From a virus: a stretch of 64,000 nt of DNA. How positions within the stretch are numbered: the stretch's first letter is position 1; each line of letters opens with the position of its first letter. The position numbers were made by a program, and so were the translations under genes. The DNA lies in IMG/VR virus record IMGVR_UViG_3300006853_000015. The stretch is one strand, 5' to 3'. Below the pieces are notes generated by a model, which was not told where the DNA came from, searched no databases, and saw only the letters and a list, made by a program, of their open reading frames with translations. Below are positions 1-64,000 of the stretch, piece by piece.

Positions 1-315
1 CGCATCTGCGGGGAGCGTGAATGTCTCGTATTCGACGGTTGGCAGTGAAACTTCCCCAAGCGCTTCATTGGCCAGCTTGCGGCCCTTCTCGCTTAGCCGG
101 TAGAAGCGCCTACGGGGCTGTGTGATCGGGGCAACCTGGATTTCCCAATGCGCCACAACCAAGCGCGCCTTGGGGCCGCGCCAGCGGCGAAGGATAGGGT
201 AAACCGTGCCTGTGGGAAGGCCGGTTAACCGCACGATATCCGCGCCGCAAATCTTGTTGCTTTGGAGAAGGCACTTCAGCACCTTGAGCGAGGCGAAGGT
301 AAGGCTAAGCTTCAT
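1..315 (-). CDS. PadR-family winged-helix regulator, runs off the left edge (not in ORF track)
   Basis: My translation from ATG at 315: MKLSLTFASLKVLKCLLQSNKICGADIVRLTGLPTGTVYPILRRW...HWE...PRRRFYRLSEKGRKLANEAL. It has the PadR-type GTVYPIL and RRFYRLS-KG motifs. Confidence 0.75.
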   Translation of the reverse strand, partial: MKLSLTFASLKVLKCLLQSNKICGADIVRLTGLPTGTVYPILRRWRGPKARLVVAHWEIQVAPITQPRRRFYRLSEKGRKLANEALGEVSLPTVEYETFTLPADA

Positions 316-598
316 GTGGCCTGCTTTCTAGCGCTTTGGCATAGCGATGAAACGCACCGTCAACTTCCATCTGGGTATCATATGGGCCGTGCCTGTGTGC
401 CCATGTTTCGTCCCAGAAATACCACTTGCCGTCTTCCTTATCCCTGTGAACAGGATTGGGCGGGGCGATAGGCTTGGCCAGTTCGATCTTAAACAGGCTA
501 AGGCACATTTCAGCCTGAGCATGGCTTCCATATGGGCCGCCTAGATAAGCGCCCTCTCTAAACCACCAAAAGCCAGCGGCACGATAAGGTTTAGACAT
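305..598 (-). CDS. Hypothetical protein with a duplicated W-x-F...GPY motif
   Basis: 3' part of ORF 305..754, likely start MSKPY at 598. Contains GFWWFREGAYLGGPYGS and GKWYFWDETWAHRHGPYDT. Confidence 0.55.
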   Translation of the reverse strand: MSKPYRAAGFWWFREGAYLGGPYGSHAQAEMCLSLFKIELAKPIAPPNPVHRDKEDGKWYFWDETWAHRHGPYDTQMEVDGAFHRYAKALESRPHEA

Positions 599-839
599 TG
601 GCCTGCTTTCTAACCTTGTTCGCAAGGTTCCGCAAAAGCCTATATGATCCTGCCTTGCCGCGTGGCGTGATGCCGATAGCGGCCAGCTTATCGCGAATGC
701 TATCCAGTGCAGCCGTGGTCTCGATGCATTCGACAATGTGTTTCCATTCCGCAAGGCTTAGCCGCACGGCCTGACCGTGCCGTGCGTGCGCTGTATCCGT
801 TGCGGGATTATCCGTAAGCGCGGATTTTCTCATGATCAC
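591..839 (-). CDS. Hypothetical protein
   Basis: 82-aa ORF overlapping both neighbours in a tightly packed minus-strand run. Confidence 0.5.
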   Translation of the reverse strand: MIMRKSALTDNPATDTAHARHGQAVRLSLAEWKHIVECIETTAALDSIRDKLAAIGITPRGKAGSYRLLRNLANKVRKQANV

Positions 840-1276
840 TTGCCCCTTGTGGGTATGTAAGAGCCTACAGGATCGATATCAGACGAAGGAATGTAGGCCG
901 GAAACATCTGCTCCTTAATGCGATAGCGCAAACGCATCAGATAGGCTGAGACATCGCTATCGGCCTGGATATTGGCGCTTGATTTGATTGCGCCTAACAC
1001 ATGCTCCCATTCTTCCTGCGAGAGCGTGATATCCATGGTTCTGCATTGTGCAGCGGCATGGCCGCGTATCTGGTCTGGTTTTCTCCACCCTATGCGCGTG
1101 GGATCATCCATTGCCTTGGATTTCGGCCTGTATTCTTCCCGCCCCGTGCACGCTGGCCAAAAGTACTCCCAGCCCCAAAAATAGGCCGCTACAAGGCCAC
1201 GCCCCACCATGACCAGGGCAAGGGCGCACACGATCAGAAACAGGGCTGTGGCGAAAGCCGCAAGATCATTTCCCAT
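836..1276 (-). CDS. Hypothetical membrane protein
   Basis: Likely start MGNDL at 1276. N-terminal hydrophobic helix AAFATALFLIVCALALVMVG. Confidence 0.55.
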   Translation of the reverse strand: MGNDLAAFATALFLIVCALALVMVGRGLVAAYFWGWEYFWPACTGREEYRPKSKAMDDPTRIGWRKPDQIRGHAAAQCRTMDITLSQEEWEHVLGAIKSSANIQADSDVSAYLMRLRYRIKEQMFPAYIPSSDIDPVGSYIPTRGK

Positions 1277-1454
1277 CGTGAATGCACTTTCCGCCAAAGC
1301 CGATGGCATTGCGCACAAAAACCCCGCCGCTTTCGTTGCATTCCAGGTCTTTCAAAAACCTGCCCATTGAAAATGTCAGCATCACCACAACGAACAGGGC
1401 AAGTAAGATGCTGACTACCAATTCAAGGCCGTTCATCCCAGCTCCTTCCACCAA
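1266..1454 (-). CDS. Small single-pass membrane protein
   Basis: Hydrophobic segment LVVSILLALFVVVMLTFSM. Confidence 0.5.
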   Translation of the reverse strand: MVEGAGMNGLELVVSILLALFVVVMLTFSMGRFLKDLECNESGGVFVRNAIGFGGKCIHDGK

Positions 1455-1696
1455 TCTAAACGACGTATATCCGGCGCATCTGGCATATGCACCTTGCCGC
1501 GTATTCTTTCGGGGCCGCCGTATGCATTGTCATCGCAATGGCTGCATAGATTGCATTGCCCCATATCATCGATCACACCAGGGCAGGGCTGTGGCCCCGC
1601 CTGTTGCTTTGGCTTGCGGTTGACGTAGATGTAGACAAACCATGCTGCGAACGCTGGTACGATGATGGAGAGCAGCGGCATAAGCTGCCAATGCAT
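1433..1696 (-). CDS. Small membrane protein with Cys-rich C-terminus
   Basis: AGGA RBS before MHWQ at 1696, a TM helix, then a C-x9-CxxCxxC segment. Confidence 0.55.
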   Translation of the reverse strand: MHWQLMPLLSIIVPAFAAWFVYIYVNRKPKQQAGPQPCPGVIDDMGQCNLCSHCDDNAYGGPERIRGKVHMPDAPDIRRLDWWKELG

Positions 1697-1721
1697 GGGA
1701 ATTCCTTTCGACGGTGCGATG

Positions 1722-2048
1722 TTATCCCCTAACGCGCAACCCAAGTCGCACAGCCAGGGCCGTGTCTATCTCGGCAACAATACGGTCGCGAATGGCGATG
1801 GCCTCGCGCACATCATCTATGCCGCTTAGTTGCTGGATGAACTTGGGCGAACTTTCGGTGACGCCATGCGTGTTGATGTGCAGCCATTTAAGGCGGTTTG
1901 CGATCACGGTTGCAACCACATCGCCTAGCAGGCTTTCATAATGGCCATCTTCCGAGATCGCGCCCACGGCCCTATCATGGCGCATCTGGCGAGAACGGCC
2001 GTTGTCTTCGCTTTCCCGTTCGGCATCCACTGTGCCTAGCAAGCTCAT
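1722..2048 (-). CDS. Hypothetical protein
   Basis: 3' part of ORF 1722..2255. The ATG at 2048 overlaps the upstream stop (ATGA). Confidence 0.55.
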   Translation of the reverse strand: MSLLGTVDAERESEDNGRSRQMRHDRAVGAISEDGHYESLLGDVVATVIANRLKWLHINTHGVTESSPKFIQQLSGIDDVREAIAIRDRIVAEIDTALAVRLGLRVRG

Positions 2049-2230
2049 CCCATGCGCCTTTCGATAAGCGCCGCGATGATGCAGCACATCAGCCCCACCA
2101 CAAGCGCAATGATGCCAAACGTGAGAATGATCACGAACGGGGCTATCAGCACTGCGATAAACCACCACCACGAAATCACGCCAACCACGCCAAGGATTAA
2201 GCACACAACAAGGATAAACAGCCAGGGCAT
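2045..2230 (-). CDS. Small hydrophobic membrane protein (2 TM)
   Basis: MPWLFILVVCLILGVVGVISWWWFIAVLIAPFVIILTFGIIALVVGLMCC; almost entirely hydrophobic. Confidence 0.6.
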   Translation of the reverse strand: MPWLFILVVCLILGVVGVISWWWFIAVLIAPFVIILTFGIIALVVGLMCCIIAALIERRMG

Positions 2231-2586
2231 TAATTGTCCTCCCAGGGGATAACACAACGAGCGTTTGTATTGATGTCTTTGCAGTTCTTCATCTCGCGAA
2301 CGCACACGAATTCGCGCTTGGTTTCGGGCACGGGCCGAACTGTGCCCCCGCTTGCTTCGCACCTGTTGCGTTCAAGCTTGGCCCTTTGATCGTCCTGCTT
2401 ATCCTTGGACCACACCAGGAACCAAACAAAGCCGATGATGCATGAAATGCCAACCAACCAAGCCAGGATTGTGAGCGCAATTACCCTAGCCGTATCGTGC
2501 GAGATGATCACGCCAAGCATCACGCCAACGCATAGCGTTGCCACATCCCAGATATGTTGATCAACAAACGCTTGGGCCGCGTTCAT
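2230..2586 (-). CDS. Membrane protein with C-x3-GG-x11-FVC domain
   Basis: Two TM helices then DDQRAKLERNRCEASGGTVRPVPETKREFVC. Paralogous to the adjacent 2583..2780. Confidence 0.6.
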   Translation of the reverse strand: MNAAQAFVDQHIWDVATLCVGVMLGVIISHDTARVIALTILAWLVGISCIIGFVWFLVWSKDKQDDQRAKLERNRCEASGGTVRPVPETKREFVCVREMKNCKDINTNARCVIPWEDN

Positions 2587-2780
2587 ATTTTGCTATCCTC
2601 CCTTAGCGCGGGCAGGCATACAAAGCCCCGCCCTCCTTCCACTTCGAGAACCATTCCGCCGCCCACGCGGCAGGCTTGGCGCGCATCAATCGCGCGTTGA
2701 TCATTCCACGCGGTTAATAGCGCAATGGCCACGCCAAGCATTATTAACATAATGGCCATGCCAGGGCTTGGTCCGCTCAT
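2583..2780 (-). CDS. Membrane protein with C-x3-GG...FVC domain
   Basis: AGGAGG RBS before ATG 2780, a TM helix, then NDQRAIDARQACRVGGGMVLEVEGGRGFVCLP. Confidence 0.6.
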   Translation of the reverse strand: MSGPSPGMAIMLIMLGVAIALLTAWNDQRAIDARQACRVGGGMVLEVEGGRGFVCLPALREDSKI

Positions 2781-2788
2781 GCTTCCTC

Positions 2789-3628
2789 CTAATGGGTAAT
2801 CGTAACGTCCCATTCCATAATGATTTCGCCATTCTGGAAATCATGCGTGTCAGCCTGTGTGTTGCCATAGCTGAAAGTAAGCTTGCTGCCCCACAATTCA
2901 GGCGTGAGCAGCGAATGCGAGCCGCCGTAAAGCAGTGACGCATTTCCAGGGCGAAGAGGTGTCCAATTCTTCAAGTCCTGGCTGTGATAATAGATAATGC
3001 TGTGCAGCGTCCCATCATTCGCCACAAGCCGGTATCCCGTACCAGGGGAAGGAACGGCGCTTACGTGCAAATTGAGCGCGGTGAACGGCTTGCCTGTTTC
3101 CGTGTTGATGCAAAACTCATTGGGCGAAATGATCGTCCACCCGTTCTGATCAAGCTTCTGAAACTGCGCAAGGCCGTCTTTGTTCATCGAGAAGACGCGG
3201 ATATGATCACCCATCTGCAAGGCCGAGGGTGCCCAGCTATCCAGCGCAATTTCCCGATGGCCAAACCACGAAGCGCCGTTGTTTGTGCTGTGGGCGAAGT
3301 ACAGATTGTTATTCGCGATCATATCGCTAAGCTTGGTCCACTTATCAGCCAAAGCTGTGCAATACATATACGTCCACGTTTCGCGCCCTTCGCCATTGGG
3401 CTTAACGAAAGTGGGGTCATTGAAGTGGAACGAGCCGGGGTTATTCAGCCAATTGATGCGGCCAATACCACCCGTGAGAGCGTTATAGTAATAGAGCTTA
3501 TCCGGCCCGCGCTCAGATGCTTTGGACCATCCACCCACCACTGTGCCGAAGGGCGCGCGGGTGAATGAGTAGATGTGATAAAACCGCCCCGGAAGGCAAC
3601 GCATTGAGTTTACAACAAATGAAGGCAT
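2789..3628 (-). CDS. Beta-propeller glycoside hydrolase-like protein (GH43/GH32/GH130-like clan)
   Basis: Motifs FNDPTF, Asp-box HSTNNGASW, WAPSA, YHSQDLKNW and LTPELW. GAGG RBS upstream. Confidence 0.6.
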   Translation of the reverse strand: MPSFVVNSMRCLPGRFYHIYSFTRAPFGTVVGGWSKASERGPDKLYYYNALTGGIGRINWLNNPGSFHFNDPTFVKPNGEGRETWTYMYCTALADKWTKLSDMIANNNLYFAHSTNNGASWFGHREIALDSWAPSALQMGDHIRVFSMNKDGLAQFQKLDQNGWTIISPNEFCINTETGKPFTALNLHVSAVPSPGTGYRLVANDGTLHSIIYYHSQDLKNWTPLRPGNASLLYGGSHSLLTPELWGSKLTFSYGNTQADTHDFQNGEIIMEWDVTITH

Positions 3629-3640
3629 GTAACCTCACAT

Positions 3641-3660
3641 GGGCACCCTACGGGGTGCCC
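3641..3660. promoter_or_regulatory. Perfect 8-bp hairpin just upstream of the RBS of the glycosidase-like gene
   Basis: GGGCACCC-TACG-GGGTGCCC, no U-tract. Near-identical copy at 25972-25994. Confidence 0.5.
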
Positions 3661-3661
3661 G

Positions 3662-4126
3662 TTATGTTTTCAGCTTGCGCGCTTCTTCGATGCCCTGGTT
3701 GAGCCACTGGCATGGCACAATGCCCGCCTTCCCATCGGCCTGCATGTGAGCATATTCCGTGTTCTCGATTGTGATCATGGGTATTGGTTCCGGCTGCGTT
3801 GGCTTCAGGGCCGGGGCCTTGGGCGCATCCTGCACAACCACCTGGATAACCGCCCCAACAATCCCTAGCCTGTGCGCCAAACGAAGGCTACGGGGCTTGT
3901 TTTCCATTTCCACGTTCAACGGGCAATCGGTGAAATCTTCGCGGTTTGTGCGCCTTCCCAAGCGCTTCTCAAGGCATCCTATGCACAGCATGCCCGCGCC
4001 ATCGTTTTCCGGAACAGCTTCAAGCCATACCCGGCTGTGCACCATGTAATATTCCCATGTGCGCAGCGTATCGGCCCCGCAATCGATGCACAGGAAGTTG
4101 GCGTCCCCATCACACGATGTCATCAA
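3662..4126 (-). CDS. Hypothetical Zn-binding phage protein
   Basis: CIDC...EYYMV..VW...LCIGCLEKRLGR...DF: two CxxC motifs. Confidence 0.6.
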   Translation of the reverse strand: MMTSCDGDANFLCIDCGADTLRTWEYYMVHSRVWLEAVPENDGAGMLCIGCLEKRLGRRTNREDFTDCPLNVEMENKPRSLRLAHRLGIVGAVIQVVVQDAPKAPALKPTQPEPIPMITIENTEYAHMQADGKAGIVPCQWLNQGIEEARKLKT

Positions 4127-4355
4127 GCCTGCCTATGTATGATGTTTGAGTAAGGATCACGCTGTGACCCGTTTCTGTGGCGTGCCGCCGTGCCCAACGG
4201 CGCACGCGCCCTGTATCCTGATGCGTGTAATACTTGGGCGAGCGCGCTTCACATATGCGGCAGCACGCAACACAGAATGTTGTTGCCTCCCAGGTTCTAT
4301 TCCGCCCCTTCGTCTTCAGAAGCTGCGATGTCTCGCTCGTTAAATTCGATTTCAT
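4110..4355 (-). CDS. Hypothetical protein, possible C2H2-type metal site
   Basis: CRIC...HATETGH; overlaps neighbours in operon fashion; start uncertain. Confidence 0.4.
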   Translation of the reverse strand: MKSNLTSETSQLLKTKGRNRTWEATTFCVACCRICEARSPKYYTHQDTGRVRRWARRHATETGHSVILTQTSYIGRLDDIV

Positions 4356-4566
4356 TGCGGAATGGCCAACCTGAGAATTTCGGCAGCTTCACAAAGGCGA
4401 TAACAACGGGGCTTCCGTTGTCGTTCTCGATCACCACGCCGTTGATGTGTTGATGAGCGTTGGCTGTGGTTACAACGGCATCAAGGCGACGCAATGCGCT
4501 AATAACCTCGCCCTTTTGTACCTTCGTAAGTTCACCCCAATTCAGCACGCGGGCAACGTAGCTCAT
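4297..4566 (-). CDS. Hypothetical protein
   Basis: Likely start MSYVARV at 4566, an ATGA overlap with the upstream gene. Confidence 0.55.
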   Translation of the reverse strand: MSYVARVLNWGELTKVQKGEVISALRRLDAVVTTANAHQHINGVVIENDNGSPVVIAFVKLPKFSGWPFRNEIEFNERDIAASEDEGAE

Positions 4567-5003
4567 GCGGCGGCTTCCCCAAGGTAGCGTGGCGCACCAC
4601 GGGTAAGTATCCAATGGCCGCGATACGCGCCATTCTTGGGCATGCCGTAGACGCTGGCTTTGTACTCGATTAGGGCTTGAAGCGTCATCACATCAAGCGT
4701 AACCGGCTGAATACCGTTCTCAAGCTGCCTGATCACGTTTTGATGTCCATGCCACACAGAAGAATGGCATTTCTTGCCAAGGGATGCGGCAATCTGCGTC
4801 ATTGAAAGGTTGGTAAGTTCGACGGCCAGAAAGTAGTAAATCTGACGCGGATGCGCCACAAGGTGCGCGCGCTCGCTTGAACAGAAGCGCTTGGCTGTGC
4901 AGCCCTGGAAATAATTCAGGACATTGAACTGTATCCAGCGCAAGCTTGGCGGGTCTTTGTGAACAGTGCGCGTGATGTGCACCCCGCCCTTTATCCGGCC
5001 CAT
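4563..5003 (-). CDS. DnaA C-terminal (domain IV) helix-turn-helix protein
   Basis: RAHLVAHPRQIYYFLAVELTNLSMTQIAASLGKKCHSSVWHG parallels the DnaA domain IV pattern (R...PRQ.AMYL.RELT..SL..IG..FG.RDH.TV.H). No AAA+ domain. Confidence 0.75.
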   Translation of the reverse strand: MGRIKGGVHITRTVHKDPPSLRWIQFNVLNYFQGCTAKRFCSSERAHLVAHPRQIYYFLAVELTNLSMTQIAASLGKKCHSSVWHGHQNVIRQLENGIQPVTLDVMTLQALIEYKASVYGMPKNGAYRGHWILTRGAPRYLGEAAA

Positions 5004-5236
5004 TAGATCGCGTCTCCGGTTTCCGGGTTAACATCTGTGGGGCGGGGATCGCGGCTAACGCATGGGCCGCTGATGCGATCACCAGGACGCCACGCCGTGC
5101 CGCAATCGCAGCAACGCACGCCTTCCGTGGTGGGGAACACGCGCGGGTGGTTGCCCACGCGAACGGTTTGCACGCCTTCCACAATGTTAGAAGTGGTAAT
5201 CATCTGTTGCGCTATCCTCCCAGGGTTTCCGGCCAT
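5003..5236 (-). CDS. Hypothetical protein with CxxC
   Basis: 77-aa ORF abutting the DnaA-IV gene; CCDC...C. Confidence 0.5.
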   Translation of the reverse strand: MAGNPGRIAQQMITTSNIVEGVQTVRVGNHPRVFPTTEGVRCCDCGTAWRPGDRISGPCVSRDPRPTDVNPETGDAI

Positions 5237-5639
5237 CTTGGGTCAGCTCGTGCGTGTAATGCGCCAGCTTGTTGGCATAGTTGCGCCTGTCTTCGCCGCA
5301 CGTGGCCCCATTGCCGTGGTCCATGCGCCAGATACCGCTTTCGGGGTTAAGCCCCGCGCGGTATTGGGTGCCATCTTGGCCATACACAAGCACCATGGAA
5401 ACCAGCGTATCCCATTGCCGAAACAGGGCTATGATCGCGCCAATATCGGCTAGGTGTGCGTTTCGGGCCACAAACACGGTGCCCGTGCGTATCCTTACGC
5501 TATAGCTGATTTCGCATATGCCGCAACCCAACTCAGGTTGGTTGCGGAATTCGGCTAAAAGCGTCACTTTCGCTTGCCTTTCCTTGCGATGGGTTCCGGC
5601 TTGTGCACCAAGCACGCGCCGCAGTTCACCTCTCCCCAA
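5187..5639 (-). CDS. Hypothetical protein
   Basis: 150-aa ORF in the minus-strand run; start uncertain. Confidence 0.45.
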   Translation of the reverse strand: MGRGELRRVLGAQAGTHRKERQAKVTLLAEFRNQPELGCGICEISYSVRIRTGTVFVARNAHLADIGAIIALFRQWDTLVSMVLVYGQDGTQYRAGLNPESGIWRMDHGNGATCGEDRRNYANKLAHYTHELTQDGRKPWEDSATDDYHF

Positions 5640-5670
5640 CCAATTGCTATCTTGTCAGGCGATTTCGGCC

Positions 5671-5835
5671 CTATCTTTTTCTCACACACAGGGCCGCTAA
5701 TGCCGCGCTTGTGCACTGTGGCGGCTTTCTTGCCTGACATTGATGCAACTCCCTTCCCGTTTCGATTGCGGCGCTAACGGCTACTGCGAGGGCTAGCGCG
5801 GCGATTATCCCAATCAATGCCAGTAGGTTTTTCAT
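5671..5835 (-). CDS. Small secreted or membrane peptide
   Basis: Signal-like MKNLLALIGIIAALALAVAVSAA, followed by three Cys. Confidence 0.5.
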   Translation of the reverse strand: MKNLLALIGIIAALALAVAVSAAIETGRELHQCQARKPPQCTSAALAALCVRKR

Positions 5836-6022
5836 GGGCCGCCTCATGTGCGAAGCCCCATTGCTTCGGCCCAATGCCGCTATCAACGCGCGACATTGTT
5901 GTGGCTTCGCCAATCTCGTTGATACAGGTTACAACCTGGACATCTGGATCAATCAAGCTGGCCAGTTCGATGGCCCCGCGCCAGCTTGCGGCCTCATCGC
6001 CATATAGCTGTATCGTGGCCAT
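5774..6022 (-). CDS. Hypothetical protein
   Basis: GGAG RBS before MATIQLY at 6022. Confidence 0.5.
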   Translation of the reverse strand: MATIQLYGDEAASWRGAIELASLIDPDVQVVTCINEIGEATTMSRVDSGIGPKQWGFAHEAAHEKPTGIDWDNRRASPRSSR

Positions 6023-6143
6023 CTGCCGCTCTCCACAATAGGACAGCGCCACAATGTGCGCACAGACAAACTTGTTCCACATGCCCTGATGCATAAGCAT
6101 TGCCCTTTAGCGCACGGGCGCAACCGCGCCGTGCGATTATGGT

Positions 6144-6647
6144 TTACGCGGTTAAGTCTGGATAGAAGGAAACCGTGCGGAACAAGACGCCAGCTTCGGC
6201 GAAGATATCCCGCGCATAATGGGAATTCCTTCCCCATCGTGGGTCTGGCGCTTTCATATCCCAAGACACAAACTCACGGATACCGGCCTGCACGATTGAT
6301 GCGGCACATTGGTCGCACGGATAACCACCCCAAACCATGCATTGCAGATTGCGCGCGGCCATGTACATGGAACAGTTCAAGGTGGTGATGCCCATGCGCG
6401 CCGCCGTTGCAATCATGTTCTGCTCAGCGTGAACAATCATGCGGTACTTTATGGCACGGTTGTGAAGACGCCTTTCCGTATCATCCACGCCACGGGGCAG
6501 GCCGTTAAAGGAAAAGCCAAGCCCTTCCTTTCCAGGCCCTACCAGAACGCAGCCAACCTGCGTGGAAGGGTCTTTGCTCTCCCTTGCCACGCGGGTAGCC
6601 ATGTCAAGGAACAGATAGTCCCAATGGGACGGCGGATCATGCAGCAC
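6144..6647 (-). CDS. dCMP deaminase
   Basis: SKDPSTQVGCVLV, VHAEQN and PCDQC zinc motifs. Confidence 0.92.
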   Translation of the reverse strand: MLHDPPSHWDYLFLDMATRVARESKDPSTQVGCVLVGPGKEGLGFSFNGLPRGVDDTERRLHNRAIKYRMIVHAEQNMIATAARMGITTLNCSMYMAARNLQCMVWGGYPCDQCAASIVQAGIREFVSWDMKAPDPRWGRNSHYARDIFAEAGVLFRTVSFYPDLTA

Positions 6648-7188
6648 TTGGCCAGCGGTATCCTAGAACCTGATTTGCAGGGTATTCCGCAACGGAAACC
6701 TTGTTGCTTTGGTTGCCGCCTAGAACCATGATTTTGCCGTCTTTGCCAGGGCCAACGTACAAGGCAACGTGGCCTTGCCAACCGCTTGGGCTTCCGCGCC
6801 AGAACACCACCACGGCCCCAAGACGGGGGATATCAAGCTTGCGGCCCCATGTAAGCCAGGACCGCGCGTTGGCCTTGCCCGTGCCTACGTGGCCAGCGCG
6901 TCCCATCCATTCATTGGCCTTGGCGCTACACCATGCGTCAACGCTATCATCCGTTGGCTTGTAGCCGGGCACATACTGCCAAGCGCGCATGATATCGGGG
7001 TTTGACTTGGAACCGGGAATTTCCGCAATCCCAAGGTCTTCCAGCGCGATATCATACCAGGGCGGGTTAACGCCCGTTACAGGGATGGAAGGCGGAGACG
7101 GTAACGGCTCCTGTTGGGGAGACGGTTCCGCTGGCTTGCGCGCGAAAAGCGCAATGAAGGATGCGATAAGTTCGAATAGTTTCCGCAT
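6637..7188 (-). CDS. TIGR02594-family NlpC/P60-like peptidoglycan peptidase
   Basis: PWYDIA..DLGIAEIPG..SNPDI, AWCSA, ARSWLTWG, GAVVVFWRG, GHVALY, VLGGNQSNKV. Confidence 0.88.
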   Translation of the reverse strand: MRKLFELIASFIALFARKPAEPSPQQEPLPSPPSIPVTGVNPPWYDIALEDLGIAEIPGSKSNPDIMRAWQYVPGYKPTDDSVDAWCSAKANEWMGRAGHVGTGKANARSWLTWGRKLDIPRLGAVVVFWRGSPSGWQGHVALYVGPGKDGKIMVLGGNQSNKVSVAEYPANQVLGYRWPSAA

Positions 7189-7191
7189 GGC

Positions 7192-7581
7192 CTACCTCTT
7201 TTTAAGCGCGGCCTTGATCATTTCGGCCCGCCTTTGTGCGATCACGGCCCGCATAGCGTTAAGCCATGTCGTAAGCGGCCTTTCCACAAAATAGCTGCCA
7301 ACCACGTGGGGCGAGCATTCCATGGCGAACTTGAAGTGGAGCCGGTTGCAGCGGGGCAGGAAGTGAACGCTGAAAATCATTCCGCCCGGCAAACCTTCGC
7401 CGCTATCGTAATCAGGAAACTGATCAAGGATGAGCTGACGTATCCGGCGCAACAACTCTATGCGGATGCTTGGGGATAGCAGCCTGTCTAAATCATCCCA
7501 GATGGTAGCGGCGGGAAAGGCTTTGGTTAAAGCTTCGGCTTCACCAAAGCCACGCGGCGGGGTGCGCCCTTGCTTTCTCAT
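7192..7581 (-). CDS. Hypothetical protein
   Basis: 129-aa ORF coupled to the cold-shock gene. Confidence 0.55.
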
Positions 7582-8087
7582 TCGGGTTTATCATAGGCCA
7601 CGTCACCAACGCATAACTTGCCACGCGCCCAACCATAGCGCACCCAAACCTGTTTGCCCGTGCCGAGCGCGGCAATGCCGCAACGGCGTAGGGTCTGAAT
7701 ATGCACGAATGCATCAGGCATGCCGGGCACAACGATGAAGCCAAAGCCCTTAAGCCGGTTGAACCACTTGCATTCTCCCAGCTCCCAATCGGAAGTTGCT
7801 TCCACCGTGTTGCGCGGCGCGGCGTAGCTCTTCGGCTGTGGGGCCGGGGCTTCAACTGCCGTGCTCTCATCCACGTGGATGATTTCTGAGACGCGCAGTT
7901 GATCGCCCTTGAAGTAAAACGCCTTGGCCTGAACCGTTGCGCCTACGGGCAACGGCCAATCTTCGGCAACCGTATGGTGCACCATGGCGTCGCCTGCCGC
8001 TGTTGTGATGAAGCCGAAACCCTTTGCGGTGTCATAGAACTTCACGCGGCCAACTACGGAGAAGAACGGAATAACATTCCCGCTCAT
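7578..8087 (-). CDS. Cold-shock protein with two CSD domains
   Basis: [15 protein letters not shown]...MVHH and [15 protein letters not shown]...DAFVHI (RNP1/RNP2 motifs twice). Confidence 0.9.
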
Positions 8088-8095
8088 AATGGATA

Positions 8096-8422
8096 CTAAC
8101 CTCTACTAATGAGAGACCTCCAAACTACTGGAATTCCCAGTCTTTTGGCGTTGGCAATGCCTAACCGCATGCCCGCGCTTACGCCAAGGTCGTAATAAAC
8201 TACAGACGCATCTGCACATCGATGCCATGCGAAGCCCGCTTCTATGCCTAGGCTTCTCTCGTCTGGCACTTCATCCCGCAGGATGCCGGGTTGCGTATAG
8301 ATCGCGTGCGAAGCGTAAGGCGCTTCGCCGCGTAAAAGGCTGTCACGTAAACAAGCCCTTAGATAGGCCATGTTTGCGCGGCGATTTCCGCTGTACGGGC
8401 TCTCCAGGATGATAAGGCGCAT
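8096..8422 (-). CDS. Nucleoside 2-deoxyribosyltransferase-like small phage protein
   Basis: [10 protein letters not shown]...APYASH..YTQ...ER..GIEAG.AW...[16 protein letters not shown]; a common phage NDT-like pattern. Start 8422. Confidence 0.65.
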
Positions 8423-8651
8423 TAAGCCACTCCCGTACCGCTGCACGCGCGGCGGCTTGCTGCGTTGGGAAGCGCGCAACCCGGCCGTTTTTGTCCATAA
8501 GAACCGTTTGCACGCCTAGCTCCAGATTGCGTGCCCGATACGGGGTTGAATTGGGGTCAGCAAGCACCACGAACACCTCTAGGCTACCGTGTCGCCAAAC
8601 TTGCCCGCTAGGCCGGTTTACAGCCCTCCACAGCCGCTTATCAACTTTCAT
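8343..8651 (-). CDS. Hypothetical protein (paralog of 8648..8905)
   Basis: LMDKNGRVARFPTQQAAARAAVREW; ATGA overlap at 8648-8651. Confidence 0.55.
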   Translation of the reverse strand: MKVDKRLWRAVNRPSGQVWRHGSLEVFVVLADPNSTPYRARNLELGVQTVLMDKNGRVARFPTQQAAARAAVREWLNAPYHPGEPVQRKSPRKHGLSKGLFT

Positions 8652-8905
8652 GGGGTGGTAGCACCCCAAACTTCAAACGCGGCTGTAGCGGCTTCTATTG
8701 GCGTTCTAAAGCGTATCGGCTTTTTACCATCCTTTGCCTTGAGATAGTATCCGATTTGCGGCCCAAGCGGGGCCGCATGGAAGGCAAGCCAGCCATTGGA
8801 AGCGCTTCGGCTTCTCTCGATACGCAAGGGGCCATGTTCGAAGCGCAAGCCATGTGCGCTCATGCGCAGCATGAAGCGCCTTCCCTTAACGGATATTTCT
8901 TCCAC
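8648..8905 (-). CDS. Hypothetical protein (paralog of 8343..8651)
   Basis: LKAKDGKKPIRFRTPIEAATAAFEVW. Confidence 0.55.
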   Translation of the reverse strand: MEEISVKGRRFMLRMSAHGLRFEHGPLRIERSRSASNGWLAFHAAPLGPQIGYYLKAKDGKKPIRFRTPIEAATAAFEVWGATTP

Positions 8906-8935
8906 GCCTTGCCCTTTCTGCTCTATCCCCTTGAA

Positions 8936-9442
8936 TTAAAAGGGAATTTCATCGTCTATCTCTTTGGCCGTGTCCGGGGCCGGATTGTTGCGGGGCCGCC
9001 TTCCATCAGCGCCACGCCCCGCCCTTTCGCCGCTGTTCTCGCTCTTGTAGGGGCCGCCGCGTTCACCACCGCCGCCGCGCGCTTCGCCCTGTGGCGGCTT
9101 ATCCAAGAGCACAATCTGCCCCTTGAAGCCGGTTACAACCACTTCGGTTGAATAGCGCTCGTTGCCGTTCTGATCTTCCCACTTGCGCGTTTGCAAGGAA
9201 CCCTCGATGTACACCTTGGAGCCCTTGGCGAGATAGTTTTCGCACACGCTGGCAATACCATCGCCCCAGACCACCACGGAAACCCACTCGGTTTTCTCGC
9301 GCCGTTCGCCTGTGTTCTTGTCTTTCCAGGTTTCGGAGCAAGCAAGCCGCATGTTCGCAACCTTGCCGCCCTGCGTCTGGCGCACCTCGGGGTCTGCCCC
9401 AAGGTTGCCAACCAAAATCACCTTGTTAACACTTCCAGCCAT
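8936..9442 (-). CDS. ssb: Single-stranded DNA-binding protein
   Basis: [21 protein letters not shown]...[16 protein letters not shown]...acidic tail DDEIPF. Confidence 0.97.
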
Positions 9443-9461
9443 AGCCTTGCTATGAACCCCG

Positions 9462-9884
9462 TCAATCCTTACGCAAATACAGCTTGTGCTTTAGCTCGGA
9501 GATTTCTCCCTCAAGCCGGTTTATCGCCGCCGCCTGCCGCTCTTCGGTTTTGCGGCGGATTTCATCTAGCTGAACTTCAGTGCGCCTTGATTGCTCAATA
9601 AGCGGCGCGTTCACCTTGGCTGAATACCAATCAAGCCATTGGTTCACACCACCCGCTATGATGAGCGTTGATATGATTGCGCCCGCGATCTGACCCCACT
9701 TAACCGTACCCTCTCCGGCCTTGTCGGCCGTGCGGCTTACGTCTGTGATATCCTTTCGCAGTGCGGAAACGTCCGCGCGCACTTCTTCCACCACGCCTTC
9801 AAGCGCGTCAAAGCGGCTCTCCAGAAGCATGGTGTCAACGTTGCCGTTGTTCGGCTGACGCGCAGTGCGTCTCGCCGTGGCCAT
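9462..9884 (-). CDS. Coiled-coil protein with one TM helix (possible lysis or holin-associated)
   Basis: Heptad N-terminus, [17 protein letters not shown], coiled-coil C-terminus. Function not determined. Confidence 0.55.
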
Positions 9885-9895
9885 GTTGTCGTCTC

Positions 9896-10441
9896 CTATG
9901 GCAGCATTCTCGCCAGCTCATGAAGAACGCGCTGACCGATGCCCTGGACGCCCCTATGGAAAGCGGCCAAGCTTGCACCTTTCACCAATTCATCGGCAAG
10001 TCCAGGCCCCATCTGCTTAACGATGGGGAAGCGGGGCCGCCCGGCCCGCTTGAACACGTGGCCGCCTAGATAGACGTTATCGCCCGGCGCACCAAAAGCG
10101 CTTGGATATCTGGCTTGCGGCGTCTTGGCCAGAACGCCCCACGACATCTGTTTGGGCGAATAGTATTTCAGGGACATGGGGCCACCGCGCCCCACAATCT
10201 TAGCTTCGATGGCCGAGCCAGCTATGCGCGCCGGAACGAATTTCGTTGCCTTGGCGATGAAGCCGCGCGGGAAGCCGGTTTGCACAGCAAGCGCCCGCTT
10301 CACCGCAGTGAATGTTTTGCGCCCTTCGTGATTTACGGCGCGCACCATAACCACCTTGCCCTTACCAGCGCCAAGCGCCATTAGGGCGGCTGAATAGGTA
10401 GCCATAACGTGGTCAAGGGGCTGGATAACGATCATTGCCAT
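9896..10441 (-). CDS. Lambda gpZ-like minor tail / tail-completion protein
   Basis: RAVNH.GRK..TAVKRAL..QTG...GHVFKRAGRPRFPI...GP pattern; basic protein; first gene after a strong promoter. Start uncertain (10441-10483). Confidence 0.7.
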   Translation of the reverse strand: MAMIVIQPLDHVMATYSAALMALGAGKGKVVMVRAVNHEGRKTFTAVKRALAVQTGFPRGFIAKATKFVPARIAGSAIEAKIVGRGGPMSLKYYSPKQMSWGVLAKTPQARYPSAFGAPGDNVYLGGHVFKRAGRPRFPIVKQMGPGLADELVKGASLAAFHRGVQGIGQRVLHELARMLP

Positions 10442-10641
10442 GATGATCAGGCCCCAAATAACAGGAGCCCCGCCGCTGGCCATTACACCAGGGCGGGGCA
10501 GGGAGGGAGAACAATTACAACCGGCGCGGAACGCAAGACATCAGTCCGGCTGCAAAGGCTTGTAAGCTGCGATTTCGGATAGGGCCTAGCTGGGGGGATA
10601 GTTTCGGCCCCTTGGCTACAATTTCGCATCTTACCCTTTTT

Positions 10642-10674
10642 TATATAGCAAAATGCAGAAAGCGCCGCAACCCC
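10642..10674 (-). promoter_or_regulatory. Sigma70-type promoter for the gpZ/ssb operon
   Basis: Minus strand GGGG-TTGCGG-N17-TATATA, just downstream of a terminator. Confidence 0.6.
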
Positions 10675-10725
10675 ATCGCAAGCCTGTGTTAACCATGACG
10701 TAGTGTTGTGACATAGGTTATGTCT

Positions 10726-10750
10726 AAAAAAAGCCCGGCTGAAGCCGGGC
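10726..10750 (-). terminator. Rho-independent terminator after gcrA
   Basis: Minus strand GCCCGGCT-TC-AGCCGGGC followed by T7. Confidence 0.8.
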
Positions 10751-10900
10751 AGTTTGAGAAACCAAACATGAGAAATCAAAGAACGGCAACCTGCGAAGAT
10801 TAGGTCACGTTCTGTTCTGCGTAGCGGTTACATGGCTATGCCCTCCAAAAGGTGCGGCCCATCAATCCCATAGCTGGCCGCCTGCCTTACAATCTTGTGC

Positions 10901-11434
10901 CTAGGATTTTTTCGTCTTCCTACGCCAATTATATTGCTTGGTTTTCCCCCGCGCCGCAACCCCACCGCAGTAGCAGGCTATAAGAGCATCAATGTTAAGC
11001 GGCCTTGTGGGAGAGCGTGTAAGCCTGTGATGCGCTTCGCAGAATGACCGCCCTGGTAACGTAGGGGCTCCGCAGCACAGGAAGCCAACCATTCCGATAT
11101 CACATCCCAGATAGCTGCATTGGCCTTCCGAGATATTGAAAAGCGTTGGATGCTTCACGTCCATATAGCGCATCACATCAACGATTGGATGATCAACCGG
11201 CCGCGCCGCTTCCTTCGCCCTGTCTTGCCTGTCTTTCTTGTGTACCCTAACGTTTGAAGGGATAGAGCCGCGCTTGATGGCGCGGTCTATCTTCCCGATT
11301 ATTGCATTCTTGGAAACGCACATGCCAAGGGCAAGAAGAGCTTCGCGGATTTCTCCAAATTCGTGATGCCGCATCCGCATGGCCTTGGCTACTTCAAAGT
11401 ATGTGCGCCCGGTTGGTGACTTTGTGTCCCACAT
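10901..11434 (-). CDS. gcrA: GcrA-family cell-cycle regulator
   Basis: N-terminal SKNAIIGKIDR (GcrA SRNAVIGK.HR) and C-terminal TLFNISEGQCSY...FLCCGAPT..GRSFCEAH. Start MWDTK at 11434. Confidence 0.85.
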   Translation of the reverse strand: MWDTKSPTGRTYFEVAKAMRMRHHEFGEIREALLALGMCVSKNAIIGKIDRAIKRGSIPSNVRVHKKDRQDRAKEAARPVDHPIVDVMRYMDVKHPTLFNISEGQCSYLGCDIGMVGFLCCGAPTLPGRSFCEAHHRLTRSPTRPLNIDALIACYCGGVAARGKTKQYNWRRKTKKS

Positions 11435-11910
11435 TACAGCTCTAGCGGAACCTCTCTTTCGTTCAATGCCGCCGCGATGGCATGAAGCGCACGCTTGCGA
11501 TAGCGCTCGTTTGTATCCTTGGAGACCTTCAGCTTTTCCCTGCACATCTTCTCAACGCTTTGCGCCCGTGCGCGGCATTGCAGATAGAGCAGAAGGTGCT
11601 CGCGCTGTATGATGCACCCCACATGCTCCATAGGCCATGATATCGCAACGCCCGCCTTATCGATGTGGTGCGGGAAAACAATTCCGTTGTGATCAAAGAT
11701 ACGGCCTGCAAGGATTTCCAGAAGCTCCACATTCATGGCCCCGCCTAGCCGGTCAACTATCACCGTTGCGCGGATAAGCCGGGTTAGCACGTCGTTGGCT
11801 GTCCACTTTTCCTTCGCAAGGAGCACGGTGCGGTCCTGTATGGCTTCGATCTTATCGCCAAGCCGGGGCCGCTGTTTCGGGTTGCTAAGGCGTTGCGCGT
11901 ACCGCTTCAT
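11434..11910 (-). CDS. Putative late transcription regulator (Q / sigma-region-4-like C-terminal HTH)
   Basis: Lies directly after the primase-helicase. C-terminus CREKLKVSKDTNERYRKRALHAIAAALN is HTH-like. The family is inferred. Confidence 0.5.
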   Translation of the reverse strand: MKRYAQRLSNPKQRPRLGDKIEAIQDRTVLLAKEKWTANDVLTRLIRATVIVDRLGGAMNVELLEILAGRIFDHNGIVFPHHIDKAGVAISWPMEHVGCIIQREHLLLYLQCRARAQSVEKMCREKLKVSKDTNERYRKRALHAIAAALNEREVPLEL

Positions 11911-13727
11911 TCGGCTTCCCCCTGGAAGCGGGGCCGCCGCTGGTAATCCTTGGGCTCCGGGGGAATGTTCGGTTGCCCGATCACGCACGAGGTTATCTCG
12001 CTTCCATGCGTGTTTATCCCAAGGTCAACTTCGTTCAGGACATAACGGTAACGCGCACCCACTTTGCCGTCCTTCTGTTTCTTCACCCACATTTCCCTAA
12101 TGTCGCGCCCGTGCTGGTCATACATAACCTGCGGCTCTTCGCGCGATTTCTTCTCAGGCTTGGTCATCAAGATTTCGCAGATAAAGGCGTTCTCGAGATT
12201 GCCCTCTAAGCTGGTGTGGCCGCGTATCCGCGAGCCTTCTGCGTTTAGATGATGGATAAGCAGCACGGCGGCTCCAGTGCCTTCCTGTAGCTTGCGGCAA
12301 CGGTCCAGGCATACCGAAACGTCGCGGCCGGAAATATCATCCGCCCCGGTTGTGGCCGTGGCGTAGGTGTCGATTACAATAAGCTCAAGTCTAATGCCTT
12401 GATTGGCCTGGAATTCATCGTCAAAGTTCTTACACTCTTCAATCAAGTCATTCAGGTCTTCTTCATCCCTGTAAAGATTGATGCGGGAAGGCAGCAGAAC
12501 GAAGGGCAGGTCTTCGCGAACACCAAACGCCTTACGGTACGCGCGCAACCGTTGCTTGATGCCTACGCCGCCCTCTCCGGCTTGGTAGACAATCCCGCCG
12601 CGCAAAGCCTTGTGGCCCATGAAGCCGGTTCCGCGTGCGATGGACATGCACATATGCAGGGCGATGAAGCTCTTTCCGGTTTGCGTAGCCCCGGCCAAGA
12701 CAGCGATTTCCTGCCGCGTTAAAATCTTGTCGATTAGCCATTCGTATTCTTGACCGCCCGGCTTCTCGATTTCGCCCCACCGCATGGCCTTAAAGCGGCT
12801 TTTGAAGCTCCGCTGTTTCATGGTGACGGATTGCTCCACGGCCAGCTCTAAAAGCTGGCCAGCGGTTCCGCCCGCCTCAATCCAATCTGTGGCGTCCCCC
12901 TTTTCGGGAAGCCCCGGTAAATCGAGAACGCGCACAGAGCGCGCGATGCCGGTTAGCTGGCGATCAACTAACCGCGCGTGTTTGTCTCCGGCCTGATCAT
13001 TGTCCGGAAGGATCATCACGTCCGCATCAACAAACCACGGGCACAGCTCATCCGGCCACTTGCCCGCGCCCATCGGGTTGCACGTGGCGTTGATGCCTAT
13101 CTGCCGCAGATTGTTTACATCCTTCTCGCCTTCCACGATGAAGACAAGGTTGCCGTCTTCAATCCCCTTGATCAGCTCTGGAAGCCGGTAAGGCACTTGC
13201 GTTACGCCTTCCAGGTTCATAATCCAACCGCCGCTCCCATCGGGGCGGCGCTGGCGAAAGGTTTTCTTTTTGATGCCGTCCACCATGCCTTCCAAACGTT
13301 GAGCCTGAAAAATCACGGTGCCCGTTTTGTCTGTGTAATCGTAAGTGGCAACCACCTTAAGGCTTGGGGCCGGGGCCGCCTTCTTCTTCGGCTTGCTATC
13401 TTCCCTTTCCACTTTGAACTCCCCAAGGCCAAGCTGTTCTGAAACAGCCTTGGCCGCTTCGCCCATGGCGCACCCGTTAAGGTAGGCGTATAGCGATATT
13501 ACGTCTTTGCCCTTCACCCCTTCGCACGCGAAGTCAGCCCAAACGCCCGTTCTAAGGTTGATTGAGAAGCTTCCAGGCGTGCGATCCCCGCGAACGACGT
13601 TACGGGCAACCCACTCCTTGCCGCCCTTCTTCTGGCCATCTGGAAGCCAGGAAGACACAAGCGCCTCGATGTGCGCTTGTGCCTGTGCGATTAGCTGCGA
13701 GAACGCATTTGCAGCTTCTCTGCTCAT
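11907..13727 (-). CDS. Primase-helicase (TOPRIM + RepA/AAA_25 helicase)
   Basis: N-terminal GSFSINL.TG.W.DF; TOPRIM VFIVEGEKD and LPDNDQAG; Walker A AGATQTGKS; Walker B LIVIDT; LLIHH...RGHTSL. Confidence 0.92.
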   Translation of the reverse strand: MSREAANAFSQLIAQAQAHIEALVSSWLPDGQKKGGKEWVARNVVRGDRTPGSFSINLRTGVWADFACEGVKGKDVISLYAYLNGCAMGEAAKAVSEQLGLGEFKVEREDSKPKKKAAPAPSLKVVATYDYTDKTGTVIFQAQRLEGMVDGIKKKTFRQRRPDGSGGWIMNLEGVTQVPYRLPELIKGIEDGNLVFIVEGEKDVNNLRQIGINATCNPMGAGKWPDELCPWFVDADVMILPDNDQAGDKHARLVDRQLTGIARSVRVLDLPGLPEKGDATDWIEAGGTAGQLLELAVEQSVTMKQRSFKSRFKAMRWGEIEKPGGQEYEWLIDKILTRQEIAVLAGATQTGKSFIALHMCMSIARGTGFMGHKALRGGIVYQAGEGGVGIKQRLRAYRKAFGVREDLPFVLLPSRINLYRDEEDLNDLIEECKNFDDEFQANQGIRLELIVIDTYATATTGADDISGRDVSVCLDRCRKLQEGTGAAVLLIHHLNAEGSRIRGHTSLEGNLENAFICEILMTKPEKKSREEPQVMYDQHGRDIREMWVKKQKDGKVGARYRYVLNEVDLGINTHGSEITSCVIGQPNIPPEPKDYQRRPRFQGEAE

Positions 13728-14242
13728 ACCAGCTTCCCAATCAATTCAGGCGGTATCGGGTATTTGGTTGCGGCAAACCAAAGCCCCGCCGCGTCGCTTT
13801 CGTTGTTGTTGCGGGGCTCCATTCCGAGATCACGGCACAGCCGAAGAACCATCTTCTTCGCCGCTGGACCCTTGATGTTACCCTTGCCCAGGACGTGCTT
13901 ACGCCACGTCATCACCGCGATTTCTTCGATATGCCACACTCCAAGCTTATGGGCCGCGCCTTCCATAACGGCGGCTAAGCCCATCAACAGGCGGATTGTC
14001 CCAATGTTGGTGAAGCCCGTTTTAAAGTTCGGGTTTAGCGGGGTCTCCACAACTACGCGCACAATCGCCTCTTCTCGAATGGTTCTCGCAATCCAGCTCA
14101 TGGCCGCAGAATAAATCGCGGGATGAGTTGCCCCGGCCGCCGCGAAACGCAAAGAACCAATGCGGGGCAACTGCCCCGGCTCTCCAATCGCGAAGCCTGT
14201 CTCGCTTGCCAAATCAAGGGCAAGGACGTTACGGCTTCCCAT
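13724..14242 (-). CDS. RuvC-like Holliday junction resolvase
   Basis: VLALDLASETG, VVVETP, NNESDAAGLW: acidic RNase H-fold motifs. Confidence 0.8.
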   Translation of the reverse strand: MGSRNVLALDLASETGFAIGEPGQLPRIGSLRFAAAGATHPAIYSAAMSWIARTIREEAIVRVVVETPLNPNFKTGFTNIGTIRLLMGLAAVMEGAAHKLGVWHIEEIAVMTWRKHVLGKGNIKGPAAKKMVLRLCRDLGMEPRNNNESDAAGLWFAATKYPIPPELIGKLV

Positions 14243-14244
14243 GG

Positions 14245-14613
14245 CTACAACAAGCCGTCCTGTTCTTCCGGTTCTGCGGCGGGCTTGGCCGCCGCGAAGG
14301 TTTCGAATTCCGCGAACAAATCGCCCTGCGCAAGCATGCCCAGCTTCGCGGCGTACTCAACCACGGCGCGAACACGCGCCTGTTGCTGCAAGGGCTCCAA
14401 AGGCAGCATGGCGCGCACGAATGCCAACGCCTTGGCGTCCAAAGCGAAATCGTCACGGCCTGCACGGATGATTGCAGAAGCTTCCTGACTGTAGCCCTTC
14501 GCCGCTTCCTTCTTCTCCTCTGCCCTTGAAAGTACGCGGCGAAGCTCTTCCGGTGAAATGCCATTGCCGTTAGCGGCGGGAGCCGCAACGGCCTTCTTCT
14601 TTCCACGTGCCAT
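14245..14613 (-). CDS. GapR/DUF2312-like dsDNA-binding protein
   Basis: EELRRVLSRAEEKKEAAK.YSQE...II...D.FALDAKAL.FV...YAAKLGM resembles the GapR helical pattern. Start MARGKKK at 14613. Confidence 0.6.
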   Translation of the reverse strand: MARGKKKAVAAPAANGNGISPEELRRVLSRAEEKKEAAKGYSQEASAIIRAGRDDFALDAKALAFVRAMLPLEPLQQQARVRAVVEYAAKLGMLAQGDLFAEFETFAAAKPAAEPEEQDGLL

Positions 14614-14674
14614 TAAATTGCCCCGTTGGGGTTGCATAGGTGCACAGCACGCGGCACACTTTGCGCACCAGGAA

Positions 14675-14706
14675 AGCTTAACCCATGGCACGGCGCACGC
14701 AACCCC
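14675..14706 (-). promoter_or_regulatory. Leftward promoter (replication operon)
   Basis: Minus strand GGGG-TTGCGT-N16-TAAGCT. Confidence 0.5.
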
Positions 14707-14736
14707 ATGTCACGAATGTGTGAGCGGGACGTTAAT

Positions 14737-14777
14737 GGGGTTGCATCGATTTGCGAATTACCCTAGAGTTGTATAAT
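14737..14777 (+). promoter_or_regulatory. Rightward early promoter
   Basis: GGGG-TTGCAT-N17-TAGAGT at 14737-14769, with an additional TATAAT at 14772-14777. Confidence 0.6.
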
Positions 14778-14819
14778 ACCAAGGGTGTTAGTAAAGGTTC
14801 TAAATCACTAAGCTAAGAG

Positions 14820-14843
14820 AAAGGGGGCTTACAGCCCCCCTTT
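14820..14843. terminator. Bidirectional terminator-like hairpin in the divergent control region
   Basis: AAAGGGGGCT-TAC-AGCCCCCCTTT. Confidence 0.6.
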
Positions 14844-15006
14844 CCTATCTTGCTATGTATCTAACATGTAGGCGTTTTATAAAAGGGCGGGACGCCTTTT
14901 CCCGAAATCGTTAACCCAAGTAATCTTTCCGGTTGCCAACCGCTAACCCGTCGCATTAAGGTTTCAGCCGCAAGACAGTTAAACGTAGCGTAAGGGAGTA
15001 GAGAAC

Positions 15007-16086
15007 ATGGAACGCGGTCTCTCATTGTCACAGCTTGCCCATAAGCTGGCCGAACAAGAGCGCGAGAAGCACGACTTTATTGCACCCACCAAGCTGGCCG
15101 CTATGTCCACGGATGCCACCCAAGTGGCAATCCTGGAAAACGTGGGAACAACCGAAGAAGAATACGGCAACCCATACGAAGTGGGCGAGCTTGCCCATGA
15201 TCAGATTGCCGCCCGGCTTCAGATACCCACCAAGTTTTATCGCCGCATGCGGCAGGATCACCCCGAAATTCTGGCCGGAACGGTAAACCACCTTTGGCAG
15301 CATGAACCGGCCGAGGCCATGTTTCGCACGCTTGGTGGTCGCGTGCGCGCCGTGCTGTCGGATCGATATAACCGCATCGAGAACGGTGATATTGCCCGCG
15401 TAGTGCTTCCCGTTCTGATGGATAAGGCGAACGAGCTTCGCCCCATCGCTTGCGAAGTTACCGAAAAGCGCCTTTACATGCAGTTCGTTTCCGAGCGCGT
15501 TAAGGGCGACGTTAAGGTGGGCGACGCGGTGCAAGCTGGCGTAACCATCAGCAACAGCGAAACCGGCCACGGCGCGGTAAGTGTGCGCGCCATGGTTTGG
15601 CGGCTTTGGTGCAAGAATGGCGCGATTGCGCCCGATGGCAATTTCCGTGCGCACCACGTTGGCCGCCGCATCGGGGCTGACGAAGATTTGAACGATATCT
15701 TTGCGGATGATACGCGCCGCGCGGATGATACCGCGATCATGCTTAAGGTGCGCGACCACGTGAAAGCGGCCCTGGATGAAGTGCAATTTGGCAAGCGGCT
15801 GGATAAGCTGCGCGCCCTTACGGAAGGCCCCAAGCTGGCCGATCCTGTTGCAGCGGTTAAGGTGCTTTCTAAGAAGCTGGAATTCAGCGATGCGGAAGGC
15901 ACGGATATCTTGCGCCAGCTTATCGAGGGGGCCGATATAACCCCGTATGGCGTGATGAATGCCGTTACCTTCCAGGCCCATGCAACGCCAAGCTTCGACC
16001 GTGCTATTGAATTCGAAGCGGCAGGCGGGAAGCTTCTCGAATTCTCCCGCGCAGATTGGAAGGAAATCACCGAAGCTAAGCAGTAA
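15007..16086 (+). CDS. DUF932/DUF945-like phage protein
   Basis: RVRAVLSDRY..IEN, VGDAVQAGVTISNSETGHGAVSV...RLWCKNG, F...H.G. First gene of the early operon, with a GGAG RBS. Confidence 0.8.
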   Translation: MERGLSLSQLAHKLAEQEREKHDFIAPTKLAAMSTDATQVAILENVGTTEEEYGNPYEVGELAHDQIAARLQIPTKFYRRMRQDHPEILAGTVNHLWQHEPAEAMFRTLGGRVRAVLSDRYNRIENGDIARVVLPVLMDKANELRPIACEVTEKRLYMQFVSERVKGDVKVGDAVQAGVTISNSETGHGAVSVRAMVWRLWCKNGAIAPDGNFRAHHVGRRIGADEDLNDIFADDTRRADDTAIMLKVRDHVKAALDEVQFGKRLDKLRALTEGPKLADPVAAVKVLSKKLEFSDAEGTDILRQLIEGADITPYGVMNAVTFQAHATPSFDRAIEFEAAGGKLLEFSRADWKEITEAKQ

Positions 16087-16101
16087 TCTTTGTGTTGGCG
16101 T

Positions 16102-16124
16102 GGGGCGGGTTTCAACCCCGCCCC
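16102..16124 (+). terminator. Hairpin, probable terminator after the DUF932 gene
   Basis: GGGGCGGG-loop-CCCGCCCC; weak U-tract. Confidence 0.45.
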
Positions 16125-16435
16125 TAATCTTGCCTGGGAGGGTAAGGTTTTGCGTTCAGTTCATCTTGCGTTGCGGTGTCGTACAGGCATCGAGTACCGC
16201 ATTGCCGCTTCAAGCGTTGTTTTCGCCACAACTAAGGAAGGTTGGATTACCGCAATTCTACCGGGCATTGGTTCCATACGATTGCCCTATGAATTCTCCA
16301 TCGATCACGTTGATTACGCCTTGGCCGCCGCAAGCGAATATGGCCCCGCCCTTGGCGTGGTGCATCTTGGCGTAAAATACGGCGCTGCACAGCTTCCGCC
16401 CCTTGTGCAGCCACCACCCGCTTTTAAACCGCTCT

Positions 16436-16530
16436 AGGAAGCCACCACAGCCCCACAGAGCCGCGAAGCGGCCTGCCCAGCTACCCACGTAGCCTAAAAT
16501 GCTTTCGCCGCTCTGTAAGGCTTAAACGGC
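16436..16530 (+). repeat. Dispersed ~100-bp palindromic element, copy A
   Basis: Arms AGCCCCACAGAGCCGCGAAGC / GCTTTCGCCGCTCTGTAAGGCT; loop core AGCTA-CCCAC-GTAGCCTAAAA at 16479-16499. Confidence 0.7.
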
Positions 16531-16540
16531 GTTTTATCGC

Positions 16541-16795
16541 ATGGTGTGGAAAATGTCGAAATCGTGCCGTTCGTGCCGCTTTTACAGTGACCGCTTGGCC
16601 AAGGTGCAAGGCGGTTGCGTTGTTGCGTGCTGCCTATCTCGCCTTAGCCCTTCTCGGGGCCTGTTCCTTCTACCAGGGCGCGCCTGTGCCGCGTATGAAT
16701 TCGGAGAGCCGGTAGATGCCTATCAAGTCCAAATCGCAACCAACTTCATCACAGCCCTTGCAACAGGAGACGGCGGGGTTGAACCCGCCGTTTGA
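16541..16795 (+). CDS. Small Cys-rich hypothetical protein
   Basis: CRSCRFY...C...C pattern; overlaps the exonuclease ORF. Confidence 0.4.
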   Translation: MVWKMSKSCRSCRFYSDRLAKVQGGCVVACCLSRLSPSRGLFLLPGRACAAYEFGEPVDAYQVQIATNFITALATGDGGVEPAV

Positions 16796-17822
16796 GCCGG
16801 GTATCTACTTTGGCCTTCCGGAAGATGTCTATCATTCCGATAACTCGCTTGGCAGTAGCGACCTTAAGCTCCTGAACAACTCGCCGCCGCAATATTGGTT
16901 CAAGCGGATGAGCGGCCAGGACGATGACCCGGAAACGCGAAGCCGCGTGATAGGCCGCGCCGTGCACCGTATCGTCCTGGAAGGCATGGAAGCCTATCAG
17001 GCCGGGTTCCACGTTGAACCTGATGTAAGCTTGAAAACCGTTGAAGACCTGATGGGATGGATACGGCCCCGCGCGCCCAACTTCGTCAAGGGCAGCAAGC
17101 TCAAGGCGGAAATCATTGCACAGGTGCACAAGATCGCTAAGACCTTGGGCCATGATGTTCCGCCGATATATGACGAATTCAAAGCCCGCGCCGAAAGCGC
17201 GGGGGCTGTGATCCTGAAACGGGAAGAACACGAGCGCATCATATTCGCCAGCGCCCAAATCGCGGCTACGCCCGATCTAAGCAACGCCTTCAAGAATGGA
17301 TATCCAGAAGTATCCGTCTTCTGGGAAGATGATCACGGCAACCGCCGCAAGGCGCGCTTCGATTTCATGAAGCCCCGCGCCAGTGTGGACCTTAAGTCCA
17401 TCCGGCCGTTGGGTAACGAGCCGTTCTCCGTTGAATGCCGCAAGGCGTTCTGCAAGTGGGAGTATGATGTTCAGGCCGGTGCGTATACGGAAGCCAGACG
17501 GCAGCTTCCCGCGCTTCATGCGGCGGGAAGGGTGTTTGGCGATCACAACGCGGCATGGCTGGAAGATGTGTGCAAACATGACCCGGATAAAAGCGCCTTT
17601 GTCTTCGTGTTTTGGGCATCACAGGGCGCGCCGCTTTGTTGGGGTTGCACGTTAAGCCCGAAGAACCCAATACTGGACATTGCGCGCATTAAAATCTCAA
17701 ACGCATTGAACCAATTCCAGGTTTACAGCCAGCGCTTCGCTGGGGACGCCCAACCTTGGGCGAATGAAGTGCGCCTTGAAGAGCTTGATATGGATGATTT
17801 GCCGCCCTGGTTTGGGCGATAG
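16716..17822 (+). CDS. RecE/exonuclease VIII-like PD-(D/E)XK nuclease
   Basis: GIYFGLPEDVYH...LGSSDLK, IGRAVH..VLEG, EVSVFW...KARFD...SVDLKS, YDVQAGAY. Confidence 0.85.
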   Translation: MPIKSKSQPTSSQPLQQETAGLNPPFEPGIYFGLPEDVYHSDNSLGSSDLKLLNNSPPQYWFKRMSGQDDDPETRSRVIGRAVHRIVLEGMEAYQAGFHVEPDVSLKTVEDLMGWIRPRAPNFVKGSKLKAEIIAQVHKIAKTLGHDVPPIYDEFKARAESAGAVILKREEHERIIFASAQIAATPDLSNAFKNGYPEVSVFWEDDHGNRRKARFDFMKPRASVDLKSIRPLGNEPFSVECRKAFCKWEYDVQAGAYTEARRQLPALHAAGRVFGDHNAAWLEDVCKHDPDKSAFVFVFWASQGAPLCWGCTLSPKNPILDIARIKISNALNQFQVYSQRFAGDAQPWANEVRLEELDMDDLPPWFGR

Positions 17823-17832
17823 GGAGATGAAC

Positions 17833-18648
17833 ATGGCGAAAAAGGAAATCATCATACCGGAAGCGAAGCCGGTTGAGCTTCAGATTTTGGACGGCAACGC
17901 CCTGGATATACAGAACCGGGGTGAAATAGATGTCCAAATTGCCACGGCCCAACGCTACCCGCGCGACCTGGAAAGGGCTGTGCGCGAGATGGTTTTCAAG
18001 GCCGGTATTGACGAAACCATGGCCGAAGAGATGATTTACTGTCTCCCCAAGGGCGGGAAGGCCATAGAAGGGCCTTCCATCCGCTTCGCCGAGATGGTCT
18101 ATCTTTCGTACAGGAATTGCCGCCTAGACGTGCGGTTGCTTGGCGTTGATCGAAAGGAGAAGAACGTCACGGCGCAAGCCACCTTCCATGACTTGGAAAC
18201 CAACGTGGCCACGCGCATGGAAAGCAAGCGCCGCATTTCCGGTAAGGGCGGAAACATTTTCAACGAAGACATGATTATGACCACCTATGCGGCTGTGTCT
18301 TCGATTGCACGGCGCAACGCGATCTTAAGCGGGATCGATCGAACTATCTGGATGCCCGCCTATCGCCGCGCTTGCGTGGTGCTTTCGGGAGAGGCCGCCC
18401 AATGGCAGGGCAACTATGATAAGGCCATTGGGCTATTCAAGGCCGCTGGTGTGGAAGAAAAGGCCATTCGGGGAGCCTTGGGGCTCCCGCTGGAAGGCAA
18501 GGTATTGGTTACTTCCGAACTTCTGGTTTCCCTTCGCGGGGCCTATGCAAGCCTGTTACGTGGCGAGATCACGGCCGACCAGCTAAACGGCAAGGCCCCG
18601 GCCATCGGCCATGACGTGGTTGCAAACCCGCTGGACGATGATGCATGA
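17833..18648 (+). CDS. Putative single-strand annealing protein (partner of the exonuclease)
   Basis: Directly follows the RecE-like gene; EIDVQIATAQRYPRD...YCLPKGGKAIEGPSIRFAE...FHDLETN. The function is inferred from synteny. Confidence 0.6.
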   Translation: MAKKEIIIPEAKPVELQILDGNALDIQNRGEIDVQIATAQRYPRDLERAVREMVFKAGIDETMAEEMIYCLPKGGKAIEGPSIRFAEMVYLSYRNCRLDVRLLGVDRKEKNVTAQATFHDLETNVATRMESKRRISGKGGNIFNEDMIMTTYAAVSSIARRNAILSGIDRTIWMPAYRRACVVLSGEAAQWQGNYDKAIGLFKAAGVEEKAIRGALGLPLEGKVLVTSELLVSLRGAYASLLRGEITADQLNGKAPAIGHDVVANPLDDDA

Positions 18649-19175
18649 GCGAGGCCGATGAGTGCGCAAACCTAGCAGTGCGCGCCATGCGGCTTGCAAC
18701 CACGATGGATGACGCCACAAGCATATTTCTAAGAGACGCGGAGAACGAACAACCCGCGTTGCTTGAATATGTGATGCGGCGCGGCGCGCAAGCCATTTGT
18801 GAAGAGGCCAAGGCCGATCTAGAGCGGCTTAAAGAGATGGCCGACCAGTTGCGCCATTCAAAGGTGCTTAGCGACAGGCTGCGAAGCGCAAGCGGCCTTT
18901 CTACCTTGCGCCTTCTGGAAGATGAAGTGGAAGACGACAAGCCTATGGGTGATTGCACGTCCACTATGCTGCAAATCAGGATATGCAAATTGCAGCGCAC
19001 TGGCTTCGGCACATCCCATTTTGCCGTCTATCTCCGCAAGGTTGATGCCGTGGCTTCGTTATCGCCACGCAAGACCGTGCGGCAAATGCTAACCAATAGT
19101 CTGCTTGAGAAGCTGTGGGTGGAAGCATTCGCTGAGGTTAGCCAAGATGTGGTAGGAGTTAAAGCGAATGAGTGA
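18645..19175 (+). CDS. Hypothetical protein
   Basis: 176-aa helical ORF with ATGA overlap. Confidence 0.55.
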   Translation: MSEADECANLAVRAMRLATTMDDATSIFLRDAENEQPALLEYVMRRGAQAICEEAKADLERLKEMADQLRHSKVLSDRLRSASGLSTLRLLEDEVEDDKPMGDCTSTMLQIRICKLQRTGFGTSHFAVYLRKVDAVASLSPRKTVRQMLTNSLLEKLWVEAFAEVSQDVVGVKANE

Positions 19176-19422
19176 GAGTGCTTGGCGTACCGAAGCACGC
19201 AAGGCGCTAGCTGCACTTAACGGTAGGCGTCTAACCCAAGTTGCGATTACTTTGCACTGTAGGGCGCGGGGTATTGTGCCTGTGCCCCCGGATTGTTGGG
19301 GGAGCTTCACAGCACAGCTTATCAGAGAGCAGGTGTTGGAAATTGTGTCCCGCACGGCCCCAAGGGGCGGCCGAGCGGGCGCTTTCGTATTCAGGGTTTG
19401 CGTTAGAAAGGAAAACGTATGA
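19168..19422 (+). CDS. Hypothetical protein
   Basis: 84-aa ORF coupled on both sides. Confidence 0.5.
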   Translation: MSESAWRTEARKALAALNGRRLTQVAITLHCRARGIVPVPPDCWGSFTAQLIREQVLEIVSRTAPRGGRAGAFVFRVCVRKENV

Positions 19423-20651
19423 CTAACCCCAAGGATATTGTTGGGCAAAGCAAGGCATCCACCCATTGCATCCCGCCCGTTGCCCTTCTCGAAATGGGAG
19501 CGGCGCTGCACTTCGGGGCCTACCACGCCAAGCGGGCAGACGGTGGGGAAGGATACGGCCCGTTCAATTGGCGAGAGCAGCGGCTTCGCATGAACATCTA
19601 CACGGATGCTCTCATGCGCCATTACCTTGCCTTCATGGATGGACAGGACCGCGCCGATGACAGCAAGGCGCACCACCTTGGCCACATCATGGCGTGCTGT
19701 GCGATCATCATGGACGCCATGGAACTGGAAACCATGGACGATACGCGGCCCGATATCACGGGGCAGTATAACAAGGTGGCCGCGCGCATCCGTGATCAGA
19801 ACCTTGATCGTGCCGCAGCGATCATGGAAGCGATGGCGAATGATCCTGTGGACGAAGGCGATCTTTCGCAGGGCACCTATGGGGAATTGGCCGCGCGAGA
19901 ATTCCCAATTGATCAGGACACAAGCCTGCCAATTCACGAATATGCCGGGGCTTTCGGCATGAAGATGAACCCACCGCAACATACCCGCGAAACTGCCCTG
20001 GAAGATGGCCGCAGCGCCATTAACAAAGGGCCGTGGCCGTGGCCAACGCCAGACCACATAGAAGACTGCTTTAAACTTGGCCGGTTGCGGCATCCGCATT
20101 GCCCCGGTGCGGCGTTGATCGAAACAAGCCTGATGGTTTGGCGCGCTGGCGCGGCCAACGGCCAGCTTGCGGCGCACGGCCTACTTCCTGAAAATTCGGC
20201 CTTCCCAGATGGCGGATTATATGCAGCCGAGGCCGCTAAATACGGCTACCTTCTTACACAGCCGGTGCCATCGCTTGATAATGGAACGCGGTTGCTTACC
20301 CCATCTCCACTTTTGGAGAAGCATGTTCTTGAGCGCTGCTTTTACGAGAAGGTTAGAACCTCTGTTAAGGGACAACTCTTCGAAGAAGTTATAGAGAGAG
20401 CGGCAGATTTGGCTAAAGATGTTCTCAGAATATCGCCGAATATCCCAAGGGAAGAATGGCTTGCTCGGCTTGAAAGGAATGCGCAATACCCGGTCTACTT
20501 CTCAAGTGATGGCCGCTCCAAATATGAGAGCACCCCGGAAGAAATTCACGACCTTGCCATTCAAATGCTTCATACCCCGCGCGGATCATACGCGGGGCTA
20601 ACGCGCAAGCCTGCCGAGCACGATAGCGCGGCCTGGACAGGAAAAGATTAA
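19419..20651 (+). CDS. dATP/dGTP diphosphohydrolase-domain (DUF5664-like) protein with a long unknown C-terminal extension
   Basis: MTNPKD..G..K....IPPVAL.E...GA...YG.FNWR...Y.DA.MRH...GQD...S..HHLGH..AC in the first ~115 aa. Confidence 0.8.
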   Translation: MTNPKDIVGQSKASTHCIPPVALLEMGAALHFGAYHAKRADGGEGYGPFNWREQRLRMNIYTDALMRHYLAFMDGQDRADDSKAHHLGHIMACCAIIMDAMELETMDDTRPDITGQYNKVAARIRDQNLDRAAAIMEAMANDPVDEGDLSQGTYGELAAREFPIDQDTSLPIHEYAGAFGMKMNPPQHTRETALEDGRSAINKGPWPWPTPDHIEDCFKLGRLRHPHCPGAALIETSLMVWRAGAANGQLAAHGLLPENSAFPDGGLYAAEAAKYGYLLTQPVPSLDNGTRLLTPSPLLEKHVLERCFYEKVRTSVKGQLFEEVIERAADLAKDVLRISPNIPREEWLARLERNAQYPVYFSSDGRSKYESTPEEIHDLAIQMLHTPRGSYAGLTRKPAEHDSAAWTGKD

Positions 20652-20669
20652 CCACGTCCAAGATAACCG

Positions 20670-20702
20670 TTGCAATGCGTCCCGGCTAGACTTATGGGTT
20701 GA
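20670..20702 (+). promoter_or_regulatory. Putative promoter motif upstream of the histone-like gene
   Basis: TTGCAA-N11-TAGACTTATGGGTTG; similar to 22368-22399. Confidence 0.35.
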
Positions 20703-20751
20703 TTTCCAGATTAACAGCCCCGCCTAGCCGGGAAGACAACGGAGACCGAAG

Positions 20752-21567
20752 ATGCAGACCGCAACCAAACTTGTTACTGCCAACCAAGCCGCCATTCTCA
20801 AGGCTTGCGCCGCTCGCCCCCTTAGCTACAACGCCATCGCCAAGCACGTGCCCGATTTGGCCAAGCCGAAGCGTTGCGTGGATGATATGGCCAAGGCCGG
20901 GTTGCTTTGGGGCGTGGGCGACGGTGAATTTGGCGCTACCGATGGCGGAAAAGCCAAGCTGGCCGATTACATCAAGGCTAACGAGAAGCCGCAGACAGCC
21001 GATGAGCCGAAGCTGGCCGCACTTCTGGCCGAAACGGCCCCGGAACGCAAGCCGCCGACTTGGACAGGCAAGCCGCAGGAAGCCGCTACAGCCCCGGAAG
21101 CTAAGAAAGCATTCAAGCCCGCCACGATGGGCACAAAGGCCGCCCCTAAGGCTGCAAAGGCCCCGGAAGCGGCTTCCAAGCCGGAAACCCTTTCGGCCAA
21201 GCTGGCGAAGCTGCCGAAAACCACGGGAAGCCGCAAGGCCGATGCCAAGGCAGCAACCGAAGCCAAAGCCCCGAAAGCGGCGGCCAAGCCTAAGAAAGCC
21301 CCGATTGAGAAGGCCGCTGGCTTGCGCACCAATACCGACGTGCCCGAGCGCACCAAGCGCGAAATCGAGTTGGGCCTTTCGCCCCGCCAAGCGCAAGCAA
21401 TCAACTTCGTGCGCGAGAACAAGGGCGCAACCGTGAAACAGATTAACGCGCTTTTCGGCACGGTATCCAGCCGGTTGCACGTTTTGCAGGAAGGCTGCGT
21501 AAAAGCCGGTTTGAAGCTGGCCAGTAAGAAGGAGGGAACAACCGTAATCTGGTATATCGAGAAGTAG
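20752..21567 (+). CDS. Histone H1-like protein: wHTH - Lys/Ala/Pro-rich linker - wHTH
   Basis: N-terminal winged-helix pattern, central KAAKAPEAASKP/KAPKAAAKPKK repeats, C-terminal LSPRQAQAINFV...TVKQIN wHTH. GGAG RBS. Confidence 0.7.
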   Translation: MQTATKLVTANQAAILKACAARPLSYNAIAKHVPDLAKPKRCVDDMAKAGLLWGVGDGEFGATDGGKAKLADYIKANEKPQTADEPKLAALLAETAPERKPPTWTGKPQEAATAPEAKKAFKPATMGTKAAPKAAKAPEAASKPETLSAKLAKLPKTTGSRKADAKAATEAKAPKAAAKPKKAPIEKAAGLRTNTDVPERTKREIELGLSPRQAQAINFVRENKGATVKQINALFGTVSSRLHVLQEGCVKAGLKLASKKEGTTVIWYIEK

Positions 21568-21582
21568 AAACCCGAACTTGTT

Positions 21583-21608
21583 AAGGGGCGGCCAGGAAGC
21601 CGCCCTTT
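21583..21608 (+). terminator. Rho-independent terminator
   Basis: AAGGGGCGGC-CAGGAA-GCCGCCCTTT. Confidence 0.65.
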
Positions 21609-21637
21609 AGCCAATTAAAAGCGAGGTACGACAGAAC

Positions 21638-21997
21638 ATGCCCAAGCGCGCGCCATTCCATCGTGCGGCCCATATAGGGCTGTTAGAGCTTGGCTACACG
21701 CATGAATTCTTTCCAGGCGATGAACTGGAAGATTTCGGAGACCCGGAAGCCTACGAGGGGCGGCTTGATGCCGCCGACATTTACACGGGCGACGATGAAT
21801 TCGTGCACATCAACCAGAGCGGCCAAGTGGAGGTGGCCCCGCGCGACAGGGAGTGGGAAGAATTCATCGACAGCCTGCAATGCCACGCCGACGCGGAAGG
21901 CTACAACGCCCAAGCTTTGGCCCTAATGGATGATGGCGACCACCTGGAAGCGCACGCCGAAGAGTGGGAAACCGTAGTTTCGGAGGATGCCGCATAA
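21638..21997 (+). CDS. Highly acidic small protein (DNA-mimic candidate)
   Basis: 31 D/E versus 6 K/R in 119 aa (hand count). Confidence 0.6.
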   Translation: MPKRAPFHRAAHIGLLELGYTHEFFPGDELEDFGDPEAYEGRLDAADIYTGDDEFVHINQSGQVEVAPRDREWEEFIDSLQCHADAEGYNAQALALMDDGDHLEAHAEEWETVVSEDAA

Positions 21998-22349
21998 CCC
22001 CATGAAGCTGCGACACACAATCCCGTGCAAACAATGCCCGTGGCGCAAAGCGTCGGCGCAAGGCTTCCTTGGTGGCAACAGCCCTGAGCAGTACGCCGAT
22101 ATGGTTGCGAACAACCAAGTGCCTAACTGCCATATGACAGAAGGAAAGGGGAAGCGGCCAGCGTTCTGCGCTGGCTCGCTTGCCACTATGGCTAACTCGT
22201 GCATCACACCACGCCACCCGGAAGGCGCTAGCCATCTCGATAGCAAGGCCGTTGGCCAGCGCGCGGATTGCTTCCGGTGGGTGAAGGATTTCTACGCCTA
22301 CCACACGCGGGGCCTTGAATACGTGCATCGCCTGTTAAGAAAAGCGTAA
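21987..22349 (+). CDS. Cys/His metal-binding phage protein (DUF6283-like)
   Basis: PCKQCPWR...CH...CAG motif set; family name is from memory. Confidence 0.65.
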   Translation: MPHNPMKLRHTIPCKQCPWRKASAQGFLGGNSPEQYADMVANNQVPNCHMTEGKGKRPAFCAGSLATMANSCITPRHPEGASHLDSKAVGQRADCFRWVKDFYAYHTRGLEYVHRLLRKA

Positions 22350-22367
22350 CCATGCCGTCGATAGTTG

Positions 22368-22399
22368 TTGCCACGGATTAGAAGTTAGACATAGGGTTG
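22368..22399 (+). promoter_or_regulatory. Putative promoter motif
   Basis: TTGCCA-N12-TAGACATAGGGTTG; also reads as TTGCCA-N18-TAGGGT. Confidence 0.35.
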
Positions 22400-22443
22400 T
22401 TTTCGGAAGGGGCCGGTTGCCCCTTCCAGAAAGGCTTTATCCG

Positions 22444-22686
22444 ATGTTCCTTAACACCAATCCCCACTTCGCCGCTACCGATAGTCTGTGCACCTTCAAG
22501 GGCGCGGAGAAGCGCCTTACCGATGCTTTCGGCGACTTGGATGTGCCCGCGTACCACGCCCTTCGCATCACCCATTTTGTGATCCAACGCGCGCCGCGCG
22601 AATTCGTGCCCGTGGTTGTGATAACCGACCGTTCCGAGATTAGCCCCGCCTATTTCGCTGGCCGTGGCATTTACGTAACTAACTAA
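22444..22686 (+). CDS. Hypothetical protein (paralog of 23873..24112)
   Basis: T...A..+L..AF...HFVIQR...FVPV...GIY pattern. Confidence 0.55.
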   Translation: MFLNTNPHFAATDSLCTFKGAEKRLTDAFGDLDVPAYHALRITHFVIQRAPREFVPVVVITDRSEISPAYFAGRGIYVTN

Positions 22687-22707
22687 AGCCAGGAAAGGGC
22701 TTTCCCC

Positions 22708-22890
22708 ATGTTTATCCTTACCCACGAAAACGGCAACCGCGAACTTTTCACTTCTCACCGCGAAGTTGAAATGTCGTTCAATATCAACACCAAGCAATGG
22801 CATCAGGTGGAAAGCGGCCAGGAAATCCAGGTCGATACGTTCCTTGGCCCGTGCAAGTTCCGCAAGGTGCGCAAGGGCGAGCTGCACTAA
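22708..22890 (+). CDS. Hypothetical protein
   Basis: 60-aa ORF with AGGA RBS. Confidence 0.5.
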   Translation: MFILTHENGNRELFTSHREVEMSFNINTKQWHQVESGQEIQVDTFLGPCKFRKVRKGELH

Positions 22891-22923
22891 ACCCGGCGTA
22901 TAGCCAAACCATAGGAGCTTCCA

Positions 22924-23166
22924 ATGCTTTCCAAGTTCGAAATCTGCCGCAACTGGTACAGCACCAAAGTTACAATCTTTGTGGATTGCGCGCGGCAGGA
23001 AGCTTCGTTTCTCGTAACGCATAACCGCCGCATCCTTCCCGCGTTTCGGGAAGAAGATTACACCATCCGCTTTGATCTGGTGCGCGATCCGCGCGCGGCA
23101 GAGGATTGGCTTAACGAGCGCATTGAAGCGCTTCACGCTTCGGCCCAACGCCACTTCGCGGAATAG
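22924..23166 (+). CDS. Hypothetical protein
   Basis: 80-aa ORF with AGGAG RBS. Confidence 0.55.
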   Translation: MLSKFEICRNWYSTKVTIFVDCARQEASFLVTHNRRILPAFREEDYTIRFDLVRDPRAAEDWLNERIEALHASAQRHFAE

Positions 23167-23228
23167 GGGGCGGCTTCGTATAGCCCCGCCACGCGCGGGG
23201 CTGTGCCAAGCTACCAGGGAGAACGCAG

Positions 23229-23633
23229 ATGAAGAAGGCCACCAACAAGCTTACGCGCCGCCAATGCTATGCGTTTACGCGCATGGATTTTGAACGGATG
23301 CGCGCATGCATCAACGTTCCGCGCTTCGAAGCTGTGCTTACGGGGGATAAGATCGAAATCATATTCCCCGTTAACGAGCGCTACCAGGGCAACCAAGCGG
23401 ATACGGCCAGCGTTATGGCGCTTCTCGAATATCTGCGCAACGAAGGTTTCGTGGGGCCTGAAGTGGTAACCGTTTGGTTTGGCGAACACAGCTTTTGCCA
23501 AAACAGCATTTGGATGGCGCGCGGCACGGCCAGCGTAAAGCAGGTTAGCGCCGAGCCAGACATTAAGCGCCTTGTGGAAGGGGATGCCTATGAATTTGAG
23601 CTTCCCAAGAAAGCTAGAAAGTTTCGTTCATGA
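23229..23633 (+). CDS. Hypothetical protein
   Basis: 134-aa ORF with GGAG RBS. Confidence 0.6.
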   Translation: MKKATNKLTRRQCYAFTRMDFERMRACINVPRFEAVLTGDKIEIIFPVNERYQGNQADTASVMALLEYLRNEGFVGPEVVTVWFGEHSFCQNSIWMARGTASVKQVSAEPDIKRLVEGDAYEFELPKKARKFRS

Positions 23634-23863
23634 TCGCGCGCAACGAGATCAGGCAGGCCGTTCGCTGGCTGGAAACCACCGACGCGCGCTTCATGCGCGA
23701 GATTGAACGGCAATGGGGCCACCGTGCGCCCGTAAATGCCCGCTACAGGCCGGAATTGGATGATCGGGGCACCAGGGAAGCCCGCGCGGCTTTCCGCCGT
23801 GCTGGGGCGCGTGCGGCCCGCGTGTGGCACGAATGCCGCAGACAGGTTATCGCCTACGCCTAG
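23630..23863 (+). CDS. Hypothetical Arg-rich protein
   Basis: 77-aa ORF with ATGA overlap. Confidence 0.5.
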   Translation: MIARNEIRQAVRWLETTDARFMREIERQWGHRAPVNARYRPELDDRGTREARAAFRRAGARAARVWHECRRQVIAYA

Positions 23864-23872
23864 GAGACAGTT

Positions 23873-24112
23873 ATGCGTATCGAGACGTGCGAAGCGTTCA
23901 GGGCGTGCACGGGGTGCATCACGTACAACGAAGCCGTGTCCAAGCTTGAGCGTGCTTTTCGTGGCTGGACGCTGCACGAGCGGCCCGTGCATCTGGTTAT
24001 GCAGCGGGAAGGCGACGGCCAGTTCATACCCGTTGCCATCTTGGGGCAGCATTCTATGACATGGGCATACACGCTTAGCGCGATGGGCATATATTGCGCT
24101 AGCACAACCTAG
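23873..24112 (+). CDS. Hypothetical protein (paralog of 22444..22686)
   Basis: AGGAG RBS; TYNEAVSKLERAF...HLVMQR..GQFIPV...GIY. Confidence 0.6.
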   Translation: MRIETCEAFRACTGCITYNEAVSKLERAFRGWTLHERPVHLVMQREGDGQFIPVAILGQHSMTWAYTLSAMGIYCASTT

Positions 24113-24125
24113 AAGGAGACATGCC

Positions 24126-24437
24126 GTGAAAATCCCCCGTAGGCTGGAAAGGATACGGCCGACCGATGAGCAGCCGAAGCGCACCTTCCAGTATGCCAAG
24201 GCCGCGCTTGCTGAGATCAAATGCAACAAGGCGCAACGGCGCACCATCGAGATTGCCCTTGAAGCCTATGAACGCCTTTCGTTGTCCATGTCTCAGGTGG
24301 GCGACGCAATGGTTTACATTGCTGACGATGCAGCGCCCGTGCGCAAGGTGGCAATCTGCCAAGTGGTGGGCGCGGCGCATCAGAGCGAAGTTGATGCGGC
24401 AATGCAGATTTACAACCGGGTATGGGAGGAAGAATGA
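24126..24437 (+). CDS. Hypothetical protein
   Basis: 103-aa ORF with AGGAG RBS. Confidence 0.55.
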   Translation: MKIPRRLERIRPTDEQPKRTFQYAKAALAEIKCNKAQRRTIEIALEAYERLSLSMSQVGDAMVYIADDAAPVRKVAICQVVGAAHQSEVDAAMQIYNRVWEEE

Positions 24438-24727
24438 GCGCACTGCGGCGCATGGCCCCGGCCATCTGCCTTTTGTTGATCTGTATGGCATGCGCGCGGG
24501 GCACAAGGCCCCGCCGCCCTAAGACACGCAATCTGAAAGGGAGGATCGTGACGCAGATAAAAGACACAAGCAACATTCTGTTTTTCCCCTACCGCGCGCG
24601 GGCATGGGCCATACCGGCCCGGCAACAGGGGAAGACGGCCCTTCTGCAATCCGTGCTTGCGCAACCGGATAGGCCGATTATCGAGGTGTTGCGCGAGCAC
24701 ATAACCAAGGGAGAACATGACAAATGA
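24422..24727 (+). CDS. Hypothetical protein (may be two smaller genes)
   Basis: N-terminal LLLICMAC lipobox-like segment; internal GGAGG RBS plus GTG near 24548. Confidence 0.35.
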   Translation: MGGRMSALRRMAPAICLLLICMACARGTRPRRPKTRNLKGRIVTQIKDTSNILFFPYRARAWAIPARQQGKTALLQSVLAQPDRPIIEVLREHITKGEHDK

Positions 24728-24942
24728 AGCCGTATCTGGATTGGGCGAAAGACGTTGCCACTTCGGTTGACGCGCTTACCATGAATTCGGTAGCAGGGCC
24801 GCACTTTATATCGCCAGAAGGGGCCGCCGCCGTGCAGAGCCTGTATCTGTTCCACTTCCCGCCGTCGCGGGCCGCCGTGCTGTTGCTTGGCCTGGACACG
24901 GCCCTGGTTATCGATTTCGAGGAAGGAAAGCCCTTCCACTAA
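24724..24942 (+). CDS. Hypothetical protein
   Basis: 72-aa ORF with ATGA overlap. Confidence 0.5.
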   Translation: MKPYLDWAKDVATSVDALTMNSVAGPHFISPEGAAAVQSLYLFHFPPSRAAVLLLGLDTALVIDFEEGKPFH

Positions 24943-25211
24943 TGCACACGGGTTTCTTTTGCCAATGCGAGCGGCACACACGTGCCGCTCTGCATGAAGC
25001 CATGCATCTGGCAACCTACGCCGAGATGATAGTTGACAACCTACCGGAACAAGAGCCGGTTACGCACATCTGGGGCATCCCAACCTATCAGCCATTCCAT
25101 GGGCAGCACGACAACTTTGCAACGCGCGCCATAGCCTATGACGCTTGGGCTATGTACATTCTCAACCGCATTGAAGACATCGAAGAAGGAAGGAACCAAG
25201 GCTTTGAGTGA
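24942..25211 (+). CDS. Hypothetical protein
   Basis: 89-aa ORF with TAATG overlap. Confidence 0.5.
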   Translation: MHTGFFCQCERHTRAALHEAMHLATYAEMIVDNLPEQEPVTHIWGIPTYQPFHGQHDNFATRAIAYDAWAMYILNRIEDIEEGRNQGFE

Positions 25212-25716
25212 GTTTGACCGCAAAGGGCTTAATATTGTTGATAAGTACGGTATGACGCTTGCCACAGCCGTAACGCCCAACAACGCCGAAGCTCTCGTGA
25301 TCCTGCTTAACGAAGGGGCGGAATTCAGGAGACAGCGGGAAGCCTGTAGCAAGACGGCAACAGAGTGGGTTGAGGCGTGCGTTAGGGGCCATACGAAGAT
25401 GGCCGCATCTTATAAGACGAGCCGTGTTGAGATACCCCTTACGCTGGATATCCGGGAGCGCTTCCCGTTCATCGTCTCCATCGCCTGGGAAGTGATCGGG
25501 CATTGCCGTTACGGGGATTATGGACGCTATTCCGTGATCCTGGAAAACGAGCGCGGCAACGGCTGCGCGATGATCTATCGCAATGAGCTATGCGTGGACG
25601 TTGATAAAAGCGGCCCGCATAATTTCTTCCGCAACTACCTGTTGTGGAACCTTCCAGCCGAGAAGACGGCCTTCCGCGAGAAGTTCGCCGCAACGGAATT
25701 CAAGCCGAAGTGGTGA
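25138..25716 (+). CDS. Hypothetical protein
   Basis: 192-aa ORF; true start probably near 25204. Confidence 0.55.
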   Translation: MTLGLCTFSTALKTSKKEGTKALSEFDRKGLNIVDKYGMTLATAVTPNNAEALVILLNEGAEFRRQREACSKTATEWVEACVRGHTKMAASYKTSRVEIPLTLDIRERFPFIVSIAWEVIGHCRYGDYGRYSVILENERGNGCAMIYRNELCVDVDKSGPHNFFRNYLLWNLPAEKTAFREKFAATEFKPKW

Positions 25717-25791
25717 CATGGGGTTGCGCGGCCCCGGCTATATGCCAAGCTAAGCCGGGGCGGGTTATCGCCCATAAAAAAGGAGCGCACT

Positions 25792-25917
25792 GTGTATCTA
25801 ATTTTCCTGATGCTTGGGATATTCATGGCCGCCGTAGCTGGCGGAGCCGTTGGCTTTTGGGCCGGTAATCTTCAAGGCCCCGCCATGGCGAATTGCTACC
25901 CCTTAAATGATCGTTAA
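25792..25917 (+). CDS. 41-aa membrane peptide (not in ORF track)
   Basis: AGGAG RBS, GTG start; VYLIFLMLGIFMAAVAGGAVGFWAG...NDR*. Confidence 0.45.
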   Translation: MYLIFLMLGIFMAAVAGGAVGFWAGNLQGPAMANCYPLNDR

Positions 25918-25971
25918 CCAGAAAGTCACGGGCTCATAGAAATCAAGCACAACTGACCTTAGGTTTCTTTC

Positions 25972-25994
25972 GGGGCCACCCCATAGGGTGCCCC
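25972..25994. promoter_or_regulatory. Hairpin directly upstream of an RBS (second copy of the 3641 element)
   Basis: GGGGCCACCCCATAGGGTGCCCC followed by gttAGGAGtttcaaATG. Confidence 0.5.
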
Positions 25995-26008
25995 GTTAGG
26001 AGTTTCAA

Positions 26009-26101
26009 ATGTGGTTGCGTAAGGTCTACCGTGAACTTCTGTGGCTTCTGGTTTTCGATGTGGAAGCCGAAACGTATAAGGCGCAATGGGGACAGCAATG
26101 A
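26009..26101 (+). CDS. 30-aa peptide (not in ORF track)
   Basis: AGGAG RBS; MWLRKVYRELLWLLVFDVEAETYKAQWGQQ*; ATGA overlap with the next gene. Confidence 0.45.
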   Translation: MWLRKVYRELLWLLVFDVEAETYKAQWGQQ

Positions 26102-26346
26102 CCAAGGAAATCCTTTCTCAGGAAGAAAGAAGCGACGCGATTTTACTTCACCGCAGCATAGCTGCCGTGTTAGAAGATGCAGACCCGGAAACGGCTTACA
26201 TGGTTCTTAGCACCATGTTCTTAGAGGTGGCCGGTAAGTTACTGAAGAAGACAGACGATGAATTCTCCGCTGATTTCTGCCATGATTTCGGCGTTAGCAT
26301 GCACCGTTATGTCCAAACCGAAGGTAAAGGAAGGAAGTTGAACTAA
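26098..26346 (+). CDS. Hypothetical protein
   Basis: MTKEILSQ start overlapping the upstream stop. Confidence 0.55.
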   Translation: MTKEILSQEERSDAILLHRSIAAVLEDADPETAYMVLSTMFLEVAGKLLKKTDDEFSADFCHDFGVSMHRYVQTEGKGRKLN

Positions 26347-26765
26347 TGAAGCACATCGCACGTGTGGCCGCCCTGGTAGCGGCCACGATGCTAGGGGCGG
26401 GTTTCGTTTCGGCGAAGCCTGCCCCATCGCGCGGGGAGCTGCCGAACTTCGGCAACCCACAAGGGGCCTATAACAGCGGCACACACATGGGAATTGTGAA
26501 GGCCGCCGAAGCCGTATGCGTGGGCGACGTGCGCCGGCTTGGTATCACCGAAGCCGCTGCGCTTGGCTTCCGCGTTATACGCGACGCACAACCTGCGATG
26601 TTCGATAAGGGCATGAAGTACGGCCAGCGGCATTTCACAGCCGGGGCAAGCGAGAACGGTATTCCCGCCGCCTGCTATGCCGCCTACATGCTATATGGTC
26701 CAAGCGGCAAGGTTGTGCCCGATATCATCGAGTGGCAAGACGTTGAAGAGAAGGGGGAAAAGTGA
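26346..26765 (+). CDS. Secreted hypothetical protein
   Basis: Signal peptide MKHIARVAALVAATMLGAGFVSA; two Cys. Confidence 0.6.
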   Translation: MKHIARVAALVAATMLGAGFVSAKPAPSRGELPNFGNPQGAYNSGTHMGIVKAAEAVCVGDVRRLGITEAAALGFRVIRDAQPAMFDKGMKYGQRHFTAGASENGIPAACYAAYMLYGPSGKVVPDIIEWQDVEEKGEK

Positions 26766-26768
26766 CGC

Positions 26769-27047
26769 ATGGCAGGGGAAGCCGTTCTAACGAAGTTGTT
26801 CGGCCCCTACGAGGTGCACTTTGACGAGTTTCATTGGCAGTTGGTAAGCCGGGGTGCGAAAAGCATTACCCGGCTTGCTTACTGTTGCACACGTGAGGGG
26901 CTGCTACTGCGCATCCGTGCGCTATACGAAGGAGACAGCGGGATGTGGGAATATCGCAAGCGATATCCCAACGTGCCGCCCAAGGTGCTTGAGCTGTTGC
27001 GGGGGCTTCCCGATAGGAGGGCAGATTGGGAAGGAAGTGGAACGTAA
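26769..27047 (+). CDS. Hypothetical protein
   Basis: 92-aa ORF in the operon. Confidence 0.5.
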   Translation: MAGEAVLTKLFGPYEVHFDEFHWQLVSRGAKSITRLAYCCTREGLLLRIRALYEGDSGMWEYRKRYPNVPPKVLELLRGLPDRRADWEGSGT

Positions 27048-27208
27048 AGCGGCGGGGCTTCTGGACATATCATAGCGATAGCGCCACGCCCGATTACGCC
27101 GATATCCCCAAAGGGGTGCTTCGCGGGATCACGGAAGGAGTGGGAACAGCTTTCGCCTGGATATAGGCGAGAGATCGTAAGGAGCTTCGAAAGGGAGAAA
27201 GAGAAGCA

Positions 27209-27718
27209 ATGAGCGGAAATTTCAAGCTTCGGCTTAAGACGAAGGATACGAAGGAGACGTGGGCAATGCACGTGCTTGCCCATCAAATCGCATACGCCTT
27301 GCGGGATCGCGCTCGGCCGGGTTCTGATATCGAAAGCGAGGCCGCCGTAACGGCAACCAAGATTGGCCGGATCGCTCGCGATTATCTCAAGGAATGGCGA
27401 CGCAGCGGCGCGGTATCCACTACGGTGCCCGTGCAGCACACCAAGCAACCGAAGAAAAGAAGGGTTGCCCGAACTGATGGCGAGAAGTTGGCAGACGCCG
27501 TTATCAACTTCGTTTTCGATAACGGGGAAGCCAGCTTGGAAGATATCCGGAAAGCCTTCCCGCACATATCAGACGCACGATGGTATCTGCGGCGCGGGGC
27601 CGCCCGCGCCGGATGCGTTCTCGCCTATAGGGAATTGCCTAGCAAGGTTTCTAACCCGCGATGGCGCGGCCCCGGTAAGCGGCTGTGGCGCGCAGAGATC
27701 AAGCAACAGGAGGTTTGA
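27209..27718 (+). CDS. Hypothetical protein with possible C-terminal winged helix
   Basis: ADAVINFVFDNGEASLEDIRKAF pattern. Confidence 0.55.
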   Translation: MSGNFKLRLKTKDTKETWAMHVLAHQIAYALRDRARPGSDIESEAAVTATKIGRIARDYLKEWRRSGAVSTTVPVQHTKQPKKRRVARTDGEKLADAVINFVFDNGEASLEDIRKAFPHISDARWYLRRGAARAGCVLAYRELPSKVSNPRWRGPGKRLWRAEIKQQEV

Positions 27719-27788
27719 TATGCCATACTTTGTGACATACGGAAGCTGCCCCCGTGCGAGATCGTTAAGGCGTATCGGGTGAAGAAAA

Positions 27789-28025
27789 GTGAACGCCGAA
27801 AATAACACCTATTGGCACGTTGGTTACTGGTGCCCGATCACAGGCGGCTGGCGCATGTGGCATGCGTCCAAACGCATCTCCCGTGCGGCGGCCGATGAAC
27901 AGGCCGCCGAGCTGGCCAAGCAATACCCGCTTGGTGTCTGGAAGGCGTGGAAACCAGGGGAAGCCCCGAAGCCATACGCCGCGCCGTGGAAGACGTGCAA
28001 TTGCCGAAATTGCAGAGGTGAATGA
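27789..28025 (+). CDS. Hypothetical protein
   Basis: Trp-rich 78-aa ORF ending CNCRNC. Confidence 0.5.
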   Translation: MNAENNTYWHVGYWCPITGGWRMWHASKRISRAAADEQAAELAKQYPLGVWKAWKPGEAPKPYAAPWKTCNCRNCRGE

Positions 28026-28046
28026 ATGCAGCGAAAGGGAAAAGGC

Positions 28047-28205
28047 ATGAAGTGCATCAGGTACTATCGCACAGCCAGGGTGGAGCGGCTTCCGGATGAT
28101 GAAGCGGAGAAGGCTGTTCAGGCTAAACAGGCTTTCTTCATCTCCAAAACGGAATTCAAGCTTGCCCGTTCTGGACAGGTACGTGATCGAAGAGCTAGGC
28201 CATGA
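28047..28205 (+). CDS. 52-aa hypothetical protein (not in ORF track)
   Basis: MKCIRYYRTARVERLPDDEAEKAVQAKQAFFISKTEFKLAR...; ATGA overlap with the next gene. Confidence 0.45.
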   Translation: MKCIRYYRTARVERLPDDEAEKAVQAKQAFFISKTEFKLARSGQVRDRRARP

Positions 28206-28429
28206 AATTGCAGCCTAGAGAGTTTTATCATTCGCGGGAATTCTGGCGATCAGAGTTGGGCGTAAACCATGGCGAGATCATGAAGCGCGCAATCAAAGAT
28301 ATCTTGGCTCTATACAACGTACTGGAAGACATCGCCAATCTCAACGAAGCGGATTGCGAGAAGTACGTCAAAAGGGTGGATGATATTATCTCCGATGTTC
28401 TGGCCGGGAAGAACGTTGCACTTGGCTAA
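28202..28429 (+). CDS. Hypothetical protein
   Basis: 75-aa ORF. Confidence 0.45.
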   Translation: MKLQPREFYHSREFWRSELGVNHGEIMKRAIKDILALYNVLEDIANLNEADCEKYVKRVDDIISDVLAGKNVALG

Positions 28430-28480
28430 CCATCCAGGCCGAAGCCGCTAAACGTCTATCCAAAATCGCATAGCTGTGTT

Positions 28481-28777
28481 ATGCAACCGATCGGCTCCAC
28501 TAGGTGGGGCCTTTCGGCGTTTGGAAAACGGAGACATATGGCTGTGTCTGCACACTCCATTATAGCCTATGCCAGAGCTTCGTTGCTTCTGGATAAATAC
28601 GTGATCGAAGAGAGGCGGCGCTTAGGGGCCTGGGAAGAGAAGGAACGGCATGGCCGCTACGGCCCTGCCGAACGTGTTGAAGACGAGATATGGAGACGGC
28701 GTAACGAAACGATCCTAGATCAGGCCAATCAAGAGATTGGTTTCGTCACGATAGATGAATTCGGGGATTTCAGGTAA
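28481..28777 (+). CDS. Hypothetical protein
   Basis: Last plus-strand ORF; probable start MAVSAH after a GGAG RBS. Confidence 0.5.
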   Translation: MQPIGSTRWGLSAFGKRRHMAVSAHSIIAYARASLLLDKYVIEERRRLGAWEEKERHGRYGPAERVEDEIWRRRNETILDQANQEIGFVTIDEFGDFR

Positions 28778-28783
28778 GGAACG

Positions 28784-28882
28784 GCATAGAGCCCCACGGA
28801 GCCGCGAAAGCTCCGGGGGCTATGCCAGTACCTGGAAACCGGAAAAGCCGCTGTGTGGGGCTCCTATGGCTTCCTATGGCCT
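28784..28882 (+). repeat. Dispersed ~100-bp palindromic element, copy B (between convergent operons)
   Basis: Arms CATAGAGCCCCACGGAGCCGC / GCCGCTGTGTGGGGCTCCTATGG; core GGCTA-TGCCA-GTACCT at 28818-28833. Confidence 0.75.
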
Positions 28883-29210
28883 ATTCAGAAGGTGGGGTAT
28901 CCCGTACGGCCACAAGGTAGGCATCCGGGAAGAATAGGCGCAACTTCTTTAGCTGTTCTGCGGCGTCCGGGAAGGCCGCCGCAAGGCGTTCACTTTCGAT
29001 CAAAGCCATGATGTGGCGCTTCTGTGCCTCCGTAAGGCGGGGTTCAAGCCGGAAGGGTGCGCGGGTATCCAGCCAAGCGAGATCGCGCCCCACGGCTTCC
29101 AGGGCCGCCCCAAGGCGCACGTAATCCACGGGAAGGGTTTTAGGTGGCCTTGCCGCGACCGTATTTGCCCCACGCCCTCCCGCGCGGAAGCGTTTTGATC
29201 GCTTCTTCAT
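28881..29210 (-). CDS. Hypothetical protein
   Basis: Last gene of the late operon; 109 aa. Confidence 0.5.
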   Translation of the reverse strand: MKKRSKRFRAGGRGANTVAARPPKTLPVDYVRLGAALEAVGRDLAWLDTRAPFRLEPRLTEAQKRHIMALIESERLAAAFPDAAEQLKKLRLFFPDAYLVAVRDTPPSE

Positions 29211-29856
29211 GTGCGTCTATTTCCGGCTGGGTAAGCGTGGAAGGAAGCGGGGCCGGACGCTGCAAAGCCGGGGCATCCTTTAATTCAGCCGTGGCCGCCC
29301 CGCCAAAATCGAATTGGCGCGGCGGTTGCACAAGCCGTAGGTTCATGTAGCACTGCGCAAGCAATTCGCTATCGATCAACGCGCCGTGGCGCGCCTTGCG
29401 GCTATCTAGCTTGATGCCGAAGCGCTCGCAAAGCGCGTCCAGGCTGTGCTTCCCCTTGTTAAAGGTGGAACGGGAAAGCTGGTATGTGTCCACCACGGCA
29501 TACCCGCTTAGGGGCGGGATGCCGCAAAGGCGAAGTTCGGCGTTCATGAAATCCATATCGAAGCGCGCATTGTGCGCAACGAACTCTGAAGCCGGTTCCA
29601 TAAAGTCCAGGATATCATCCACAACCCTATCGAAGACGGGCTTGTCTCGCAGGAAATCGTAAGACAGGCCGTGCACGTTGTAACTTTCAATCGGCACGTC
29701 CCGCTCGGGGTTGATATATGCGTGGTAGCTTCGGCCCGATGGTTTGTAATTCACAAGCTCAACAAGGCCGAATTCCACAATACGATGGCCAGACCGAGGG
29801 GAAAGGCCGGTTGTCTCCGTATCAAAGACAATCGAAACGAAAGGCTTTTCACCCAC
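29140..29856 (-). CDS. dnaQ: DNA polymerase III epsilon-like 3'-5' exonuclease
   Basis: VFDTETTG, HRIVE.G.VEL, FVAHNARFD, SLDALC.RFGI, HGALIDSELLA, C-terminal HEE. Confidence 0.92.
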   Translation of the reverse strand: MGEKPFVSIVFDTETTGLSPRSGHRIVEFGLVELVNYKPSGRSYHAYINPERDVPIESYNVHGLSYDFLRDKPVFDRVVDDILDFMEPASEFVAHNARFDMDFMNAELRLCGIPPLSGYAVVDTYQLSRSTFNKGKHSLDALCERFGIKLDSRKARHGALIDSELLAQCYMNLRLVQPPRQFDFGGAATAELKDAPALQRPAPLPSTLTQPEIDAHEEAIKTLPRGRAWGKYGRGKAT

Positions 29857-29871
29857 GGGGCTCTCCCTGTT

Positions 29872-30234
29872 TTAGCGCCCCTTGGTTGGCGCGGGGATCA
29901 CGCCAAGATGAGGCACTTCGGCTTTCATCAACGAAACAACGTCGTTAAGCTCGCCGTGCAAGGTTTTCAGCCGCGTGGAGTTGTCTTCACACTTCGAAGC
30001 CGGTTTCGTGGCCGCGAGCGCATTTGAGATGCGCGCGCGCACCTGCTTATTGATTTCGGTTTGGATTTCCAGCCGATTGGATAGCGGGTCGCGGATATCG
30101 CTCCGGTAAACCACCAATGCGCCCGTGATCACCGTGAAGACGGCAATCAGTTTGGTTGATGTGGAGAACAGTGTGGAAGCAATCGGGCCAAGGATGGCCC
30201 CAAGCTTCAAGAGCCAGGGAAGTGCGGCCAGCAT
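29872..30234 (-). CDS. Membrane-anchored lysis-module protein (i-spanin-like, tentative)
   Basis: Follows the endolysin; GGAGG RBS before MLAALPW; two hydrophobic segments then a coiled coil. Confidence 0.45.
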   Translation of the reverse strand: MLAALPWLLKLGAILGPIASTLFSTSTKLIAVFTVITGALVVYRSDIRDPLSNRLEIQTEINKQVRARISNALAATKPASKCEDNSTRLKTLHGELNDVVSLMKAEVPHLGVIPAPTKGR

Positions 30235-30236
30235 GG

Positions 30237-31550
30237 TTAGCCCTCCGATGTGTCCGAAGTGATGCCCATCTGCGCATCCTGAACGCGCGCAGAGATGATG
30301 CCCCAACCTTTCCAGGCAAGGTATGCGCCGCCAACCACCAACAGCACCCAATAGTGATCGCCGATGAACGCCCAAGACGCCTGAACACGTGTGGCAAGCG
30401 CCTGCACAAGTTCAAACTGCGTCATCCATTCGCCAGCGCGGGAAAGAATGCCGGGGTCCGTTGCCGTGATCGTGGTAGGCACCACAGTAGGCGCGCCGGG
30501 TTGCTGCGCGATCACAACACCACCAGTCGCAATGGCGATGCCCGCTCCGGCCACATCCCGCCCATCGTTCACGATGCGGGAGCCTGCCTTGATTAGTTCG
30601 CCCATGCCCACGGAAGGCTTGGAGCCCTTGGGCTTCCGTGCGGCGGTTTCGGCGTATAGGGCCGCAGATGTGATTGCATCCATTCCGTTGGGCGTTGTGG
30701 GCAACCCGTTCACGGCCTGGAAGGCCAAAAGCCCCGCCTGGGTATCCGTGCCGAACTTGCCGTCCCGCTTGCCAACCTCGAAATAGCCAAGGCCCCATAG
30801 CCGTGCCTGCATGCGCTTCACTTCGGGGGAATGCTCTCCGAAGCTTACCAGGAATTCCCCAACCGTAGGGGGCTCCTTCGGGCTTGTGCGCCGCCCGTCA
30901 AGGGCGAGCGCATTCACCTTCGCGTACCATTCCTTGCGATCCTTCCAACCGATGGGGTCTTTGTCCAGGTTGGGGTTGCCCGCGTTGATGCCGTTGGAAA
31001 ACTTCCGGAAGCCTTCCAGCGTGTTCATATCGGCATAGCGCCACAGGGGCTTGGCTTCACACAGGATCGCTTCCAGGGCGATGGCCGGTTGCGATAGAAG
31101 CTCCGGATTGTTCACAAGGTCTTGGCCTACGGCCTTGCCTATCTTCCGGTAATTTCCCTTCCCCGTGTTCTGGCCAGCGCCCCGGCCCCGATAATTGAAA
31201 CCGTCATCATCATCGGTTCCATCATCTTCGTTCCCCATGCGCTCGCCGTACACTTTGTTAAGCAGCTTGCGCGGGTTCATCACGTAGGCTTTCGCCGCTT
31301 CCACCGTGGCAAAGCGCGTTGGCCAAACCTCCTTGATACGCGCCGCGCTTTTGAACATGCCGCTTTCAACGTACACGGTGAAACCGGCCGTCTCAGCAAG
31401 GCACGTGGCGAGAAGCATCTTGAAGCGTGGCGTGGTTGTGCAATCCCACTTCTTAAGCAGGTCTGGGCGGCTATAGAATGCCGCAGCAGCCGCCTTATCA
31501 GCTTTGCGGTATCCTTTCAGCAGCCGCTGCATTTGGGCTTCTGTGATCAT
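30237..31550 (-). CDS. Endolysin: GH19 + peptidoglycan-binding domain + C-terminal hydrophobic segments
   Basis: LAETAGF, NYRGRG..QNTGK.NY, INAG (GH19); VKRMQARL..LGY...DGKFG.DT...AFQ..NGL (PG_binding_1). Start MITEAQ at 31550 is tentative. Confidence 0.88.
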   Translation of the reverse strand: MITEAQMQRLLKGYRKADKAAAAAFYSRPDLLKKWDCTTTPRFKMLLATCLAETAGFTVYVESGMFKSAARIKEVWPTRFATVEAAKAYVMNPRKLLNKVYGERMGNEDDGTDDDDGFNYRGRGAGQNTGKGNYRKIGKAVGQDLVNNPELLSQPAIALEAILCEAKPLWRYADMNTLEGFRKFSNGINAGNPNLDKDPIGWKDRKEWYAKVNALALDGRRTSPKEPPTVGEFLVSFGEHSPEVKRMQARLWGLGYFEVGKRDGKFGTDTQAGLLAFQAVNGLPTTPNGMDAITSAALYAETAARKPKGSKPSVGMGELIKAGSRIVNDGRDVAGAGIAIATGGVVIAQQPGAPTVVPTTITATDPGILSRAGEWMTQFELVQALATRVQASWAFIGDHYWVLLVVGGAYLAWKGWGIISARVQDAQMGITSDTSEG

Positions 31551-31636
31551 ATACGGCCTTATGGTTGGATTTCTGGAAAGGGCCAAATAGAAACGGCCCC
31601 AATCGGGGCCGCTTAACGTATCCTTGGGATAGACGG

Positions 31637-32680
31637 TTACTGGCCGCCGCCTCCCCCGCCGCCCCGGCTGTCTGTTCCGGCTGAACCGTCTGGGGCCGTT
31701 AGGGTGAGAGCTGTTGTCCATCCGCCATCCCGCGTTACGTTGTGCCGAACGGATTTAATCCGATAGGGGCCGTCCACGCCTGGACGTGCCCCGCTTACTG
31801 TGCAGATGCTACCAGGGCGGGGCGAAGCGGAACCATCCACGGTTACTGAGCCGCCGCCCTTTTCCTTATCGCTATCCTTGGCGTTGGAACCGGCCTTGTC
31901 CTTCGCCTTCTCGCTATTGTGCTTCGAGAAGCGCGTGCGGTGTTTCGCCTGGGAACGGGACTTCTTTGTGGAGCCGGTTTCGGATTTCCACTCGGCCGCC
32001 GCCATATCAAACCAGCGCGCTTCTGTTTCCTGAAACTGTGGCCGCCCCGTATCGGGCTCTAAATCCCAATCGATTAGGTTACTGCCCCGCCGCGCGGTGA
32101 AGCTTCCCGTAAGGCCGCCTATCCCGCCGCCGTTCTTTGGCGAGATGATCGCCTTATTCCCCTGGACTTTGAATATCCCGCCAAGCTCGGAAGCTATCCG
32201 CTCTCCCGTATGGAAAAAGCTATCATCATTGGCACCCCACCATTCGCGGGTCTTGTCCAATGATCCTTCCACTTGAACCGAGATACCGGCGTCCTTCCCC
32301 ATCTCGTTGAGAAATTCGGAAGCCTTGCCGTTATCCTTGTGCTTCTGTTGCGGCTGCTTACCCTTGCCCAAGGTGTCTATGCCCTTGGCCCCAATGGTAA
32401 GCGTCATGCCGCCGTTTTTGCTGCCCTTGGATTTTACGTCATCAACGGTTCCAACGAACACCTGGGAACCGGCTTCGTTATCCCAACCAAGGGAGACGGT
32501 TACAGATGCGCCCGTGCGCGGGAGCGCGATTTGCGCCCCGCGATCATCCACCGTAATGGAGCACGTGTCGCTCTGTGTTCCTTCGTTATCCGTGATTTCG
32601 ATTTCCTGAAGACAGCTCTTCAAGCCAGCGGTGATATTGCTTCCGCCGACATGGACCTTATACCACCCCTTCCTTGCCAC
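31637..32680 (-). CDS. P2 gpD-like late control / tail hub protein
   Basis: ITDNEGTQSD...ITVDDR...LP.TG..V.VSLGW...FVGTVD; GGIFKVQG.K.I; DGPYRIKSVRH.V...GW.T.L.L. Confidence 0.88.
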   Translation of the reverse strand: MARKGWYKVHVGGSNITAGLKSCLQEIEITDNEGTQSDTCSITVDDRGAQIALPRTGASVTVSLGWDNEAGSQVFVGTVDDVKSKGSKNGGMTLTIGAKGIDTLGKGKQPQQKHKDNGKASEFLNEMGKDAGISVQVEGSLDKTREWWGANDDSFFHTGERIASELGGIFKVQGNKAIISPKNGGGIGGLTGSFTARRGSNLIDWDLEPDTGRPQFQETEARWFDMAAAEWKSETGSTKKSRSQAKHRTRFSKHNSEKAKDKAGSNAKDSDKEKGGGSVTVDGSASPRPGSICTVSGARPGVDGPYRIKSVRHNVTRDGGWTTALTLTAPDGSAGTDSRGGGGGGGQ

Positions 32681-32915
32681 GGGCCAACGCCTCCCTTCTG
32701 TGAATGGTTGCCACGGCTATGCCGTAATCCAGCTCGCTATCGGTCCAGCCGGTTGCCTTCTTCACTTCGTATCGCCGCAACTCCCAACCGCGCGCCAGCG
32801 ATTTAAGCGCCGTGCGTTTGGGCGGATTGCGCTTGGCCTTCAGTTCTCGAAGCTCGGCCCAACGCTGATTGATTTCCAGAAGGCCCCATTGCAACAGGAT
32901 GTCTGTTTTAGCCAT
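32658..32915 (-). CDS. Hypothetical protein
   Basis: 85-aa ORF inserted between tail X and D. Confidence 0.5.
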   Translation of the reverse strand: MAKTDILLQWGLLEINQRWAELRELKAKRNPPKRTALKSLARGWELRRYEVKKATGWTDSELDYGIAVATIHRREALARGKEGVV

Positions 32916-33363
32916 AGATTGCCTTTTCCTGTTCCGCCGCCGTGCCGAAGAAGGCCGCCGTTAAAATGGGGCAGGGGTCTTCAACTTCGTAATAAACGTT
33001 ACAGCTATCCGGGTTTCTAACCTCGCGCAGCAGGATCGCGATGGAATGGCCTTGCTTGTGCCCCAACGCTTCGGCCCGCGCGAATATGGCTTCGTTTTCT
33101 TCGTTTGTCCAATCTCCCATAAGCTTGCAGGCGTCATAGAAGATGGATTGCGGCCCCATCGCAAGGAGGTGTGTGCCATGTTCGTTGCGCCCGTCCATGA
33201 ATGCGGAGATGAACGGCTTCCGAAGCTGCTCTACAAGGCTACCAGAAGCCGCCACAGCCCCGGAAATGCTTGCCGGGATATCCACGGCAGGGCCGCCATT
33301 ACGGCGGTCCCTGCACGTTTTACACGTCCCCATGCGTTGGGGTGGGCAATAGCAGATTGGCAT
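32908..33363 (-). CDS. Hypothetical protein
   Basis: 151-aa ORF inserted between tail X and D. Confidence 0.5.
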   Translation of the reverse strand: MPICYCPPQRMGTCKTCRDRRNGGPAVDIPASISGAVAASGSLVEQLRKPFISAFMDGRNEHGTHLLAMGPQSIFYDACKLMGDWTNEENEAIFARAEALGHKQGHSIAILLREVRNPDSCNVYYEVEDPCPILTAAFFGTAAEQEKAIYG

Positions 33364-34120
33364 AATAAAACGGCGTCCTTACACGCGGCCGATTGATGAG
33401 ACGAATTCCAAGGCGTCGGCATTTGCCGCCCGCCGCACTTCGCGAGATGTTGAGCGCATCCGCGATATCTTGAAGAGAGCCGCCCGCCGCAGCAATCCGG
33501 CGCAAGGTGGCTTCCCTTTCATCGGGCCATGGCCTGTTTGATCGCGGGCCGGGTGCAACGGCCTTCTCGATCACGCAAAGCCCGGCTTCCTGCCGCGCCT
33601 GGGCACGTGTTTTCAACGGAGGAAGCTTCGCCCAATACGCGCGAACGGCCCCGGCTATTGTGTTTGCGGCGCGCCGCCATTCCGGTTCCGTGGCCACAAG
33701 GTGGGTGATGTACTTGATGCCCTGGCAAACGGTTTGGTTTGTCCATGCGCCGGTATGGCGCGCGATCTGGCTTAGACTACACGGGGTAAGATCGCGGCAC
33801 AGGTGCCACACCAGTTGACGCACGCGCACCACGCAACGTTGTTGCACGGGGGAAGTGATCACGCTTTCATCCACGCCGTAGTAAAGGCCAACGGCGCGAA
33901 GCACATCTGCGATAAGGAAAGGTTGGGGATCAACCTGCGGCGGCCGGTTATTCGTGCGGCAGTACCAAGGCGCGGCGTTGCCGCACTTCTGGCGAGGGTT
34001 AGCCCAACCGAGAAAGGGGGAGGTGGGTAGGTTGGGGGAAGGCCGTTCAACGGCCTCTCCCCTTAAGCAGGTTCTGCACTTGTTGTTGCCGCGCTTAAGG
34101 AACGGGCACTTGCGTGTCAT
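33320..34120 (-). CDS. DnaA domain IV + GcrA-type N-terminal HTH fusion protein
   Basis: IADVLRAVGLYYGV....ITS..QQR.VVRVRQLVWHLCRDLTPCSLSQIAR...NQTV (DnaA-IV); WPDEREATLRRI..AG.S.QDIADALNISRSAAGGKCRRLGI (GcrA HTH). Confidence 0.75.
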   Translation of the reverse strand: MTRKCPFLKRGNNKCRTCLRGEAVERPSPNLPTSPFLGWANPRQKCGNAAPWYCRTNNRPPQVDPQPFLIADVLRAVGLYYGVDESVITSPVQQRCVVRVRQLVWHLCRDLTPCSLSQIARHTGAWTNQTVCQGIKYITHLVATEPEWRRAANTIAGAVRAYWAKLPPLKTRAQARQEAGLCVIEKAVAPGPRSNRPWPDEREATLRRIAAAGGSLQDIADALNISRSAAGGKCRRLGIRLINRPRVRTPFYYANLLLPTPTHGDV

Positions 34121-34368
34121 TGGGAAAGAACCGAGAAAAGATCGATTGGCTTTTCTTCGTACCTATCCTCATCATCGAAGATTGGCAGATGCACTACGGT
34201 TCCAACCGCAAGCTCTGTTTCCTGATGTTCCAGAAGATAGTTCTCCGGCATCTCAAGCATATATTCCAGAAGCCCGTCCTTGGGTTCATGGAACCTTTGC
34301 CATATGATGCTATCCAGGGTTACGCCTTCCGATGAAACCGTATGCTGTTCAATGTGGATTACTGCCAT
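34117..34368 (-). CDS. P2 gpX-like tail protein (LysM-like)
   Basis: GVTLDSIIWQRF...LLE..LEM..N...LAVGTVVHLP. Confidence 0.75.
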   Translation of the reverse strand: MAVIHIEQHTVSSEGVTLDSIIWQRFHEPKDGLLEYMLEMPENYLLEHQETELAVGTVVHLPIFDDEDRYEEKPIDLFSVLSQ

Positions 34369-34552
34369 TGCACCTCACACAATCCTTTGAAATGCAGCGG
34401 CCTTCATGATCAACGAGAACGCCGCCGCACCCTTCGCAAATCACCATGGCTCCAAAGCCCTTGGCAACCTTCTCCGCAGAGATCAGCCCCGCCAAATCGC
34501 GCATGTCTTCGCCAAATAGCTCTTCGCTGCATTTCTTACAGAAGTCGGCCAT
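34349..34552 (-). CDS. Small Cys-rich Zn-binding hypothetical protein
   Basis: MADFCKKC...CEGCG..LVDHEGRCIS.DC. Confidence 0.55.
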   Translation of the reverse strand: MADFCKKCSEELFGEDMRDLAGLISAEKVAKGFGAMVICEGCGGVLVDHEGRCISKDCVRCNGSNPH

Positions 34553-34995
34553 TATTGGAACAGCCCCGCGATAAGGCGGAATAGATCGCGCTCTCCGCCG
34601 CGAGAACCGGAAGCCGCGTCGCTTCGTTTCAGCGTAAGGGTGAATTCGATCATGCGGCCCCGCCCCTTGTAATCAAGGAATTGGGCCGTCTCTTCCACAG
34701 TCTCACACACATAGAAGCCCAACGCCTTGCCATCGCCCCGCATCAGGGGGAAGGCTTTGCCGCTAGATTGCTGTCCATAGAACACTTCCATAGAGCCGCC
34801 CCAATTGATAGGGAAGAGCCGCCCTTTCATCGTAACCGTATCGGCCCCGGCCCCAACGAATTCCAGCGGGGGACGGCGGCCGATAACCGGCTTCTCCACG
34901 AAGGTGGATGCGCTATTGCGCCCCACTTCGTGGGTATTGATGGGCCACACCTCAAAGGTGATGGACCCGTATTGATAGAGCATGCCTTTGGCCAT
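34552..34995 (-). CDS. P2 gpU-like tail tube initiator
   Basis: LYQYGSITF...PLEFVG.G.DTVTMKG.LFP...LMRGDG.ALG.YV...V.E...FTLTLKR. Confidence 0.88.
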   Translation of the reverse strand: MAKGMLYQYGSITFEVWPINTHEVGRNSASTFVEKPVIGRRPPLEFVGAGADTVTMKGRLFPINWGGSMEVFYGQQSSGKAFPLMRGDGKALGFYVCETVEETAQFLDYKGRGRMIEFTLTLKRSDAASGSRGGERDLFRLIAGLFQ

Positions 34996-35003
34996 GCGAT
35001 CAC

Positions 35004-37262
35004 CTATGCGATTTTGGTCATGCCCACATCGAACTGTGACCCGCGCATAACAGAACGGGCCATGCGCTCAAGCCCTTCTTCCACGGCACGCTTCACGGCA
35101 GGCGGGTCCATCTGGCCGTAAAAGTTCATGGCCACTTGGTTGGAATTGCTTATGGTGTTGCCACCACGCCCGCCGCCCCGGCCCCGGTTGGGCAGGATGC
35201 GCCCGGCCGTGCCAGGAACGAAAAGCTCCGGCCCGCTTTCACCAACCATATAAGGCTGACGCGATGCAACCCCACCACCTCTCGCCTTTCCGGGGTCAGA
35301 TTGCGGAATGCCGCCCGCGCCATAGGTTACGCCGTAACCAGAATTGCCCTTACCCGCGCCAGATGCCGCCGCGCTTGCTGCCGCCCTGATAGCTCCGGCC
35401 GCCGCCCGAGCCGCTCCGGCCACGCGGTTAAACGCACTAATAGCAGCCTCAACTCCACCCAAGGCGAAGTTGATGCCCGCCGCTGCAATCGCGCCAAGCT
35501 GTTGCAATGCGCTTACACACTGTTGCGCGGTTGGCGCAAGGTTGCCAATGGCACTCGCCGCCGAAGACGCCGCGCTTCCAATGGCACTAAGCGTGCTTGC
35601 CGCCTCGGGTGAAAGGCCGCCGCTAAAGCCCTGCTTAAACGCCTCCCAACCACGGGCAACGGTGCTAAAGTCCATCGTGGCCAGCGCCAGAAGCGCGCCG
35701 GGAATGGTGAAGCTACGCAGTAGAGATAATGCCCCGCCAAGGATGCGGAAGGCCGAAGCCGCGCGAAGCACACCAGCGGAGCGCGCGGCCAGAAGGCCCG
35801 CGCCTACGCCCAAACCAGCAAGGCCACCTACCCGCGCCATACCGGCCACAGCAGCACCAGCGCCCGCCGCAGTGCGCATTGCGGCCCCAAGCATGGCGAA
35901 CGGCTTCGCGGCCCGTAGGGCGAAACCGGCCAGCGATAGAAGGCCCATCTTCATGGCCCCGCCCAACAGCTTGCGGCCAAAGTGCGCAAGGGGCAGGGCC
36001 ACAAGCGTGGCCCCAAGCCCGGCAATCCCGCGAATAGCGTTGGGGCTTTTATCGGCAAGGTTCTCTATCGCGTTTAGAGCGCCGGTTAGTATTCCGGTTC
36101 CGCGTTTCAGGTCGCCGTCCAGCGCGCCGGTTACGCTCTCGGCCATGCGTTCCCACGCGCTCTTGTTCTCGTCCAGCTTACCGGAAAGGCTTCCCAGCTT
36201 CGTGTTCAAGTCGCGGTCTATAACGCCGCTTGCGCCTTTAGCAAGTTTGATGAATTCCTGCATCTCAGGATTGAACAGCATGAGAGCGCGCGCGGCGTTC
36301 TGTGCCTGCATATCCTGGAAGACATCGCCAACCTTGGAGATATCCCCCTTCGTGGCTTTCATAATCGACCTATGCAGAACGTCGAATATGTTTTCGCCCT
36401 TGGCTTGGCCTTCTTTCAATTCCTTGCGGATATCAACGCCAAGCTTTTTGAACTTCTTACGGGTCTCCGCGCTATCGGCCTTTGTAAGAAGGTTGTAAAC
36501 GTCGTTCGCGGCTTCATCAGGCGTGCCCGATGTTTTGGCCGCAATCTGCATCATCGAGTTAAGTTCACCAACGGCCTTGGCCCCGGTGAAGCCACGCGCT
36601 TGCATAATCGCGAAGCTCTTCGAAGCTTCCTTGGCAAAGTTCTTAATTTCGAACTGGCCAGTCTTGCTCTTCTCGGAAATCTCGTCCAACAGGCTTGGTA
36701 TGGAATTATCGGGCACCTTCATATTTTGGGCCATGCTGCGAACTAAGTTCGTGCTGTCCTCAATATCGATGCCCTCGTATGTGCGCGCCAGCTTTGCCGC
36801 GCTGCGCACAGCCTCCGGGTTATCAAGCGGGTCAAGGCCCTTGCCGATTGCCGTATCTACACCACGGCCAACCGTCTCAAAGGATTGCCGCACATCGCGG
36901 GCAATATCCTTGATTAGGGTTTTGGCCCGTTCCATGGTTTCAGGCGTGGCGTTAAGCTTTTGCTGAATACCAACGAGCTGGCGATCAAACTGGACGCCCT
37001 GTTTCACAAGGGCGTAGGTGGCAAAGCCAAGGGCACCCGCTGCCGTGGCCGCGCCCATGAACTTGTTTTTGGTATCGGCCAAACTGTGCGCAAGCGCCTG
37101 TTGCGCGCCAGCTACCGCTAGTTGCTGCTTTGCTATGGCACCAACGGCCCCGCCACGCGCGGCCTGTGCCTGTAGTGCGGCCAGGGCGGCTCCCGCCTTT
37201 TTGGCGGGGCCGCTAACCTGATCAAGTAACCGGACAATAAGTTGGGATACTGCGTCAGCCAT
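35004..37262 (-). CDS. Tail tape measure protein
   Basis: 752-aa Ala/Gly-rich protein after the tail chaperones; C-terminal GGGVASRQPYMVGESGPELFVP. Confidence 0.9.
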   Translation of the reverse strand: MADAVSQLIVRLLDQVSGPAKKAGAALAALQAQAARGGAVGAIAKQQLAVAGAQQALAHSLADTKNKFMGAATAAGALGFATYALVKQGVQFDRQLVGIQQKLNATPETMERAKTLIKDIARDVRQSFETVGRGVDTAIGKGLDPLDNPEAVRSAAKLARTYEGIDIEDSTNLVRSMAQNMKVPDNSIPSLLDEISEKSKTGQFEIKNFAKEASKSFAIMQARGFTGAKAVGELNSMMQIAAKTSGTPDEAANDVYNLLTKADSAETRKKFKKLGVDIRKELKEGQAKGENIFDVLHRSIMKATKGDISKVGDVFQDMQAQNAARALMLFNPEMQEFIKLAKGASGVIDRDLNTKLGSLSGKLDENKSAWERMAESVTGALDGDLKRGTGILTGALNAIENLADKSPNAIRGIAGLGATLVALPLAHFGRKLLGGAMKMGLLSLAGFALRAAKPFAMLGAAMRTAAGAGAAVAGMARVGGLAGLGVGAGLLAARSAGVLRAASAFRILGGALSLLRSFTIPGALLALATMDFSTVARGWEAFKQGFSGGLSPEAASTLSAIGSAASSAASAIGNLAPTAQQCVSALQQLGAIAAAGINFALGGVEAAISAFNRVAGAARAAAGAIRAAASAAASGAGKGNSGYGVTYGAGGIPQSDPGKARGGGVASRQPYMVGESGPELFVPGTAGRILPNRGRGGGRGGNTISNSNQVAMNFYGQMDPPAVKRAVEEGLERMARSVMRGSQFDVGMTKIA

Positions 37263-37461
37263 CTTCTTCTATCTCCGGCTCTTCTTCTATGTCTTCTTCC
37301 ATGGATTGAGATTTAACAATCCGCACAACTTCTATATGCCAATCGCAAAGCTCTTCGTAATCCATGGCCTTTAGTTCGGAGAGTGGCACATGCAGCACGT
37401 GCGCCACTTCGGCCATAAGCCGCCTTACTCTGTTCCCTCCGAAGGGGGTTTGGGAAAAAAA
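37255..37461 (-). CDS. gpE'-like tail chaperone extension reached by -1 frameshift
   Basis: -1 frame after GAT TTT TTT CCC: ...LMAEVAHVLHVPLSELKAMDYEELCDWH, which resembles the P2 gpE' domain. Confidence 0.75.
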   Translation of the reverse strand, partial: FFSQTPFGGNRVRRLMAEVAHVLHVPLSELKAMDYEELCDWHIEVVRIVKSQSMEEDIEEEPEIEEDG

Positions 37462-37700
37462 TCTGCGGCCTTCTCGTCGGCCTTGATCAGGTCTTGCACA
37501 TCCATCTTGCGCACGCACCCAACGGTAAGGCCAGACAGGGCGGCCACAAGCACAATCTGTGAAGCAACCCGGCCCTTGTCCGTGGTGTCGCGCTCGATGC
37601 GCTCCAGCACGCCAGCGTTTGGACGCTTAAGGGTAATCTCGGAAATCGTCTTGCCCTCCCACTCATAGGGGTACGCAAGCTCGAATACGATATCAGACAT
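37425..37700 (-). CDS. Tail assembly chaperone (gpE/gp41-like)
   Basis: FEL.YP..WEG.TISEITLKRP...LSGL....V.KMD..D....ADFF. Confidence 0.85.
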   Translation of the reverse strand: MSDIVFELAYPYEWEGKTISEITLKRPNAGVLERIERDTTDKGRVASQIVLVAALSGLTVGCVRKMDVQDLIKADEKAADFFPKPPSEGTE

Positions 37701-37743
37701 TCGACGGACTTTCTTTCAGGGGGATATATGGGGAAGAAAACAC

Positions 37744-37930
37744 GGCCCCGCCCGGTATGTCAGCGGACGGGGCCATGCTACCGGGCACGCAATCAGGAGG
37801 CGAATTGCGCTGCGCGTTAGACGCGCTAGCCACGGTATCAGAAAGCGGGAATGCAAGAAACGCACCCTATGACCAAGGGGTGCGCAACACCATTCCCGCC
37901 CCGCATGGTAGGCTTCTAGCGCGCCAGCGC
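37744..37930. other. Highly structured intergenic region between tail tube and chaperone genes
   Basis: Terminator-like GGCCCCG(T/C)CC..GG(G/A)CGGGGCC at ~37744-37775, plus nested stems GCGCTAG/CTAGCGC, GCGGGAATG/CATTCCCGC and CGCACCC/GGGTGCG at ~37820-37925. Confidence 0.55.
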
Positions 37931-37937
37931 CACGCTA

Positions 37938-38480
37938 TTAGCCAGCGGTATTGGGAATGTGCAGAATACGGTTCTGGTCGGCGTACTGGTCAACGCCGTT
38001 CACGCGCCACGTATTGGTGAAGAAATCCCAATACTGTTTCTCCTCGCCGTCTTCGAACATCTCGTAATGCGTGATTTCCGAGATTTCATAGTCGATGCCG
38101 GGAAGTTCACCGCGCTTGAAAGCCTCCTTCTCCACCTTGGAAAGACGGCCTTCCATCTTGTACTTCAGCTCGATATGCTGGCCGGTGCGCTTGTCCTGCT
38201 CAACCGCATAGGCGGTATACATGCGCTTGGCCGGGGTATTCAGGCCGAACTGCATAAGCAGCGGCACGTCCATGCCGGTCAGCTTGAACTTCGCTTCGAG
38301 AGCTTCGCCGCCTACGGCCATCTTGATTGCGAAGTAGGAGCCACCCGCGTGGTGGTCCTGTTTCATCTCTTCCAGGGTAGGCGGAACGAATTCCACAATG
38401 GACAGGTGCTTGCTGTCCGTGGGGTCTGCATCGCCGCAAAACAGGTTTGCGGCCTGTACAACGCGCAAAGTAGCGGGCAT
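37938..38480 (-). CDS. Major tail tube protein (P2 FII-like)
   Basis: Follows the sheath; EFVPPTLEE....HAGG...EALEAKFKL.G...GRL.KVE...FKRGE...YE...I..Y...GVDQYA. Confidence 0.88.
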   Translation of the reverse strand: MPATLRVVQAANLFCGDADPTDSKHLSIVEFVPPTLEEMKQDHHAGGSYFAIKMAVGGEALEAKFKLTGMDVPLLMQFGLNTPAKRMYTAYAVEQDKRTGQHIELKYKMEGRLSKVEKEAFKRGELPGIDYEISEITHYEMFEDGEEKQYWDFFTNTWRVNGVDQYADQNRILHIPNTAG

Positions 38481-38495
38481 ATAGGTCTCCGGATT

Positions 38496-38525
38496 AAAAG
38501 ATGGGGGAGCCGCTAGGGCTCCCCA
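38496..38525 (-). terminator. Hairpin with U-tract between sheath and tube
   Basis: GGGGAGC-loop-GCTCCCC followed by TCTTTT on the minus strand. Confidence 0.45.
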
Positions 38526-38550
38526 CTAGATTGCCAATAGCCTGCCGCTG

Positions 38551-40284
38551 TTAGACTTCAAGCTGCGACAGAAGATCGTCCAGCAGGAATTCCAGCGCGC
38601 GCTCGTACCGCTGGGAGCGGATGCCGATATAGCGCAGGACCGGCGCTTCTTCCGCCGCGAAGTCCACGGTGAACTTGCCAAGCCGCAGTTGATCGGGGCT
38701 GTTCTGATCGCGCCGGAAGCCGACCTTGAAGCCCAAGATATCCCCATCGGCCTGCAAGTTGCGCAAGGCAATGGTCATCGTGGACAGGATGCTTTCGATG
38801 GTCTGGGCCGTGATATTGAACCGGCCAAGGTAGAAACGAAGCGTCTTCAGGAACAGCAGATGGATGTAATCCCGCCCGCGCGTGACGTTGTAGAACGTCC
38901 ACAGGGGGTCTTCGGAACACGTATCCGTGCCCACGTAAACGAAGCCGCCCGATGCGATGGCCGTTTCAACGCCCATCTGGCCGCGCAAGATAACGCCGCC
39001 GTTCTGCGACAGTATCTGCTGACCTTCCGTTGCGCCGTCCGTAAGCGAGAACTCGATATTGCGGTTTGGCCCCACGATGCCCTGGACCGGCTGATTTGCC
39101 CACGAGTGGAATGGCCGTCCCTGGAATTCGTGGTCACGGCGCACGCCGATGCCAATGATACGCGGGGCCGCATCTTCCGTAAGGATCAGCTCGCCGCGCT
39201 GCACCTTCGCGCCGGAAGCCAGCGGGATGATGCGCCGAGACTGGATCGTCTCGCGCCAATTGGTGAACGCAACCAAGCTGTCGCTGGGTCCGCTAAACAC
39301 GGCATGCGCCAGAAGGGTATCGAGAACAGACGGGGCCTCGGCCACAAGGCCGTTGGCCAGCGTGTCCACGATGCCCGTTGCCGCCGCCGAAGAGCCGCCG
39401 CCGCCCGTGATCGCAACCGAAGGAGCCACGCTGTAGCCCTGGCCGGGGTTTGTAACCACGATGCGGTCAACGGTTGTGGAAGTGAGAACGGCCGTTGCCG
39501 AAGCCGGATCACCCGCGAAGCCCGGCTGTGTGATGGTAAGCGTTGGCACGTCGGTGTAACCTTCGCCGCCGTCTTCCACCGTAATGGCCGTGATAACGCC
39601 GTCCACAACGGTTGCGGAGAACACGGCATGGACGCCGCCCGCCGCAAGGTCGCCGCCGCTGGGCGTGATCACCAGCTCATCGCTGTCGTAGCCGGTTCCG
39701 CCGTCCACAACGGTAACGCTGGCCACGGTTGTGGGGAACAGCTTCGCAATGGCCGTGGCGTTCACGGTAACACCAGCGCCGCCGCCCGTAATGCCAACCG
39801 ATGGCCGCGTCTCGTAAGACGTACCGTGATTGGTGATATCGATGGAAGCAACGCCGCTGATAACCTGATGCGTATATTCCGGGGCCGTGATCAGACGCGG
39901 GATCACGCCCAAGGCTTCGCCAGCTTTCTTGAAAGCGTGGATGCCTGTCTTGGACGAAGCGTTTCCAATCATATTGGAAATCACGGTCATCGGCGTAGCG
40001 CTATGCGTGACGCGAACGATCACGATGCGCGCCGCAACCTGGAATTCTCCAAGCTGGTCGTTGATGCCGTCGATTGCCTTGAAAGCCGTTCCCAGCTCGC
40101 CAAGATCGGTCAACAGCGTGGTATCATCGCTGAAGACTTCCACGGGCTCATCGATGGGAAAGCGGGATGCGTTGGCGTTCTGCGCGGTGCAGAGCAAGCC
40201 AACGATTGCCATATCCGAGCCAACTGCGGGGCGCGGATCATCGTTGACTTGCGTAATAGCAATGCCGAAAATCGGATCACTCAA
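38551..40284 (-). CDS. Contractile tail sheath protein with inserted beta-rich repeats
   Basis: TAIVGL.CTA..A...FP.DEPV, GIHAF..A...G.IPRLI.AP, GRPFHSWANQ, G.FTVDF.AE..P; four (I/V)x(I/V)TxxGxGY repeats. Confidence 0.92.
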   Translation of the reverse strand: MSDPIFGIAITQVNDDPRPAVGSDMAIVGLLCTAQNANASRFPIDEPVEVFSDDTTLLTDLGELGTAFKAIDGINDQLGEFQVAARIVIVRVTHSATPMTVISNMIGNASSKTGIHAFKKAGEALGVIPRLITAPEYTHQVISGVASIDITNHGTSYETRPSVGITGGGAGVTVNATAIAKLFPTTVASVTVVDGGTGYDSDELVITPSGGDLAAGGVHAVFSATVVDGVITAITVEDGGEGYTDVPTLTITQPGFAGDPASATAVLTSTTVDRIVVTNPGQGYSVAPSVAITGGGGSSAAATGIVDTLANGLVAEAPSVLDTLLAHAVFSGPSDSLVAFTNWRETIQSRRIIPLASGAKVQRGELILTEDAAPRIIGIGVRRDHEFQGRPFHSWANQPVQGIVGPNRNIEFSLTDGATEGQQILSQNGGVILRGQMGVETAIASGGFVYVGTDTCSEDPLWTFYNVTRGRDYIHLLFLKTLRFYLGRFNITAQTIESILSTMTIALRNLQADGDILGFKVGFRRDQNSPDQLRLGKFTVDFAAEEAPVLRYIGIRSQRYERALEFLLDDLLSQLEV

Positions 40285-40313
40285 GGGGGATACCCTCCGT
40301 TATAGGGTCTGAG

Positions 40314-40410
40314 AAGCCGCAGGAGGCCACAGGAGCCGCATAACGGCTCCCTTGGCTACGCGCGTACCTGAAAAGAGAAACCCGGCTGTACGGGGCTCCT
40401 GTGGCGCTTA
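40314..40410 (+). repeat. Dispersed ~100-bp palindromic element, copy C
   Basis: 12-bp perfect arms GCCACAGGAGCC / GGCTCCTGTGGC; core GGCTA-CGCGC-GTACCT at 40354-40369. Confidence 0.75.
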
Positions 40411-40632
40411 CGCGCCGTCGCCCTCTTTGGGCGGGGTTGCGCTATCGGCTTCCAGCCAAGCGCGAACGCTGGCTGGAAGCGGCAGCAGCAGAAGGCCCCA
40501 CTTCACCGTAGCGCCAAGGCTTGTCCAGAGCGCGGTGAAAGTCGGGGGATTTCGCAGATTGGCCATAAGCCAACCAAGCACGGCGTAGAGCCCGGCTTTC
40601 AGGTCGGGCAGAAGTGCAATCAAGGTTTCCAT
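40408..40632 (-). CDS. Small membrane protein (holin-like candidate)
   Basis: 74 aa with two hydrophobic segments; function not established. Confidence 0.45.
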   Translation of the reverse strand: METLIALLPDLKAGLYAVLGWLMANLRNPPTFTALWTSLGATVKWGLLLLPLPASVRAWLEADSATPPKEGDGA

Positions 40633-40644
40633 GGGAATGGCGCC

Positions 40645-41109
40645 TTAGTTATTGATCGCCATGGCTTGGAGCCATAGCGCGTCAATCTGTTCTGTTGTGA
40701 ACCCCATAACCGCGCCTACCATTTCGATAAGCGGGTGATGCCGTTCGAACTGAGAAGCATATTCCCAGCTTGTTAGGGCAATCTCGCGTTGCATGGGGTC
40801 TGGGATGGTTTCGATGGCTGCAACCACTTGGGCCGGGGTAAACCCGGCCCCGAGAAGAACAAGCCTCATTTGCAGCGGGTAAAGCGGAACAAGCTTTGTC
40901 TCAGGTACATAGGCCGCAGCGCTTGCCCTCATTTCGGCGTCACGTTCAGGCGTGGTTACAAGGTGGTAAACCACGCCCTCTATGGTTTTGCGCTCCACAA
41001 GGCCGCCGCCAGCAATGAACGCGGCGGCTTGATTGGGGTTTAGCTTAACTATCGCGTTGCCCGGTGTTTGGCGATACAGGTCCATTCTCTTTACCACACC
41101 CTTCGCCAT
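40645..41109 (-). CDS. Tail fibre-associated / assembly chaperone protein
   Basis: Follows the fibre gene; Q.RLVL...V.AAIE.IPD..QREIA...WEYA..F.R.HPLI...G..EQIDALW.QA. Confidence 0.65.
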   Translation of the reverse strand: MAKGVVKRMDLYRQTPGNAIVKLNPNQAAAFIAGGGLVERKTIEGVVYHLVTTPERDAEMRASAAAYVPETKLVPLYPLQMRLVLLGAGFTPAQVVAAIETIPDPMQREIALTSWEYASQFERHHPLIEMVGAVMGFTTEQIDALWLQAMAINN

Positions 41110-42710
41110 TGCAGATAAGACCCCCTGCGTCTGATTGTAGCCGTGCCGCTTGGTGAAGCCTGACACCACCTTACGGTAAAATTACCCGGTGATGCGGCCC
41201 CGGATATTTCAACCGTCCCCTTAATAATCCCAATACCGTTGCCAGTTAGGCCGAAGCCAGTATTGTATGCAGAAACATCTATAACCGTATTCGCGGTATT
41301 GTCTTTAACAAGGCCGCCGCCCACCCCGGAATTAAATCCGCTGTGTATGGAGTAATGGAAGGCAACCTGCGCCGGACCGTTAATGGAGAGGTTTCCTGGC
41401 TGTCCGGCCAGCCAAACGATGGCCTCGAAAGCATACGCCCGGCCTGGATAGGCCGGGAAGTAAAGTTCCGTATCATCGTTGAGAGTTGCGTCGTTGGTTA
41501 GGCTAACGTCGGCTGTGGCTTGCCTGAAATTCCAACTATTCTGACGCCCAACAATAAGCCATCTGTTTACTGAGCCGCCGATATATTCCAGGTCAACGCA
41601 TTCTCCAGGCTGTAGAATATACTCCTTCTCGCTGAATGAACCTGGGACGATTATGCGGTTGCTTGCGCTTGACCCGGTGTTCTCATGCATCAACAGGAAC
41701 GTTGACAGCCCAGAGCTTCCGTTAACAATGCGCTTCCGGTTGCCGCCTGTGGTTGGGGCCGCAAAGCCGGTTATGTTGTGGTCTGTAGAGCCGCCGTTTA
41801 TAACGATGGTGCTTTCCGTTGTCCACCCGGTAGGCGCGTAATCGTGGTTATCGGATGCGGAAATCGTGGCCGTATTCTGCCCCGCCGTATAGGCCGGAAC
41901 GGTAATAAGCCCCGTGAACGTAGGGTTGTTGATCGGGGCCTTTGTGGCAATCGCCGCGATGGCCGAAGCCAAGTCAACAGCAGCGGCTTTGTCAGCAAGG
42001 GCAGTTGTAAGCCCCGTGATATCGCTCTGTGCGTGGGAATGCACAGAAGCCGCCTTACCGGCCAGCGCGGCGGTTGTGGCTGCTATGTGCGCAACGAGAT
42101 CGCCGTTGATTTCCTCAAGCGCCTCTTGCACATCTTCAGCGTCAAGGCCGTCGATTGGCGTAATGCCAATCTGCGAAGCGCCTTCCGCCTCGCCAACCTG
42201 TCCCTGCGGCCCGCGCGGGCCGGACATGGAAACGCGCCAATCTGCAACCGTACCAGCGCCGCCCGTGAACGATACGTCCAGGGTTAGCTCGCCGGTGTCT
42301 GGATCATATTCAACCGTGCGGCCGAACATGAACTTGGTGGGGTCATCGGTCTTCTGGGCATAGACAAACGCGCCGCTGATAAAAGAATTGCGCTCGCCTT
42401 CTTCGATCACAAAGACCTTTGTGCCCGTGCCGATGGCAAGGGATGTTACAGAACCGGCCCCGAAGGTTTCCAAGATGCCTTGGAGACGGTCAAGCGCTTC
42501 GACAATAATCGGCGTAAGCCCGTTATCCAACCTATCAAGGCCAAGCTGGGTGATGTTCTCACCCACCTTGCTAAGGTCCATAAGGGCCGTCTCATTGGCG
42601 TGGATACGGATGTCCAAATCTTCGAGACGGAAATTCCAGTAAACTGGATCGCCAAGATTATGCCGACGCTTCACTTCGTAAAGTGGAAAACGCCGCGTCA
42701 TCCGTTTCAC
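41091..42710 (-). CDS. Tail fibre / receptor-binding protein
   Basis: Short collagen-like GPRGPQGQVG, HSHAQSDITGL.TALA.KA and KAPINNPTFTG fibre motifs, beta-rich C-terminal domain. Confidence 0.8.
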   Translation of the reverse strand: MKRMTRRFPLYEVKRRHNLGDPVYWNFRLEDLDIRIHANETALMDLSKVGENITQLGLDRLDNGLTPIIVEALDRLQGILETFGAGSVTSLAIGTGTKVFVIEEGERNSFISGAFVYAQKTDDPTKFMFGRTVEYDPDTGELTLDVSFTGGAGTVADWRVSMSGPRGPQGQVGEAEGASQIGITPIDGLDAEDVQEALEEINGDLVAHIAATTAALAGKAASVHSHAQSDITGLTTALADKAAAVDLASAIAAIATKAPINNPTFTGLITVPAYTAGQNTATISASDNHDYAPTGWTTESTIVINGGSTDHNITGFAAPTTGGNRKRIVNGSSGLSTFLLMHENTGSSASNRIIVPGSFSEKEYILQPGECVDLEYIGGSVNRWLIVGRQNSWNFRQATADVSLTNDATLNDDTELYFPAYPGRAYAFEAIVWLAGQPGNLSINGPAQVAFHYSIHSGFNSGVGGGLVKDNTANTVIDVSAYNTGFGLTGNGIGIIKGTVEISGAASPGNFTVRWCQASPSGTATIRRRGSYLQWRRVW

Positions 42711-42934
42711 CCCTCCTTTCTGGCTACGCCGAGAACCTTGACCGCAGTCTGGTGCTTCAGAACTATATCGCCGCGCAACCTTACGTTAACATGGCGAGGA
42801 AGAAGCTTGAGACCGCCAGCGTCGAAGGGGCGAAGAACTTCCACGTTATAGGTTTCTTCCGGCTTCACGGTAACGGCCTGCGGCTCACCCGCCTTTACGT
42901 TCTTTCGAGACATTATGAATTCCCTTTCACACAA
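42707..42934 (-). CDS. Hypothetical virion-module protein
   Basis: 75-aa ORF overlapping the fibre start. Confidence 0.55.
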   Translation of the reverse strand: MCEREFIMSRKNVKAGEPQAVTVKPEETYNVEVLRPFDAGGLKLLPRHVNVRLRGDIVLKHQTAVKVLGVARKEG

Positions 42935-42964
42935 GAAAAGAGGGGCACCGTTAAGGGTGCCCCT
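42933..42964 (-). terminator. Rho-independent terminator
   Basis: Minus strand AGGGGCACC-loop-GGTGCCCCT followed by CTTTTCTTG. Confidence 0.65.
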
Positions 42965-42985
42965 TTCGCGGGATAAGCTGCCCTA

Positions 42986-45316
42986 TTAGGCCGGAACAGG
43001 CGTCACATAGTGAACGCGAGAAGCAACGTGGTAGGTGCTGCCCGCCGCGTTGGTGTCGCCTTCCTGCACGATTACGAATGATGTTTCGCCAGCGGGCAAA
43101 GTGTTGAAGAGGTAAGTGCGGCGAATGCGCTTCACGTTACCGCTGATAACCTCCAGAACCTCGTCAGCCTGAGAAGCCGCACCCTCTGTGGTTGGCGTAC
43201 CGGCCGGGTCGAACACGATTGAACAATCGTGATCATGCGGCTGAGTGGGAGGGCCGCCACCAATATGGTCGTCGAAGTATTCCAGCTCCGTTTCAACGGT
43301 GATGGAAGCTGTATTGCCAGCCACAGCGCCCGTGATCGGGATGGTGATGGCTTCCGAGACATGCTTGAACGTCAGTTTGGGCCGCGCAAGCTGCACCGTG
43401 CTTCCGGTAAGCTTGATGCCCGCTTGAATGTCCTGCGTTCCCACGAAGCGGATGCGCGCACGCACCAGCGGCGGGGCAGATGCGAAAGGATCGCTTTCGC
43501 CAGCAACAAGCGCCGTCCAATCCGTTGCGCCGTTCGGCAGAACTTCGAAAACAGCCTGACAGCTTTCCGGCGTTACCATATCGGCCATAGCATCGATATA
43601 GCGGATGCCTCCGTCAAGGTTCCACGCTTCCAGCTCCACCGTGGAAATCGCGTTGTTGAACTTCGCGGCGTACAGCCTGAAGACGATATCCCGCGTAAGA
43701 TCGCCCTGGAAGAACGCGCCGTCCGTGCTGTAGAAGAACGAGCCGTCCAGGAAGCGCGAGCCGCTTGACATTGCGATTTGGTGATTTGCATTCGACACGA
43801 AGACGAATGCATAGCGGCGGCCCGCCTTAAGGAAGGTTGGCGGGATGGCAAACGCAATGAAGCTGTCTGAGATCAGGTTGGCGTGGGGAACCGTAACCTT
43901 CGCAATGGTTTTGCTAAGATCGGGCACGCCCGCCGTAAGCTCGCAGATAGCCACATGCACGTTTTCGTTGCCGCCCTTGGCGATGAGGCGGAATTCCAGC
44001 TTCGTTGCCCACATATCATTTGGAGCAAGGAACGACTGCGCAACAAGCGCGCCGGTAATCGAATGATTGACCGGAAGCGTATACCAATACGGCTCTGTGA
44101 TCCTGTCGCGGAATATCTGCTTTAGGTAGATAGCCGCATGCTGTTGCGTCATATCGGCAACGTTCAACACTTCGAACGTTTCGCCAGCGCGCTCGAAGTT
44201 GCCCGTAATCGGGTTGAACTGGCCTGACTTCCACCACGAAGAATTCGTGCACGCGGTAAACACAGCACCATAGCGCAGCCTCTCGCGTGACATGGTGCCC
44301 TGTATCAGGTCGAAAGTCTGGAAGCCGTACTGCGAGATGCCAAGGGCGTGCGTTGTGATGTCGTTATTGATGCGAAGTGAGTGCGTCCAGGCCGGGAGCA
44401 GAAAGCCGTCCGTCTTGGATGCGTTGGGATCGTTCGCAGAGAAGATATCCATTTCAAGGATATCGGCGTTTGCATCGGGAAAGCGGATACCCATCTCCAC
44501 CTTCGCGTCGTAGCCAAGCGCAAAGGTGTTGTCAACGTCGCTTTCCAGCGCGTCCAGGAAACGGTCGGCCCCATAGCCGCCCTCATCGGGAAGCTCTGCA
44601 AGCTCCTTCAGCGTGGCGATATCGCGCCAAATCTGATGAAGGTCTTGGTTGCTGCCGCGATTTTTCATCGCCTCCCAAAGCGCGGCGATATCGCCCTTGA
44701 GACCCGCGATGATTGGCTCGAATGTGGTCTTGAACAGCTCCAGCGCCCGCGCACGCAAGTCCAGGTCTTCGGTGCTTTCCACTTCGTTGAGCGGGGCCAT
44801 GGTAACGGAGACAACCTGTGTGGTGTCTACCAGAACCGTGGCAACAAGCACGTGCGTTGCGGGAATGGCCGGGGTGGTGGGGTCCGTGCTTTCCGAGCCA
44901 GGAATGAAGCTGATAACGGCCTGCCGCGCCAGCGTAATTGACACGCTTTCGCTTTCCGTCTGGCCGGTCTCCACGTCCACAAGCACTTCGCGCTCAACCA
45001 AATCGGTGTCCACGGTATTGCCCGAAGCCGTGATTGCCACGATGCGGCGGGAAGCCGCCGCAAGATGGGAAATCACGCTCTGAACAATCGGCGTACCGCG
45101 ATTGAAAATTGAGCCGTTGCTGTCGTAGAAGCGGCCCGCCTGGACGGTAACTTCTGCCTGTGCCGACTTGGTTACAGCAAAACCCGCGTAACGGCGGGTT
45201 TTCGTAACTGCATCGAATGTCAGATGATCGAGACTTTCAGCAGCATAGGCTTGCAGATTGTTATGATCCGAGGCCGTCTGCTCCTGATAATCAGCGAATT
45301 TGACCCTTCTTTCCAT
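42986..45316 (-). CDS. Large baseplate / tail-associated structural protein
   Basis: 776-aa beta-rich protein directly after tail protein I, in the fibre position. Confidence 0.7.
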   Translation of the reverse strand: MERRVKFADYQEQTASDHNNLQAYAAESLDHLTFDAVTKTRRYAGFAVTKSAQAEVTVQAGRFYDSNGSIFNRGTPIVQSVISHLAAASRRIVAITASGNTVDTDLVEREVLVDVETGQTESESVSITLARQAVISFIPGSESTDPTTPAIPATHVLVATVLVDTTQVVSVTMAPLNEVESTEDLDLRARALELFKTTFEPIIAGLKGDIAALWEAMKNRGSNQDLHQIWRDIATLKELAELPDEGGYGADRFLDALESDVDNTFALGYDAKVEMGIRFPDANADILEMDIFSANDPNASKTDGFLLPAWTHSLRINNDITTHALGISQYGFQTFDLIQGTMSRERLRYGAVFTACTNSSWWKSGQFNPITGNFERAGETFEVLNVADMTQQHAAIYLKQIFRDRITEPYWYTLPVNHSITGALVAQSFLAPNDMWATKLEFRLIAKGGNENVHVAICELTAGVPDLSKTIAKVTVPHANLISDSFIAFAIPPTFLKAGRRYAFVFVSNANHQIAMSSGSRFLDGSFFYSTDGAFFQGDLTRDIVFRLYAAKFNNAISTVELEAWNLDGGIRYIDAMADMVTPESCQAVFEVLPNGATDWTALVAGESDPFASAPPLVRARIRFVGTQDIQAGIKLTGSTVQLARPKLTFKHVSEAITIPITGAVAGNTASITVETELEYFDDHIGGGPPTQPHDHDCSIVFDPAGTPTTEGAASQADEVLEVISGNVKRIRRTYLFNTLPAGETSFVIVQEGDTNAAGSTYHVASRVHYVTPVPA

Positions 45317-46544
45317 AAACTTGGTCCTTTGTCGGTAATCCCACGATGAAGTCTTTCTCGCCCGCTAAGAACAGCTCTCCGGCCGTTATCTGCGGACGCC
45401 AGCGGGTGAAGTACAGCAACTTGTCGCTGTCCCTCTTGCTGGCCGTTAGCGCCAATCTGGTTTCCCTTACCCGCGAAAGGTCGTGGGGTATCCAGAAGCG
45501 GAGACGCGGGGCAAGAATTCCCTCACCAGCCGCAAACCTACTGCGCTTACCGGGCATGGATAAACGCAGGTAGGCGATATGGCGCGGGAAGCTGTAGCGT
45601 CCCACGCCCATAAACTGACACGCGGGGCGGCGCTGCAAGCCGCGCCCGTCGTTGATTGCATAGCGTTCAAACACCAACCGCCAAGCCGTGGAAGGCCGGA
45701 AGAAGCCCGTGCGCATGAACGTATTGGAGAATACCCGGAAGCCGCGCGTTCCGTTCTCGCGCACAAGCTCCGGTTCCATCGTAACCGGCCGCACCGTGGC
45801 AAAGGCCGATTGACGCCATGGTGCGCGCGTTACCGGCTCAATCGCCACGATGAGCCGCCCCGCCGTGGAGGGCTGGAAGAACTTCTTCCGGTCTATGATG
45901 GAATTGGCAAACACCTTGCTTCCGCGTTCACCGCGAAAGTGGAGGAAGAAGGCCAAGCCATCGATCCTTACGCGCACTTCCGTTTCAACGCCGTTCACCA
46001 CGTAGCGTGCGCGCCGGGTTAAGAGCGTGCCCGCCGTGCTGGGCAACAGCCACTGATTTTCAAAAAAGCTATGGAAGTTGCGGTTAAGGCGGTCTGTGCC
46101 CGCGAAGGTCTTGCGGCCCTTCGTGCCGCGTTCCTTCGTGCGCCATGTGCGTATCTGCGGAAGCTGGCTAAGCCATGCTTCCCGCTCTTCACGGGTAAGA
46201 GAAGGCCCGCTAAATACGCCTTCCGGTGGGACGGTATATTCGAAGAGCGCTCCGGGGCTGTATCGCAGATACATGATGATGCCCTTGAGCGTTCCTTTCG
46301 CCCGGTGCATCTCGATGGAGTTGGCAATGATGGAACGCCGCTGAAGCAACGGCCAATTATCATTCCACAGGTCCACGCTGAAAGCGTGCGCAAGCACCTT
46401 TAGGAATGGCTCGGGGCATGTCCACGGGTTCCATATCTCGCGCGTTGGGGCCTTTATGGCCTCGCTGCGCTTCTCCACGGCCGAGAGCGCCTTGTTAAAG
46501 GGCGTCTCGGCGTTGGGTAATAGATGGTCCTTATCTGGGATCAT
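45291..46544 (-). CDS. P2 gpI-like baseplate/tail protein, extended
   Basis: HLLP.AETPF.KAL...WNPWTCP..FL..LA.A.SVD.W...WP...RR..I..S...HR.KGT..GI. Confidence 0.88.
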   Translation of the reverse strand: MIPDKDHLLPNAETPFNKALSAVEKRSEAIKAPTREIWNPWTCPEPFLKVLAHAFSVDLWNDNWPLLQRRSIIANSIEMHRAKGTLKGIIMYLRYSPGALFEYTVPPEGVFSGPSLTREEREAWLSQLPQIRTWRTKERGTKGRKTFAGTDRLNRNFHSFFENQWLLPSTAGTLLTRRARYVVNGVETEVRVRIDGLAFFLHFRGERGSKVFANSIIDRKKFFQPSTAGRLIVAIEPVTRAPWRQSAFATVRPVTMEPELVRENGTRGFRVFSNTFMRTGFFRPSTAWRLVFERYAINDGRGLQRRPACQFMGVGRYSFPRHIAYLRLSMPGKRSRFAAGEGILAPRLRFWIPHDLSRVRETRLALTASKRDSDKLLYFTRWRPQITAGELFLAGEKDFIVGLPTKDQVYGKKGQIR

Positions 46545-47458
46545 TCAGTGACCGCTGTAACGATTACCGAAGTGGGATAGGCCGCTTGATACGGGTTGCA
46601 GATGATATCTGCGGCAGGCGACAGGATTTCCACGCGCCGCACGTTGGCGATATAACCGGCCCCGCCCAAGACGTTCAGGTAAACTTCGGCCCCGATGCGA
46701 TAGCGCGCGATGGCCGCCGCCGTGATCGCGGTTTCAACCGCGTCAATGATTTCAGCCGGTATCGGTCCAGGCGGAATAGTGATCCGAGCTTCAATCTCAT
46801 ATTCGATGATGGTTGCCGAAGCCACGTCCCAAACATCGGTAAGGGGCATGGCCCCGCGATCTTCCAGCGCTTCGCGCACCTTGTTGATTGTGCCGATTGT
46901 GGTAGGCGCGCCGCCGTCTTCCAGAAGGCGGATGCGCACCTCTCCAGGCTTCCCATGAACGGCCGGGCCGTTGCACACGATATCACGCAAGCCAGGAACG
47001 GCGGTAAGCGCACGGAAGATAATCCCGTCTTCGCTTCCCGCCGCTGGCGCGGCGAAGCCGGTAAGGTAACGGACGAGAAGTTGCGTGTCCGTTTCCATGA
47101 TTGGCACTTGCGTCTCAGGATCAACCCCGGTTTGCAGCCGCGCGATATTCGCGCGGGCAACAATGTTTTCCAGGTCTGCGCCCTGTGCATAGGCAGGGAG
47201 AACAGCACGCACGGCGCTATTCACCCGCGCACGCATCAGCACTTCGCGAAGTGCGCCAACCTCTTGGGCAATCTTGATAGGGTCTGTTTCCAGCGCCCCA
47301 ACGTCATAGGGGAAGCCTGCAAGCGTGGCAAGCTGTTGAAACAGCGCCATGCGCTCCGCAATAAGCGCCTCACTGTCCAGCGTTGCGATTGCATCGGGCC
47401 GGGGCAGGAATTGCGTATTGATGATCGGGGCAAGGAAGTTTTCAATGTCTATCGTCAT
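46541..47458 (-). CDS. Baseplate assembly protein J
   Basis: LETDPI....E..ALRE...RARVN.AVRA..PAYAQGADLE, AAGS..G..FRAL, PLTD. Confidence 0.92.
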   Translation of the reverse strand: MTIDIENFLAPIINTQFLPRPDAIATLDSEALIAERMALFQQLATLAGFPYDVGALETDPIKIAQEVGALREVLMRARVNSAVRAVLPAYAQGADLENIVARANIARLQTGVDPETQVPIMETDTQLLVRYLTGFAAPAAGSEDGIIFRALTAVPGLRDIVCNGPAVHGKPGEVRIRLLEDGGAPTTIGTINKVREALEDRGAMPLTDVWDVASATIIEYEIEARITIPPGPIPAEIIDAVETAITAAAIARYRIGAEVYLNVLGGAGYIANVRRVEILSPAADIICNPYQAAYPTSVIVTAVTE

Positions 47459-47461
47459 GCA

Positions 47462-47911
47462 TCACCCCGTTGCCAGGAAGCCGCCTTGCAGCGCATCCCG
47501 CTGGATGTTCACGGCTTGGCCGTACCACTCAACCACCACAATCCGCGCGCCCTCCGATGTGAAATCGTCAAGGTGGCCGCGCGGCAGATAGAAGCCTTCC
47601 AGGCCAACGCGAAGCCGCCCAAGGCGAAGTTCATCAGGCGTGGAAAGGATACGCACCTGTGAAAGCTTGAAGCGGGGCTCCAGCTCCAGGGCCACATAGA
47701 TGGACGTGAAGAACTGAACAACTATCTGTGGCGAAATGTTTTCGCCAAGTAGGCGCGGGATGAACGAGCCAAACCAGCGGCGTAACGGCCTAAGGCCGAA
47801 ATAGGTCTGGAAAATGCATTCCAGGCTGTTTTCGACATGCTTCCAGCCTGAGACAGGCTTGCCCGTATGGCGGTCAACTCCGCTTCCGGGTCTGATTGCG
47901 TAGACAGCCAT
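47462..47911 (-). CDS. Baseplate gpW / gp25-like protein
   Basis: GVDRHTGKP..GW.HV..SL..IF.T..G.R..RR.FGS..P.L...ALE.EPR. Confidence 0.9.
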   Translation of the reverse strand: MAVYAIRPGSGVDRHTGKPVSGWKHVENSLECIFQTYFGLRPLRRWFGSFIPRLLGENISPQIVVQFFTSIYVALELEPRFKLSQVRILSTPDELRLGRLRVGLEGFYLPRGHLDDFTSEGARIVVVEWYGQAVNIQRDALQGGFLATG

Positions 47912-48552
47912 TTTTCAGCCGCTCTCATAATCTCTGGGATGTGCGGACGTAGGGCCGCTGCAATGGCGTCAGCCAATTGCACGTGCTCCCGTTGGGTTGT
48001 TGCTTGGTCGCGGCGCACGGCCATATAGTGCAGCCACGAACGGATTGTACCGTTGACGTAAAGACGGCTTGGCGTAAGCCCTTCCGGAAGCACCACGCGG
48101 GCGCACTCCTTGGCGATGCCGTTGCGGATTGCCCACTCGTAATCGTCTATGGCGCGGTCAGCCAACGCCTTTTGCCGCCGTTCCCATGCTCTTACCAGTT
48201 CATAGTCGAAGCACGGAAGCGATGCCTGACGGTTTTTGGGGTCTTGCATCCGCGTTTCGCGTATGATCGTGTCCCGCTTGATCTGCGAGACGTTGGCATA
48301 GCGTTGCGAGAATTCCTGAAAGCTGCACGACCTGTGCCGCAGAAGCTGCCGCGCTATATCGCGCGGCGCTTCGATGGAAAGGCAGGCGTTGCCAAGTTCA
48401 AACGGCGACCAATGGTGGTTGCGGATAAGGTAGCGGATAAGCTTCTCGTTGTTCTCGCCTGCCGCTTGGCTTTTGGGGCTGGACACGCGCGCCGCGTATA
48501 CGATGGCCTTTTCACAATCCGGCGTGATCCAAACCAGGGAAGCTTTGATCAA
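47722..48552 (-). CDS. thyX: Flavin-dependent thymidylate synthase
   Basis: IVYAARVS, HWSPFE, RQLLRHRSCSFQEFSQRY, ARVVLP, RSWLHY...TQREH. Confidence 0.95.
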   Translation of the reverse strand: MIKASLVWITPDCEKAIVYAARVSSPKSQAAGENNEKLIRYLIRNHHWSPFELGNACLSIEAPRDIARQLLRHRSCSFQEFSQRYANVSQIKRDTIIRETRMQDPKNRQASLPCFDYELVRAWERRQKALADRAIDDYEWAIRNGIAKECARVVLPEGLTPSRLYVNGTIRSWLHYMAVRRDQATTQREHVQLADAIAAALRPHIPEIMRAAEKWLSTQSDPEAELTAIRASLSQAGSMSKTAWNAFSRPISALGRYAAGLARSSRAYLAKTFRHR

Positions 48553-49103
48553 GCATCATCCTCCGGAACACCAGAGAAGCCGGAACCGGGCATGGTGTCT
48601 TTATGCCGATGGCTTCCGTCTATCTTCTGGTTATTGTGCTTCATCTTCCCGCCCTGTTGATCGTAACCGTCTTTTTTGAAATCGAAGGTGGTTCCGTCTG
48701 CGGTTATCTTCATTTGACCATCGCGGAATTCAAGCTTTGTCTTTCCAAGCGTCATAACCACTTCTTCTTCACCCGGCTTATCGCCTTTTTCACTTGGCGA
48801 CGGGTTCTGATCCGACCACGTAAGTGGATGCGCCACAGCTTGTTCAAAATCGCCGCCCGGTGAAAACATGGTCATGGTTTGCCCCACGGACGGCGGGGCG
48901 TGGATTTTCAGGGCTCCGGCCTGTTGCCCGTATGGAACCCATGGGCCAAGAAAATCTTGGCCCTGGTCATCCTTGCCCAGCTTCAGCCGAACGCGCTGTT
49001 TCTTGGTATCCACTTCCGCAACCGTGCCGTGGCGCATTTGGTTGGCAACGCGCCTTTCAAGCTCTGTGATGCGTGATAGAAGGTGCGAGATTAACTGTTG
49101 CAT
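48549..49103 (-). CDS. Baseplate assembly protein V (spike)
   Basis: RHGTVAEVD..K.RVRL...GPWVP...AG......PPSVGQ......PGGD; C-terminal H-x-H (SHRHKD). Confidence 0.92.
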   Translation of the reverse strand: MQQLISHLLSRITELERRVANQMRHGTVAEVDTKKQRVRLKLGKDDQGQDFLGPWVPYGQQAGALKIHAPPSVGQTMTMFSPGGDFEQAVAHPLTWSDQNPSPSEKGDKPGEEEVVMTLGKTKLEFRDGQMKITADGTTFDFKKDGYDQQGGKMKHNNQKIDGSHRHKDTMPGSGFSGVPEDDA

Positions 49104-49115
49104 CTTAGACCTACG

Positions 49116-49212
49116 TTAAAACGCCATAGGAAGCCACAGGAGCGGCGAAACTGATTTTTAGGTACGCGGGTAGCCGGAACAGCTTTCGGGGCTGTGCGGG
49201 GCTTAAAACGCC
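49116..49212 (-). repeat. Dispersed ~100-bp palindromic element, copy D (inverted)
   Basis: Arms AAGCCACAGGAGCGGCGAAAC / GCTTTCGGGGCTGTGCGGGGCTT; minus-strand core GGCTA-CCCGC-GTACCT at 49160-49175. Confidence 0.75.
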
Positions 49213-49215
49213 ACG

Positions 49216-50046
49216 CTACGGCAAGACGGGATCATCATCACCCGGCTCTTGCGGAACGTTGAACTCCACCTCCTCTTGTGTGAACTCATGTTCACCCGCA
49301 CCAAGGCGGCCAGAAGTAAGCGGCGGGATAACTTCTTCGCCGGTAAGCGGCGAAAGATAGGCGGGGCCAATGCCAAGGCCGTAAGCCATATCGAGATTAA
49401 GGCCAAGCTCCTGCATCGCCTGCACCCACGTTTCAGGTGGGTTTGTGCCAATCATCGAGCGCGCGATGATTTCGGCAACGCCTGTCTCGCCATCTGCGGT
49501 TAGGTTGGCGATAAGATCAGACCAAGCGTGCGATGGGGCCTGATTAACGGCAGGCTCGCCGATACTGCACACAGAAAGGATAAGCTGCCGCGCGGCGAAG
49601 CGGTGCCCTTGATCGTTCGCGGCCCCGCGCTTTGAAACGGATTTCTTGATACCCGTAACAGTCTTGCGCCACAGCTTGGCCCATTTGCCCTCGCCGCCCA
49701 TCAGCGCGCGCCAAATCTGCCGTTCAATGATATCGATGCCCAGCTCTATGGCCGGGTCAGTAGCCGGGATGATGATTGCCGATTGCCCGTTTTCCGTGTC
49801 GTTAATCCGGGTTGAAACAACAATCTCGAAAACAAGGTCTATCGTGTGGTCTCCATCAAACCACTGCTTACCGTTGGTTTCCGAAACTGATAAATCGGTG
49901 AAAACGTTGATGAGCGGCTTGGCATCATCGCCCATATAGGGCTCGGGATCGCCAAGGCTATCATGGACGTTTTGCATTGCGTAGGTAGAGCCCTCTCGCA
50001 AGGCGCGCACGGCTGACGTGCGCAAAGCAACCCGTATAAGGCTCAT
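49216..50046 (-). CDS. Tail completion / neck protein (hypothetical)
   Basis: Lies between the head-tail joining gene and the baseplate genes; MSLIR.ALR.SAV.AL...RQI.RAL...WA.LW...R.AARQ. Confidence 0.6.
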   Translation of the reverse strand: MSLIRVALRTSAVRALREGSTYAMQNVHDSLGDPEPYMGDDAKPLINVFTDLSVSETNGKQWFDGDHTIDLVFEIVVSTRINDTENGQSAIIIPATDPAIELGIDIIERQIWRALMGGEGKWAKLWRKTVTGIKKSVSKRGAANDQGHRFAARQLILSVCSIGEPAVNQAPSHAWSDLIANLTADGETGVAEIIARSMIGTNPPETWVQAMQELGLNLDMAYGLGIGPAYLSPLTGEEVIPPLTSGRLGAGEHEFTQEEVEFNVPQEPGDDDPVLP

Positions 50047-50435
50047 TTAACCACCGATAGCCGATAGGTGCGGTCGCCGGAAGGCGTAACAGGCAGGCAC
50101 CAGACCACGGCATAGGTCTTGCCCTGGAAAACTACGTGGTCTTTCTCGCGAATGGCATAGCCAATCGTTAGGAGATCATCGCGAGATATCCAAAGCTCGG
50201 ACAGGCCGGAAGCAACGCGAGTTGCCCCAACCAAGCCCGAGCCCTGCGATGTGCCTTGAGTGCGCTGAGCCGCAACCTCCTGCGAGAAAACAGCCTTGAC
50301 GGTTTTCTGCGGTCGCGCACCATCCACGGACGTTCCATAGTCGGAACCGTTTTGCGGGATGATAAGCACGGTATCGCCGAAAGCGACAACCTGTGCCGCC
50401 TGAGCTTGGCGGTCCAGTTCATCAAAGTCACTCAT
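50043..50435 (-). CDS. Head-tail joining protein
   Basis: Follows the major capsid gene; FGD.V.I.P...I...D.V.F.G.TY.V......G...L. Confidence 0.7.
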   Translation of the reverse strand: MSDFDELDRQAQAAQVVAFGDTVLIIPQNGSDYGTSVDGARPQKTVKAVFSQEVAAQRTQGTSQGSGLVGATRVASGLSELWISRDDLLTIGYAIREKDHVVFQGKTYAVVWCLPVTPSGDRTYRLSVVK

Positions 50436-50490
50436 CGCATACCTTTGGATAGTTATGCGGCGGGGCTAGAAGCCCGCCGCTGTTATGGGC

Positions 50491-51528
50491 CTAGGTCCGC
50501 TTACCACGGAACAGCGCGCCGGGCATGATGCAGACGGGAAGCGGATACTGTGCAATCTCCACCTCAACATGCGCATCGCGGCCAGAAACGTCCGGCAGAA
50601 CCCACGAATAGAGCTTCTGACCGAGCGTGTTGACGTACTGCATACCTTCGGCCGGGGCAAGCACCCACTGGAAGATACCAGCGCCAAGCGGGAAGATGCG
50701 GCATTCATCGGTTGGAATGCCTACCTTCTTCTTCGCGTACATGCTATCGGTGCCCCGATAATTCCACCACGACATACCGCCGAAGTCAATCATCTGGTAG
50801 GCCGCGCCGATCCTGTCGGAAGTTGCGGCGGCCGGGGTATTCAGATAGCGCTCGCGAACTTCCTTGTGCGCCGAGAAGTTGTCATAGAAGTTGTCGCCGC
50901 ACAGGGCCGTCCACTGGACCGCGTTGCCGCCGATGCCGAAAAGCGCGTCCATGCCCTTCCGCTGCATATCAACGATCTTCTGGCGAAGCGCGTTGTTCGC
51001 GGGGGAAGCGTTGTCCAGGTCGAAATCGATCACGGATTGCCGAGACTGCGAAAGCTCGGTGCACCAATCATAGATCGTGGAGCCGTCCGTATCCTTGAAC
51101 GTGCCGTCGATCAGATTGAGCAGGTGGTATTCTTCCGTAAGCTGCATATCGGTGCGCATTTCGGCCTGCCGCATGGCCACTTCGGTCATGATGGCTTCCA
51201 GCTCGGTCTCGCTGCCGAAAGCACGGATGCCCTGAACTTCGTCCGCGCGCATCTTGCTCTGAAGCGCAATTCGCGTGGTTTCGAAGTTGCGCATCTTGCG
51301 CTTGTCGCGGCCCTTGTGCGGGAAGGGCGTTCCGCGTTCCGTGATGTGGATAAGCGCCGGGGCGTGCGAACGCTCTTCGATGTACACGCCAAGCGTGCGC
51401 ACGGGCCGGTCCTGAACAAGGCCGGGCATTGCGCGAAGGAAGCCGGGCACATACCCGATTTTCTGCACAGCGGCAGTCATCGAGATCGCCGAGAAGGCAT
51501 CCTGATGGAAAACGTCCATAGTGATCAT
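50491..51528 (-). CDS. Major capsid protein (lambda gpE family)
   Basis: DVF..DAFS.ISMT.AV....YVP, R.F.T.RIA..S...A.EVQG.RAFG, TEEYH.LN.I.G, Q.PLPVC..PG.L..G. Confidence 0.93.
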   Translation of the reverse strand: MITMDVFHQDAFSAISMTAAVQKIGYVPGFLRAMPGLVQDRPVRTLGVYIEERSHAPALIHITERGTPFPHKGRDKRKMRNFETTRIALQSKMRADEVQGIRAFGSETELEAIMTEVAMRQAEMRTDMQLTEEYHLLNLIDGTFKDTDGSTIYDWCTELSQSRQSVIDFDLDNASPANNALRQKIVDMQRKGMDALFGIGGNAVQWTALCGDNFYDNFSAHKEVRERYLNTPAAATSDRIGAAYQMIDFGGMSWWNYRGTDSMYAKKKVGIPTDECRIFPLGAGIFQWVLAPAEGMQYVNTLGQKLYSWVLPDVSGRDAHVEVEIAQYPLPVCIMPGALFRGKRT

Positions 51529-51620
51529 GCGTTAGATCATCCTTTGGAGATTGAAGACGTGACAGTTCATCCCGCCGCCCGAAGACGGCGGGGTATGTGG
51601 TTAGATCAGGCTAGCCGGGG

Positions 51621-52613
51621 CTAGCTGTTCTGCGGATAGAGCGGGTCGTTCGCGCCGCGCACGCGAATTTGCAGAAGGTCGCGAAGCTGCCGCTCGGCCG
51701 CCCGCTTCTGCTCTTCGGTCATGCCGGACTTCCATTCCAGCGCGCCGCCGAAAACTTCAGCCTGCCGAACAACGAAAGCCGCCTTGGTTGTGGACGGGTT
51801 TGCAGAGGTGACGCCTGCATAGATCACGCCGGACGGGGCCGCGTGCGCAGCCGGGTCGAACTCCTTCCACTCGAAGTCATCCACGTTCAGGTTCACGTCC
51901 ACGTAAACTTCTTCGCCAGCGGTAAAGTCGGTGCCGCCATCGGCCAGGGTGAACTTGATTTCGCCGTTGTACGCCGAGCCAACCGCGCCAGCCAGCGCCA
52001 GCTTAAAGCCGTTCGGGTCGTAAACGTCGAAAGCAGCCGTTGCGCCGGTTGTGGTCATCACCAGCTTGTAGCGGCCCTGTTTCACCGTAGCCGCGTCAAC
52101 AGCGGGGCTTGCTGCCGTAAGAACGCCATCGCCAAGGCCAAGGCGCTCTGTCTGGGAAAGCTTCCCGTAAACGTCGGCAATATCGATATACCAGCGGTCG
52201 CCAACGCCGATTGCGCCGGATGCGTTGGGAATGGTGAACTTCACAATGCCGGTGAAAGCAACGTTCTGGGTTGCCTGCCCCACGAATGAACCATCCGGGG
52301 CATAAACGCCGAACTGCGCATTGTTGTCGGCTCCGGCGTTGGTTTCGGCAACGATACACTCAACGGTGTAACGGCCATAAGCCGCCCCGGCCGCGAAGGC
52401 CGGGTTAGCCAGGGTAAGGGCCGCCGCGCTGTCGTTGTCGCTGTCGGTTGTTGCGGTTGCGGCCTTATTGGCTTCCGTTGGCACCTTCACCACAACGTGG
52501 CCGGACTTCAGCGTTTGGGAAGCGGCAACCTTGCCCGCTTCGCGCGACTGGTGCCCGTTGGCCTCCGAGATAAGGAATTCGCCGGGGTGACGGCCTTCCG
52601 TCAAAGTTGTCAT
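51621..52613 (-). CDS. Head decoration protein with two inserted beta domains
   Basis: MTTLTEG.HPGEFL.SEA.GH.SRE N-terminus and R.AEV...LEW...A.RQL C-terminus; located between the protease and capsid genes. Confidence 0.85.
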   Translation of the reverse strand: MTTLTEGRHPGEFLISEANGHQSREAGKVAASQTLKSGHVVVKVPTEANKAATATTDSDNDSAAALTLANPAFAAGAAYGRYTVECIVAETNAGADNNAQFGVYAPDGSFVGQATQNVAFTGIVKFTIPNASGAIGVGDRWYIDIADVYGKLSQTERLGLGDGVLTAASPAVDAATVKQGRYKLVMTTTGATAAFDVYDPNGFKLALAGAVGSAYNGEIKFTLADGGTDFTAGEEVYVDVNLNVDDFEWKEFDPAAHAAPSGVIYAGVTSANPSTTKAAFVVRQAEVFGGALEWKSGMTEEQKRAAERQLRDLLQIRVRGANDPLYPQNS

Positions 52614-52672
52614 ATAGAACCTCTGATTTTGTAACTGTGTGAGACGGCCCGCCCGCTAGGCGGGTCCGGCTG

Positions 52673-53962
52673 CTACGCGGCCTTGAAGCCCCGCTGCTTA
52701 TTCACCTTCGCCACGGCCTTGTCCCAAGACGCATCGATTGCGGCCTGGGTGGTGGGAGCCGGAACGTTATGGGCATCGGCCAGCGCGCCAGCGTCGGCCC
52801 GCTCGGCCAGCGGCGGGATCGCCGAAGCTTCGGAAGCCGCAGCTTCGAGAATGGCCGTTGCCTGTTCGATGGAAAGGCCCTGCCGCGCCAGCTCGTTGGC
52901 CAGCTTGCCTTTGCCCTTCGCGGCCTCGGAATTCACGATGCCATCATAGCGCGCACGCTCTGCGGCCACCGCATCGGCAATGGCCTTGGTGTGGTCCGCG
53001 ATAACGGGGGGAAGGTTGTCTTCGGTTGCCATTGTGGCTCCTTTGCGTTTCTTCCAGCCAGCGCTTACGCCGCTGGAAAGTTCGGTGAACACGCCTTCAA
53101 AGGTTCCGATAGCATCAGCCAAACCGGCCTTGATTGCTTCTTCACCTGTGAAGTCCCCCGCCTCAGTGGCGCGGGCAGCTTTGGCCGTAAGGCGGGATGC
53201 CCCACGGCCCTCTTCAACCGCCTGCGTAAAGCGGTCATAAAGCCCCATAACCATTTCCTGTGCGTTTTCACGCGCACGCTCGGAAAGGGGCTCAAAGGGA
53301 TTGCCGTCTGCCTTTTTGGCACCAGCGGTGATTATCGTGGGATCAATGCCCTGAGCTTCCAGCTCTTTGCTGTGGTCCAGGTGTATCCAGATAACACCAA
53401 TGCTTCCAAGCGCAGACGTTGGCGAAACCACAATCTGTGAAGCCTGGGAGGCAATCCAATAGCCAGCGCTATAGGCGTGATCATTGATCACGGCATAGAC
53501 TGGCTTTTCATCGCGCAACGCGCGAATGGATGCGGCAAGGTTGGCGATGCCACCCACCTCGCCGCCGAAGCTGTCGATGTCCAGGATAACGCCGCGCGTG
53601 TGCGGGTCGGCCCGTGCATCGGCAAGCTGTGCAGCAATGCCCTCGTAGCTCTGCAATCCTGAATAGCTGCCTATCCAGGCACCACGGTTAACAAGGGAGC
53701 CGGTGATGGAAATCACCGCAATCCCGCTTTCGGCCGGATTGAAGCTGTAAGAACCATCGGGCCGCTTGCGGCTTCCGAAGAATTCGTTAGCCTCAACTTC
53801 GTTCTTCGCATCACGAAGAAGCGCTTCCTCGTTTAAGGAGCCGCCGAAGATGCGTTTGTGCAGCGCGGCGCAAATGATTTCCGCCTTGCCAGGATGAAGC
53901 AACAACGGCGTATTGTAGAGCCGTTGCGCAATCTGTGGAAGGTTGAACAAGCTAACCTCCAA
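52673..53962 (-). CDS. S49-family head maturation protease with scaffold-like C-terminus
   Basis: IAVISI.GSLVNR, ILDIDS.GGE, AYSAGY.IAS, GSIGV..H, AGA.KADGNP.EPL. Confidence 0.93.
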   Translation of the reverse strand: MEVSLFNLPQIAQRLYNTPLLLHPGKAEIICAALHKRIFGGSLNEEALLRDAKNEVEANEFFGSRKRPDGSYSFNPAESGIAVISITGSLVNRGAWIGSYSGLQSYEGIAAQLADARADPHTRGVILDIDSFGGEVGGIANLAASIRALRDEKPVYAVINDHAYSAGYWIASQASQIVVSPTSALGSIGVIWIHLDHSKELEAQGIDPTIITAGAKKADGNPFEPLSERARENAQEMVMGLYDRFTQAVEEGRGASRLTAKAARATEAGDFTGEEAIKAGLADAIGTFEGVFTELSSGVSAGWKKRKGATMATEDNLPPVIADHTKAIADAVAAERARYDGIVNSEAAKGKGKLANELARQGLSIEQATAILEAAASEASAIPPLAERADAGALADAHNVPAPTTQAAIDASWDKAVAKVNKQRGFKAA

Positions 53963-54197
53963 TGAAGGCGCGGCGGGAAGGCGGCTTGCCTTGCTTCGCC
54001 TTACACGCCTCTACCAACTTGGCCAGTTCAATGCGCATCTCTTGCACATTGGCGCGGCCATATTCCACGCGGCGTCTGGTGCCTCCTTCCGTCCAAAACT
54101 CAACAACAAGCGCCTGACCGCCCGTAATGATGTTTTGGATTATGGATTTCAGCTCTTCAACGGCCACGCAAGGGTCTGCGTTTAAAACCGCCATCAA
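53952..54197 (-). CDS. gpW-like head completion protein
   Basis: Between portal and protease; RRVEY..AN..E+R..L..L; 81 aa. Confidence 0.7.
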   Translation of the reverse strand: MMAVLNADPCVAVEELKSIIQNIITGGQALVVEFWTEGGTRRRVEYGRANVQEMRIELAKLVEACKAKQGKPPSRRAFIGG

Positions 54198-55816
54198 TAC
54201 TCCTCAGATGATCTGCCCTCTTCGGCCTCCTGTTTCTTCGCCTCATCGCTAGAAATTTTTTCACGGGCTAGAGTGGCCGCCGTTTCAGCGGCCAACTCTA
54301 TGCCCAACTCTTCACGCAACTCCTTCTCTGCGGCAAGATAGGCTACGGTGTCCTCGTAATCGTAGCCCAAGTCATCGCAAAGCTGGGTAAGCGAAAGCGC
54401 GCCAATCTCGTTTAGGATTTTGACCGCCTTAGCCATCTTTTCGTCATCGGCCTGTGGCCGTGGCGTGCCCTTCCATTCCGCGTAGCAGATGCCTGCACGT
54501 TCAGACATGAACTGTTCCATGCCACCCGGAAGCATCACCCGCCCCGTCTCAATCTGCTCTTCAAGCCAATTCTCGTAGCAGCCGTTATTGAACGGAGACA
54601 GCACGTTGCGCCGCCGCTCCATCACGATTGCCCAGATTTGATGAACGGCCATGCGGATTGACGAGAAGGTTACGCCCGCGTAATCGCCCGTGAAATCCTC
54701 ATAGGTGATGCCAAGGCAACGGGCAATCTCGCGAAGAAGCATCTTCGCGTATGTCTCATATTCGCCCGCCGCGCCCTTAACGGTCATCAGGTCCAGCTTC
54801 TGGCCGGGAAACAGGTGGGCAATGCGCCCGGCCGTGCCGATATCGATCTGTGCGCCCTCGTACCATCCCTGTTGCGCCGCGTTCCAACAATCGAACGCCG
54901 ATACGCTGTCCCCCGCCGATGAAACCTGCGCTTGCTCCTTGTGGGTAAGCAGACCTTGCATTGCTTCATTGGTGGGATATTCGGACGTAAGGGTTGCCGC
55001 GAAGACGCTTCGCAGGATATTGGCCGTAAGTGTGGCGTTGGCCAATTGGTCGAAGCGCTTTGCCACGCGAAGCGCCGGGGTAAGGGGGCTAATGCCCCTT
55101 ACCTGTCCGGCCATGCCGTCGAACACGTGCAGCAACCGCAACCGATTATAACGGTCACGCGCGGGCACCATAAGGTCGCGGTATTGGCCGAAATGGTTTG
55201 TGTATTTGAACCTATACGCCATGGGCCGCCCGTGCGTGTTAAGCTGGACGCCCTGAACAACGTTGTCTAACAGGTTGGTTTCGCGCGACATGCGCATGGG
55301 AGGGATAACGCGCACCTTGCTTTTGTTCAAGGAGTTGGCCGCGTTGATGTACGGAAGCTCCGCCACGATTTCACCCGTGGCGATGAACGACATATACGCC
55401 TGCCGCTGTTGCTTGCCGTGATCGGAGCGGCCTTCCGCGTCGCATTCATTGGCGCTGCATGCGTAGCTGTGCCACAGGGCCTCTACATCCTTGGCCCATT
55501 GCTTGGCCGTGGTTTCATCCATGCCAAGGCTTTGATATTTGGGTTTCGCCTGTAGACGAAGCCCGCCGCCTACCACGCTGGCCGCAGAAGCTTCGATGCC
55601 GCCCGCTATCCATCCAACGTTTTGGGCCATGTCCACGGCCCGCGCCTGTGCACGGTCGTAGGCTTCCCCAACGTCTTCACGCGGCTCGCGCAGCATGGGC
55701 CACCACTTCGCCCAAACCGTGCCCTTCTCGCCTTCCATGAAGCGCGCGTCCGGCCGTGGCTTATCGTTCCTTCCGCCGTTAGGCAGAAGGTTTCGCAACG
55801 TATCAAGAAAGGCCAT
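54194..55816 (-). CDS. Portal protein (lambda family)
   Basis: RARA.DM.QN, G.GLRLQ, GQVRGISPLTP, GITYE..TGDYA.V.FSS.R. Confidence 0.95.
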   Translation of the reverse strand: MAFLDTLRNLLPNGGRNDKPRPDARFMEGEKGTVWAKWWPMLREPREDVGEAYDRAQARAVDMAQNVGWIAGGIEASAASVVGGGLRLQAKPKYQSLGMDETTAKQWAKDVEALWHSYACSANECDAEGRSDHGKQQRQAYMSFIATGEIVAELPYINAANSLNKSKVRVIPPMRMSRETNLLDNVVQGVQLNTHGRPMAYRFKYTNHFGQYRDLMVPARDRYNRLRLLHVFDGMAGQVRGISPLTPALRVAKRFDQLANATLTANILRSVFAATLTSEYPTNEAMQGLLTHKEQAQVSSAGDSVSAFDCWNAAQQGWYEGAQIDIGTAGRIAHLFPGQKLDLMTVKGAAGEYETYAKMLLREIARCLGITYEDFTGDYAGVTFSSIRMAVHQIWAIVMERRRNVLSPFNNGCYENWLEEQIETGRVMLPGGMEQFMSERAGICYAEWKGTPRPQADDEKMAKAVKILNEIGALSLTQLCDDLGYDYEDTVAYLAAEKELREELGIELAAETAATLAREKISSDEAKKQEAEEGRSSEEY

Positions 55817-55824
55817 TGTAACTC

Positions 55825-57846
55825 CTAAAGCTTTCTGGCCGCCTGTGCCATGCGCTTGCGTAAGCCTTCGCCAACGCTTTTGCCGCTATGGCTGTCTTCT
55901 TCGGTAACGCCGCCGCTTCTTTCAACGCCTTCCGGGATCAGATGGCAATTCAGAAGCCACGCGGCAGCACGCGCAAGGGCTTCGGCGTCCAGATAATGGT
56001 TCTCGGATGAGCGCACAATCCACTCCGGCTTACCCGTATCGGGGTCTATGATGCGGTTTTCCGCCGCAACTTGACGGCAATAATCTTCCGTGGCGTTGCT
56101 GGGTAGCAGGAACGCGCCCGGCTTATCCATCGGAAGGCGGATTGCGCTATGCGTCCATTGCTTGAAGAAATCGCTGTCCACGTGAACAAGCTCAATCTTC
56201 CGCCTTAGGCCGCCGTCATCAATGCCATGCTCCACAATGCTAAGGGGCTTCATGCGCACGTGGTGGCCGCGTGTAGCGCGGCACAACCATGAATTCTTCC
56301 AACAGAAATCATAAACGGTATGTGCGTCGCCGCTTGATTTCTTGTTTGGCCGGAAGCCCGCGTCTATGAACGCCTTTGAGACGAGCATGCCCGCGCGCTC
56401 GGCCGTAAGAACCTTGTAAAGCTCTTCCCAAACGTCATTGTGATGCGTTGGACCCCAAATCTCATTGGCGTCCACAAGCCAGGATGTGCCGCGAGAACCC
56501 CAACCACGGATAACGTAGACAAGCCGCTTTTGCTGCACGTCCACGCCTGCCGTAAGGATCACCGCGCCCAAAGGCACGTTGCCCATGGGGTACGGAAGCT
56601 TGCGCCCGGCTACTTCCTTCCACGTGACAGCGTTTTCAACTTCCAGATGGGAGAAGCATTCGCCGAAAGCGGAATTGATGACCGTTTGGATTTTGTTTGC
56701 ATCGCCTGTGGCCATTTCACCAAGTAGGCGCGCAGCACGCTCCCCAAACGTTCTAAACGGACTACACAGCCCCGAAACCCAAAAGCTAATGGTGGTAGTG
56801 GCGGGATGGCTTCCCGCCACTGTACCGGCCTTATTTACGGTTTGGCCCGGTGCCACATAAACGCCGCGCTCGTTCATCTCCTGCTTATGGTGCTCTTCGA
56901 TCACCCCACCGCATCCGGGGCATTCCAGATACGCGGAATGCAGCACCTGCGCGGGGCTCTCGTGCTTCGGCCATTTCAGCAGGTCGGCGCGCGGCACAAA
57001 GAAGTCTCCGCAGTGCGGACACGGCCAGCACCAATGATGCCGCGTGCCCTCCTGCCAAAGCTTCCAGATGCCGCTTTTGATTTCATCGGGCTCCCGATAC
57101 TTCCAGAAGCGCAAGCCGCTGTTGGGGTCAAGCTCCGTTTCCACCAAGCCAAGGGAGGGCGTGGAAACCACGCCAACCGAGAAGTCATCGTATGTTTCGC
57201 CACGCGCTTCCACAAGGCCAAGGGGATCGCCCTGGCCGCGAATGTTGTGCAGCATTTCGTCATATTCGTCCACCACGGCCAAGCCAGCCGGATCAGACTT
57301 AAGGGCTGTGGAGCTGCCGCCATGCGCCAAGCGCACGCGCACGCCAGCAATGCGCTTAAGCGTCTTGCTTTGCATACGGTCGCCTAGCAACTTGGCTTGC
57401 AACGTGGCCGATTGCTCAAACAGCTCCACCAACCGGGGCTCAAACTGCGTTTTGACGAATTCCGCAGTAGGCCCCGCGTAAAGGATAGGCACGGGCCTTT
57501 GATCAAGCCGCGCACCCATAACGTCTAGCAGCGCTTCCGTCTTGCCGCTTTGGGCGGCCATGGCGAGAACGCAGCGCTTATATTCGCCGCTGTCCAGCGC
57601 GTGCTCGAAAGGGATGATGTACGGGGTTAGGCCGGGATCGCGAGCGCCCGGCCTGCCGCTGGTTTCTGGATAGACGCGGTTTTGATATGCCCAGATATCG
57701 GGCTTATTCCTCTCTACTGGCTCTAGTATCTTCGCGGATAGCTTCGCAAGCCTCGCCATATTTCGAAGCGAGCGCGGCCAGTTCGCGCCTGATGCCGTCA
57801 ACGGCACGTTCAATGCGGTTTCTGACATCCCTGTCCCTTGTTCCAA
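55825..57846 (-). CDS. Terminase large subunit (lambda gpA family)
   Basis: Walker A MAAQSGKTE, VVDEYDEM, STP, WPCPHCG..F, CPGCG..I.E, LTAGVDVQ, AFIDAG, ENHYLDA. Start may be 57828 or 57759. Confidence 0.96.
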   Translation of the reverse strand: MEQGTGMSETALNVPLTASGANWPRSLRNMARLAKLSAKILEPVERNKPDIWAYQNRVYPETSGRPGARDPGLTPYIIPFEHALDSGEYKRCVLAMAAQSGKTEALLDVMGARLDQRPVPILYAGPTAEFVKTQFEPRLVELFEQSATLQAKLLGDRMQSKTLKRIAGVRVRLAHGGSSTALKSDPAGLAVVDEYDEMLHNIRGQGDPLGLVEARGETYDDFSVGVVSTPSLGLVETELDPNSGLRFWKYREPDEIKSGIWKLWQEGTRHHWCWPCPHCGDFFVPRADLLKWPKHESPAQVLHSAYLECPGCGGVIEEHHKQEMNERGVYVAPGQTVNKAGTVAGSHPATTTISFWVSGLCSPFRTFGERAARLLGEMATGDANKIQTVINSAFGECFSHLEVENAVTWKEVAGRKLPYPMGNVPLGAVILTAGVDVQQKRLVYVIRGWGSRGTSWLVDANEIWGPTHHNDVWEELYKVLTAERAGMLVSKAFIDAGFRPNKKSSGDAHTVYDFCWKNSWLCRATRGHHVRMKPLSIVEHGIDDGGLRRKIELVHVDSDFFKQWTHSAIRLPMDKPGAFLLPSNATEDYCRQVAAENRIIDPDTGKPEWIVRSSENHYLDAEALARAAAWLLNCHLIPEGVERSGGVTEEDSHSGKSVGEGLRKRMAQAARKL

Positions 57847-58354
57847 TCATGGCGGGAAGACCGGCCAGACGCGATACAACTTCGCCCATCATCGTGGCAA
57901 CGAAAGCCTCGGCTTCTTCCACGGGCACAAGCTGGCCGCCTTTCGCGGCCATGCGCTGCTCAATCTCTTTCGCGCGAATAGCTTGGAGCTTCTTTTGGGT
58001 TTCCGTGCCAAGGTTCTGACGCCTTTCGCCCTTCGCCCAAGCAATGATGCCGCGAATGCTTTCTTGAAGACTGTACAGCTTGTTTTTGTCCGGCGCGATG
58101 AAGCCGCCCTTTGCCAAGTCGTCAAGCTGCCTTGACGGCATGCCGCATAGCTCACCAAGCTCGAATTGCCGGTATCGGCCATCTTGCAGGAACTTGATAT
58201 ATCCCTGCATCAGCTCAAGAAGGTGATACCGGCCCCGCTTCATAGCGTAATAGCCAAGGTTGCCGATGCGCTTTACATCACGCTCGGGGATATCAAGGAG
58301 CTTCGCGGCCTCAAACGCCGAAAGATAACCCCTTTCCGCCTGTTCTTCGGCCAT
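57704..58354 (-). CDS. Terminase small subunit (Nu1-like)
   Basis: Directly upstream of terminase large; two winged-helix-like repeats, a coiled coil, and GQLVPVEE...L.GLPA. Confidence 0.8.
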   Translation of the reverse strand: MAEEQAERGYLSAFEAAKLLDIPERDVKRIGNLGYYAMKRGRYHLLELMQGYIKFLQDGRYRQFELGELCGMPSRQLDDLAKGGFIAPDKNKLYSLQESIRGIIAWAKGERRQNLGTETQKKLQAIRAKEIEQRMAAKGGQLVPVEEAEAFVATMMGEVVSRLAGLPAMIGTRDRDVRNRIERAVDGIRRELAALASKYGEACEAIREDTRASREE

Positions 58355-58362
58355 TCATCCTC

Positions 58363-59121
58363 CTAGCGCAAGCCCGCAACCTTGTGCGTCTGAACCGAGA
58401 CAAGCCAATCGTTCACCCGCGCCGCTTCCAGGCAAAGCTCCGTTGCCTTCTTCGACATGGAAAGCGGCTGCAAATAAACGGGCACGTGGTACGCCGTGGC
58501 GCTTTTGCGCACTTCAAGGCGTCTCGCCAGAAGCTTTTGCAGCGTTGTGATATCCGCTGGTTTTCCAACCGGCATCTTGATTTCGTCGGCGCGCAATAGC
58601 GCGTCATCAAGCACCACAAGGCCGCCCGGCATATCCACCTTGGGCGAGAGAGTTACGAAGGTTCCGGGGTCCGCGCTGATTTCGTGCGTGCCGCTGGTTT
58701 CGATCTGGGTTGTAAAGCCCAAGCTTTCGAGATCGTTTGTAACCTTGAAAAGGTCGTAAACGCACGGCTCGCCGCCCGTGAACACCACGTGGTTGTTGCC
58801 GTATTCCTTGGCTAGGCGCACCAGGAACGCGGCTTCCACGATGGCGAATTCAGGGGAGCCCGGCGCTTTGTTCGCAAGCGCCACATAGTGCACCAGATTG
58901 GCCGCGTTCACCTTCCAGGTGTATTTCGTATCGCACCACGGGCACCCTACGGCACAGCCTTGAAGCCGGAAGAAGGTGGAAGGCTTCCCCGTATGGGAGC
59001 CTTCCCCTTGCATCGTTGAGAAGTGTTCGTTAAGGAGCAAGCCTTCCGCAAAGCGCGTTTTGCTGCTCTCGCTTGGCCCGCCGCTTTGGCTTGTGCCCTT
59101 GGGCATATGCTGCTCTGTCAC
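58363..59121 (-). CDS. queE: 7-carboxy-7-deazaguanine synthase (radical SAM)
   Basis: NEHFSTMQGEG..TG.P..F.RL.GCAVGCPWCDT (CxxxCxxC), VVFTGGEP, IETSG, SPK, YLQP, SVQTHK. GGAGG RBS plus GTG at 59121. Confidence 0.95.
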   Translation of the reverse strand: MTEQHMPKGTSQSGGPSESSKTRFAEGLLLNEHFSTMQGEGSHTGKPSTFFRLQGCAVGCPWCDTKYTWKVNAANLVHYVALANKAPGSPEFAIVEAAFLVRLAKEYGNNHVVFTGGEPCVYDLFKVTNDLESLGFTTQIETSGTHEISADPGTFVTLSPKVDMPGGLVVLDDALLRADEIKMPVGKPADITTLQKLLARRLEVRKSATAYHVPVYLQPLSMSKKATELCLEAARVNDWLVSVQTHKVAGLR

Positions 59122-59491
59122 GTTCCGCCTCCACCCTGTTTTCCCACGGAAAGACAAGCCATGTCTCCGGGTCGATGATATACGCCACGGTCCCGCCGTG
59201 AACATGCTCCGATTTATCAAACCACGCGGCGAAGTGAACAACCGGAAAGGTGTCCATCGTTTCGCCGCTTTCGATAACATCGTCTATAACCAGCGTGTTA
59301 AGCTGGTCAACTTCGGCCCTATCCGTGATTAGCGGGATGCCAAGGCCATGGCTTACGGCAACCGCCATCGGCAGGCCGCCGCGCGGGATGCCGTACACGC
59401 TTTTAACGGAGCCCGATTTCACATAGTCCGCGTAAAAACGGATAAGGGCCTCAGCCCCCCTAGTGAAGTGAGCCCACGTAACCGCCAGCAT
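59030..59491 (-). CDS. Purine phosphoribosyltransferase (Gpt-like, type I PRTase)
   Basis: VYGIPRGGL, PRPP-binding LVIDDVIESGETM, WLVFPWE. Start MLAVTW at 59491. Confidence 0.85.
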   Translation of the reverse strand: MLAVTWAHFTRGAEALIRFYADYVKSGSVKSVYGIPRGGLPMAVAVSHGLGIPLITDRAEVDQLNTLVIDDVIESGETMDTFPVVHFAAWFDKSEHVHGGTVAYIIDPETWLVFPWENRVEAERDRAAYAQGHKPKRRAKREQQNALCGRLAP

Positions 59492-59924
59492 GGAGCCGGT
59501 ATGAAGCGCGGCATTTGCCGGTTTCTTCAATGATCGTTTCAACGAGTTGCACCCCCGTGCCAAATAACTGCATGGGGCCAACGCAGCAGACCAAATGCCT
59601 AGCCATGTTCTCCGCTGTAGGGTTGAAAGGAACGGCAACCACTGTTCTGTCGATTTCCATGAGAGCCCGCAAACGCGGGTCTTGTTCCCATAACAGAAAC
59701 TTGTGGTCCCAATTCTCCTCAAGCCATGCGCACAGCAACGTCTTGATTTGAGAAAAGTCCAGCACACGCCCAATGTGGTCAAGCGTGTGCGCCGCGCACA
59801 CAAGGTGGAATTTGTAGTTGTGGCCGTGAAGGTGCGCGCACTTCCCCTCATGGCCCCAAACGCTATGACCGGCGCAAATCTCGTGCGTGCGCGTGGCCGT
59901 GATAACGCCGTTTGTGATGCTCAC
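59460..59924 (-). CDS. queD: 6-carboxy-5,6,7,8-tetrahydropterin synthase
   Basis: AGH.V.GHEGKCAHLHGHNY, LDFSQIK, WDHKFL, NPTAENMA, ET..C.A.Y. GTG start overlaps the folE stop. Confidence 0.93.
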   Translation of the reverse strand: MSITNGVITATRTHEICAGHSVWGHEGKCAHLHGHNYKFHLVCAAHTLDHIGRVLDFSQIKTLLCAWLEENWDHKFLLWEQDPRLRALMEIDRTVVAVPFNPTAENMARHLVCCVGPMQLFGTGVQLVETIIEETGKCRASYRLHAGGYVGSLH

Positions 59925-60625
59925 TTTGCAAGCTCCATCAGCCCCAACATACGCTCCATTTGGTGGGGTAGGTTCATTGTTCCGCGCGCGGCCTGGGTAA
60001 TCATCACGGTGCCCGCATCTCGCACGCCACGCCAGCACGCACAGAAATGCCGCGCCTGAACGATCACGCCAACGCCACGCGGCGCAAAGGCCGCGTGCAG
60101 GGCTTCCACAAGCTGTTGCGTGGCTTCCTCCTGTATCTGCGGCCTGGACATGATGTGTTCTGTGATGCGCCCAAACTTCGATAGACCGAGCAGGGCGTTC
60201 CCTGAGAGCACGCCTACCCATGCCTTCCCAATGATGGGAACCAAATGGTGGCTACAAGCCGAATTAAAGCCCCAAGGGCCTGCTACAAACATATCGGAGC
60301 CCTGCACCACGTTGGGGAACGAAGTGGCTTCAGGCGGCCTTAAATAGCGCCCCTTGAACACTTCGCGCACGTACATCTTCGCCACGCGCGCGGCAGTGTT
60401 CTTCGCGTTGGGATCATTCTCCCTGTCGATCAGAAGGGCGTCAAGTACGCCCTCCATCGCAAGCTTAACCCCTTCCTCGATGCACTCCATTTCGAAGTCA
60501 TCGATATAATCGGCCAGCGATGCATTGGCGTGCATCGAAACGCCCTTCGCCTTTAGCTGGGATCGAACTTTTTCGATCACCAGCCTAACGTCATACGGCT
60601 TTTCCATGGTATCGGCCCGCGTCAT
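59921..60625 (-). CDS. folE: GTP cyclohydrolase I
   Basis: TAARVAKMY..EVF.G, SACSHHL.P..G, GLSKFGR...RPQIQE, ARHFC..WRGV. Confidence 0.95.
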   Translation of the reverse strand: MTRADTMEKPYDVRLVIEKVRSQLKAKGVSMHANASLADYIDDFEMECIEEGVKLAMEGVLDALLIDRENDPNAKNTAARVAKMYVREVFKGRYLRPPEATSFPNVVQGSDMFVAGPWGFNSACSHHLVPIIGKAWVGVLSGNALLGLSKFGRITEHIMSRPQIQEEATQQLVEALHAAFAPRGVGVIVQARHFCACWRGVRDAGTVMITQAARGTMNLPHQMERMLGLMELAK

Positions 60626-61454
60626 AGTGCTGCATCAGCAAGCGCGTATAGATGCTTGTCGTGATCGCAAAGAACAGTTTCACACCAAGAACGCGGCGTA
60701 ACTCACAAGAAAATTCCACCCACGAGGCCGTTGTGATGTTCTGCCAAGTGGAACACACACCTTTGCCAGCGTCTGGGGCAAAGATTGAATAGGGATCATA
60801 TCCCAGCTTGCGGATGCGCTCGGCCACGCGCCGGTTAAGCTTGGCGCGGGTAAGCTGGCGCGGGTGAAGCAACTCCATCACGCCGTGCCCCATATAGACG
60901 GATACCGTACCGAAGCGCCCGCCCTGTTTCCAAGAGCTACTGTCCACGCTGTACGGCTTCAGAAGCTTGATTAGGGGCCAACGTGTCATGCCCAGCAAAT
61001 GCGCCTTGCGCCCTGCCGACCATTCAATCATTTTGGCCGCCCATTGCGCGCCCGCCAGATTGGCGGACGCAAGGCCGCCGAAAGCCACGTAATCAGAAGT
61101 CTGATAGTAGGCGTTGACGGTTTCTTCCGTATCGCCCCGCGTGGCGATGGGGATAGGCTTGAAGCCCCGCGAGAGCATGATTTCGTAATTGCGTAGGGTC
61201 TGCTCCGGTTGCCCGATCACGTCTAGCGTGTAATAGCAATCCGGCATAAGGCCGTCCATGCGCAACGTATCCAGGAAGCCGCAATAGCCGTCAAGCGTTA
61301 CCTCCTTCCCCATCTTGAAGGCGGTAAAGGCCCCGCTGTCCAACATGAATTCGATATCCTCCCGCCTGCTCTTCACCAGCTTGCGCAGGTCTGAACCAAG
61401 GTAGGAGTAGGATATCAGGATGGGAATTCTATTCGATTTCGAGGCTGTCTCCAA
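60591..61454 (-). CDS. dpdA: DpdA-like DNA guanine transglycosylase (TGT fold)
   Basis: FMLDSGAFT, LDVIG, YVAFGG, HLLG.T, YSVDSSSW motifs; adjacent to folE/queD/queE. Subfamily not determined. Confidence 0.8.
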   Translation of the reverse strand: METASKSNRIPILISYSYLGSDLRKLVKSRREDIEFMLDSGAFTAFKMGKEVTLDGYCGFLDTLRMDGLMPDCYYTLDVIGQPEQTLRNYEIMLSRGFKPIPIATRGDTEETVNAYYQTSDYVAFGGLASANLAGAQWAAKMIEWSAGRKAHLLGMTRWPLIKLLKPYSVDSSSWKQGGRFGTVSVYMGHGVMELLHPRQLTRAKLNRRVAERIRKLGYDPYSIFAPDAGKGVCSTWQNITTASWVEFSCELRRVLGVKLFFAITTSIYTRLLMQHYDAGRYHGKAV

Positions 61455-62040
61455 AATCGATGTCTCCCCCGTCTCGCATGGCCTGCAAGGCGTTATCCAG
61501 GTGCTTCTTCACCGTGTCTTTGTGCTGCGGCAGGCAACGCACCTTGATTACCGCTTTCAGCTCTGCCACGTCTCCGGCCAGCTCTTCCGCCGTAACGGTG
61601 GGCTTCCAACCGCCAATGATGGTTTGCAGCTCATCATCCGAGAAACCGGCCCCGGCCGGGTCCATATCTTGGTCGATAAGCTTCTGAACAGCGGCGGCCA
61701 GAAGCTCGTCGTTCCACGTGCTGTCTTCGCCGAAACGGTTGTCAGCCAGGATAAGCTCCAAGGCTTCCGCATCCGTGCCCTCGAAGATGGCGCACGGAAT
61801 GCTTGCCGCCTTGTCCACGCAACCAAACGCCTGCCAACGCTTATGACCGGCCAGAATGGTGCCATCGGGCCGCGCCACAAGCGCGCCCACGAAACCCACG
61901 CGCTTCATGTAATCGGCCAGCTTCTGAATTGAAGCCGCATCGTGCTCGCGCGGGTTTTCGGGATGCGGCTTGAACCAATTCCAGGGCCGCACTTCGATTT
62001 CTGATACCTTGGCCTCAAGGCCCTTCTTCAGCTTCGCCAT
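61429..62040 (-). CDS. ParB/Srx N-terminal-domain protein
   Basis: KPHPENPREH...IQKL...GF....ARPDGTILAGHKRW.A...LADNR. Confidence 0.85.
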   Translation of the reverse strand: MAKLKKGLEAKVSEIEVRPWNWFKPHPENPREHDAASIQKLADYMKRVGFVGALVARPDGTILAGHKRWQAFGCVDKAASIPCAIFEGTDAEALELILADNRFGEDSTWNDELLAAAVQKLIDQDMDPAGAGFSDDELQTIIGGWKPTVTAEELAGDVAELKAVIKVRCLPQHKDTVKKHLDNALQAMRDGGDIDFGDSLEIE

Positions 62041-62303
62041 TAGCGCCGCCCTCTCTTTTCAGTGCACAGCTCGGCAGCTATGCGTATAGCGCTTGCCGCA
62101 ACGTCGATAGCCTCTTTGCGCATGGCTTCGAGATCGCGGTTGCGTTGCTTCGTCCAAACGTGCTCTTTCAGCTCTTCGAACTCTTCCATAAGAACGCCGA
62201 AGCCTTCGTGAGCACTGTTGAACGGCCCGTATATCTCGCGAGATTGGGCCGCCAATTTCAGGGCGGCCAGCGCCGCCCGAACGAATTTCTTCTTAGGTCT
62301 CAT
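62040..62303 (-). CDS. MazG-like nucleotide pyrophosphohydrolase
   Basis: HEG.GVL.EEFEEL...EAIDVAA (EExxE...ExxD). Start MRPKKK at 62303. Confidence 0.65.
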   Translation of the reverse strand: MRPKKKFVRAALAALKLAAQSREIYGPFNSAHEGFGVLMEEFEELKEHVWTKQRNRDLEAMRKEAIDVAASAIRIAAELCTEKRGRR

Positions 62304-63363
62304 CGCAGAACCCCGCCCGCTTGCGACGCCACAGCAGATAGTCAGCCCCTTCTTCCACATCAGGGAAGCAATGCACGTAGCCAGCGCCGCCGCGTGCAAG
62401 GGGATCGATAACGGAGACGATGGAAGCGCCCGTGATCTGGTGTCCGAACTGCCCCTTTTCCGCGTAACTGTCGATGGCCTTGTAGCCCTTGGCGCGGCAT
62501 GCCCAAAACTGGCCGCCCTGGAAAGGGTGCTCGCTATGAAACATGGCGTAGTTGTGGCGATGGCCGCAGATGTACAGGGCCGCCTGTGCGCGCTCTGCCA
62601 TCTTCATGGGGCCTTGCAGCGGGTTGATCGCCGAGCTTCCCTTGAAGTCGTGCGCCGCCCATATGGGAAGTTTCAAACCGCACGGAAAGGTAAGCTTGAT
62701 TTGGGCCTGCCAATCGTGAAGCGGGACGATGTTCCGCGCTTGCGCGCGCATCAGCTCACTTCCACCGCGCCAAGCGTCGTGGTTTCCAAGCAACCACATC
62801 AGCCACTCAACCCCGGAACGGTGCAACAGCCACTCCACAAGCTGTGCGGCCTGGGTGCGGGTAACAAGCTGTTCCTCGTAAAGGTGCAAAAGCTTGCCAA
62901 GCCAATTATTGGTGCTGTCACCGATATTGGCACCCACCATGCCCGGCGTTTTGGCCGTTACTGCAACGTCATAGCGCAATTGCGGCCAATCGCAACCACC
63001 ATCGTCCATATGGGGATCACCAAACCACACAATCCCCATAGGTGCGTCGCTGTTCACGGCAATTTCATGCCACCGTCTTGCAGCGTGTTCGCGATGGGTG
63101 CGCCGGTAGGCGATTTCCAGGCCGTCCAGTAGCTCTTCGTCGCTCATTGCCGCGCTTGGAAGGCGCGGCTGAGTAAGTACAGCACCAACCGGGGCCTGCT
63201 CTGCATGGGGCATTAGCCCCGCGCTACGCCCCATCTTCGCGCGATCATACAGCGTTGTCTTGCTGATGCCTGATGCTCTCGATGCCTGCTCATATGTGCC
63301 GTGTTTTAGCACAAGGTCAAGCGCCTGTTGCCAAAGCTGTGCCTTGGCGTCTTCACGGTCCAT
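62293..63363 (-). CDS. Calcineurin-like metallophosphoesterase with N-terminal HTH
   Basis: ASRASGISKTTLYDR (HTH); FGDPH, IGD..NN, LGNHD, H, GHRH metal motifs. Start MDRED at 63363. Confidence 0.85.
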   Translation of the reverse strand: MDREDAKAQLWQQALDLVLKHGTYEQASRASGISKTTLYDRAKMGRSAGLMPHAEQAPVGAVLTQPRLPSAAMSDEELLDGLEIAYRRTHREHAARRWHEIAVNSDAPMGIVWFGDPHMDDGGCDWPQLRYDVAVTAKTPGMVGANIGDSTNNWLGKLLHLYEEQLVTRTQAAQLVEWLLHRSGVEWLMWLLGNHDAWRGGSELMRAQARNIVPLHDWQAQIKLTFPCGLKLPIWAAHDFKGSSAINPLQGPMKMAERAQAALYICGHRHNYAMFHSEHPFQGGQFWACRAKGYKAIDSYAEKGQFGHQITGASIVSVIDPLARGGAGYVHCFPDVEEGADYLLWRRKRAGFCDET

Positions 63364-63416
63364 ATGCCCGTATCTCCACAATTGCCCTACGCAGCACAAA
63401 GGGAGATAGATTGAAA

Positions 63417-63595
63417 GGCGGGGCGGCTCACGTGATCACGCTCATAATCACGCTTACCGCCCCGCCATAGCGCCGCGCCATGCCGTCGAAGTCATGGGGT
63501 CGCTAATGAAAACCGGGGCTGCATGCCAGTGCGCCCCGGTTCCGGGTCTCTACCGTGGCATTGGGGGAAGGAAAGCCCCATAGCCATAGGAGACG
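63417..63595. other. Three consecutive hairpins upstream of the modification operon
   Basis: GGCGGGGCGG/CCGCCCCGCC (63417-63466) with an inner CGTGAT/ATCACG stem; ACCGGGGC/GCCCCGGT; GTCTC..TGGGG/CCCCA..GAGAC. Confidence 0.5.
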
Positions 63596-63598
63596 CCT

Positions 63599-63934
63599 TT
63601 ACCTGGGATCAACAACCATCCACATTAGCACCTCTTCCACGCCAAGCACGTGGCAAGAGATCGTGCGCGGCCCATCGCCCCACCTAATCTTCGTGCTTGT
63701 GGGCACGCTATAGGTCTGGGTTAGCAATTGGCACTTGCGGATAAATTCCATTTCCGTCCAGCCCTTAACCTCGTATCCGTCTCCCACGTTGTACAGGCCG
63801 GGCTTCGATGTGGCCGCACTGCGAAGAAAGCACACCTGATTTCCATTGCAGGCCACGTTAGCCGCACCTGGAAGAGGTTCTGATGCTACGGGGAACGCAA
63901 ATAGAACAAAAATAGTCCAAAGATATGCAGCCAA
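63599..63934 (-). CDS. Secreted hypothetical protein
   Basis: AAAGGAG RBS plus TTG at 63934; signal-like AAYLWTIFVLFAFPVAS; four Cys. Confidence 0.55.
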   Translation of the reverse strand: MAAYLWTIFVLFAFPVASEPLPGAANVACNGNQVCFLRSAATSKPGLYNVGDGYEVKGWTEMEFIRKCQLLTQTYSVPTSTKIRWGDGPRTISCHVLGVEEVLMWMVVDPR

Positions 63935-64000
63935 TGCGCAACTCCTTTCTATGGATTTTCCTGCGGGTAGATTTCTATTCCCCCTGAACAAGAAAAAGGT

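What the first reader, a model, noticed from the sequence alone, without database searches (positions are those of the whole stretch)
1..64000. No GANTC (CcrM/HinfI) site found in 64 kb
Seen: I read every line for GAATC, GACTC, GAGTC and GATTC and found none. Near-misses (GAATT, GATTT, GACTT, GAGTT) and GATC are common. At ~59% GC about 200 or more sites are expected by chance (my estimate). A by-eye scan could miss a few, but the depletion is extreme and spans all modules. Established: GANTC is the CcrM methylation site of Alphaproteobacteria. Inference: strong selection against being methylated or cut at GANTC, even in a phage that probably also modifies its guanines.
Basis: seen in the sequence. 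Interest (0 to 1): 0.8.

Follow-up and report, generated by a model that had tools for sequence, protein, structure and literature searches.

The report
Phage genome completely purged of GANTC
A 66-kb soil phage of an alphaproteobacterium has removed every copy of GANTC, the 5-base word that its host class marks by methylation, and so have many distant relatives, while their hosts and unrelated phages keep it; this points to a strong, still unidentified GANTC-directed killing activity.

Summary
GANTC occurs 0 times in the window and 0 times in the whole 65,930-bp phage genome. About 193 are expected from dinucleotide shuffles, and 96±8.5 if proteins and codon usage are held fixed. The loss is selected: Ser after Asp/Glu is AGY in 82 of 82 cases.

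GANTC is not the only lost word. Sixteen of 64 six-base palindromes are also absent.

The phage comes from a rhizosphere metagenome. It is a myovirus with a GpA-type terminase, a GcrA-like gene and a QueC-less 7-deazaguanine cluster, and no DNA methylase was found.

Distant relatives share the purge. They include 'Microcystis' phage Mae-JY30 (0/324), 55–67 kb prophages of Hyphomicrobiales and 17 of 80 IMG/VR loci. A 57-kb GANTC-free island sits in Rhodopseudomonas DNA whose O/E is about 0.3.

Other relatives, unrelated prophages in the same hosts and unrelated cultured phages keep host-like levels (0.14–0.55).

Selection is ongoing. Two purged genomes that are 14% diverged should have gained about 67 sites and gained none.

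The most likely cause is restriction-type site avoidance tied to CcrM specificity. No nuclease was identified. Similar depletion is published for SAR11 phages (PMC9516812). This scan also noted a different GATC/GANTC/GAG-purged phage earlier (e1-3410703).

The parts
1..64000 (.). GANTC-free phage genome. The window is bases 29-64028 of a 65,930-bp viral record, on the minus strand. There are 0 GANTC sites anywhere, in coding or non-coding DNA.
   Evidence: 0 observed; 193 +/- 13.6 expected. (96 +/- 8.5 expected with proteins and codon usage fixed). (window placement).
10901..11434 (-). GcrA-family cell-cycle regulator homolog (177 aa). It marks an alphaproteobacterial host. It is not linked to the purge, because it is absent from the other purged relatives.
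   Evidence: PF07750, 32.4 bits, cut-off 26.9. (GcrA found in 1 of 12 relatives' records, and that one is non-purged).
58363..61454 (-). 7-deazaguanine DNA-modification cluster without QueC: QueE-like radical SAM (58363-59121), PRTase-like ORF (within 59030-59851), QueD/PTPS (about 59460-59890), FolE (59921-60625) and a DpdA-like transglycosylase (60591-61454). It is a second, independent anti-restriction layer.
   Evidence: PF04055, PF01242, PF01227, phrog_887. TGT Pfam model negative.
61429..62040 (-). ParB-like protein next to the modification cluster. In relatives this position holds a ParB plus N6/N4 methylase pair.
   Evidence: PF02195, phrog_620/498. (Mae-JY30 PF01555 methylase beside ParB genes).
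55825..57846 (-). GpA-type large terminase. It was used as the marker to collect relatives.
30237..55816 (-). Structural and lysis module of a contractile-tailed phage: lambda-type portal, S49 protease, sheath, tape measure, P2 I/J-type baseplate and endolysin. A ThyX gene is inserted at 47722-48552.
8936..18648 (.). Replication and recombination genes: SSB (8936-9442, -), AAA_25 helicase-type protein (11907-13727, -), DUF932 (15007-16086, +), PDDEXK exonuclease (16716-17822, +) and a phrog_3657 protein (17764-18648, +). SSB and the phrog_3657 family are the only families found in 6 of 9 purged genomes and in 0 of 6 non-purged genomes.

Best explanation
The phage has lost every GANTC through strong, continuing purifying selection of the kind that restriction enzymes impose. 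A single site is close to lethal, so sites are removed by synonymous changes and never allowed back.

The most likely agent is one or more GANTC-specific, methylation-sensitive nucleases met by this phage lineage in soil Hyphomicrobiales hosts. They could be encoded by the hosts or by their mobile elements.

Such a nuclease needs no partner methylase. The universal cell-cycle methylase CcrM already marks host GANTC, while fast-replicating phage DNA would be left unmethylated.

What is shown:
- the total purge
- its maintenance by selection
- its restriction to the phage rather than the host
- its co-occurrence with loss of classic restriction palindromes
- its tracking of CcrM-type specificity

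What is inferred: that the agent is a nuclease, and that it relies on CcrM for self-protection.
For: 1. Zero of about 193 expected sites.

2. Selection at synonymous level:
- 96 +/- 8.5 sites are expected with proteins and codon usage fixed, and 0 are observed.
- Ser after Asp/Glu is AGY in 82 of 82 cases, against 40% overall.
- The rare Ile codon ATA is used in 22 of 36 Ile codons flanked by G and C.

3. The purge is specific to the phage:
- A 57,140-bp GANTC-free island lies in Rhodopseudomonas faecalis DNA that carries 5-16 sites per 5 kb.
- Devosia has an island of at least 51 kb.
- Host DNA O/E is 0.26-0.35.
- Whole purged records give 0/253, 0/315, 0/219, 1/315 and 1/279. The single sites sit at the provirus edge.

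4. Selection is ongoing. Two purged proviruses differ by 5,193 substitutions over 36.9 kb. Random placement of those substitutions would create 67 +/- 7.5 sites, and none exists.

5. The phage avoids many Type II-style palindromes. Across relatives, GGATCC is lost in 7 of 9 purged genomes, is normal in 6 of 6 non-purged genomes, and is itself depleted in host DNA at 6/39 and 3/30. That is the usual footprint of real restriction-modification pressure.

6. Two Bradyrhizobium prophages purged only GAWTC (0/52 and 0/73) and kept GASTC (5/49 and 8/43). This matches the GAWTC-specific CcrM variants reported in Rhizobiales (PMC8919816).

7. All named hosts of purged members are Hyphomicrobiales: 8 of 19, against 0 of 12 Rhodobacterales, Fisher p = 0.012.

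8. The phage has no methylase of its own, so site loss is its only route to GANTC immunity. Many other alphaproteobacterial phages instead carry their own GANTC methylases (PMC5537653, PMC7139368). One reading is that this answers the same pressure.
Against: - No GANTC-cutting enzyme is known or was found in Alphaproteobacteria. CcrM is described as an orphan there (PMC3973325).
- CcrM-type genes on alphaproteobacterial plasmids had no nuclease neighbour.
- Unrelated terminase-bearing elements in the same five host genomes keep host-like GANTC levels, O/E 0.14-0.37.
- So do unrelated cultured phages: Brucella Tb 0.44, Rhizobium 16-3 0.39, Agrobacterium 7-7-1 0.55 and phiLM21 0.19. A host-wide nuclease would be expected to affect them too, unless they are protected in other ways or are vertically inherited.
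- One purged relative (G009, 0/315) shows no hexamer avoidance at all.
- The window phage's own host is unknown.
Confidence: 0.5

Rival explanations
1. Reverse restriction, a phage-intrinsic cause. Purged lineages carry, or trigger, an activity that attacks GANTC in host DNA. It might use the host's CcrM methyl mark as the label for 'host'. The phage is safe only because it has no site. This would resemble chloroviruses, which degrade host DNA with their own restriction enzymes, one of them GANTC-specific (CviBI; from my knowledge). It would also resemble T4, which degrades cytosine-containing host DNA.
For: - The purge is confined to lineages of one phage family. Other elements in the same host genomes and unrelated phages of the same host genera are not purged.
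- The purged state tracks an early-gene module (SSB and the phrog_3657 family in 6 of 9 purged against 0 of 6 non-purged genomes). It does not track the terminase tree, which needs at least 14 changes.
- The window phage carries nucleotide-salvage genes: ThyX, dCMP deaminase and an RNase T-type exonuclease. These would fit reuse of host DNA.
- Purged Mae-JY30 carries an N6/N4 methylase although it has no GANTC of its own.
Against: - No site-specific nuclease candidate is shared by purged genomes. The purged-only families are SSB, an annealing-protein-like family, YqaJ exonuclease, DUF932, a CI-like repressor and SRAP.
- The idea does not explain the parallel loss of GGATCC and other palindromes, which are also depleted in the hosts.
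- It would require repeated gain and loss of the unknown gene.
Confidence: 0.15
2. Epigenetic insulation. The phage avoids being methylated by CcrM and read by GcrA and RNA polymerase. This keeps prophage and lytic transcription uncoupled from the host cell cycle, and no cutting is involved.
For: - The hosts of the relatives examined all have CcrM-type genes.
- The window phage encodes a GcrA-like protein that could act only on host sites.
- Alphaproteobacterial genomes themselves under-represent GANTC in genes, possibly for regulatory reasons (PMC3973325).
- The GAWTC-only purge fits any CcrM-linked model.
Against: - Regulatory noise gives only about 3-fold depletion in hosts (PMC8919816). 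The phage has O/E = 0 in coding and non-coding DNA alike.
- That requires near-lethal cost per site.
- GcrA is absent from the other purged relatives and present in a non-purged one and in non-purged Brucella phage Tb.
- Unrelated temperate elements in the same hosts are not purged.
Confidence: 0.12
3. Not selection on GANTC at all. On this view the absence is a by-product of base composition, codon usage, amino-acid content or a mutational bias, or it is an assembly artefact.
For: None found. GANTC is somewhat under-represented in the host class generally.
Against: - Dinucleotide shuffles, Markov models of order 0-3 and synonymous-codon shuffles all predict 96-240 sites.
- Neighbour words are abundant.
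- The same zero is seen in independently assembled genomes with GC from 55% to 67%.
- Sister lineages differ sharply.
Confidence: 0.01

Closest known systems
GANTC-depleted pelagiphages and the GANTC-free provirus of 'Ca. Pelagibacter giovannonii' NP1 (Seong et al. 2022, Microbiome, PMC9516812)
   Same: - The phages and a provirus belong to a CcrM-bearing alphaproteobacterium.
- They lack the CcrM target word while the host keeps it.
- Depletion partitions the phage phylogeny.
- No matching restriction enzyme is known, and a defence-evasion origin is proposed.
   Different: - The phage family is different (a 55-67 kb contractile-tailed, GpA-terminase family, not podoviruses).
- The hosts are different (soil and freshwater Hyphomicrobiales).
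- Here the purge is absolute over whole genomes.
- It is shown to be selected at the codon level and still maintained.
- It is accompanied by loss of GGATCC and other palindromes.
- In some lineages it is limited to GAWTC.
Classical restriction-site avoidance in phages. From my knowledge, an example is Staphylococcus phage K, which lacks all GATC (Sau3AI) sites. General treatment in PMC4687349.
   Same: A short palindromic target is completely removed from a large phage genome by synonymous change. Several other Type II-type palindromes are avoided alongside it.
   Different: In the classical cases the cognate host restriction enzyme is known. Here the target is that of an 'orphan' housekeeping methylase, and no cognate nuclease has been described in the host class.
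Phage-encoded GANTC methyltransferases that mimic CcrM (phiLM21, Paracoccus and Ochrobactrum phages; PMC5537653, PMC7139368)
   Same: This is another way in which phages of Alphaproteobacteria deal specifically with GANTC. It may answer the same pressure.
   Different: Those phages keep their sites (phiLM21 O/E 0.19) and methylate them. This phage has no methylase and no sites.
GANTC under-representation in alphaproteobacterial chromosomes (Gonzalez et al. 2014, PMC3973325; Hiraoka et al. 2022, PMC8919816)
   Same: The same word is involved, in the same host class, with the same link to CcrM specificity, including the GAWTC variants.
   Different: Chromosomes are depleted only about 2- to 3.5-fold and keep sites in intergenic regions. 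The phage has none anywhere.

Membership tests
Restriction-site avoidance by a phage | The target word is far rarer than composition-matched expectation. | tested here: met
   0 observed against 193 +/- 13.6, 163-240 under Markov models and 96 +/- 8.5 under codon-preserving shuffles.
Restriction-site avoidance by a phage | The loss is achieved by synonymous choices, which shows selection on DNA and not on protein. | tested here: met
   Ser after Asp/Glu is AGY in 82 of 82 cases. No NGA+NTC codon pairs occur. ATA and ATC are used, never ATT, between G and C.
Restriction-site avoidance by a phage | Depletion is stronger in the phage than in its host. | tested here: met
   Shown for relatives. 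GANTC-free islands of 57 kb and at least 51 kb lie in host DNA with O/E about 0.3. The host of the window phage itself is unknown.
Restriction-site avoidance by a phage | A restriction enzyme with that specificity exists in the host range. | tested here: inconclusive
   None was found in the papers searched. There is no nuclease next to CcrM-type genes on plasmids. No query sequence for a HinfI-type nuclease was available, so host genomes were not searched for one.
Restriction-site avoidance by a phage | Other restriction-type palindromes are also avoided. | tested here: met
   16 of 64 hexamer palindromes are absent. GGATCC is lost in 7 of 9 purged relatives and depleted in hosts.
GANTC-depleted phages of CcrM-bearing Alphaproteobacteria (pelagiphage precedent) | The host is an alphaproteobacterium with a CcrM-type methylase. 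| tested here: inconclusive
   - Relatives' hosts are Alphaproteobacteria.
- Five of five examined carry a full CcrM-type gene.
- The window phage has a GcrA gene.
- Its own host is not identified. The source is a rhizosphere metagenome.
GANTC-depleted phages of CcrM-bearing Alphaproteobacteria (pelagiphage precedent) | The depletion state is clustered on the phage phylogeny. | tested here: met
   The labels cluster more than shuffled labels do (0 of 200 shuffles as low), but the trait is labile, needing at least 14 changes.
Phage 7-deazaguanine DNA modification (Dpd-type) | A DpdA-type transglycosylase is present together with FolE, QueD, QueE and QueC. | tested here: inconclusive
   DpdA-like (phrog_887), FolE, QueD and a QueE-like radical SAM gene are present. 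No QueC was found among the ORFs scanned. The TGT Pfam model does not match. The modification itself is not testable here.
Phages protected by their own GANTC methyltransferase | The phage encodes an N6-adenine DNA methyltransferase. | tested here: not met
   PF01555, PF02086, PF00145 and PF05869 are all absent from the 65.9-kb record. No methylase appeared in Pfam scans of the ORFs. The record is estimated to be 88% complete.

The most novel reading that the evidence does not exclude
CcrM methylation of GANTC is not only a cell-cycle signal. It also serves as the 'self' mark of an undescribed, widespread GANTC-directed killing system in Hyphomicrobiales. In one version the nuclease is unlinked to any methylase. 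In the mirror-image version, a phage weapon reads the mark on host DNA. Either way, whole lineages of temperate phages survive only by carrying no GANTC at all. GANTC-free islands would then be a simple genomic flag for these phages and a handle for finding the system.
Probability: 0.3. Interest if true: 0.85.

Novelty: new member of a known kind. Interest (0 to 1): 0.62.

Why it matters
CcrM is the textbook 'orphan' methylase, studied as a cell-cycle regulator with no role in defence. This family of phages pays the cost of keeping 55-67 kb genomes absolutely free of its target, across hosts and over deep divergence. Their hosts and neighbouring elements do not do this. That argues that unmethylated (or methylated) GANTC is lethal to these phages in nature.

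It makes an open question from the SAR11 work directly testable in culturable bacteria: is there a hidden defence, or a phage weapon, keyed to the CcrM mark? Several type strains carry purged prophages.

There are also practical uses:
- GANTC-free islands delimit these prophages to within a few hundred bases.
- The GANTC state of a viral contig is a cheap clue to an alphaproteobacterial host.
- The result suggests that 'Microcystis phage Mae-JY30' may really infect an alphaproteobacterium living with Microcystis.

Tried and rejected
1. Nucleotide search of the phage collection with 20 kb of the window found no match. A single-protein scan of IMG/VR found no relatives. An alignment-based scan did work.

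2. GcrA as the cause of the purge (an idea also in the scan's note e1-5349061) is rejected. GcrA is absent from the other purged relatives and present in a non-purged relative and in non-purged Brucella phage Tb.

3. The idea that members retaining GANTC carry their own methylase while purged ones do not is unsupported.
- PF01555 occurs in 3 of 4 retaining and 1 of 5 purged near-complete records, which is too few to be significant.
- Retaining Loktanella proviruses have no methylase.
- Purged Mae-JY30 has one.

4. The 7-deazaguanine cluster as the cause is rejected. It is not shared by the other purged genomes.

5. The search for a purged-only nuclease by gene-content association found only recombination, repressor and SRAP families.

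6. The search for a nuclease beside CcrM-type methylases on alphaproteobacterial plasmids found only the housekeeping rnhB-ccrM context.

7. Literature searches for a HinfI isoschizomer in rhizobia and for papers on Mae-JY30 found nothing. The GANTC mention in the restriction-glycosylase review concerns Helicobacter.

8. No tRNA genes are present to hint at a host. The GcrA-like protein has no near homolog in the word-indexed protein search.

Full report
**1. The observation**

An exact search finds no GANTC on either strand of the 64,000-base window. One hundred dinucleotide-preserving shuffles give 193 ± 13.6. The window is bases 29-64028, minus strand, of a single 65,930-bp viral record. 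That whole record, and its end-to-end junction, also contain none.

- All four variants are absent: GAWTC 0 of 129 expected and GASTC 0 of 69 expected.
- The twelve one-mismatch neighbour words occur 94-460 times each.
- GATC is at its dinucleotide expectation, 227 against 220.
- Markov models of order 0-2 predict 163-240 sites.
- GC is 57.2%.

**2. It is selection on DNA**

I called 87 genes and shuffled synonymous codons within each gene, keeping every protein and each gene's codon usage. This predicts 96 ± 8.5 GANTC in 54.2 kb of coding sequence, with a minimum of 76 in 300 shuffles. The observed count is 0. The three reading frames show how the sites are avoided:

- Ser after Asp or Glu is always AGY (82 of 82, against 40% AGY overall).
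- A codon ending in GA is never followed by NTC.
- Between a codon ending in G and one starting with C, the phage never uses AAT, ACT, AGT or ATT. It uses the rare ATA for 22 of the 36 Ile codons in that context.

**3. GANTC is the extreme case of a broader pattern**

Sixteen of the 64 six-base palindromes are absent. They include CCGCGG (52 expected), GGGCCC (37), CCCGGG (31), CAGCTG and CTGCAG (21 each), ACGCGT, AGGCCT, GGATCC, GAGCTC and ACCGGT. GGCGCC and GCCGGC have one site each against 61 expected. A few palindromes are over-represented: GAATTC, AAGCTT, GATATC and TGATCA.

**4. What the genome is**

It is a contractile-tailed phage.
- Structural genes: lambda-type portal, GpA-type large terminase, S49 prohead protease, sheath, tape measure and a P2 I/J-type baseplate.
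- Replication and nucleotide genes: SSB, an AAA_25 helicase-type protein, a PDDEXK exonuclease with a neighbouring phrog_3657 protein, ThyX, dCMP deaminase, an RNase T-type exonuclease and a dATP/dGTP diphosphohydrolase-domain protein.
- A GcrA-family regulator.
- Upstream of the terminase, a ParB-like gene beside a DpdA-like transglycosylase, FolE, QueD, a PRTase-like ORF and a QueE-like radical SAM protein. No QueC was found.

No DNA methyltransferase of four families is present. There is no tRNA gene. No integrase was seen, but the record is estimated to be 88% complete. The DNA comes from rhizosphere metagenomes.

**5. Relatives and hosts**

The terminase has no relative above about 55% identity. 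Named homologs at 50-53% are all from Alphaproteobacteria. The closest cultured phage is 'Microcystis phage Mae-JY30'.

A scan of species-representative genomes gave 44 loci, almost all in Hyphomicrobiales and Rhodobacterales. IMG/VR gave 80 more. Five of five hosts examined carry a full-length CcrM-type gene.

**6. The purge is shared, but not by all**

Fully or almost fully purged:

| Genome or locus | GANTC observed / expected |
|---|---|
| Mae-JY30 (61.7 kb, 66% GC) | 0 / 324 |
| Brucella haematophila prophage locus | 0 / 112 |
| Rhodopseudomonas faecalis prophage locus | 0 / 101 |
| Rhodoplanes tepidamans prophage locus | 0 / 121 |
| Devosia ginsengisoli prophage locus | 0 / 109 |
| Aestuariivirga prophage locus | 0 / 112 |
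| Unnamed Rhizobiales isolate locus | 0 / 134 |
| Chelatococcus prophage locus | 1 / 119 |
| Rhizobium subbaraonis prophage locus | 1 / 106 |
| 17 of 80 IMG/VR loci | 0 / 1,104 (summed) |
| Whole viral records | 0/253, 0/315, 0/219, 1/315, 1/279 |

In the two whole records with one site, that site lies at the extreme provirus edge.

- Other members of the family form a continuum up to O/E 0.6. Whole non-purged records lie at 0.19-0.39.
- A spirochaete outgroup is at 0.96.
- On a terminase tree the purged state is clustered but labile. It needs at least 14 changes, and sister pairs differ.
- All eight named hosts of purged members are Hyphomicrobiales: 8 of 19, against 0 of 12 Rhodobacterales, p = 0.012.

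**7. The purge is specific to the phage, not the host**

- In R. faecalis the prophage appears as a 57,140-bp stretch without GANTC, inside DNA carrying 5-16 sites per 5 kb. Devosia has an island of at least 51 kb.
- Host DNA has O/E 0.26-0.35. This agrees with the published value of about 0.29 (PMC8919816) and with the report of at least 2-fold depletion (PMC3973325).
- Unrelated terminase-bearing elements in the same five hosts have O/E 0.14-0.37, and none is purged.
- Unrelated cultured phages are not purged either: Brucella Tb 0.44, Rhizobium 16-3 0.39, Agrobacterium 7-7-1 0.55, Rhodobacter RcKemmy 0.55. Sinorhizobium phiLM21, which has its own GANTC methylase, is at 0.19.

**8. Selection is ongoing**

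Relatives share only 30-55% amino-acid identity, so synonymous sites are saturated and the zero must be maintained independently in each lineage. A direct test used two purged proviruses aligned over 36.9 kb. They differ by 5,193 substitutions. The same substitutions placed at random would create 67 ± 7.5 GANTC, but the two genomes have 1 and 0. In the genome with one, the site lies at the extreme end of the provirus record.

**9. Links to CcrM specificity and to ordinary restriction pressure**

- Two Bradyrhizobium prophages have lost only GAWTC (0/52 and 0/73) and kept GASTC (5/49 and 8/43). GAWTC-specific CcrM variants have been reported in Rhizobiales (PMC8919816).
- Across nine purged and six non-purged genomes, the only other word lost family-wide is GGATCC. 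It is absent or nearly absent in 7 of 9 purged genomes, normal in 6 of 6 non-purged genomes, and depleted in host DNA at 6/39 and 3/30.
- Several purged genomes lack many hexamer palindromes. The window and record G007 lack 12 each, 8 of them shared. Non-purged genomes mostly lack none.

**10. Mechanism**

The absolute, genome-wide, actively maintained loss implies a near-lethal cost per site. That points to cleavage rather than regulation.

The co-loss of classic restriction palindromes, which the hosts also avoid, points to restriction enzymes.

The GAWTC-only lineages tie the pressure to the local CcrM specificity.

My best reading, at about 0.5, is site avoidance against GANTC-specific, methylation-sensitive nucleases that can exist without their own methylase because CcrM protects the host.

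Evidence against this reading:
- No such nuclease is known, and none was found here.
- Other elements and phages of the same hosts are not purged.

Rival readings:
- A phage-intrinsic 'reverse restriction' (about 0.15). It fits the lineage specificity and the association with an early-gene module, but it has no candidate gene.
- Epigenetic insulation from CcrM and GcrA (about 0.12). It fits poorly with a zero count and with the distribution of GcrA.
- Compositional or artefactual explanations are excluded.

**11. Novelty**

GANTC under-representation in alphaproteobacterial chromosomes is established (PMC3973325, PMC8919816). Depletion in about half of pelagiphages, and a GANTC-free SAR11 provirus, were reported in 2022 with the cause left open (PMC9516812). 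I found no report for this phage family, for Hyphomicrobiales prophages, or for Mae-JY30.

This is therefore a new and more extreme member of a known kind. What is added here:
- codon-level and divergence-based proof of selection
- the contrast with co-resident elements
- the GAWTC-only variants
- the co-purged GGATCC

This scan had also noted a different phage group purged of GATC, GANTC and GAG (e1-3410703) and one with a 4.5-fold excess of GANTC (e1-3416398).

Noticed in passing
window 58363-61454 (minus strand): A 7-deazaguanine cluster (DpdA-like, FolE, QueD, PRTase-like ORF, QueE-like) lies directly upstream of the terminase genes, and no QueC was found. This suggests a 7-carboxy-7-deazaguanine-type DNA modification. 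Relatives hold a ParB plus N6/N4 methylase pair at the same position.
   Followed up: partly
L001+L002 (Microcystis phage Mae-JY30, PP438422.1): The phage has 66% GC, zero GANTC, a serine recombinase and a terminase whose relatives are all in Alphaproteobacteria. Microcystis is about 42% GC (my knowledge). The true host may be an alphaproteobacterium living with the Microcystis culture.
   Followed up: partly
L031, L038 (Bradyrhizobium prophages); L005/L006: These relatives have purged GAWTC (0/52, 0/73, 2/47) but keep GASTC (5/49, 8/43, 14/51). This mirrors the GAWTC-specific CcrM variants described for some Rhizobiales.
   Followed up: partly
Purged relatives G006-G010, Mae-JY30, R. faecalis island; host DNA L051-L057: GGATCC is absent or nearly absent from 7 of 9 purged genomes, normal in 6 of 6 non-purged relatives, and strongly depleted in host DNA (6/39 and 3/30). 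This suggests a BamHI-type system common in these hosts.
   Followed up: partly
window, genome-wide: Four palindromes are over-represented against the dinucleotide expectation: GAATTC 49 against 18, AAGCTT 51 against 18, GATATC 47 against 9 and TGATCA 35 against 11.5. Mae-JY30 shows the opposite for the first three (GAATTC 0, AAGCTT 1, GATATC 1).
   Followed up: no
window 10901-11434 (minus strand): A GcrA-family gene sits in a genome that has no GANTC for GcrA to read. It has no near homolog in the word-indexed protein search. It is not shared by the other purged relatives.
   Followed up: yes
window 19419-20651 (plus strand): A 410-aa protein has an N-terminal dATP/dGTP diphosphohydrolase domain (PF18909). 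From my knowledge, this domain is seen in phage nucleotide-pool remodelling.
   Followed up: no
L153:1862-2539 and homologs in G008, G009, G010: An SOS-response-associated peptidase (SRAP, a family that shields abasic sites) is encoded by four purged relatives and by none of the non-purged ones.
   Followed up: no
L018, L030, L037: Near-identical members of this alphaproteobacterial phage family sit on short contigs binned into Gammaproteobacteria, Anaerolineales and Telluria MAGs. This is probably mis-binning.
   Followed up: no
G000:C1 ends (L192 and the end of L191): The record starts and ends with the same 8 bases (GGCCGCCC). No longer terminal repeat is present. The record is classed as linear and 88% complete.
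   Followed up: no

What the first reader, a model, noticed from the sequence alone, without database searches (positions are those of the whole stretch)
58363..61454. QueC-less 7-deazaguanine DNA-modification cluster wired directly to terminase
Seen: contiguous overlapping genes dpdA-like, folE, queD, PRTase and queE run straight into the terminase small subunit (9-bp gap). I found no queC (PP-loop SGGxDS), queF or arcS anywhere in the window. Established: FolE, QueD and QueE convert GTP to 7-carboxy-7-deazaguanine (CDG); QueC is needed for preQ0; DpdA-type TGT-fold enzymes swap guanine in DNA for a deazaguanine. Inference: the virion DNA carries CDG or a CDG-derived base rather than the usual preQ0/G+, unless host QueC is borrowed. 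The position suggests late, packaging-linked modification.
Basis: partly seen in the sequence, partly recalled or inferred. Interest (0 to 1): 0.82.

Follow-up and report, generated by a model that had tools for sequence, protein, structure and literature searches.

The report
QueC-less phage deazaguanine DNA-modification cluster
A soil phage carries a gene set for swapping guanine in its DNA for a 7-deazaguanine base, but lacks the last biosynthetic enzyme (QueC); this layout recurs in related phages, was already noted in one isolate, and leaves open whether the host finishes the base or the phage installs the carboxy intermediate.

Summary
On the minus strand, packed or overlapping, lie ParB-like, DpdA-like, FolE, QueD, a Gpt-like PRTase, QueE, TerS and TerL. 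No QueC, QueF, ArcS, DpdL or canonical TGT was found in the 65.9-kb record, which CheckV rates 88% complete.

- Of 88 related metagenomic loci, most run ParB–DpdA–QueC (or Gat-QueC)–FolE–QueD–(PRTase)–QueE, and several are followed by a terminase. Sitting next to the terminase is therefore inherited family synteny, not a special wiring.
- QueC has been lost several times in this family. It is usually replaced by a methyltransferase-like or DpdL-like gene.
- One independent virus rated 100% complete has the same bare layout as the window.
- A 2019 paper already noted that Mycobacterium phage Bipper lacks only QueC and might carry CDG.

Which base ends up in the DNA cannot be settled here. My odds are about 0.45 for preQ0 made with host QueC and about 0.30 for CDG itself.

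Two points seem overlooked in the papers I read. The minimal XGPRT-like PRTase occurs in 33 of 69 complete clusters and is fused to FolE in several phages, which fits guanine recycling. A ParB-like gene precedes DpdA in 64 of 88 loci, recalling the bacterial DpdA–DpdB pair.

Verdict: new variant of a known kind, moderate interest.

The parts
61429..62040 (-). ParB N-terminal-domain protein (203 aa) with a GxxRxxA-type motif (GHKRWQA). It overlaps the DpdA start by 26 nt. Candidate functional analogue of bacterial DpdB.
   Evidence: PF02195 is weak and PHROG 620/498 score about 1e-25. A homologue lies directly upstream of DpdA in 64 of 88 related loci. G65, H66 and R68 are invariant. Bacterial DpdB is a ParB-superfamily ATPase that DpdA needs (PMC10164549).
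60591..61454 (-). DpdA-like DNA guanine transglycosylase (287 aa, TTG start), of the 9g/Iggy (DpdA1-like) kind.
   Evidence: PHROG 887 2e-32. tblastn gives 35% identity to Iggy DpdA, 9g-like and Bipper DpdA. There is a large full-length metagenomic family. The AF2 model has pLDDT 93. Best folds are ArcTGT Z 14.9, bacterial TGT Z 14.3 and bacterial DpdA 7ui4 Z 13.8. D39, D78, H152 and D171 are invariant.
59921..60625 (-). GTP cyclohydrolase I (FolE), 234 aa.
   Evidence: PF01227 6e-38 and PHROG 2197. The CSHH and HFCACWRG motifs are visible in the translation.
59460..59924 (-). QueD (CPH4 synthase), 154 aa. Its GTG start overlaps the FolE stop (GTGA).
   Evidence: PF01242 1.5e-23, TIGR03367 and PHROG 2389 1e-48. 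It has the true QueD motif CxxxHGH, not the DpdL motif LxxxHRHxF. It is the only PTPS-fold gene in the record.
59030..59491 (-). Minimal XGPRT/Gpt-like type I purine phosphoribosyltransferase (153 aa). It lacks the ~25-residue stretch of XGPRT just before the PRPP motif.
   Evidence: The family profile hits P. horikoshii purine PRTase 1vdm at 5e-19 and XGPRTs at 1e-8 to 1e-6. The AF2 model has pLDDT 89, and Foldseek finds XGPRT at TM about 0.65 and rmsd 2.2-2.6 A. The RGG, DDxxE/D-SG-xT and WxVFPWE motifs are conserved.
58363..59040 (-). QueE (CDG synthase, radical SAM). The likely start is TTG 59040; an alternative is ATG 59106.
   Evidence: TIGR04322 scores 242 bits against a cutoff of 200. 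The CxxxCxxC motif is present.
57704..58354 (-). Terminase small subunit. It starts 8 nt after the QueE stop, and its RBS overlaps that stop codon.
   Evidence: PHROG 57 4e-12; sequence.
55825..57846 (-). Terminase large subunit (GpA type).
   Evidence: PF05876 3e-47 and PF20454 7e-50.

Best explanation
This is a working phage module for 7-deazaguanine DNA modification, of the family laid out as 'ParB-DpdA ... QueE-terminase', in a stripped form that lacks QueC.

Proposed mechanism:
1. FolE, QueD and QueE turn GTP into 7-carboxy-7-deazaguanine (CDG). This follows from established knowledge of these enzyme families.
2. The DpdA-like TIM-barrel enzyme exchanges guanine in double-stranded phage DNA for a free deazaguanine base after replication. 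This is inferred from its homology to tested phage DpdAs.
3. The ParB-like protein encoded just upstream probably helps, as the NTPase DpdB helps bacterial DpdA. This is inference.
4. The small XGPRT-like PRTase most likely converts the released guanine to GMP. That would pull the exchange forward and refill the GTP pool that FolE consumes. This is inference, supported by PRTase-FolE fusions in other phages.
5. The genes are translationally packed with the terminase genes. No better-than-chance promoter or terminator lies between them, so they are probably made together in the late period. This position is inherited family synteny.

The phage has no enzyme acting after CDG. My single most likely reading is that the host's QueC converts the phage-boosted CDG into preQ0, and dPreQ0 is what enters the DNA.
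For: - Gene identities and packing. The promoter and terminator scan found no more sites than shuffled sequence gives.
- DpdA: it has the TGT fold, standing above generic TIM barrels. The catalytic-type Asp and His residues are invariant. Its sequence relatives are phage DpdAs, including Iggy, whose DpdA is linked to dPreQ0 (PMC10484667).
- Family context: 57 of 69 complete related clusters carry QueC or Gat-QueC inside the cluster.
- Pocket motif: the window's DpdA is sister to the Gat-QueC group and shares its small-residue motif after GG (GGLA against GGVA/GGVT). It does not have the GG[IL]N motif that arose convergently in the methyltransferase-type and L024/L026 QueC-less lineages.
[quoted passage not shown] CDG was inserted about 40-fold less well by VH7D DpdA2 (PMC10516641). 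Many phages encode DpdA alone and draw on the host pathway (PMC6884629).
- Hosts: four of four bacterial genomes carrying this DpdA family also have their own chromosomal QueC.
- PRTase: it has an XGPRT-like fold and motifs. It is present in 33 of 69 complete clusters, always with DpdA. It is fused in frame to FolE in PaMx25 and in four metagenomic loci.
- ParB-DpdA pairing: 64 of 88 loci. The role of DpdB is from PMC10164549.
Against: - The host is unknown. The DNA comes from rhizosphere metagenomes.
- In a sample of 151 genomes from the class of one related host, probably Alphaproteobacteria, only about 48 had a full-length QueC match. That sample includes one unpublished genome, G041, which gave only a weak partial hit.
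- Most QueC-less relatives have gained another gene in the QueC slot (methyltransferase-like, DpdL-like, Bipper gp4). This suggests that QueC loss usually goes with new chemistry at CDG, not with borrowing from the host.
- Bipper-type phages keep a QueC-less cluster in a host that has no queuosine pathway at all (PMC6884629).
- The PRTase lacks the stretch that precedes the PRPP motif in XGPRT, so it may be inactive or act differently.
- No experiment exists for any protein of this subfamily.
Confidence: 0.45

Rival explanations
1. The pathway really ends at CDG, and the DpdA installs CDG itself (dCDG), or a spontaneous derivative of it, as the main modification, independent of host QueC.
For: - No QueC, DpdL, QueF, ArcS or other candidate enzyme is present in the 65.9-kb record.
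- An unrelated virus rated 100% complete (the L026 record, 49.7 kb) has the same bare DpdA-FolE-QueD-PRTase-QueE-TerL layout. It has no QueC and no methyltransferase homologue.
- QueC loss is polyphyletic on the DpdA tree.
- Bipper and Typha phages keep QueC-less clusters in a host without the pathway (PMC6884629).
- A DpdA can insert CDG at low efficiency, and dCDG exists in STSV-2 DNA (PMC10516641).
- Only about a third of the sampled genomes of the likely host class have a full-length QueC.
Against: - CDG was a poor substrate in the one DpdA tested, about 40-fold lower.
- The window's DpdA pocket motif resembles those of its preQ0/G+-type neighbours.
- dCDG has been seen only at trace level, 149 per million nucleotides, in one archaeal virus.
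- The L024/L026 DpdA has the GG[IL]N motif and the window's does not, so the two 'bare' clusters need not act alike.
Confidence: 0.3
2. An unrecognised phage enzyme processes CDG further, for example into DG, ADG or an ester. It would be one of the many unannotated ORFs, or the PRTase acting on a deazaguanine as TubE and ToyH do in tubercidin and toyocamycin biosynthesis. The DNA would then carry some other derivative, or the modified base would enter as a nucleotide.
For: - Other QueC-less relatives use extra genes in the slot.
- The PRTase is a 6-oxopurine type, and 7-deazaguanines share the O6/N1/N2 face (established knowledge of XGPRT).
- A protein with a dATP/dGTP diphosphohydrolase N-terminal domain is encoded at 19419-20651.
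Against: - No DpdL, methyltransferase or QueC-like homologue was found.
- The phage has no DNA polymerase, ribonucleotide reductase or nucleotide kinase to support a nucleotide route.
- The PRTase always co-occurs with DpdA, and it also occurs in QueC-containing clusters.
- Its fusion partner is FolE, the first enzyme, not QueE or QueC.
- The acidic residue in the PRPP motif is conserved. In HGPRT/XGPRT it contacts N7 (from memory), which favours true purines.
Confidence: 0.1
3. QueC exists but lies in the missing ~12% of the genome. Or the module is a decaying remnant that no longer modifies DNA.
For: CheckV rates the record 88% complete, with no terminal repeats, and the cluster is 2.6 kb from a contig end.
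Against: - In all 57 QueC-positive relatives the gene lies inside the cluster.
- All five genes are intact, with their catalytic motifs and tight coupling.
- The same layout occurs in a complete genome.
Confidence: 0.1

Closest known systems
Mycobacterium phages Bipper and Cracklewink (Bippervirus) and Typha (Typhavirus)
   Same: The order is ParB-like, DpdA, QueD/QueE/FolE, a small gene, terminase, portal. There is no QueC, and Bipper has a single PTPS-fold gene, so no DpdL was detected. The DpdA is 35-36% identical to the window's over its N-terminal two thirds. The 2019 paper already suggested that Bipper DNA could carry CDG.
   Different: These phages have no PRTase. They carry a conserved 141-aa hypothetical gene (gp4) in the QueC slot. 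The gene order is QueD-QueE-FolE. The host is an actinobacterium lacking the whole pathway. The DpdA is longer (357 aa).
Metagenomic relatives L010 and L007 (Gat-QueC type) and L024/L026 (bare type)
   Same: L010 runs DpdA, Gat-QueC, FolE, QueD, PRTase, QueE, with a DpdA 46% identical. That is the window's cluster plus Gat-QueC. L024/L026 runs ParB, DpdA, FolE, QueD, PRTase, QueE, TerL with nothing in the QueC slot, and its genome is rated 100% complete.
   Different: L010 can make preQ0 or G+ by itself. The L024/L026 DpdA has the GG[IL]N motif, sits in a different clade next to the methyltransferase-type clusters, and has a QueD of the CxxxHGY type.
Queuovirinae and Rosebush-type phage deazaguanine clusters (9g, CAjan, Iggy, PaMx25, Rosebush)
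   Same: They combine DpdA with FolE, QueD and QueE, and guanine exchange is post-replicative. PaMx25 and NP1-like phages also carry the same PRTase domain. Rosebush-type clusters also sit just upstream of the terminase.
   Different: They encode QueC or Gat-QueC and give dPreQ0 or dG+. In PaMx25 the PRTase is fused to FolE. Gene order and genome position differ in Queuovirinae.
DpdL-type QueC-less phages (Cellulophaga phiST, Acidovorax ACP17), which carry dDG
   Same: FolE, QueD and QueE are present without QueC. phiST also encodes a homologous PRTase.
   Different: They have the QueD paralogue DpdL (LxxxHRHxF), and phiST has DpdA3 with complete replacement of G. The window has neither DpdL nor a DpdA3-type enzyme. 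In phiST the PRTase sits beside ribonucleotide reductase, not inside the cluster.
Bacterial Dpd modification module (DpdA, DpdB, DpdC)
   Same: A TGT-fold DNA transglycosylase is encoded next to a ParB-superfamily protein. The fold match to DpdA 7ui4 is Z 13.8.
   Different: The family profile finds no sequence-level match to bacterial DpdA. The phage ParB-like protein is half the size of DpdB (203 aa, against a monomer of about 40-47 kDa inferred from the reported 80-95 kDa dimer). It has GxxRxxA rather than the DGQQR motif. There is no DpdC and no restriction genes.
E. coli / Yersinia XGPRT (Gpt) and P. horikoshii purine PRTase (1vdm)
   Same: The fold, the RGG loop, the acidic PRPP motif and the C-terminal W-x-x-x-P-W-D/E base-stacking motif are shared.
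   Different: The phage protein lacks about 25 residues just before the PRPP motif (from memory, the beta2-loop-beta3 flexible hairpin). Sequence identity is 24-28%. Its genomic context is a DNA-modification cluster.

Membership tests
Phage DpdA (9g/Iggy-type DNA guanine transglycosylase) | TGT-superfamily (beta/alpha)8 barrel fold | tested here: met
   The AF2 model has pLDDT 93. VIA-align gives ArcTGT Z 14.9, QTRT2 Z 14.4, bacterial TGT Z 14.3 and DpdA 7ui4 Z 13.8, above generic TIM barrels at 12.2 or less. Foldseek's top hits are TGTs.
Phage DpdA (9g/Iggy-type DNA guanine transglycosylase) | Direct sequence similarity to DpdAs with experimental backing | tested here: met
   tblastn gives Iggy DpdA 34.9% (2e-19), 9g-like phages 35.6% (1e-20) and Bipper 35%. 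PHROG 887 scores 2e-32.
Phage DpdA (9g/Iggy-type DNA guanine transglycosylase) | Catalytic and substrate Asp residues, and the conserved His that DpdA2 lacks | tested here: met
   D39 (LDSGAF), D78 (LDVIG), H152 (HLLG) and D171 (VDSSSW) are invariant in 41 to 86 family members. Their mapping to TGT D102/D156/D280 rests on motif likeness recalled from memory, not on a structural superposition.
Phage DpdA (9g/Iggy-type DNA guanine transglycosylase) | Acts on DNA, and which base it inserts | not testable with these tools
   This needs LC-MS/MS or an in vitro exchange assay.
Canonical tRNA-guanine transglycosylase (Pfam TGT, PF01702) | Match to the family HMM | tested here: not met
   No PF01702 hit for the protein or in six frames of the record. 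The family profile finds no TGT in PDB sequences.
Complete preQ0 pathway (FolE, QueD, QueE, QueC) | FolE, QueD (CxxxHGH) and QueE present and intact | tested here: met
Complete preQ0 pathway (FolE, QueD, QueE, QueC) | QueC (PP-loop ATPase, PF06508) | tested here: not met
   No hit in the whole record and no SGGxDS motif in any frame. The controls matched in 13 of 14 genomes.
DpdL-type dDG cluster | A second T-fold paralogue with LxxxHRHxF | tested here: not met
   There is one PTPS-fold gene only, no L...HRH motif, and no tblastn hit with the DpdL-like protein of L085.
XGPRT/Gpt-type 6-oxopurine phosphoribosyltransferase | Type I PRTase fold with the PRPP motif and a base-stacking Trp | tested here: met
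   Profile to 1vdm at 5e-19 and to XGPRTs at 1e-8. Foldseek gives TM 0.65 and rmsd 2.2 A to 5xtk. R37, G38, G39 are invariant, D70 and D71 nearly so (at least 90%), and W111, F114, W116, E117 are invariant.
XGPRT/Gpt-type 6-oxopurine phosphoribosyltransferase | The stretch just before the PRPP motif (from memory, the flexible catalytic loop between beta2 and beta3) | tested here: not met
   The alignments to 1vdm and XGPRT show a gap of 22-26 residues in every phage member.
Bacterial DpdA-DpdB pair | A ParB-superfamily NTPase encoded beside DpdA | tested here: inconclusive
   The ParB_N domain and a GxxRxxA motif are present, and the pairing holds in 64 of 88 loci. The protein is much smaller than DpdB, and the DGQQR motif was not seen. 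NTPase activity cannot be tested here.

The most novel reading that the evidence does not exclude
The phage-encoded pathway truly ends at CDG, and this DpdA installs 2'-deoxy-7-carboxy-7-deazaguanosine at high density. That would make it the first phage with dCDG as its principal DNA modification. The Gpt-like PRTase would close a self-feeding loop (excised guanine to GMP to GTP to CDG), and a ParB-like NTPase would act as a phage DpdB.
Probability: 0.25. Interest if true: 0.75.

Novelty: new variant of a known kind. Interest (0 to 1): 0.5.

Why it matters
7-Deazaguanine modifications shield phage DNA from restriction enzymes and from Cas9. They are also a growing source of natural DNA chemistries.

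A cluster that stops at CDG with no follow-up enzyme tests an open question cleanly: can a DpdA use CDG natively, or does it depend on host QueC? The existing work leaves this unanswered for Bipper.

The survey adds three testable leads of wider reach:
- An overlooked minimal guanine-type PRTase occurs in about half of such clusters, and is fused to FolE in the PaMx25-like (Nipunavirus) Pseudomonas phages.
- A conserved ParB-like partner of phage DpdA may parallel bacterial DpdB.
- A methyltransferase-like gene has replaced QueC in three DpdA lineages, two of them with a convergent pocket change. This hints at a deazaguanine derivative not yet described.

Tried and rejected
- The search for related loci with the single DpdA protein in IMG/VR found no close relative. 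The alignment-based scan worked.
- The search for related loci with TerL in bacterial genomes found nothing, so no prophage-based host call was possible.
- Complex prediction on DpdA plus the ParB-like protein gave 'no answer', score 0.00. This is not evidence either way.
- The DpdA family profile against PDB sequences found nothing meaningful. Only fold comparison links it to TGT and DpdA.
- Searches of the record for a methyltransferase-like, DpdL-like, YhhQ-like or divergent QueC-like gene, using relatives' proteins as queries, gave only chance-level hits.
- The promoter and terminator scan of 54-64 kb gave no more sites than shuffled sequence, so no operon boundary could be placed.
- Full-text searches found no paper linking a phosphoribosyltransferase to DpdA or to phage deazaguanine clusters. 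The terms 'phosphoribosyl' and 'ParB' are absent from the main text of the 2023 NAR survey and of the Iggy paper, and 'phosphoribosyl' is also absent from the 2019 paper. Supplements were not read.
- Sequencing-run look-up: two rhizosphere metagenome runs hold the stretch and may be its source.
- I considered that the PRTase replaces QueC, and rejected it because the PRTase co-occurs with QueC or Gat-QueC in 27 of the 33 clusters that carry it.

Full report
**What is there.** The window is the reverse strand of bases 29-64028 of a 65,930-bp IMG/VR virus record. CheckV rates the record 88% complete, with no terminal repeats. Two rhizosphere metagenome runs hold the stretch and may be its source.

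On the minus strand, reading 5' to 3', lie these genes:
- A ParB N-domain protein, 61429-62040.
- A DpdA-like protein, 60591-61454. PHROG 887 scores 2e-32, and there is no Pfam TGT hit.
- FolE, 59921-60625 (PF01227 6e-38).
- QueD, 59460-59924, with the catalytic CxxxHGH motif.
- A small PRTase, 59030-59491.
- QueE, 58363-59040 or to 59106. TIGR04322 scores 242 bits, above its cutoff.
- TerS, 57704-58354, then TerL and the portal gene.

The genes overlap or abut. ParB and DpdA overlap by 26 nt, DpdA and FolE by 35 nt. FolE and QueD share a GTGA stop-start. QueD and the PRTase overlap by 32 nt, and the PRTase and QueE by 11 or 77 nt. QueE and TerS are 8 nt apart, with the TerS ribosome-binding site over the QueE stop codon. 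A consensus scan found no more promoter-like or terminator-like sites than shuffled sequence gives.

**Absence of QueC and other late enzymes.** PF06508 finds nothing in six frames of the whole record, while the controls matched in 13 of 14 genomes. No SGGxDS motif occurs in any frame. QueF, the ArcS core DUF5591 and canonical TGT are also absent. Only one PTPS-fold gene exists, and no LxxxHRH (DpdL) motif is present. Proteins that fill the QueC slot in relatives have no homologue here. The caveat is that about 12% of the genome may be missing.

**The DpdA-like protein.** It belongs to a large metagenomic family of proteins about 280 aa long with no Pfam domain. An AlphaFold model built on 41 family members is confident, with pLDDT 93. 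An exhaustive structural comparison puts the TGT superfamily on top, above generic TIM barrels: archaeosine TGT at Z 14.9, QTRT2 at 14.4, bacterial TGT at 14.3 and the bacterial DNA preQ0 insertase DpdA (7ui4) at 13.8. D39, D78, H152 and D171 are invariant. Among isolates, the best sequence matches are phage DpdAs of Iggy, 9g-like phages and Bipper, at about 35% identity. The protein therefore groups with phage DpdA and not with tRNA TGTs.

**Family context.** I collected 88 related loci and located each gene in them by tblastn.
- The usual order is ParB-like, DpdA, QueC, FolE, QueD, optionally the PRTase, QueE. In the window's nearest relatives the QueC is a Gat-QueC.
- A terminase often follows (for example L005).
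- A ParB-like gene precedes DpdA in 64 of 88 loci.
- Of the 69 loci that show both FolE and QueE, 57 have QueC and 33 have the PRTase.
- Mycobacteriophages show the same placement upstream of the terminase: Bipper, Cracklewink, Typha and Knocker.

Adjacency to the terminase is thus family synteny. It is compatible with late expression, but it is not evidence of a packaging-coupled mechanism.

**QueC-less relatives.** Twelve complete clusters gave no QueC hit.
- Five of these twelve (L018, L021, L023, L033 and L038 = L040), plus L045, whose QueE is not in the held stretch, have a 192-196-aa class I methyltransferase-like gene in the QueC slot.
- L083 and L085 have a DpdL-like gene (LRDRHRHLF) and a YhhQ/Vut_1-like transporter.
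- L072 has a divergent PP-loop protein.
- L024 and L026 are one virus, and have nothing in the slot, like the window. Their 49.7-kb record is rated 100% complete and has no QueC and no methyltransferase homologue.

On a DpdA tree these losses are scattered. The window sits alone on a deep branch, sister to the Gat-QueC group.

The residue after the GG motif differs between groups. From memory, this site corresponds to the TGT site that reads the 7-substituent.
- It is Val in 89% of QueC-type DpdAs.
- It is Asn in two separate methyltransferase-type lineages and in L024/L026.
- It is Ala in the window, close to its Gat-QueC neighbours, which have GGVA or GGVT.

So the window's DpdA shows no sign of a re-tuned pocket.

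**What the literature already says.**
- Hutinet et al. [quoted passage not shown] They also noted that mycobacteria lack the pathway.
- The 2023 survey (PMC10516641) found dCDG at trace level in STSV-2 and dDG in phiST. It proposed DpdL for QueC-less phages. It also showed that VH7D DpdA2 inserts CDG about 40-fold less well than its preferred base in queC-deleted E. coli.
- I found a single PTPS-fold gene in Bipper, so it too appears to lack DpdL.

**Host QueC.** The host is unknown. A GcrA-like gene and the complete absence of GANTC sites (0 against 193 expected) point to an alphaproteobacterium. Related DpdA loci occur in MAGs of Rhodomicrobiaceae, Acetobacteraceae and Methylobacterium, and in a Paraburkholderia isolate. 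All four of the genomes tested (the three named MAGs and the Paraburkholderia isolate) have a chromosomal QueC besides the phage copy. In a sample of 151 genomes of that class, however, only about 48 have a full-length QueC match. Many other hits are partial PP-loop matches. The sample includes one unpublished genome, G041, which gave only a weak partial hit and does not affect the count. Borrowing from the host is plausible but not assured.

**The PRTase.** A profile of 19 family members matches P. horikoshii purine PRTase at 5e-19 and XGPRT/Gpt enzymes at 1e-8 to 1e-6. The model (pLDDT 89) superposes on XGPRT with TM about 0.65 and rmsd 2.2-2.6 A. Three motifs are conserved: the RGG loop, the acidic PRPP motif and the W-x-V-F-P-W-E base-stacking motif. 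Every phage member lacks the roughly 25 residues that precede the PRPP motif in XGPRT.

Homologues occur in known deazaguanine phages: phiST, immuto_2-6A, VpKK5, Stenotrophomonas and Variovorax phages, and the PaMx25/NP1 group. In PaMx25 the domain is in frame with folE, giving a 297-aa fusion protein that RefSeq splits into two genes. Four metagenomic loci show the same fusion.

Four facts favour recycling of the excised guanine into the GTP pool over a TubE-like route that makes deazapurine nucleotides:
- The PRTase is fused to the first enzyme of the pathway.
- It always co-occurs with DpdA.
- It is present whether or not QueC is.
- This phage lacks its own polymerase, ribonucleotide reductase and nucleotide kinases.

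I put salvage at about 0.55. The papers I searched do not mention this gene.

**The ParB-like gene.** Bacterial DpdA needs DpdB, a ParB-superfamily ATPase (PMC10164549). The conserved ParB-DpdA pairing in phages suggests an analogous helper. The complex prediction gave no answer, so this remains an inference.

**Verdict.** The cluster is a new variant of a known kind: QueC-less, DpdL-less and PRTase-bearing. My odds for the base in the DNA are:
- dPreQ0 via host QueC: about 0.45.
- dCDG: about 0.30.
- Another derivative or route: about 0.10.
- QueC in the missing sequence, or a decaying module: about 0.10.

Interest is moderate at 0.5. The central idea is already in the literature and cannot be resolved by computation. 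The locus and its relatives do give clean experimental handles and three overlooked components.

Noticed in passing
window 1-64000: GANTC, the CcrM/HinfI site, is completely absent: 0 sites against 193 +/- 14 expected from shuffles. Together with a GcrA-like gene (Pfam GcrA 2.5e-7 among the early ORFs), this points to an alphaproteobacterial host.
   Followed up: partly
window 19419-20651 (+): A 410-aa protein has an N-terminal dATP/dGTP diphosphohydrolase domain (PF18909, 9e-20) and an unassigned C-terminal 270 aa. A purine dNTP hydrolase in a guanine-modifying phage may be relevant, but it was not pursued.
   Followed up: partly
window 6144-6647 (-): A dCMP/cytidine deaminase-family gene (PF00383, about 1e-17).
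   Followed up: no
L018:1533-2111, L021, L023, L045:3774-4352, L033:5369-5950, L038:2112-2702 (= L040): A ~192-aa class I methyltransferase-like gene (weak PF13489) occupies the QueC slot in three separate DpdA lineages. In two of them the DpdA motif after GG has changed convergently from GGLV to GG[IL]N. This may mark an undescribed CDG-derived base, such as an ester.
   Followed up: partly
L083:1435-2234 and L085:1469-2271: These QueC-less clusters carry a DpdL-like T-fold gene (LRDRHRHLF) followed by a YhhQ/Vut_1-family membrane protein (PF02592, 5e-8).
   Followed up: partly
L002:4917-5810 (Pseudomonas phage PaMx25, NC_041953); also L055:10115-10957, L082:3563-4393, L087:10984-11943, L088:3103-3948: In-frame fusion proteins of the PRTase domain and FolE. 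The RefSeq annotation of PaMx25 splits the gene and calls a different-frame 'hypothetical protein' gp38 over the PRTase part.
   Followed up: yes
L025:5469-5873 (= L028:12636-13040) and L032:4011-4403: A second PRTase-like paralogue lies downstream of QueE with degenerate motifs: AAG in place of RGG, and no DD-x-x-x-SG-x-T. It is probably non-catalytic.
   Followed up: no
L091:2047-2472 (Bipper gp4), L114, L115: A conserved 141-aa hypothetical protein sits between DpdA and QueD in the QueC-less Bippervirus and Typhavirus phages. It has no Pfam hit and no DpdL motif, and is a candidate CDG-processing enzyme.
   Followed up: partly
L116:5581-6147 (Mycobacterium phage Knocker): A gene annotated 'adenylate kinase' lies between FolE and the terminase in a Rosebush-type cluster. 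A nucleotide kinase there would fit a guanine-to-GTP recycling theme.
   Followed up: no
L008:6010-6627: In a near relative, DpdA is followed by QueD and then a 205-aa ORF with no family hit and no match to FolE, QueE, QueC or the PRTase. The contig ends there.
   Followed up: no

Follow-up and report, generated by a model that had tools for sequence, protein, structure and literature searches.

Phage 7-deazaguanine DNA modification is usually described as the combined work of FolE, QueD, QueE, QueC and DpdA, together with tailoring enzymes. To our knowledge, the fate of the guanine expelled by DpdA has not previously been addressed, nor the way in which the pathway is supplied with GTP, of which phages replacing every guanine need one molecule for each G. 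There is no mention of phosphoribosyl or salvage in Hutinet et al. (2019; PMC6884629) or in a 2023 NAR paper (PMC10516641), nor was any discussion of a phosphoribosyltransferase (PRTase) or of guanine salvage in phage deazaguanine clusters found in the full-text literature outside subscription-only papers, where the matches for PRTase and salvage concerned unrelated subjects such as NAMPT or the PRTases of Ter systems.

Three described groups of enzymes come closest to P0001, the PRTase encoded in the viral operon reported here. The first is Gpt (PDB 1NUL, 1A95-98 and 5XTK), which shares with P0001 a length of about 150 amino acids, the fold, the N-terminal helix, the RGG pyrophosphate loop, the DD..D(T/S)G.T PRPP loop, a lysine equivalent to K115 and the C-terminal W..PW(D/E) hood. 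However, the identity between both proteins is only about 25%, 18 residues of the mobile loop of Gpt are absent from P0001, and the P0001 gene lies in a phage DNA-modification operon, whereas Gpt is the product of a housekeeping gene. The archaeal enzymes 1VDM and 4Z1O, which constitute the second group, are the best sequence-profile matches, and 1VDM also has the (W)(I/L)VFPWE motif; unlike the phage family, both keep a flexible-loop insertion of 20-22 residues. The third group comprises TubE and ToyH, the PRPP-dependent 7-deazapurine PRTases of tubercidin and toyocamycin biosynthesis (Liu et al., 2018; PMC6112128). Compared by description, TubE resembles P0001 in being a purine-type PRTase encoded together with FolE, QueD and QueE in the absence of QueC, but it is a 194-aa protein whose partners are UbiD, GMP-reductase and Nudix proteins, with no DNA transglycosylase, whereas our phage encodes DpdA, and such tailoring genes were absent from the approximately 35 ORFs scanned. 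What appears to be new is a loop-less, Gpt-like subfamily that would serve viruses as an accessory in modifying their DNA with 7-deazaguanines.

The PRTase gene and its operon

The window, that is, the whole stretch of 64,000 nucleotides that was analysed, represents almost the whole of a linear virus record of 65.9 kb from IMG/VR, with a CheckV completeness of 88%. The DpdA, FolE, QueD and QueE set of the phage DpdA system is complete in one minus-strand operon, in which five overlapping genes follow each other in the order dpdA-folE-queD-PRT-queE and continue into packaging and head genes, with those for TerS, TerL and the portal protein coming after queE. The relevant features are the following:

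60591..61454, minus strand: DpdA-like DNA guanine transglycosylase (TGT superfamily); phrog_887, 2e-32
59921..60625, minus strand: FolE (GTP cyclohydrolase I); PF01227, 6e-38
59460..59924, minus strand: QueD (6-carboxytetrahydropterin synthase); PF01242, 4e-24, CxxxHGH present
59030..59491, minus strand: P0001, 153 aa, predicted loop-less Gpt-like purine PRTase; PHROG, Pfam, family profile and structural model
58363..59106, minus strand: QueE (7-carboxy-7-deazaguanine synthase, E. coli type); TIGR04322, 243 bits, above the cut-off
57704..58354, minus strand: terminase small subunit, directly downstream of the deazaguanine operon

No Pfam match was obtained for the DpdA-like protein. The queD gene starts with a GTG that overlaps the folE stop as GTGA, and two start candidates exist for queE, an ATG at 59106 and a TTG at 59040. 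Translation of the PRTase ORF is free of stops, and all three motifs by which an earlier sequence-only reading of this DNA had recognised a type I PRTase are found in P0001, namely YGIPRGG (residues 33-39), DDVIESG (70-76) and WLVFPWE (111-117). The same reading had placed the gene in overlap with both queD and queE, which proved correct: the overlap amounts to 32 nt with queD, and to 77 nt or 11 nt with queE depending on whether ATG 59106 or TTG 59040 is taken as the start. The final residues of P0001 (about 25), which overlap queE, form a low-confidence tail in the AF2 model.

The 65.9-kb record, at 88% completeness, yielded neither QueC (PF06508) nor DpdL. The possibility that the window's QueD is in fact a DpdL was rejected because the protein keeps CxxxHGH and is encoded by the sole PTPS-family gene of the record. 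QueC was not detected either in a 100%-complete, terminally repeated relative (L041/G025), in which the same DpdA-FolE-QueD-PRTase-QueE operon is found, and it is carried by close relatives with the same gene order as the window (L004 and L008-L012). DNA polymerases of families A, B and C are absent from the virus record, and a 410-aa protein of the window has an N-terminal dATP/dGTP diphosphohydrolase domain (PF18909, 9e-20).

Family assignment and the catalytic loop

P0001 matched PHROG 8995, annotated as phosphoribosyl transferase (3.6e-13), as well as PF00156 (3.6e-5), in the latter case with 23.6 bits and hence below the gathering cut-off of 26.3, a threshold that the immuto homologue passes with 35.1 bits. 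When a family profile built from 22 homologues (A1) was searched against the PDB, the matches retrieved were 1VDM, the Pyrococcus horikoshii purine PRTase PH0095 (4.8e-24), the Sulfolobus solfataricus HGXPRT 4Z1O (1e-15), and the XGPRT (Gpt) of E. coli and Yersinia (1e-12 to 2e-14). The AF2 model of P0001, with a mean pLDDT of 89.4, gave XGPRT and 1vdm as top Foldseek matches, with probability 1.0 and a TM of about 0.6. The family profile, Foldseek and the matches of the neighbouring genes thus agree with the earlier proposal of a purine-type type I PRTase inside a que/dpdA operon, and their combined strength lies far outside chance expectation. The best NCBIfam model was that of xanthine PRTase (NF006613), with 34.7 bits against an equivalog cut-off of 138 bits; because of this low score, profiles and model together indicate that P0001 is a relative of the Gpt-like 6-oxopurine PRTases that belongs to a related subfamily and is no Gpt ortholog.

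The pyrophosphate-binding and PRPP-binding loops of a type I PRTase are present in P0001, as R37-G38-G39 and D70-D71-V-I-E74-S75-G76-E-T78, respectively, and its placement in the Gpt-like 6-oxopurine group is supported by the fold match and by the base-contact residues E74, K93 and W111. In the HMMER alignment these three residues correspond to D92, K115 and W134 of Gpt, which we take to be the positions of the N7 contact, the O6 contact and base stacking, respectively, in XGPRT/HGPRT structures; this mapping of residues to functions comes from the alignment to Gpt and from known HGPRT/XGPRT structures, rather than from the structure of a complex. Conservation was counted over 85 viral family members. 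The pyrophosphate loop is almost invariant (R37 in 83/85, G38 in 84/85, G39 in 85/85), and so are the acidic dyad of the PRPP loop (D70 in 84/85, D71 in 82/85) and most of the remainder of this loop (D/E74 and S/T75 in 84/85 each, G76 in 85/85, T78 in 76/85). K/R93 is kept in 74 of the 85 members, and W111, P115, W116 and E117 in 84 each. Apart from the loop described below, the residues that catalysis requires are therefore strongly retained.

With respect to Gpt, 1VDM and 4Z1O, the phage family shows a gap of 18-22 residues between core strands 2 and 3, a segment that corresponds to the mobile catalytic loop (loop II) of type I PRTases. Measured from RGG to D(S/T)G, the distance is mostly 36-41 residues in the 85 viral members, and 58-65 residues in looped alphaproteobacterial Gpt. 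These alignments show a whole PRTase subfamily devoid of the mobile catalytic loop, of about 20 residues, a trait that had been overlooked in the sequence-only reading. Since the loop that closes the active site is absent from the subfamily, catalysis may be slow or dependent on a partner, and a natural type I PRTase subfamily of this kind would be of enzymological interest.

Loop-less copies were also detected outside viruses. Cellular genomes were searched with a degenerate DNA pattern, and 80 loci among the matches listed, an unsystematic sample, were considered. Prochlorococcus and Synechococcus were found to harbour loop-less copies with no que genes nearby. At L143, the one locus with neighbours scanned, the copy is translationally coupled to a gene of the nucleoside 2-deoxyribosyltransferase family, and a P-loop kinase is encoded near it. 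That the picocyanobacterial copy sits in such an ordinary salvage setting suggests that the loop-less form is an enzyme.

Linkage to FolE and the deazaguanine pathway

To establish the genomic context of the family, IMG/VR loci were picked by the PRTase alone, by pattern and tblastn, which led to at least 272 confirmed relatives; the neighbour analysis covered the best 80 of these, with 10-kb flanks searched by tblastn with proteins of the window and of PaMx25. FolE was located within 10 kb of the PRTase in 67 of the 80 loci, on the same strand in all 67, and it mostly adjoins the PRTase gene or is separated from it by QueD alone, as in the window. As background, a search with the window's FolE retrieved 404 of 50,697 isolate phage records (0.8%). 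This isolate-phage frequency took the place of a control based on the window's dCMP deaminase, which was dropped because only 4 related loci were available, too few for the purpose. The nominal binomial p for the FolE linkage is about 1e-126, a value that is only indicative, since the loci are phylogenetically related. The enrichment of the gene beside que/dpdA clusters, which the sequence-only reading had proposed as a check on its interpretation, is therefore observed.

The other genes of the pathway were also frequent in these PRTase-selected loci, with QueE in 59/80, QueD in 44/80 and QueC in 18/80. A recognisable DpdA of any type was found in 50 of the 80, a count that includes a phrog_887 search of 50 whole records and a query with the immuto-type DpdA. 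All these neighbour counts are lower bounds, obtained by tblastn with few queries on IMG/VR contigs that are fragments and phylogenetically clustered, and in several of the loci negative for partner genes the PRTase lies at the edge of its contig. One or more deazaguanine genes accompany the PRTase in 71 loci; among the 9 with none nearby, 3 have full flanks. Altogether, the linkage of the PRTase to the deazaguanine pathway is strong. In addition, a MazG-like PRA-PH hydrolase gene lies beside those of the PRTase and FolE in 29/80 loci, which constitute an immuto-like group.

The association with FolE extends to in-frame fusions, with PRTase and FolE encoded in a single ORF in 11 of the 80 loci, besides that of phage VpKK5. 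In a poorly resolved FastTree phylogeny of 127 columns, the 12 fusions fall into one weakly supported group beside the window's protein, with 2 changes needed. Given this resolution and grouping, repeated independent fusion of PRTase and FolE cannot be claimed.

A tblastn search with P0001 of the 50,697 isolate phage records identified 40 carriers, and in 30 of them the match is covered by a GTP cyclohydrolase annotation. The carriers are Pseudomonas phages of the PaMx25/NP1 type and related Stenotrophomonas, Xanthomonas and Variovorax phages, together with Vibrio phage VpKK5, Sphingomonas phage MMDA13, Cellulophaga phages similar to phiST and the Flavobacterium immuto phages. Judging from their names, all 40 belong to groups known as 7-deazaguanine modifiers (including Nipunavirus-like phages); four of the records were opened. 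PaMx25 gp38, VpKK5 gp32, immuto gp211 and phiST CGPG_00045 are all members of the same loop-less family, with 27-41% of residues identical in the matched part of P0001, and each is encoded inside a FolE/QueD/QueE/DpdA cluster or elsewhere in a genome that has one. Their loci differ from the window in gene order, in the presence of QueC, Gat-QueC, QueF/DpdN or DpdL, and in a phage PolA nearby. The gene order in PaMx25 is QueE, Gat-QueC, QueD, gp38 (PRTase), FolE, a hypothetical gene, DpdA, a processivity factor and PolA; VpKK5 gp32 is a fused PRTase-FolE protein of 300 aa; and in immuto 2-6A the PRTase gp211 comes directly before FolE gp210, in surroundings that include DpdA, DpdN, a kinase, QueF and PolA.

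Proposed guanine recycling and competing explanations

We consider it moderately probable that P0001 is a working, minimal guanine-type PRTase through which the guanine released by DpdA would be returned, via GMP, to the GTP used by FolE. The PRTase would convert free guanine and PRPP into GMP, which host guanylate kinase and nucleoside diphosphate kinase would raise to GTP. From GTP, FolE, QueD and QueE would produce 7-carboxy-7-deazaguanine (CDG), and preQ0 would probably be completed by host QueC, which is invoked because the phage encodes none. DpdA would then place the deazaguanine base in phage DNA and take guanine out of it, one guanine per modified site, and the cycle would close when this expelled guanine, along with guanine from host nucleic-acid breakdown, flows back into the drained GTP pool. 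The PRTase would, moreover, clear guanine, a product that could compete at DpdA. Here we infer the substrate (guanine), its source (DpdA) and any benefit to the phage. Recycling would pay most in phiST and immuto 2-6A, which replace essentially all G (PMC10516641, Table 1), with one guanine expelled and one GTP used per genomic G. If confirmed, a recycling PRTase would be a missing step of the pathway, making hypermodification close to guanine-neutral.

Guanine salvage was one of two hypotheses advanced in the sequence-only reading, the other being the ribosylation of a deazaguanine base, and it emerges as the better supported of the two. Salvage is favoured because the tightest partner of the PRTase, in-frame fusions included, is FolE, the GTP-consuming entry step; because the acid at the position contacting purine N7 is kept in 84/85 members; and because the loop-less copies of picocyanobacteria are found in the company of ordinary salvage genes, away from any que genes. 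Furthermore, the PRTase accompanies clusters that are QueC-only, Gat-QueC, QueF/DpdN (QueF plus a formyltransferase), DpdL-type or without QueC, and one guanine-specific enzyme would fit all of them, since each exchange by DpdA yields guanine as co-product. The argument originally given for salvage, namely that no phage DNA polymerase was visible, holds for the record as regards families A, B and C, but it is weak because PaMx25, VpKK5 and immuto 2-6A have a phage PolA gene next to the PRTase.

Some observations fit salvage less well. GMP is two kinase steps short of GTP, the substrate of FolE, and since GMP itself is not used by this enzyme, the FolE fusions would reflect co-regulation and no direct substrate channelling. 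Most pocket residues do not separate guanine from 7-deazaguanines, as both are 2-amino-6-oxo bases, and in TubE there is a precedent for a purine-type PRTase with specificity for CDG (PMC6112128). The deletion of the loop and the 9/80 loci with no deazaguanine gene nearby also count against salvage.

Two alternatives keep the PRTase on the input side of the pathway or tie it to FolE itself. A general booster of purine salvage, by which guanine, hypoxanthine or xanthine set free as host nucleic acids are degraded would feed the GTP pool for FolE, differs from guanine recycling solely in the source of guanine, with no special tie to DpdA. The fact that linkage to FolE (67/80) is stronger than linkage to DpdA (50/80) speaks for such a booster, as do the picocyanobacterial copies, which accompany general salvage genes and no DpdA, and the broad HGXPRT nature of the nearest solved relatives. 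However, the DpdA count is a lower bound, with many of the DpdA-negative loci being contig fragments. Bacterial hosts generally have their own Gpt or Hpt, so that the close tracking of one pathway would be unexpected for a general booster, and we regard this explanation as unlikely. Less credible still is a non-catalytic module, fused to FolE in some phages and a separate subunit in the window's phage, whose PRTase fold would sense PRPP, GMP, guanine or (p)ppGpp and tune FolE. Loss of the flexible loop across the family and the existence of in-frame FolE fusions are compatible with this role, and Gpt-like folds can bind ppGpp, with PDB 5vog among the Foldseek matches. Nevertheless, the almost invariant PRPP/Mg dyad, pyrophosphate loop and stacking Trp are more than sensors usually need, and the stand-alone cyanobacterial copies sit beside salvage genes with no FolE.

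The remaining alternative takes the PRTase to the output side, where, as TubE does, it would ribosylate a 7-deazaguanine base with PRPP, most plausibly CDG in the QueC-less phage of the window, to give a modified nucleotide for pre-replicative incorporation or another use at the nucleotide level. There is a biochemical precedent, since TubE is a CDG-specific, purine-type PRTase from a FolE/QueD/QueE cluster with no QueC (PMC6112128), and the window's record lacks both QueC and DpdL, as L041/G025 lacks QueC. The protein with the PF18909 domain would suit a nucleotide-level route, and in immuto-like clusters a MazG-like PRA-PH hydrolase and a P-loop kinase are found beside the PRTase, FolE and PolA. 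Against this, the acid that contacts N7 is conserved in nearly every member (84/85), yet a 7-deaza base has no N7, and the tightest partner, FolE, belongs to the input side of the pathway, whereas QueE, QueC and DpdA belong to the side that handles the base. The PRTase also occurs with clusters of very different end products, many close relatives of the window (L004, L008-L012) do have QueC, and DpdA is present in the operon of the window and in 50/80 loci. In addition, no family A, B or C DNA polymerase is encoded in the record, none of the roughly 35 window ORFs scanned was recognised as a UbiD, GMP-reductase or Nudix tailoring gene, and insertion has been concluded to follow replication in every known case (PMC10516641). 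We thus find ribosylation of the deazaguanine base rather improbable and, a shade more so, a viral counterpart of TubE that would make a nucleotide of CDG or another deazaguanine by a route alongside or instead of DpdA. Action on deazaguanine bases, if true, would reopen the question of a pre-replicative route, and a viral TubE counterpart would mean a nucleotide-level route to deazaguanine DNA for QueC-less phages and for the fully substituted immuto-like phages.

A further point against salvage is that the PRTase is dispensable, because among isolate phages with FolE only some 10% possess its gene. In phiST the gene (CGPG_00045) is present outside the deazaguanine cluster.

Completion of the inserted base and nucleotide metabolism

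Neither QueC nor DpdL, the alternatives for finishing the inserted base, is encoded in the operon at window 58363-61454. QueC was not found either in L041 (whole record, G025), a 43-kb relative that is 100% complete, bears terminal repeats and carries the same five genes in its operon. The two phages must either borrow host QueC or insert 7-carboxy-7-deazaguanine (CDG). Elsewhere, the window carries several genes of replication and nucleotide metabolism, and no DNA polymerase of families A, B or C was found in the record.

Replication and nucleotide genes in the window
6144-6647, minus strand, dCMP deaminase
11907-13727, minus strand, primase/helicase
16716-17822, plus strand, RecE-like exonuclease
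19419-20651, plus strand, 410-aa ORF whose N-terminal part is a dATP/dGTP diphosphohydrolase domain (PF18909, 9e-20; phrog_801, phrog_2252)

The 410-aa PF18909 protein is a possible modifier of the dGTP pool in a phage that rewrites G. The sequence GANTC, the CcrM/HinfI site, is absent from both strands of window 1-64000, against an expected 193 +/- 14 occurrences in dinucleotide-preserving shuffles.

Annotation of the PRTase-FolE fusion

In the RefSeq record of phage PaMx25 (L001 5880-6810), the PRTase (gp38) and FolE are two overlapping CDSs, and in L083 (9875-10798), a near-identical metagenomic locus, both lie within one open frame. The PRTase domain is hidden in several GenBank records because the entire fusion is labelled simply 'GTP cyclohydrolase'.

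PRTase neighbours in large phages and picocyanobacteria

Among the best 80 of at least 272 PRTase-selected IMG/VR loci, 29 (within L004-L083), from immuto-like large phages, carry a PF01503 MazG-like PRA-PH pyrophosphohydrolase (55-89% identity across these loci) adjoining the PRTase and FolE. In Flavobacterium phage immuto 2-6A (L089), the genes beside this enzyme include one for a DUF4494 protein and another for a P-loop kinase.

The loop-less PRTase family also occurs in Prochlorococcus/Synechococcus, in L143 and about 20 more of the matches listed among cellular-genome loci (L091-L169), at 34-38% identity. In a weakly supported tree, viral sequences surround the picocyanobacterial PRTase. 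Neighbours were scanned at a single picocyanobacterial locus, L143, where the PRTase overlaps a nucleoside 2-deoxyribosyltransferase-family gene by 4 nt and genes for an HNH endonuclease as well as a P-loop kinase are close by.

Genes at the immuto 2-6A and picocyanobacterial loci
L089 10341-10865, MazG-like PRA-PH pyrophosphohydrolase (PF01503)
L143 4492-5387, PRTase and nucleoside 2-deoxyribosyltransferase-family gene

A phage-derived salvage cassette is one possible reading of the picocyanobacterial locus.
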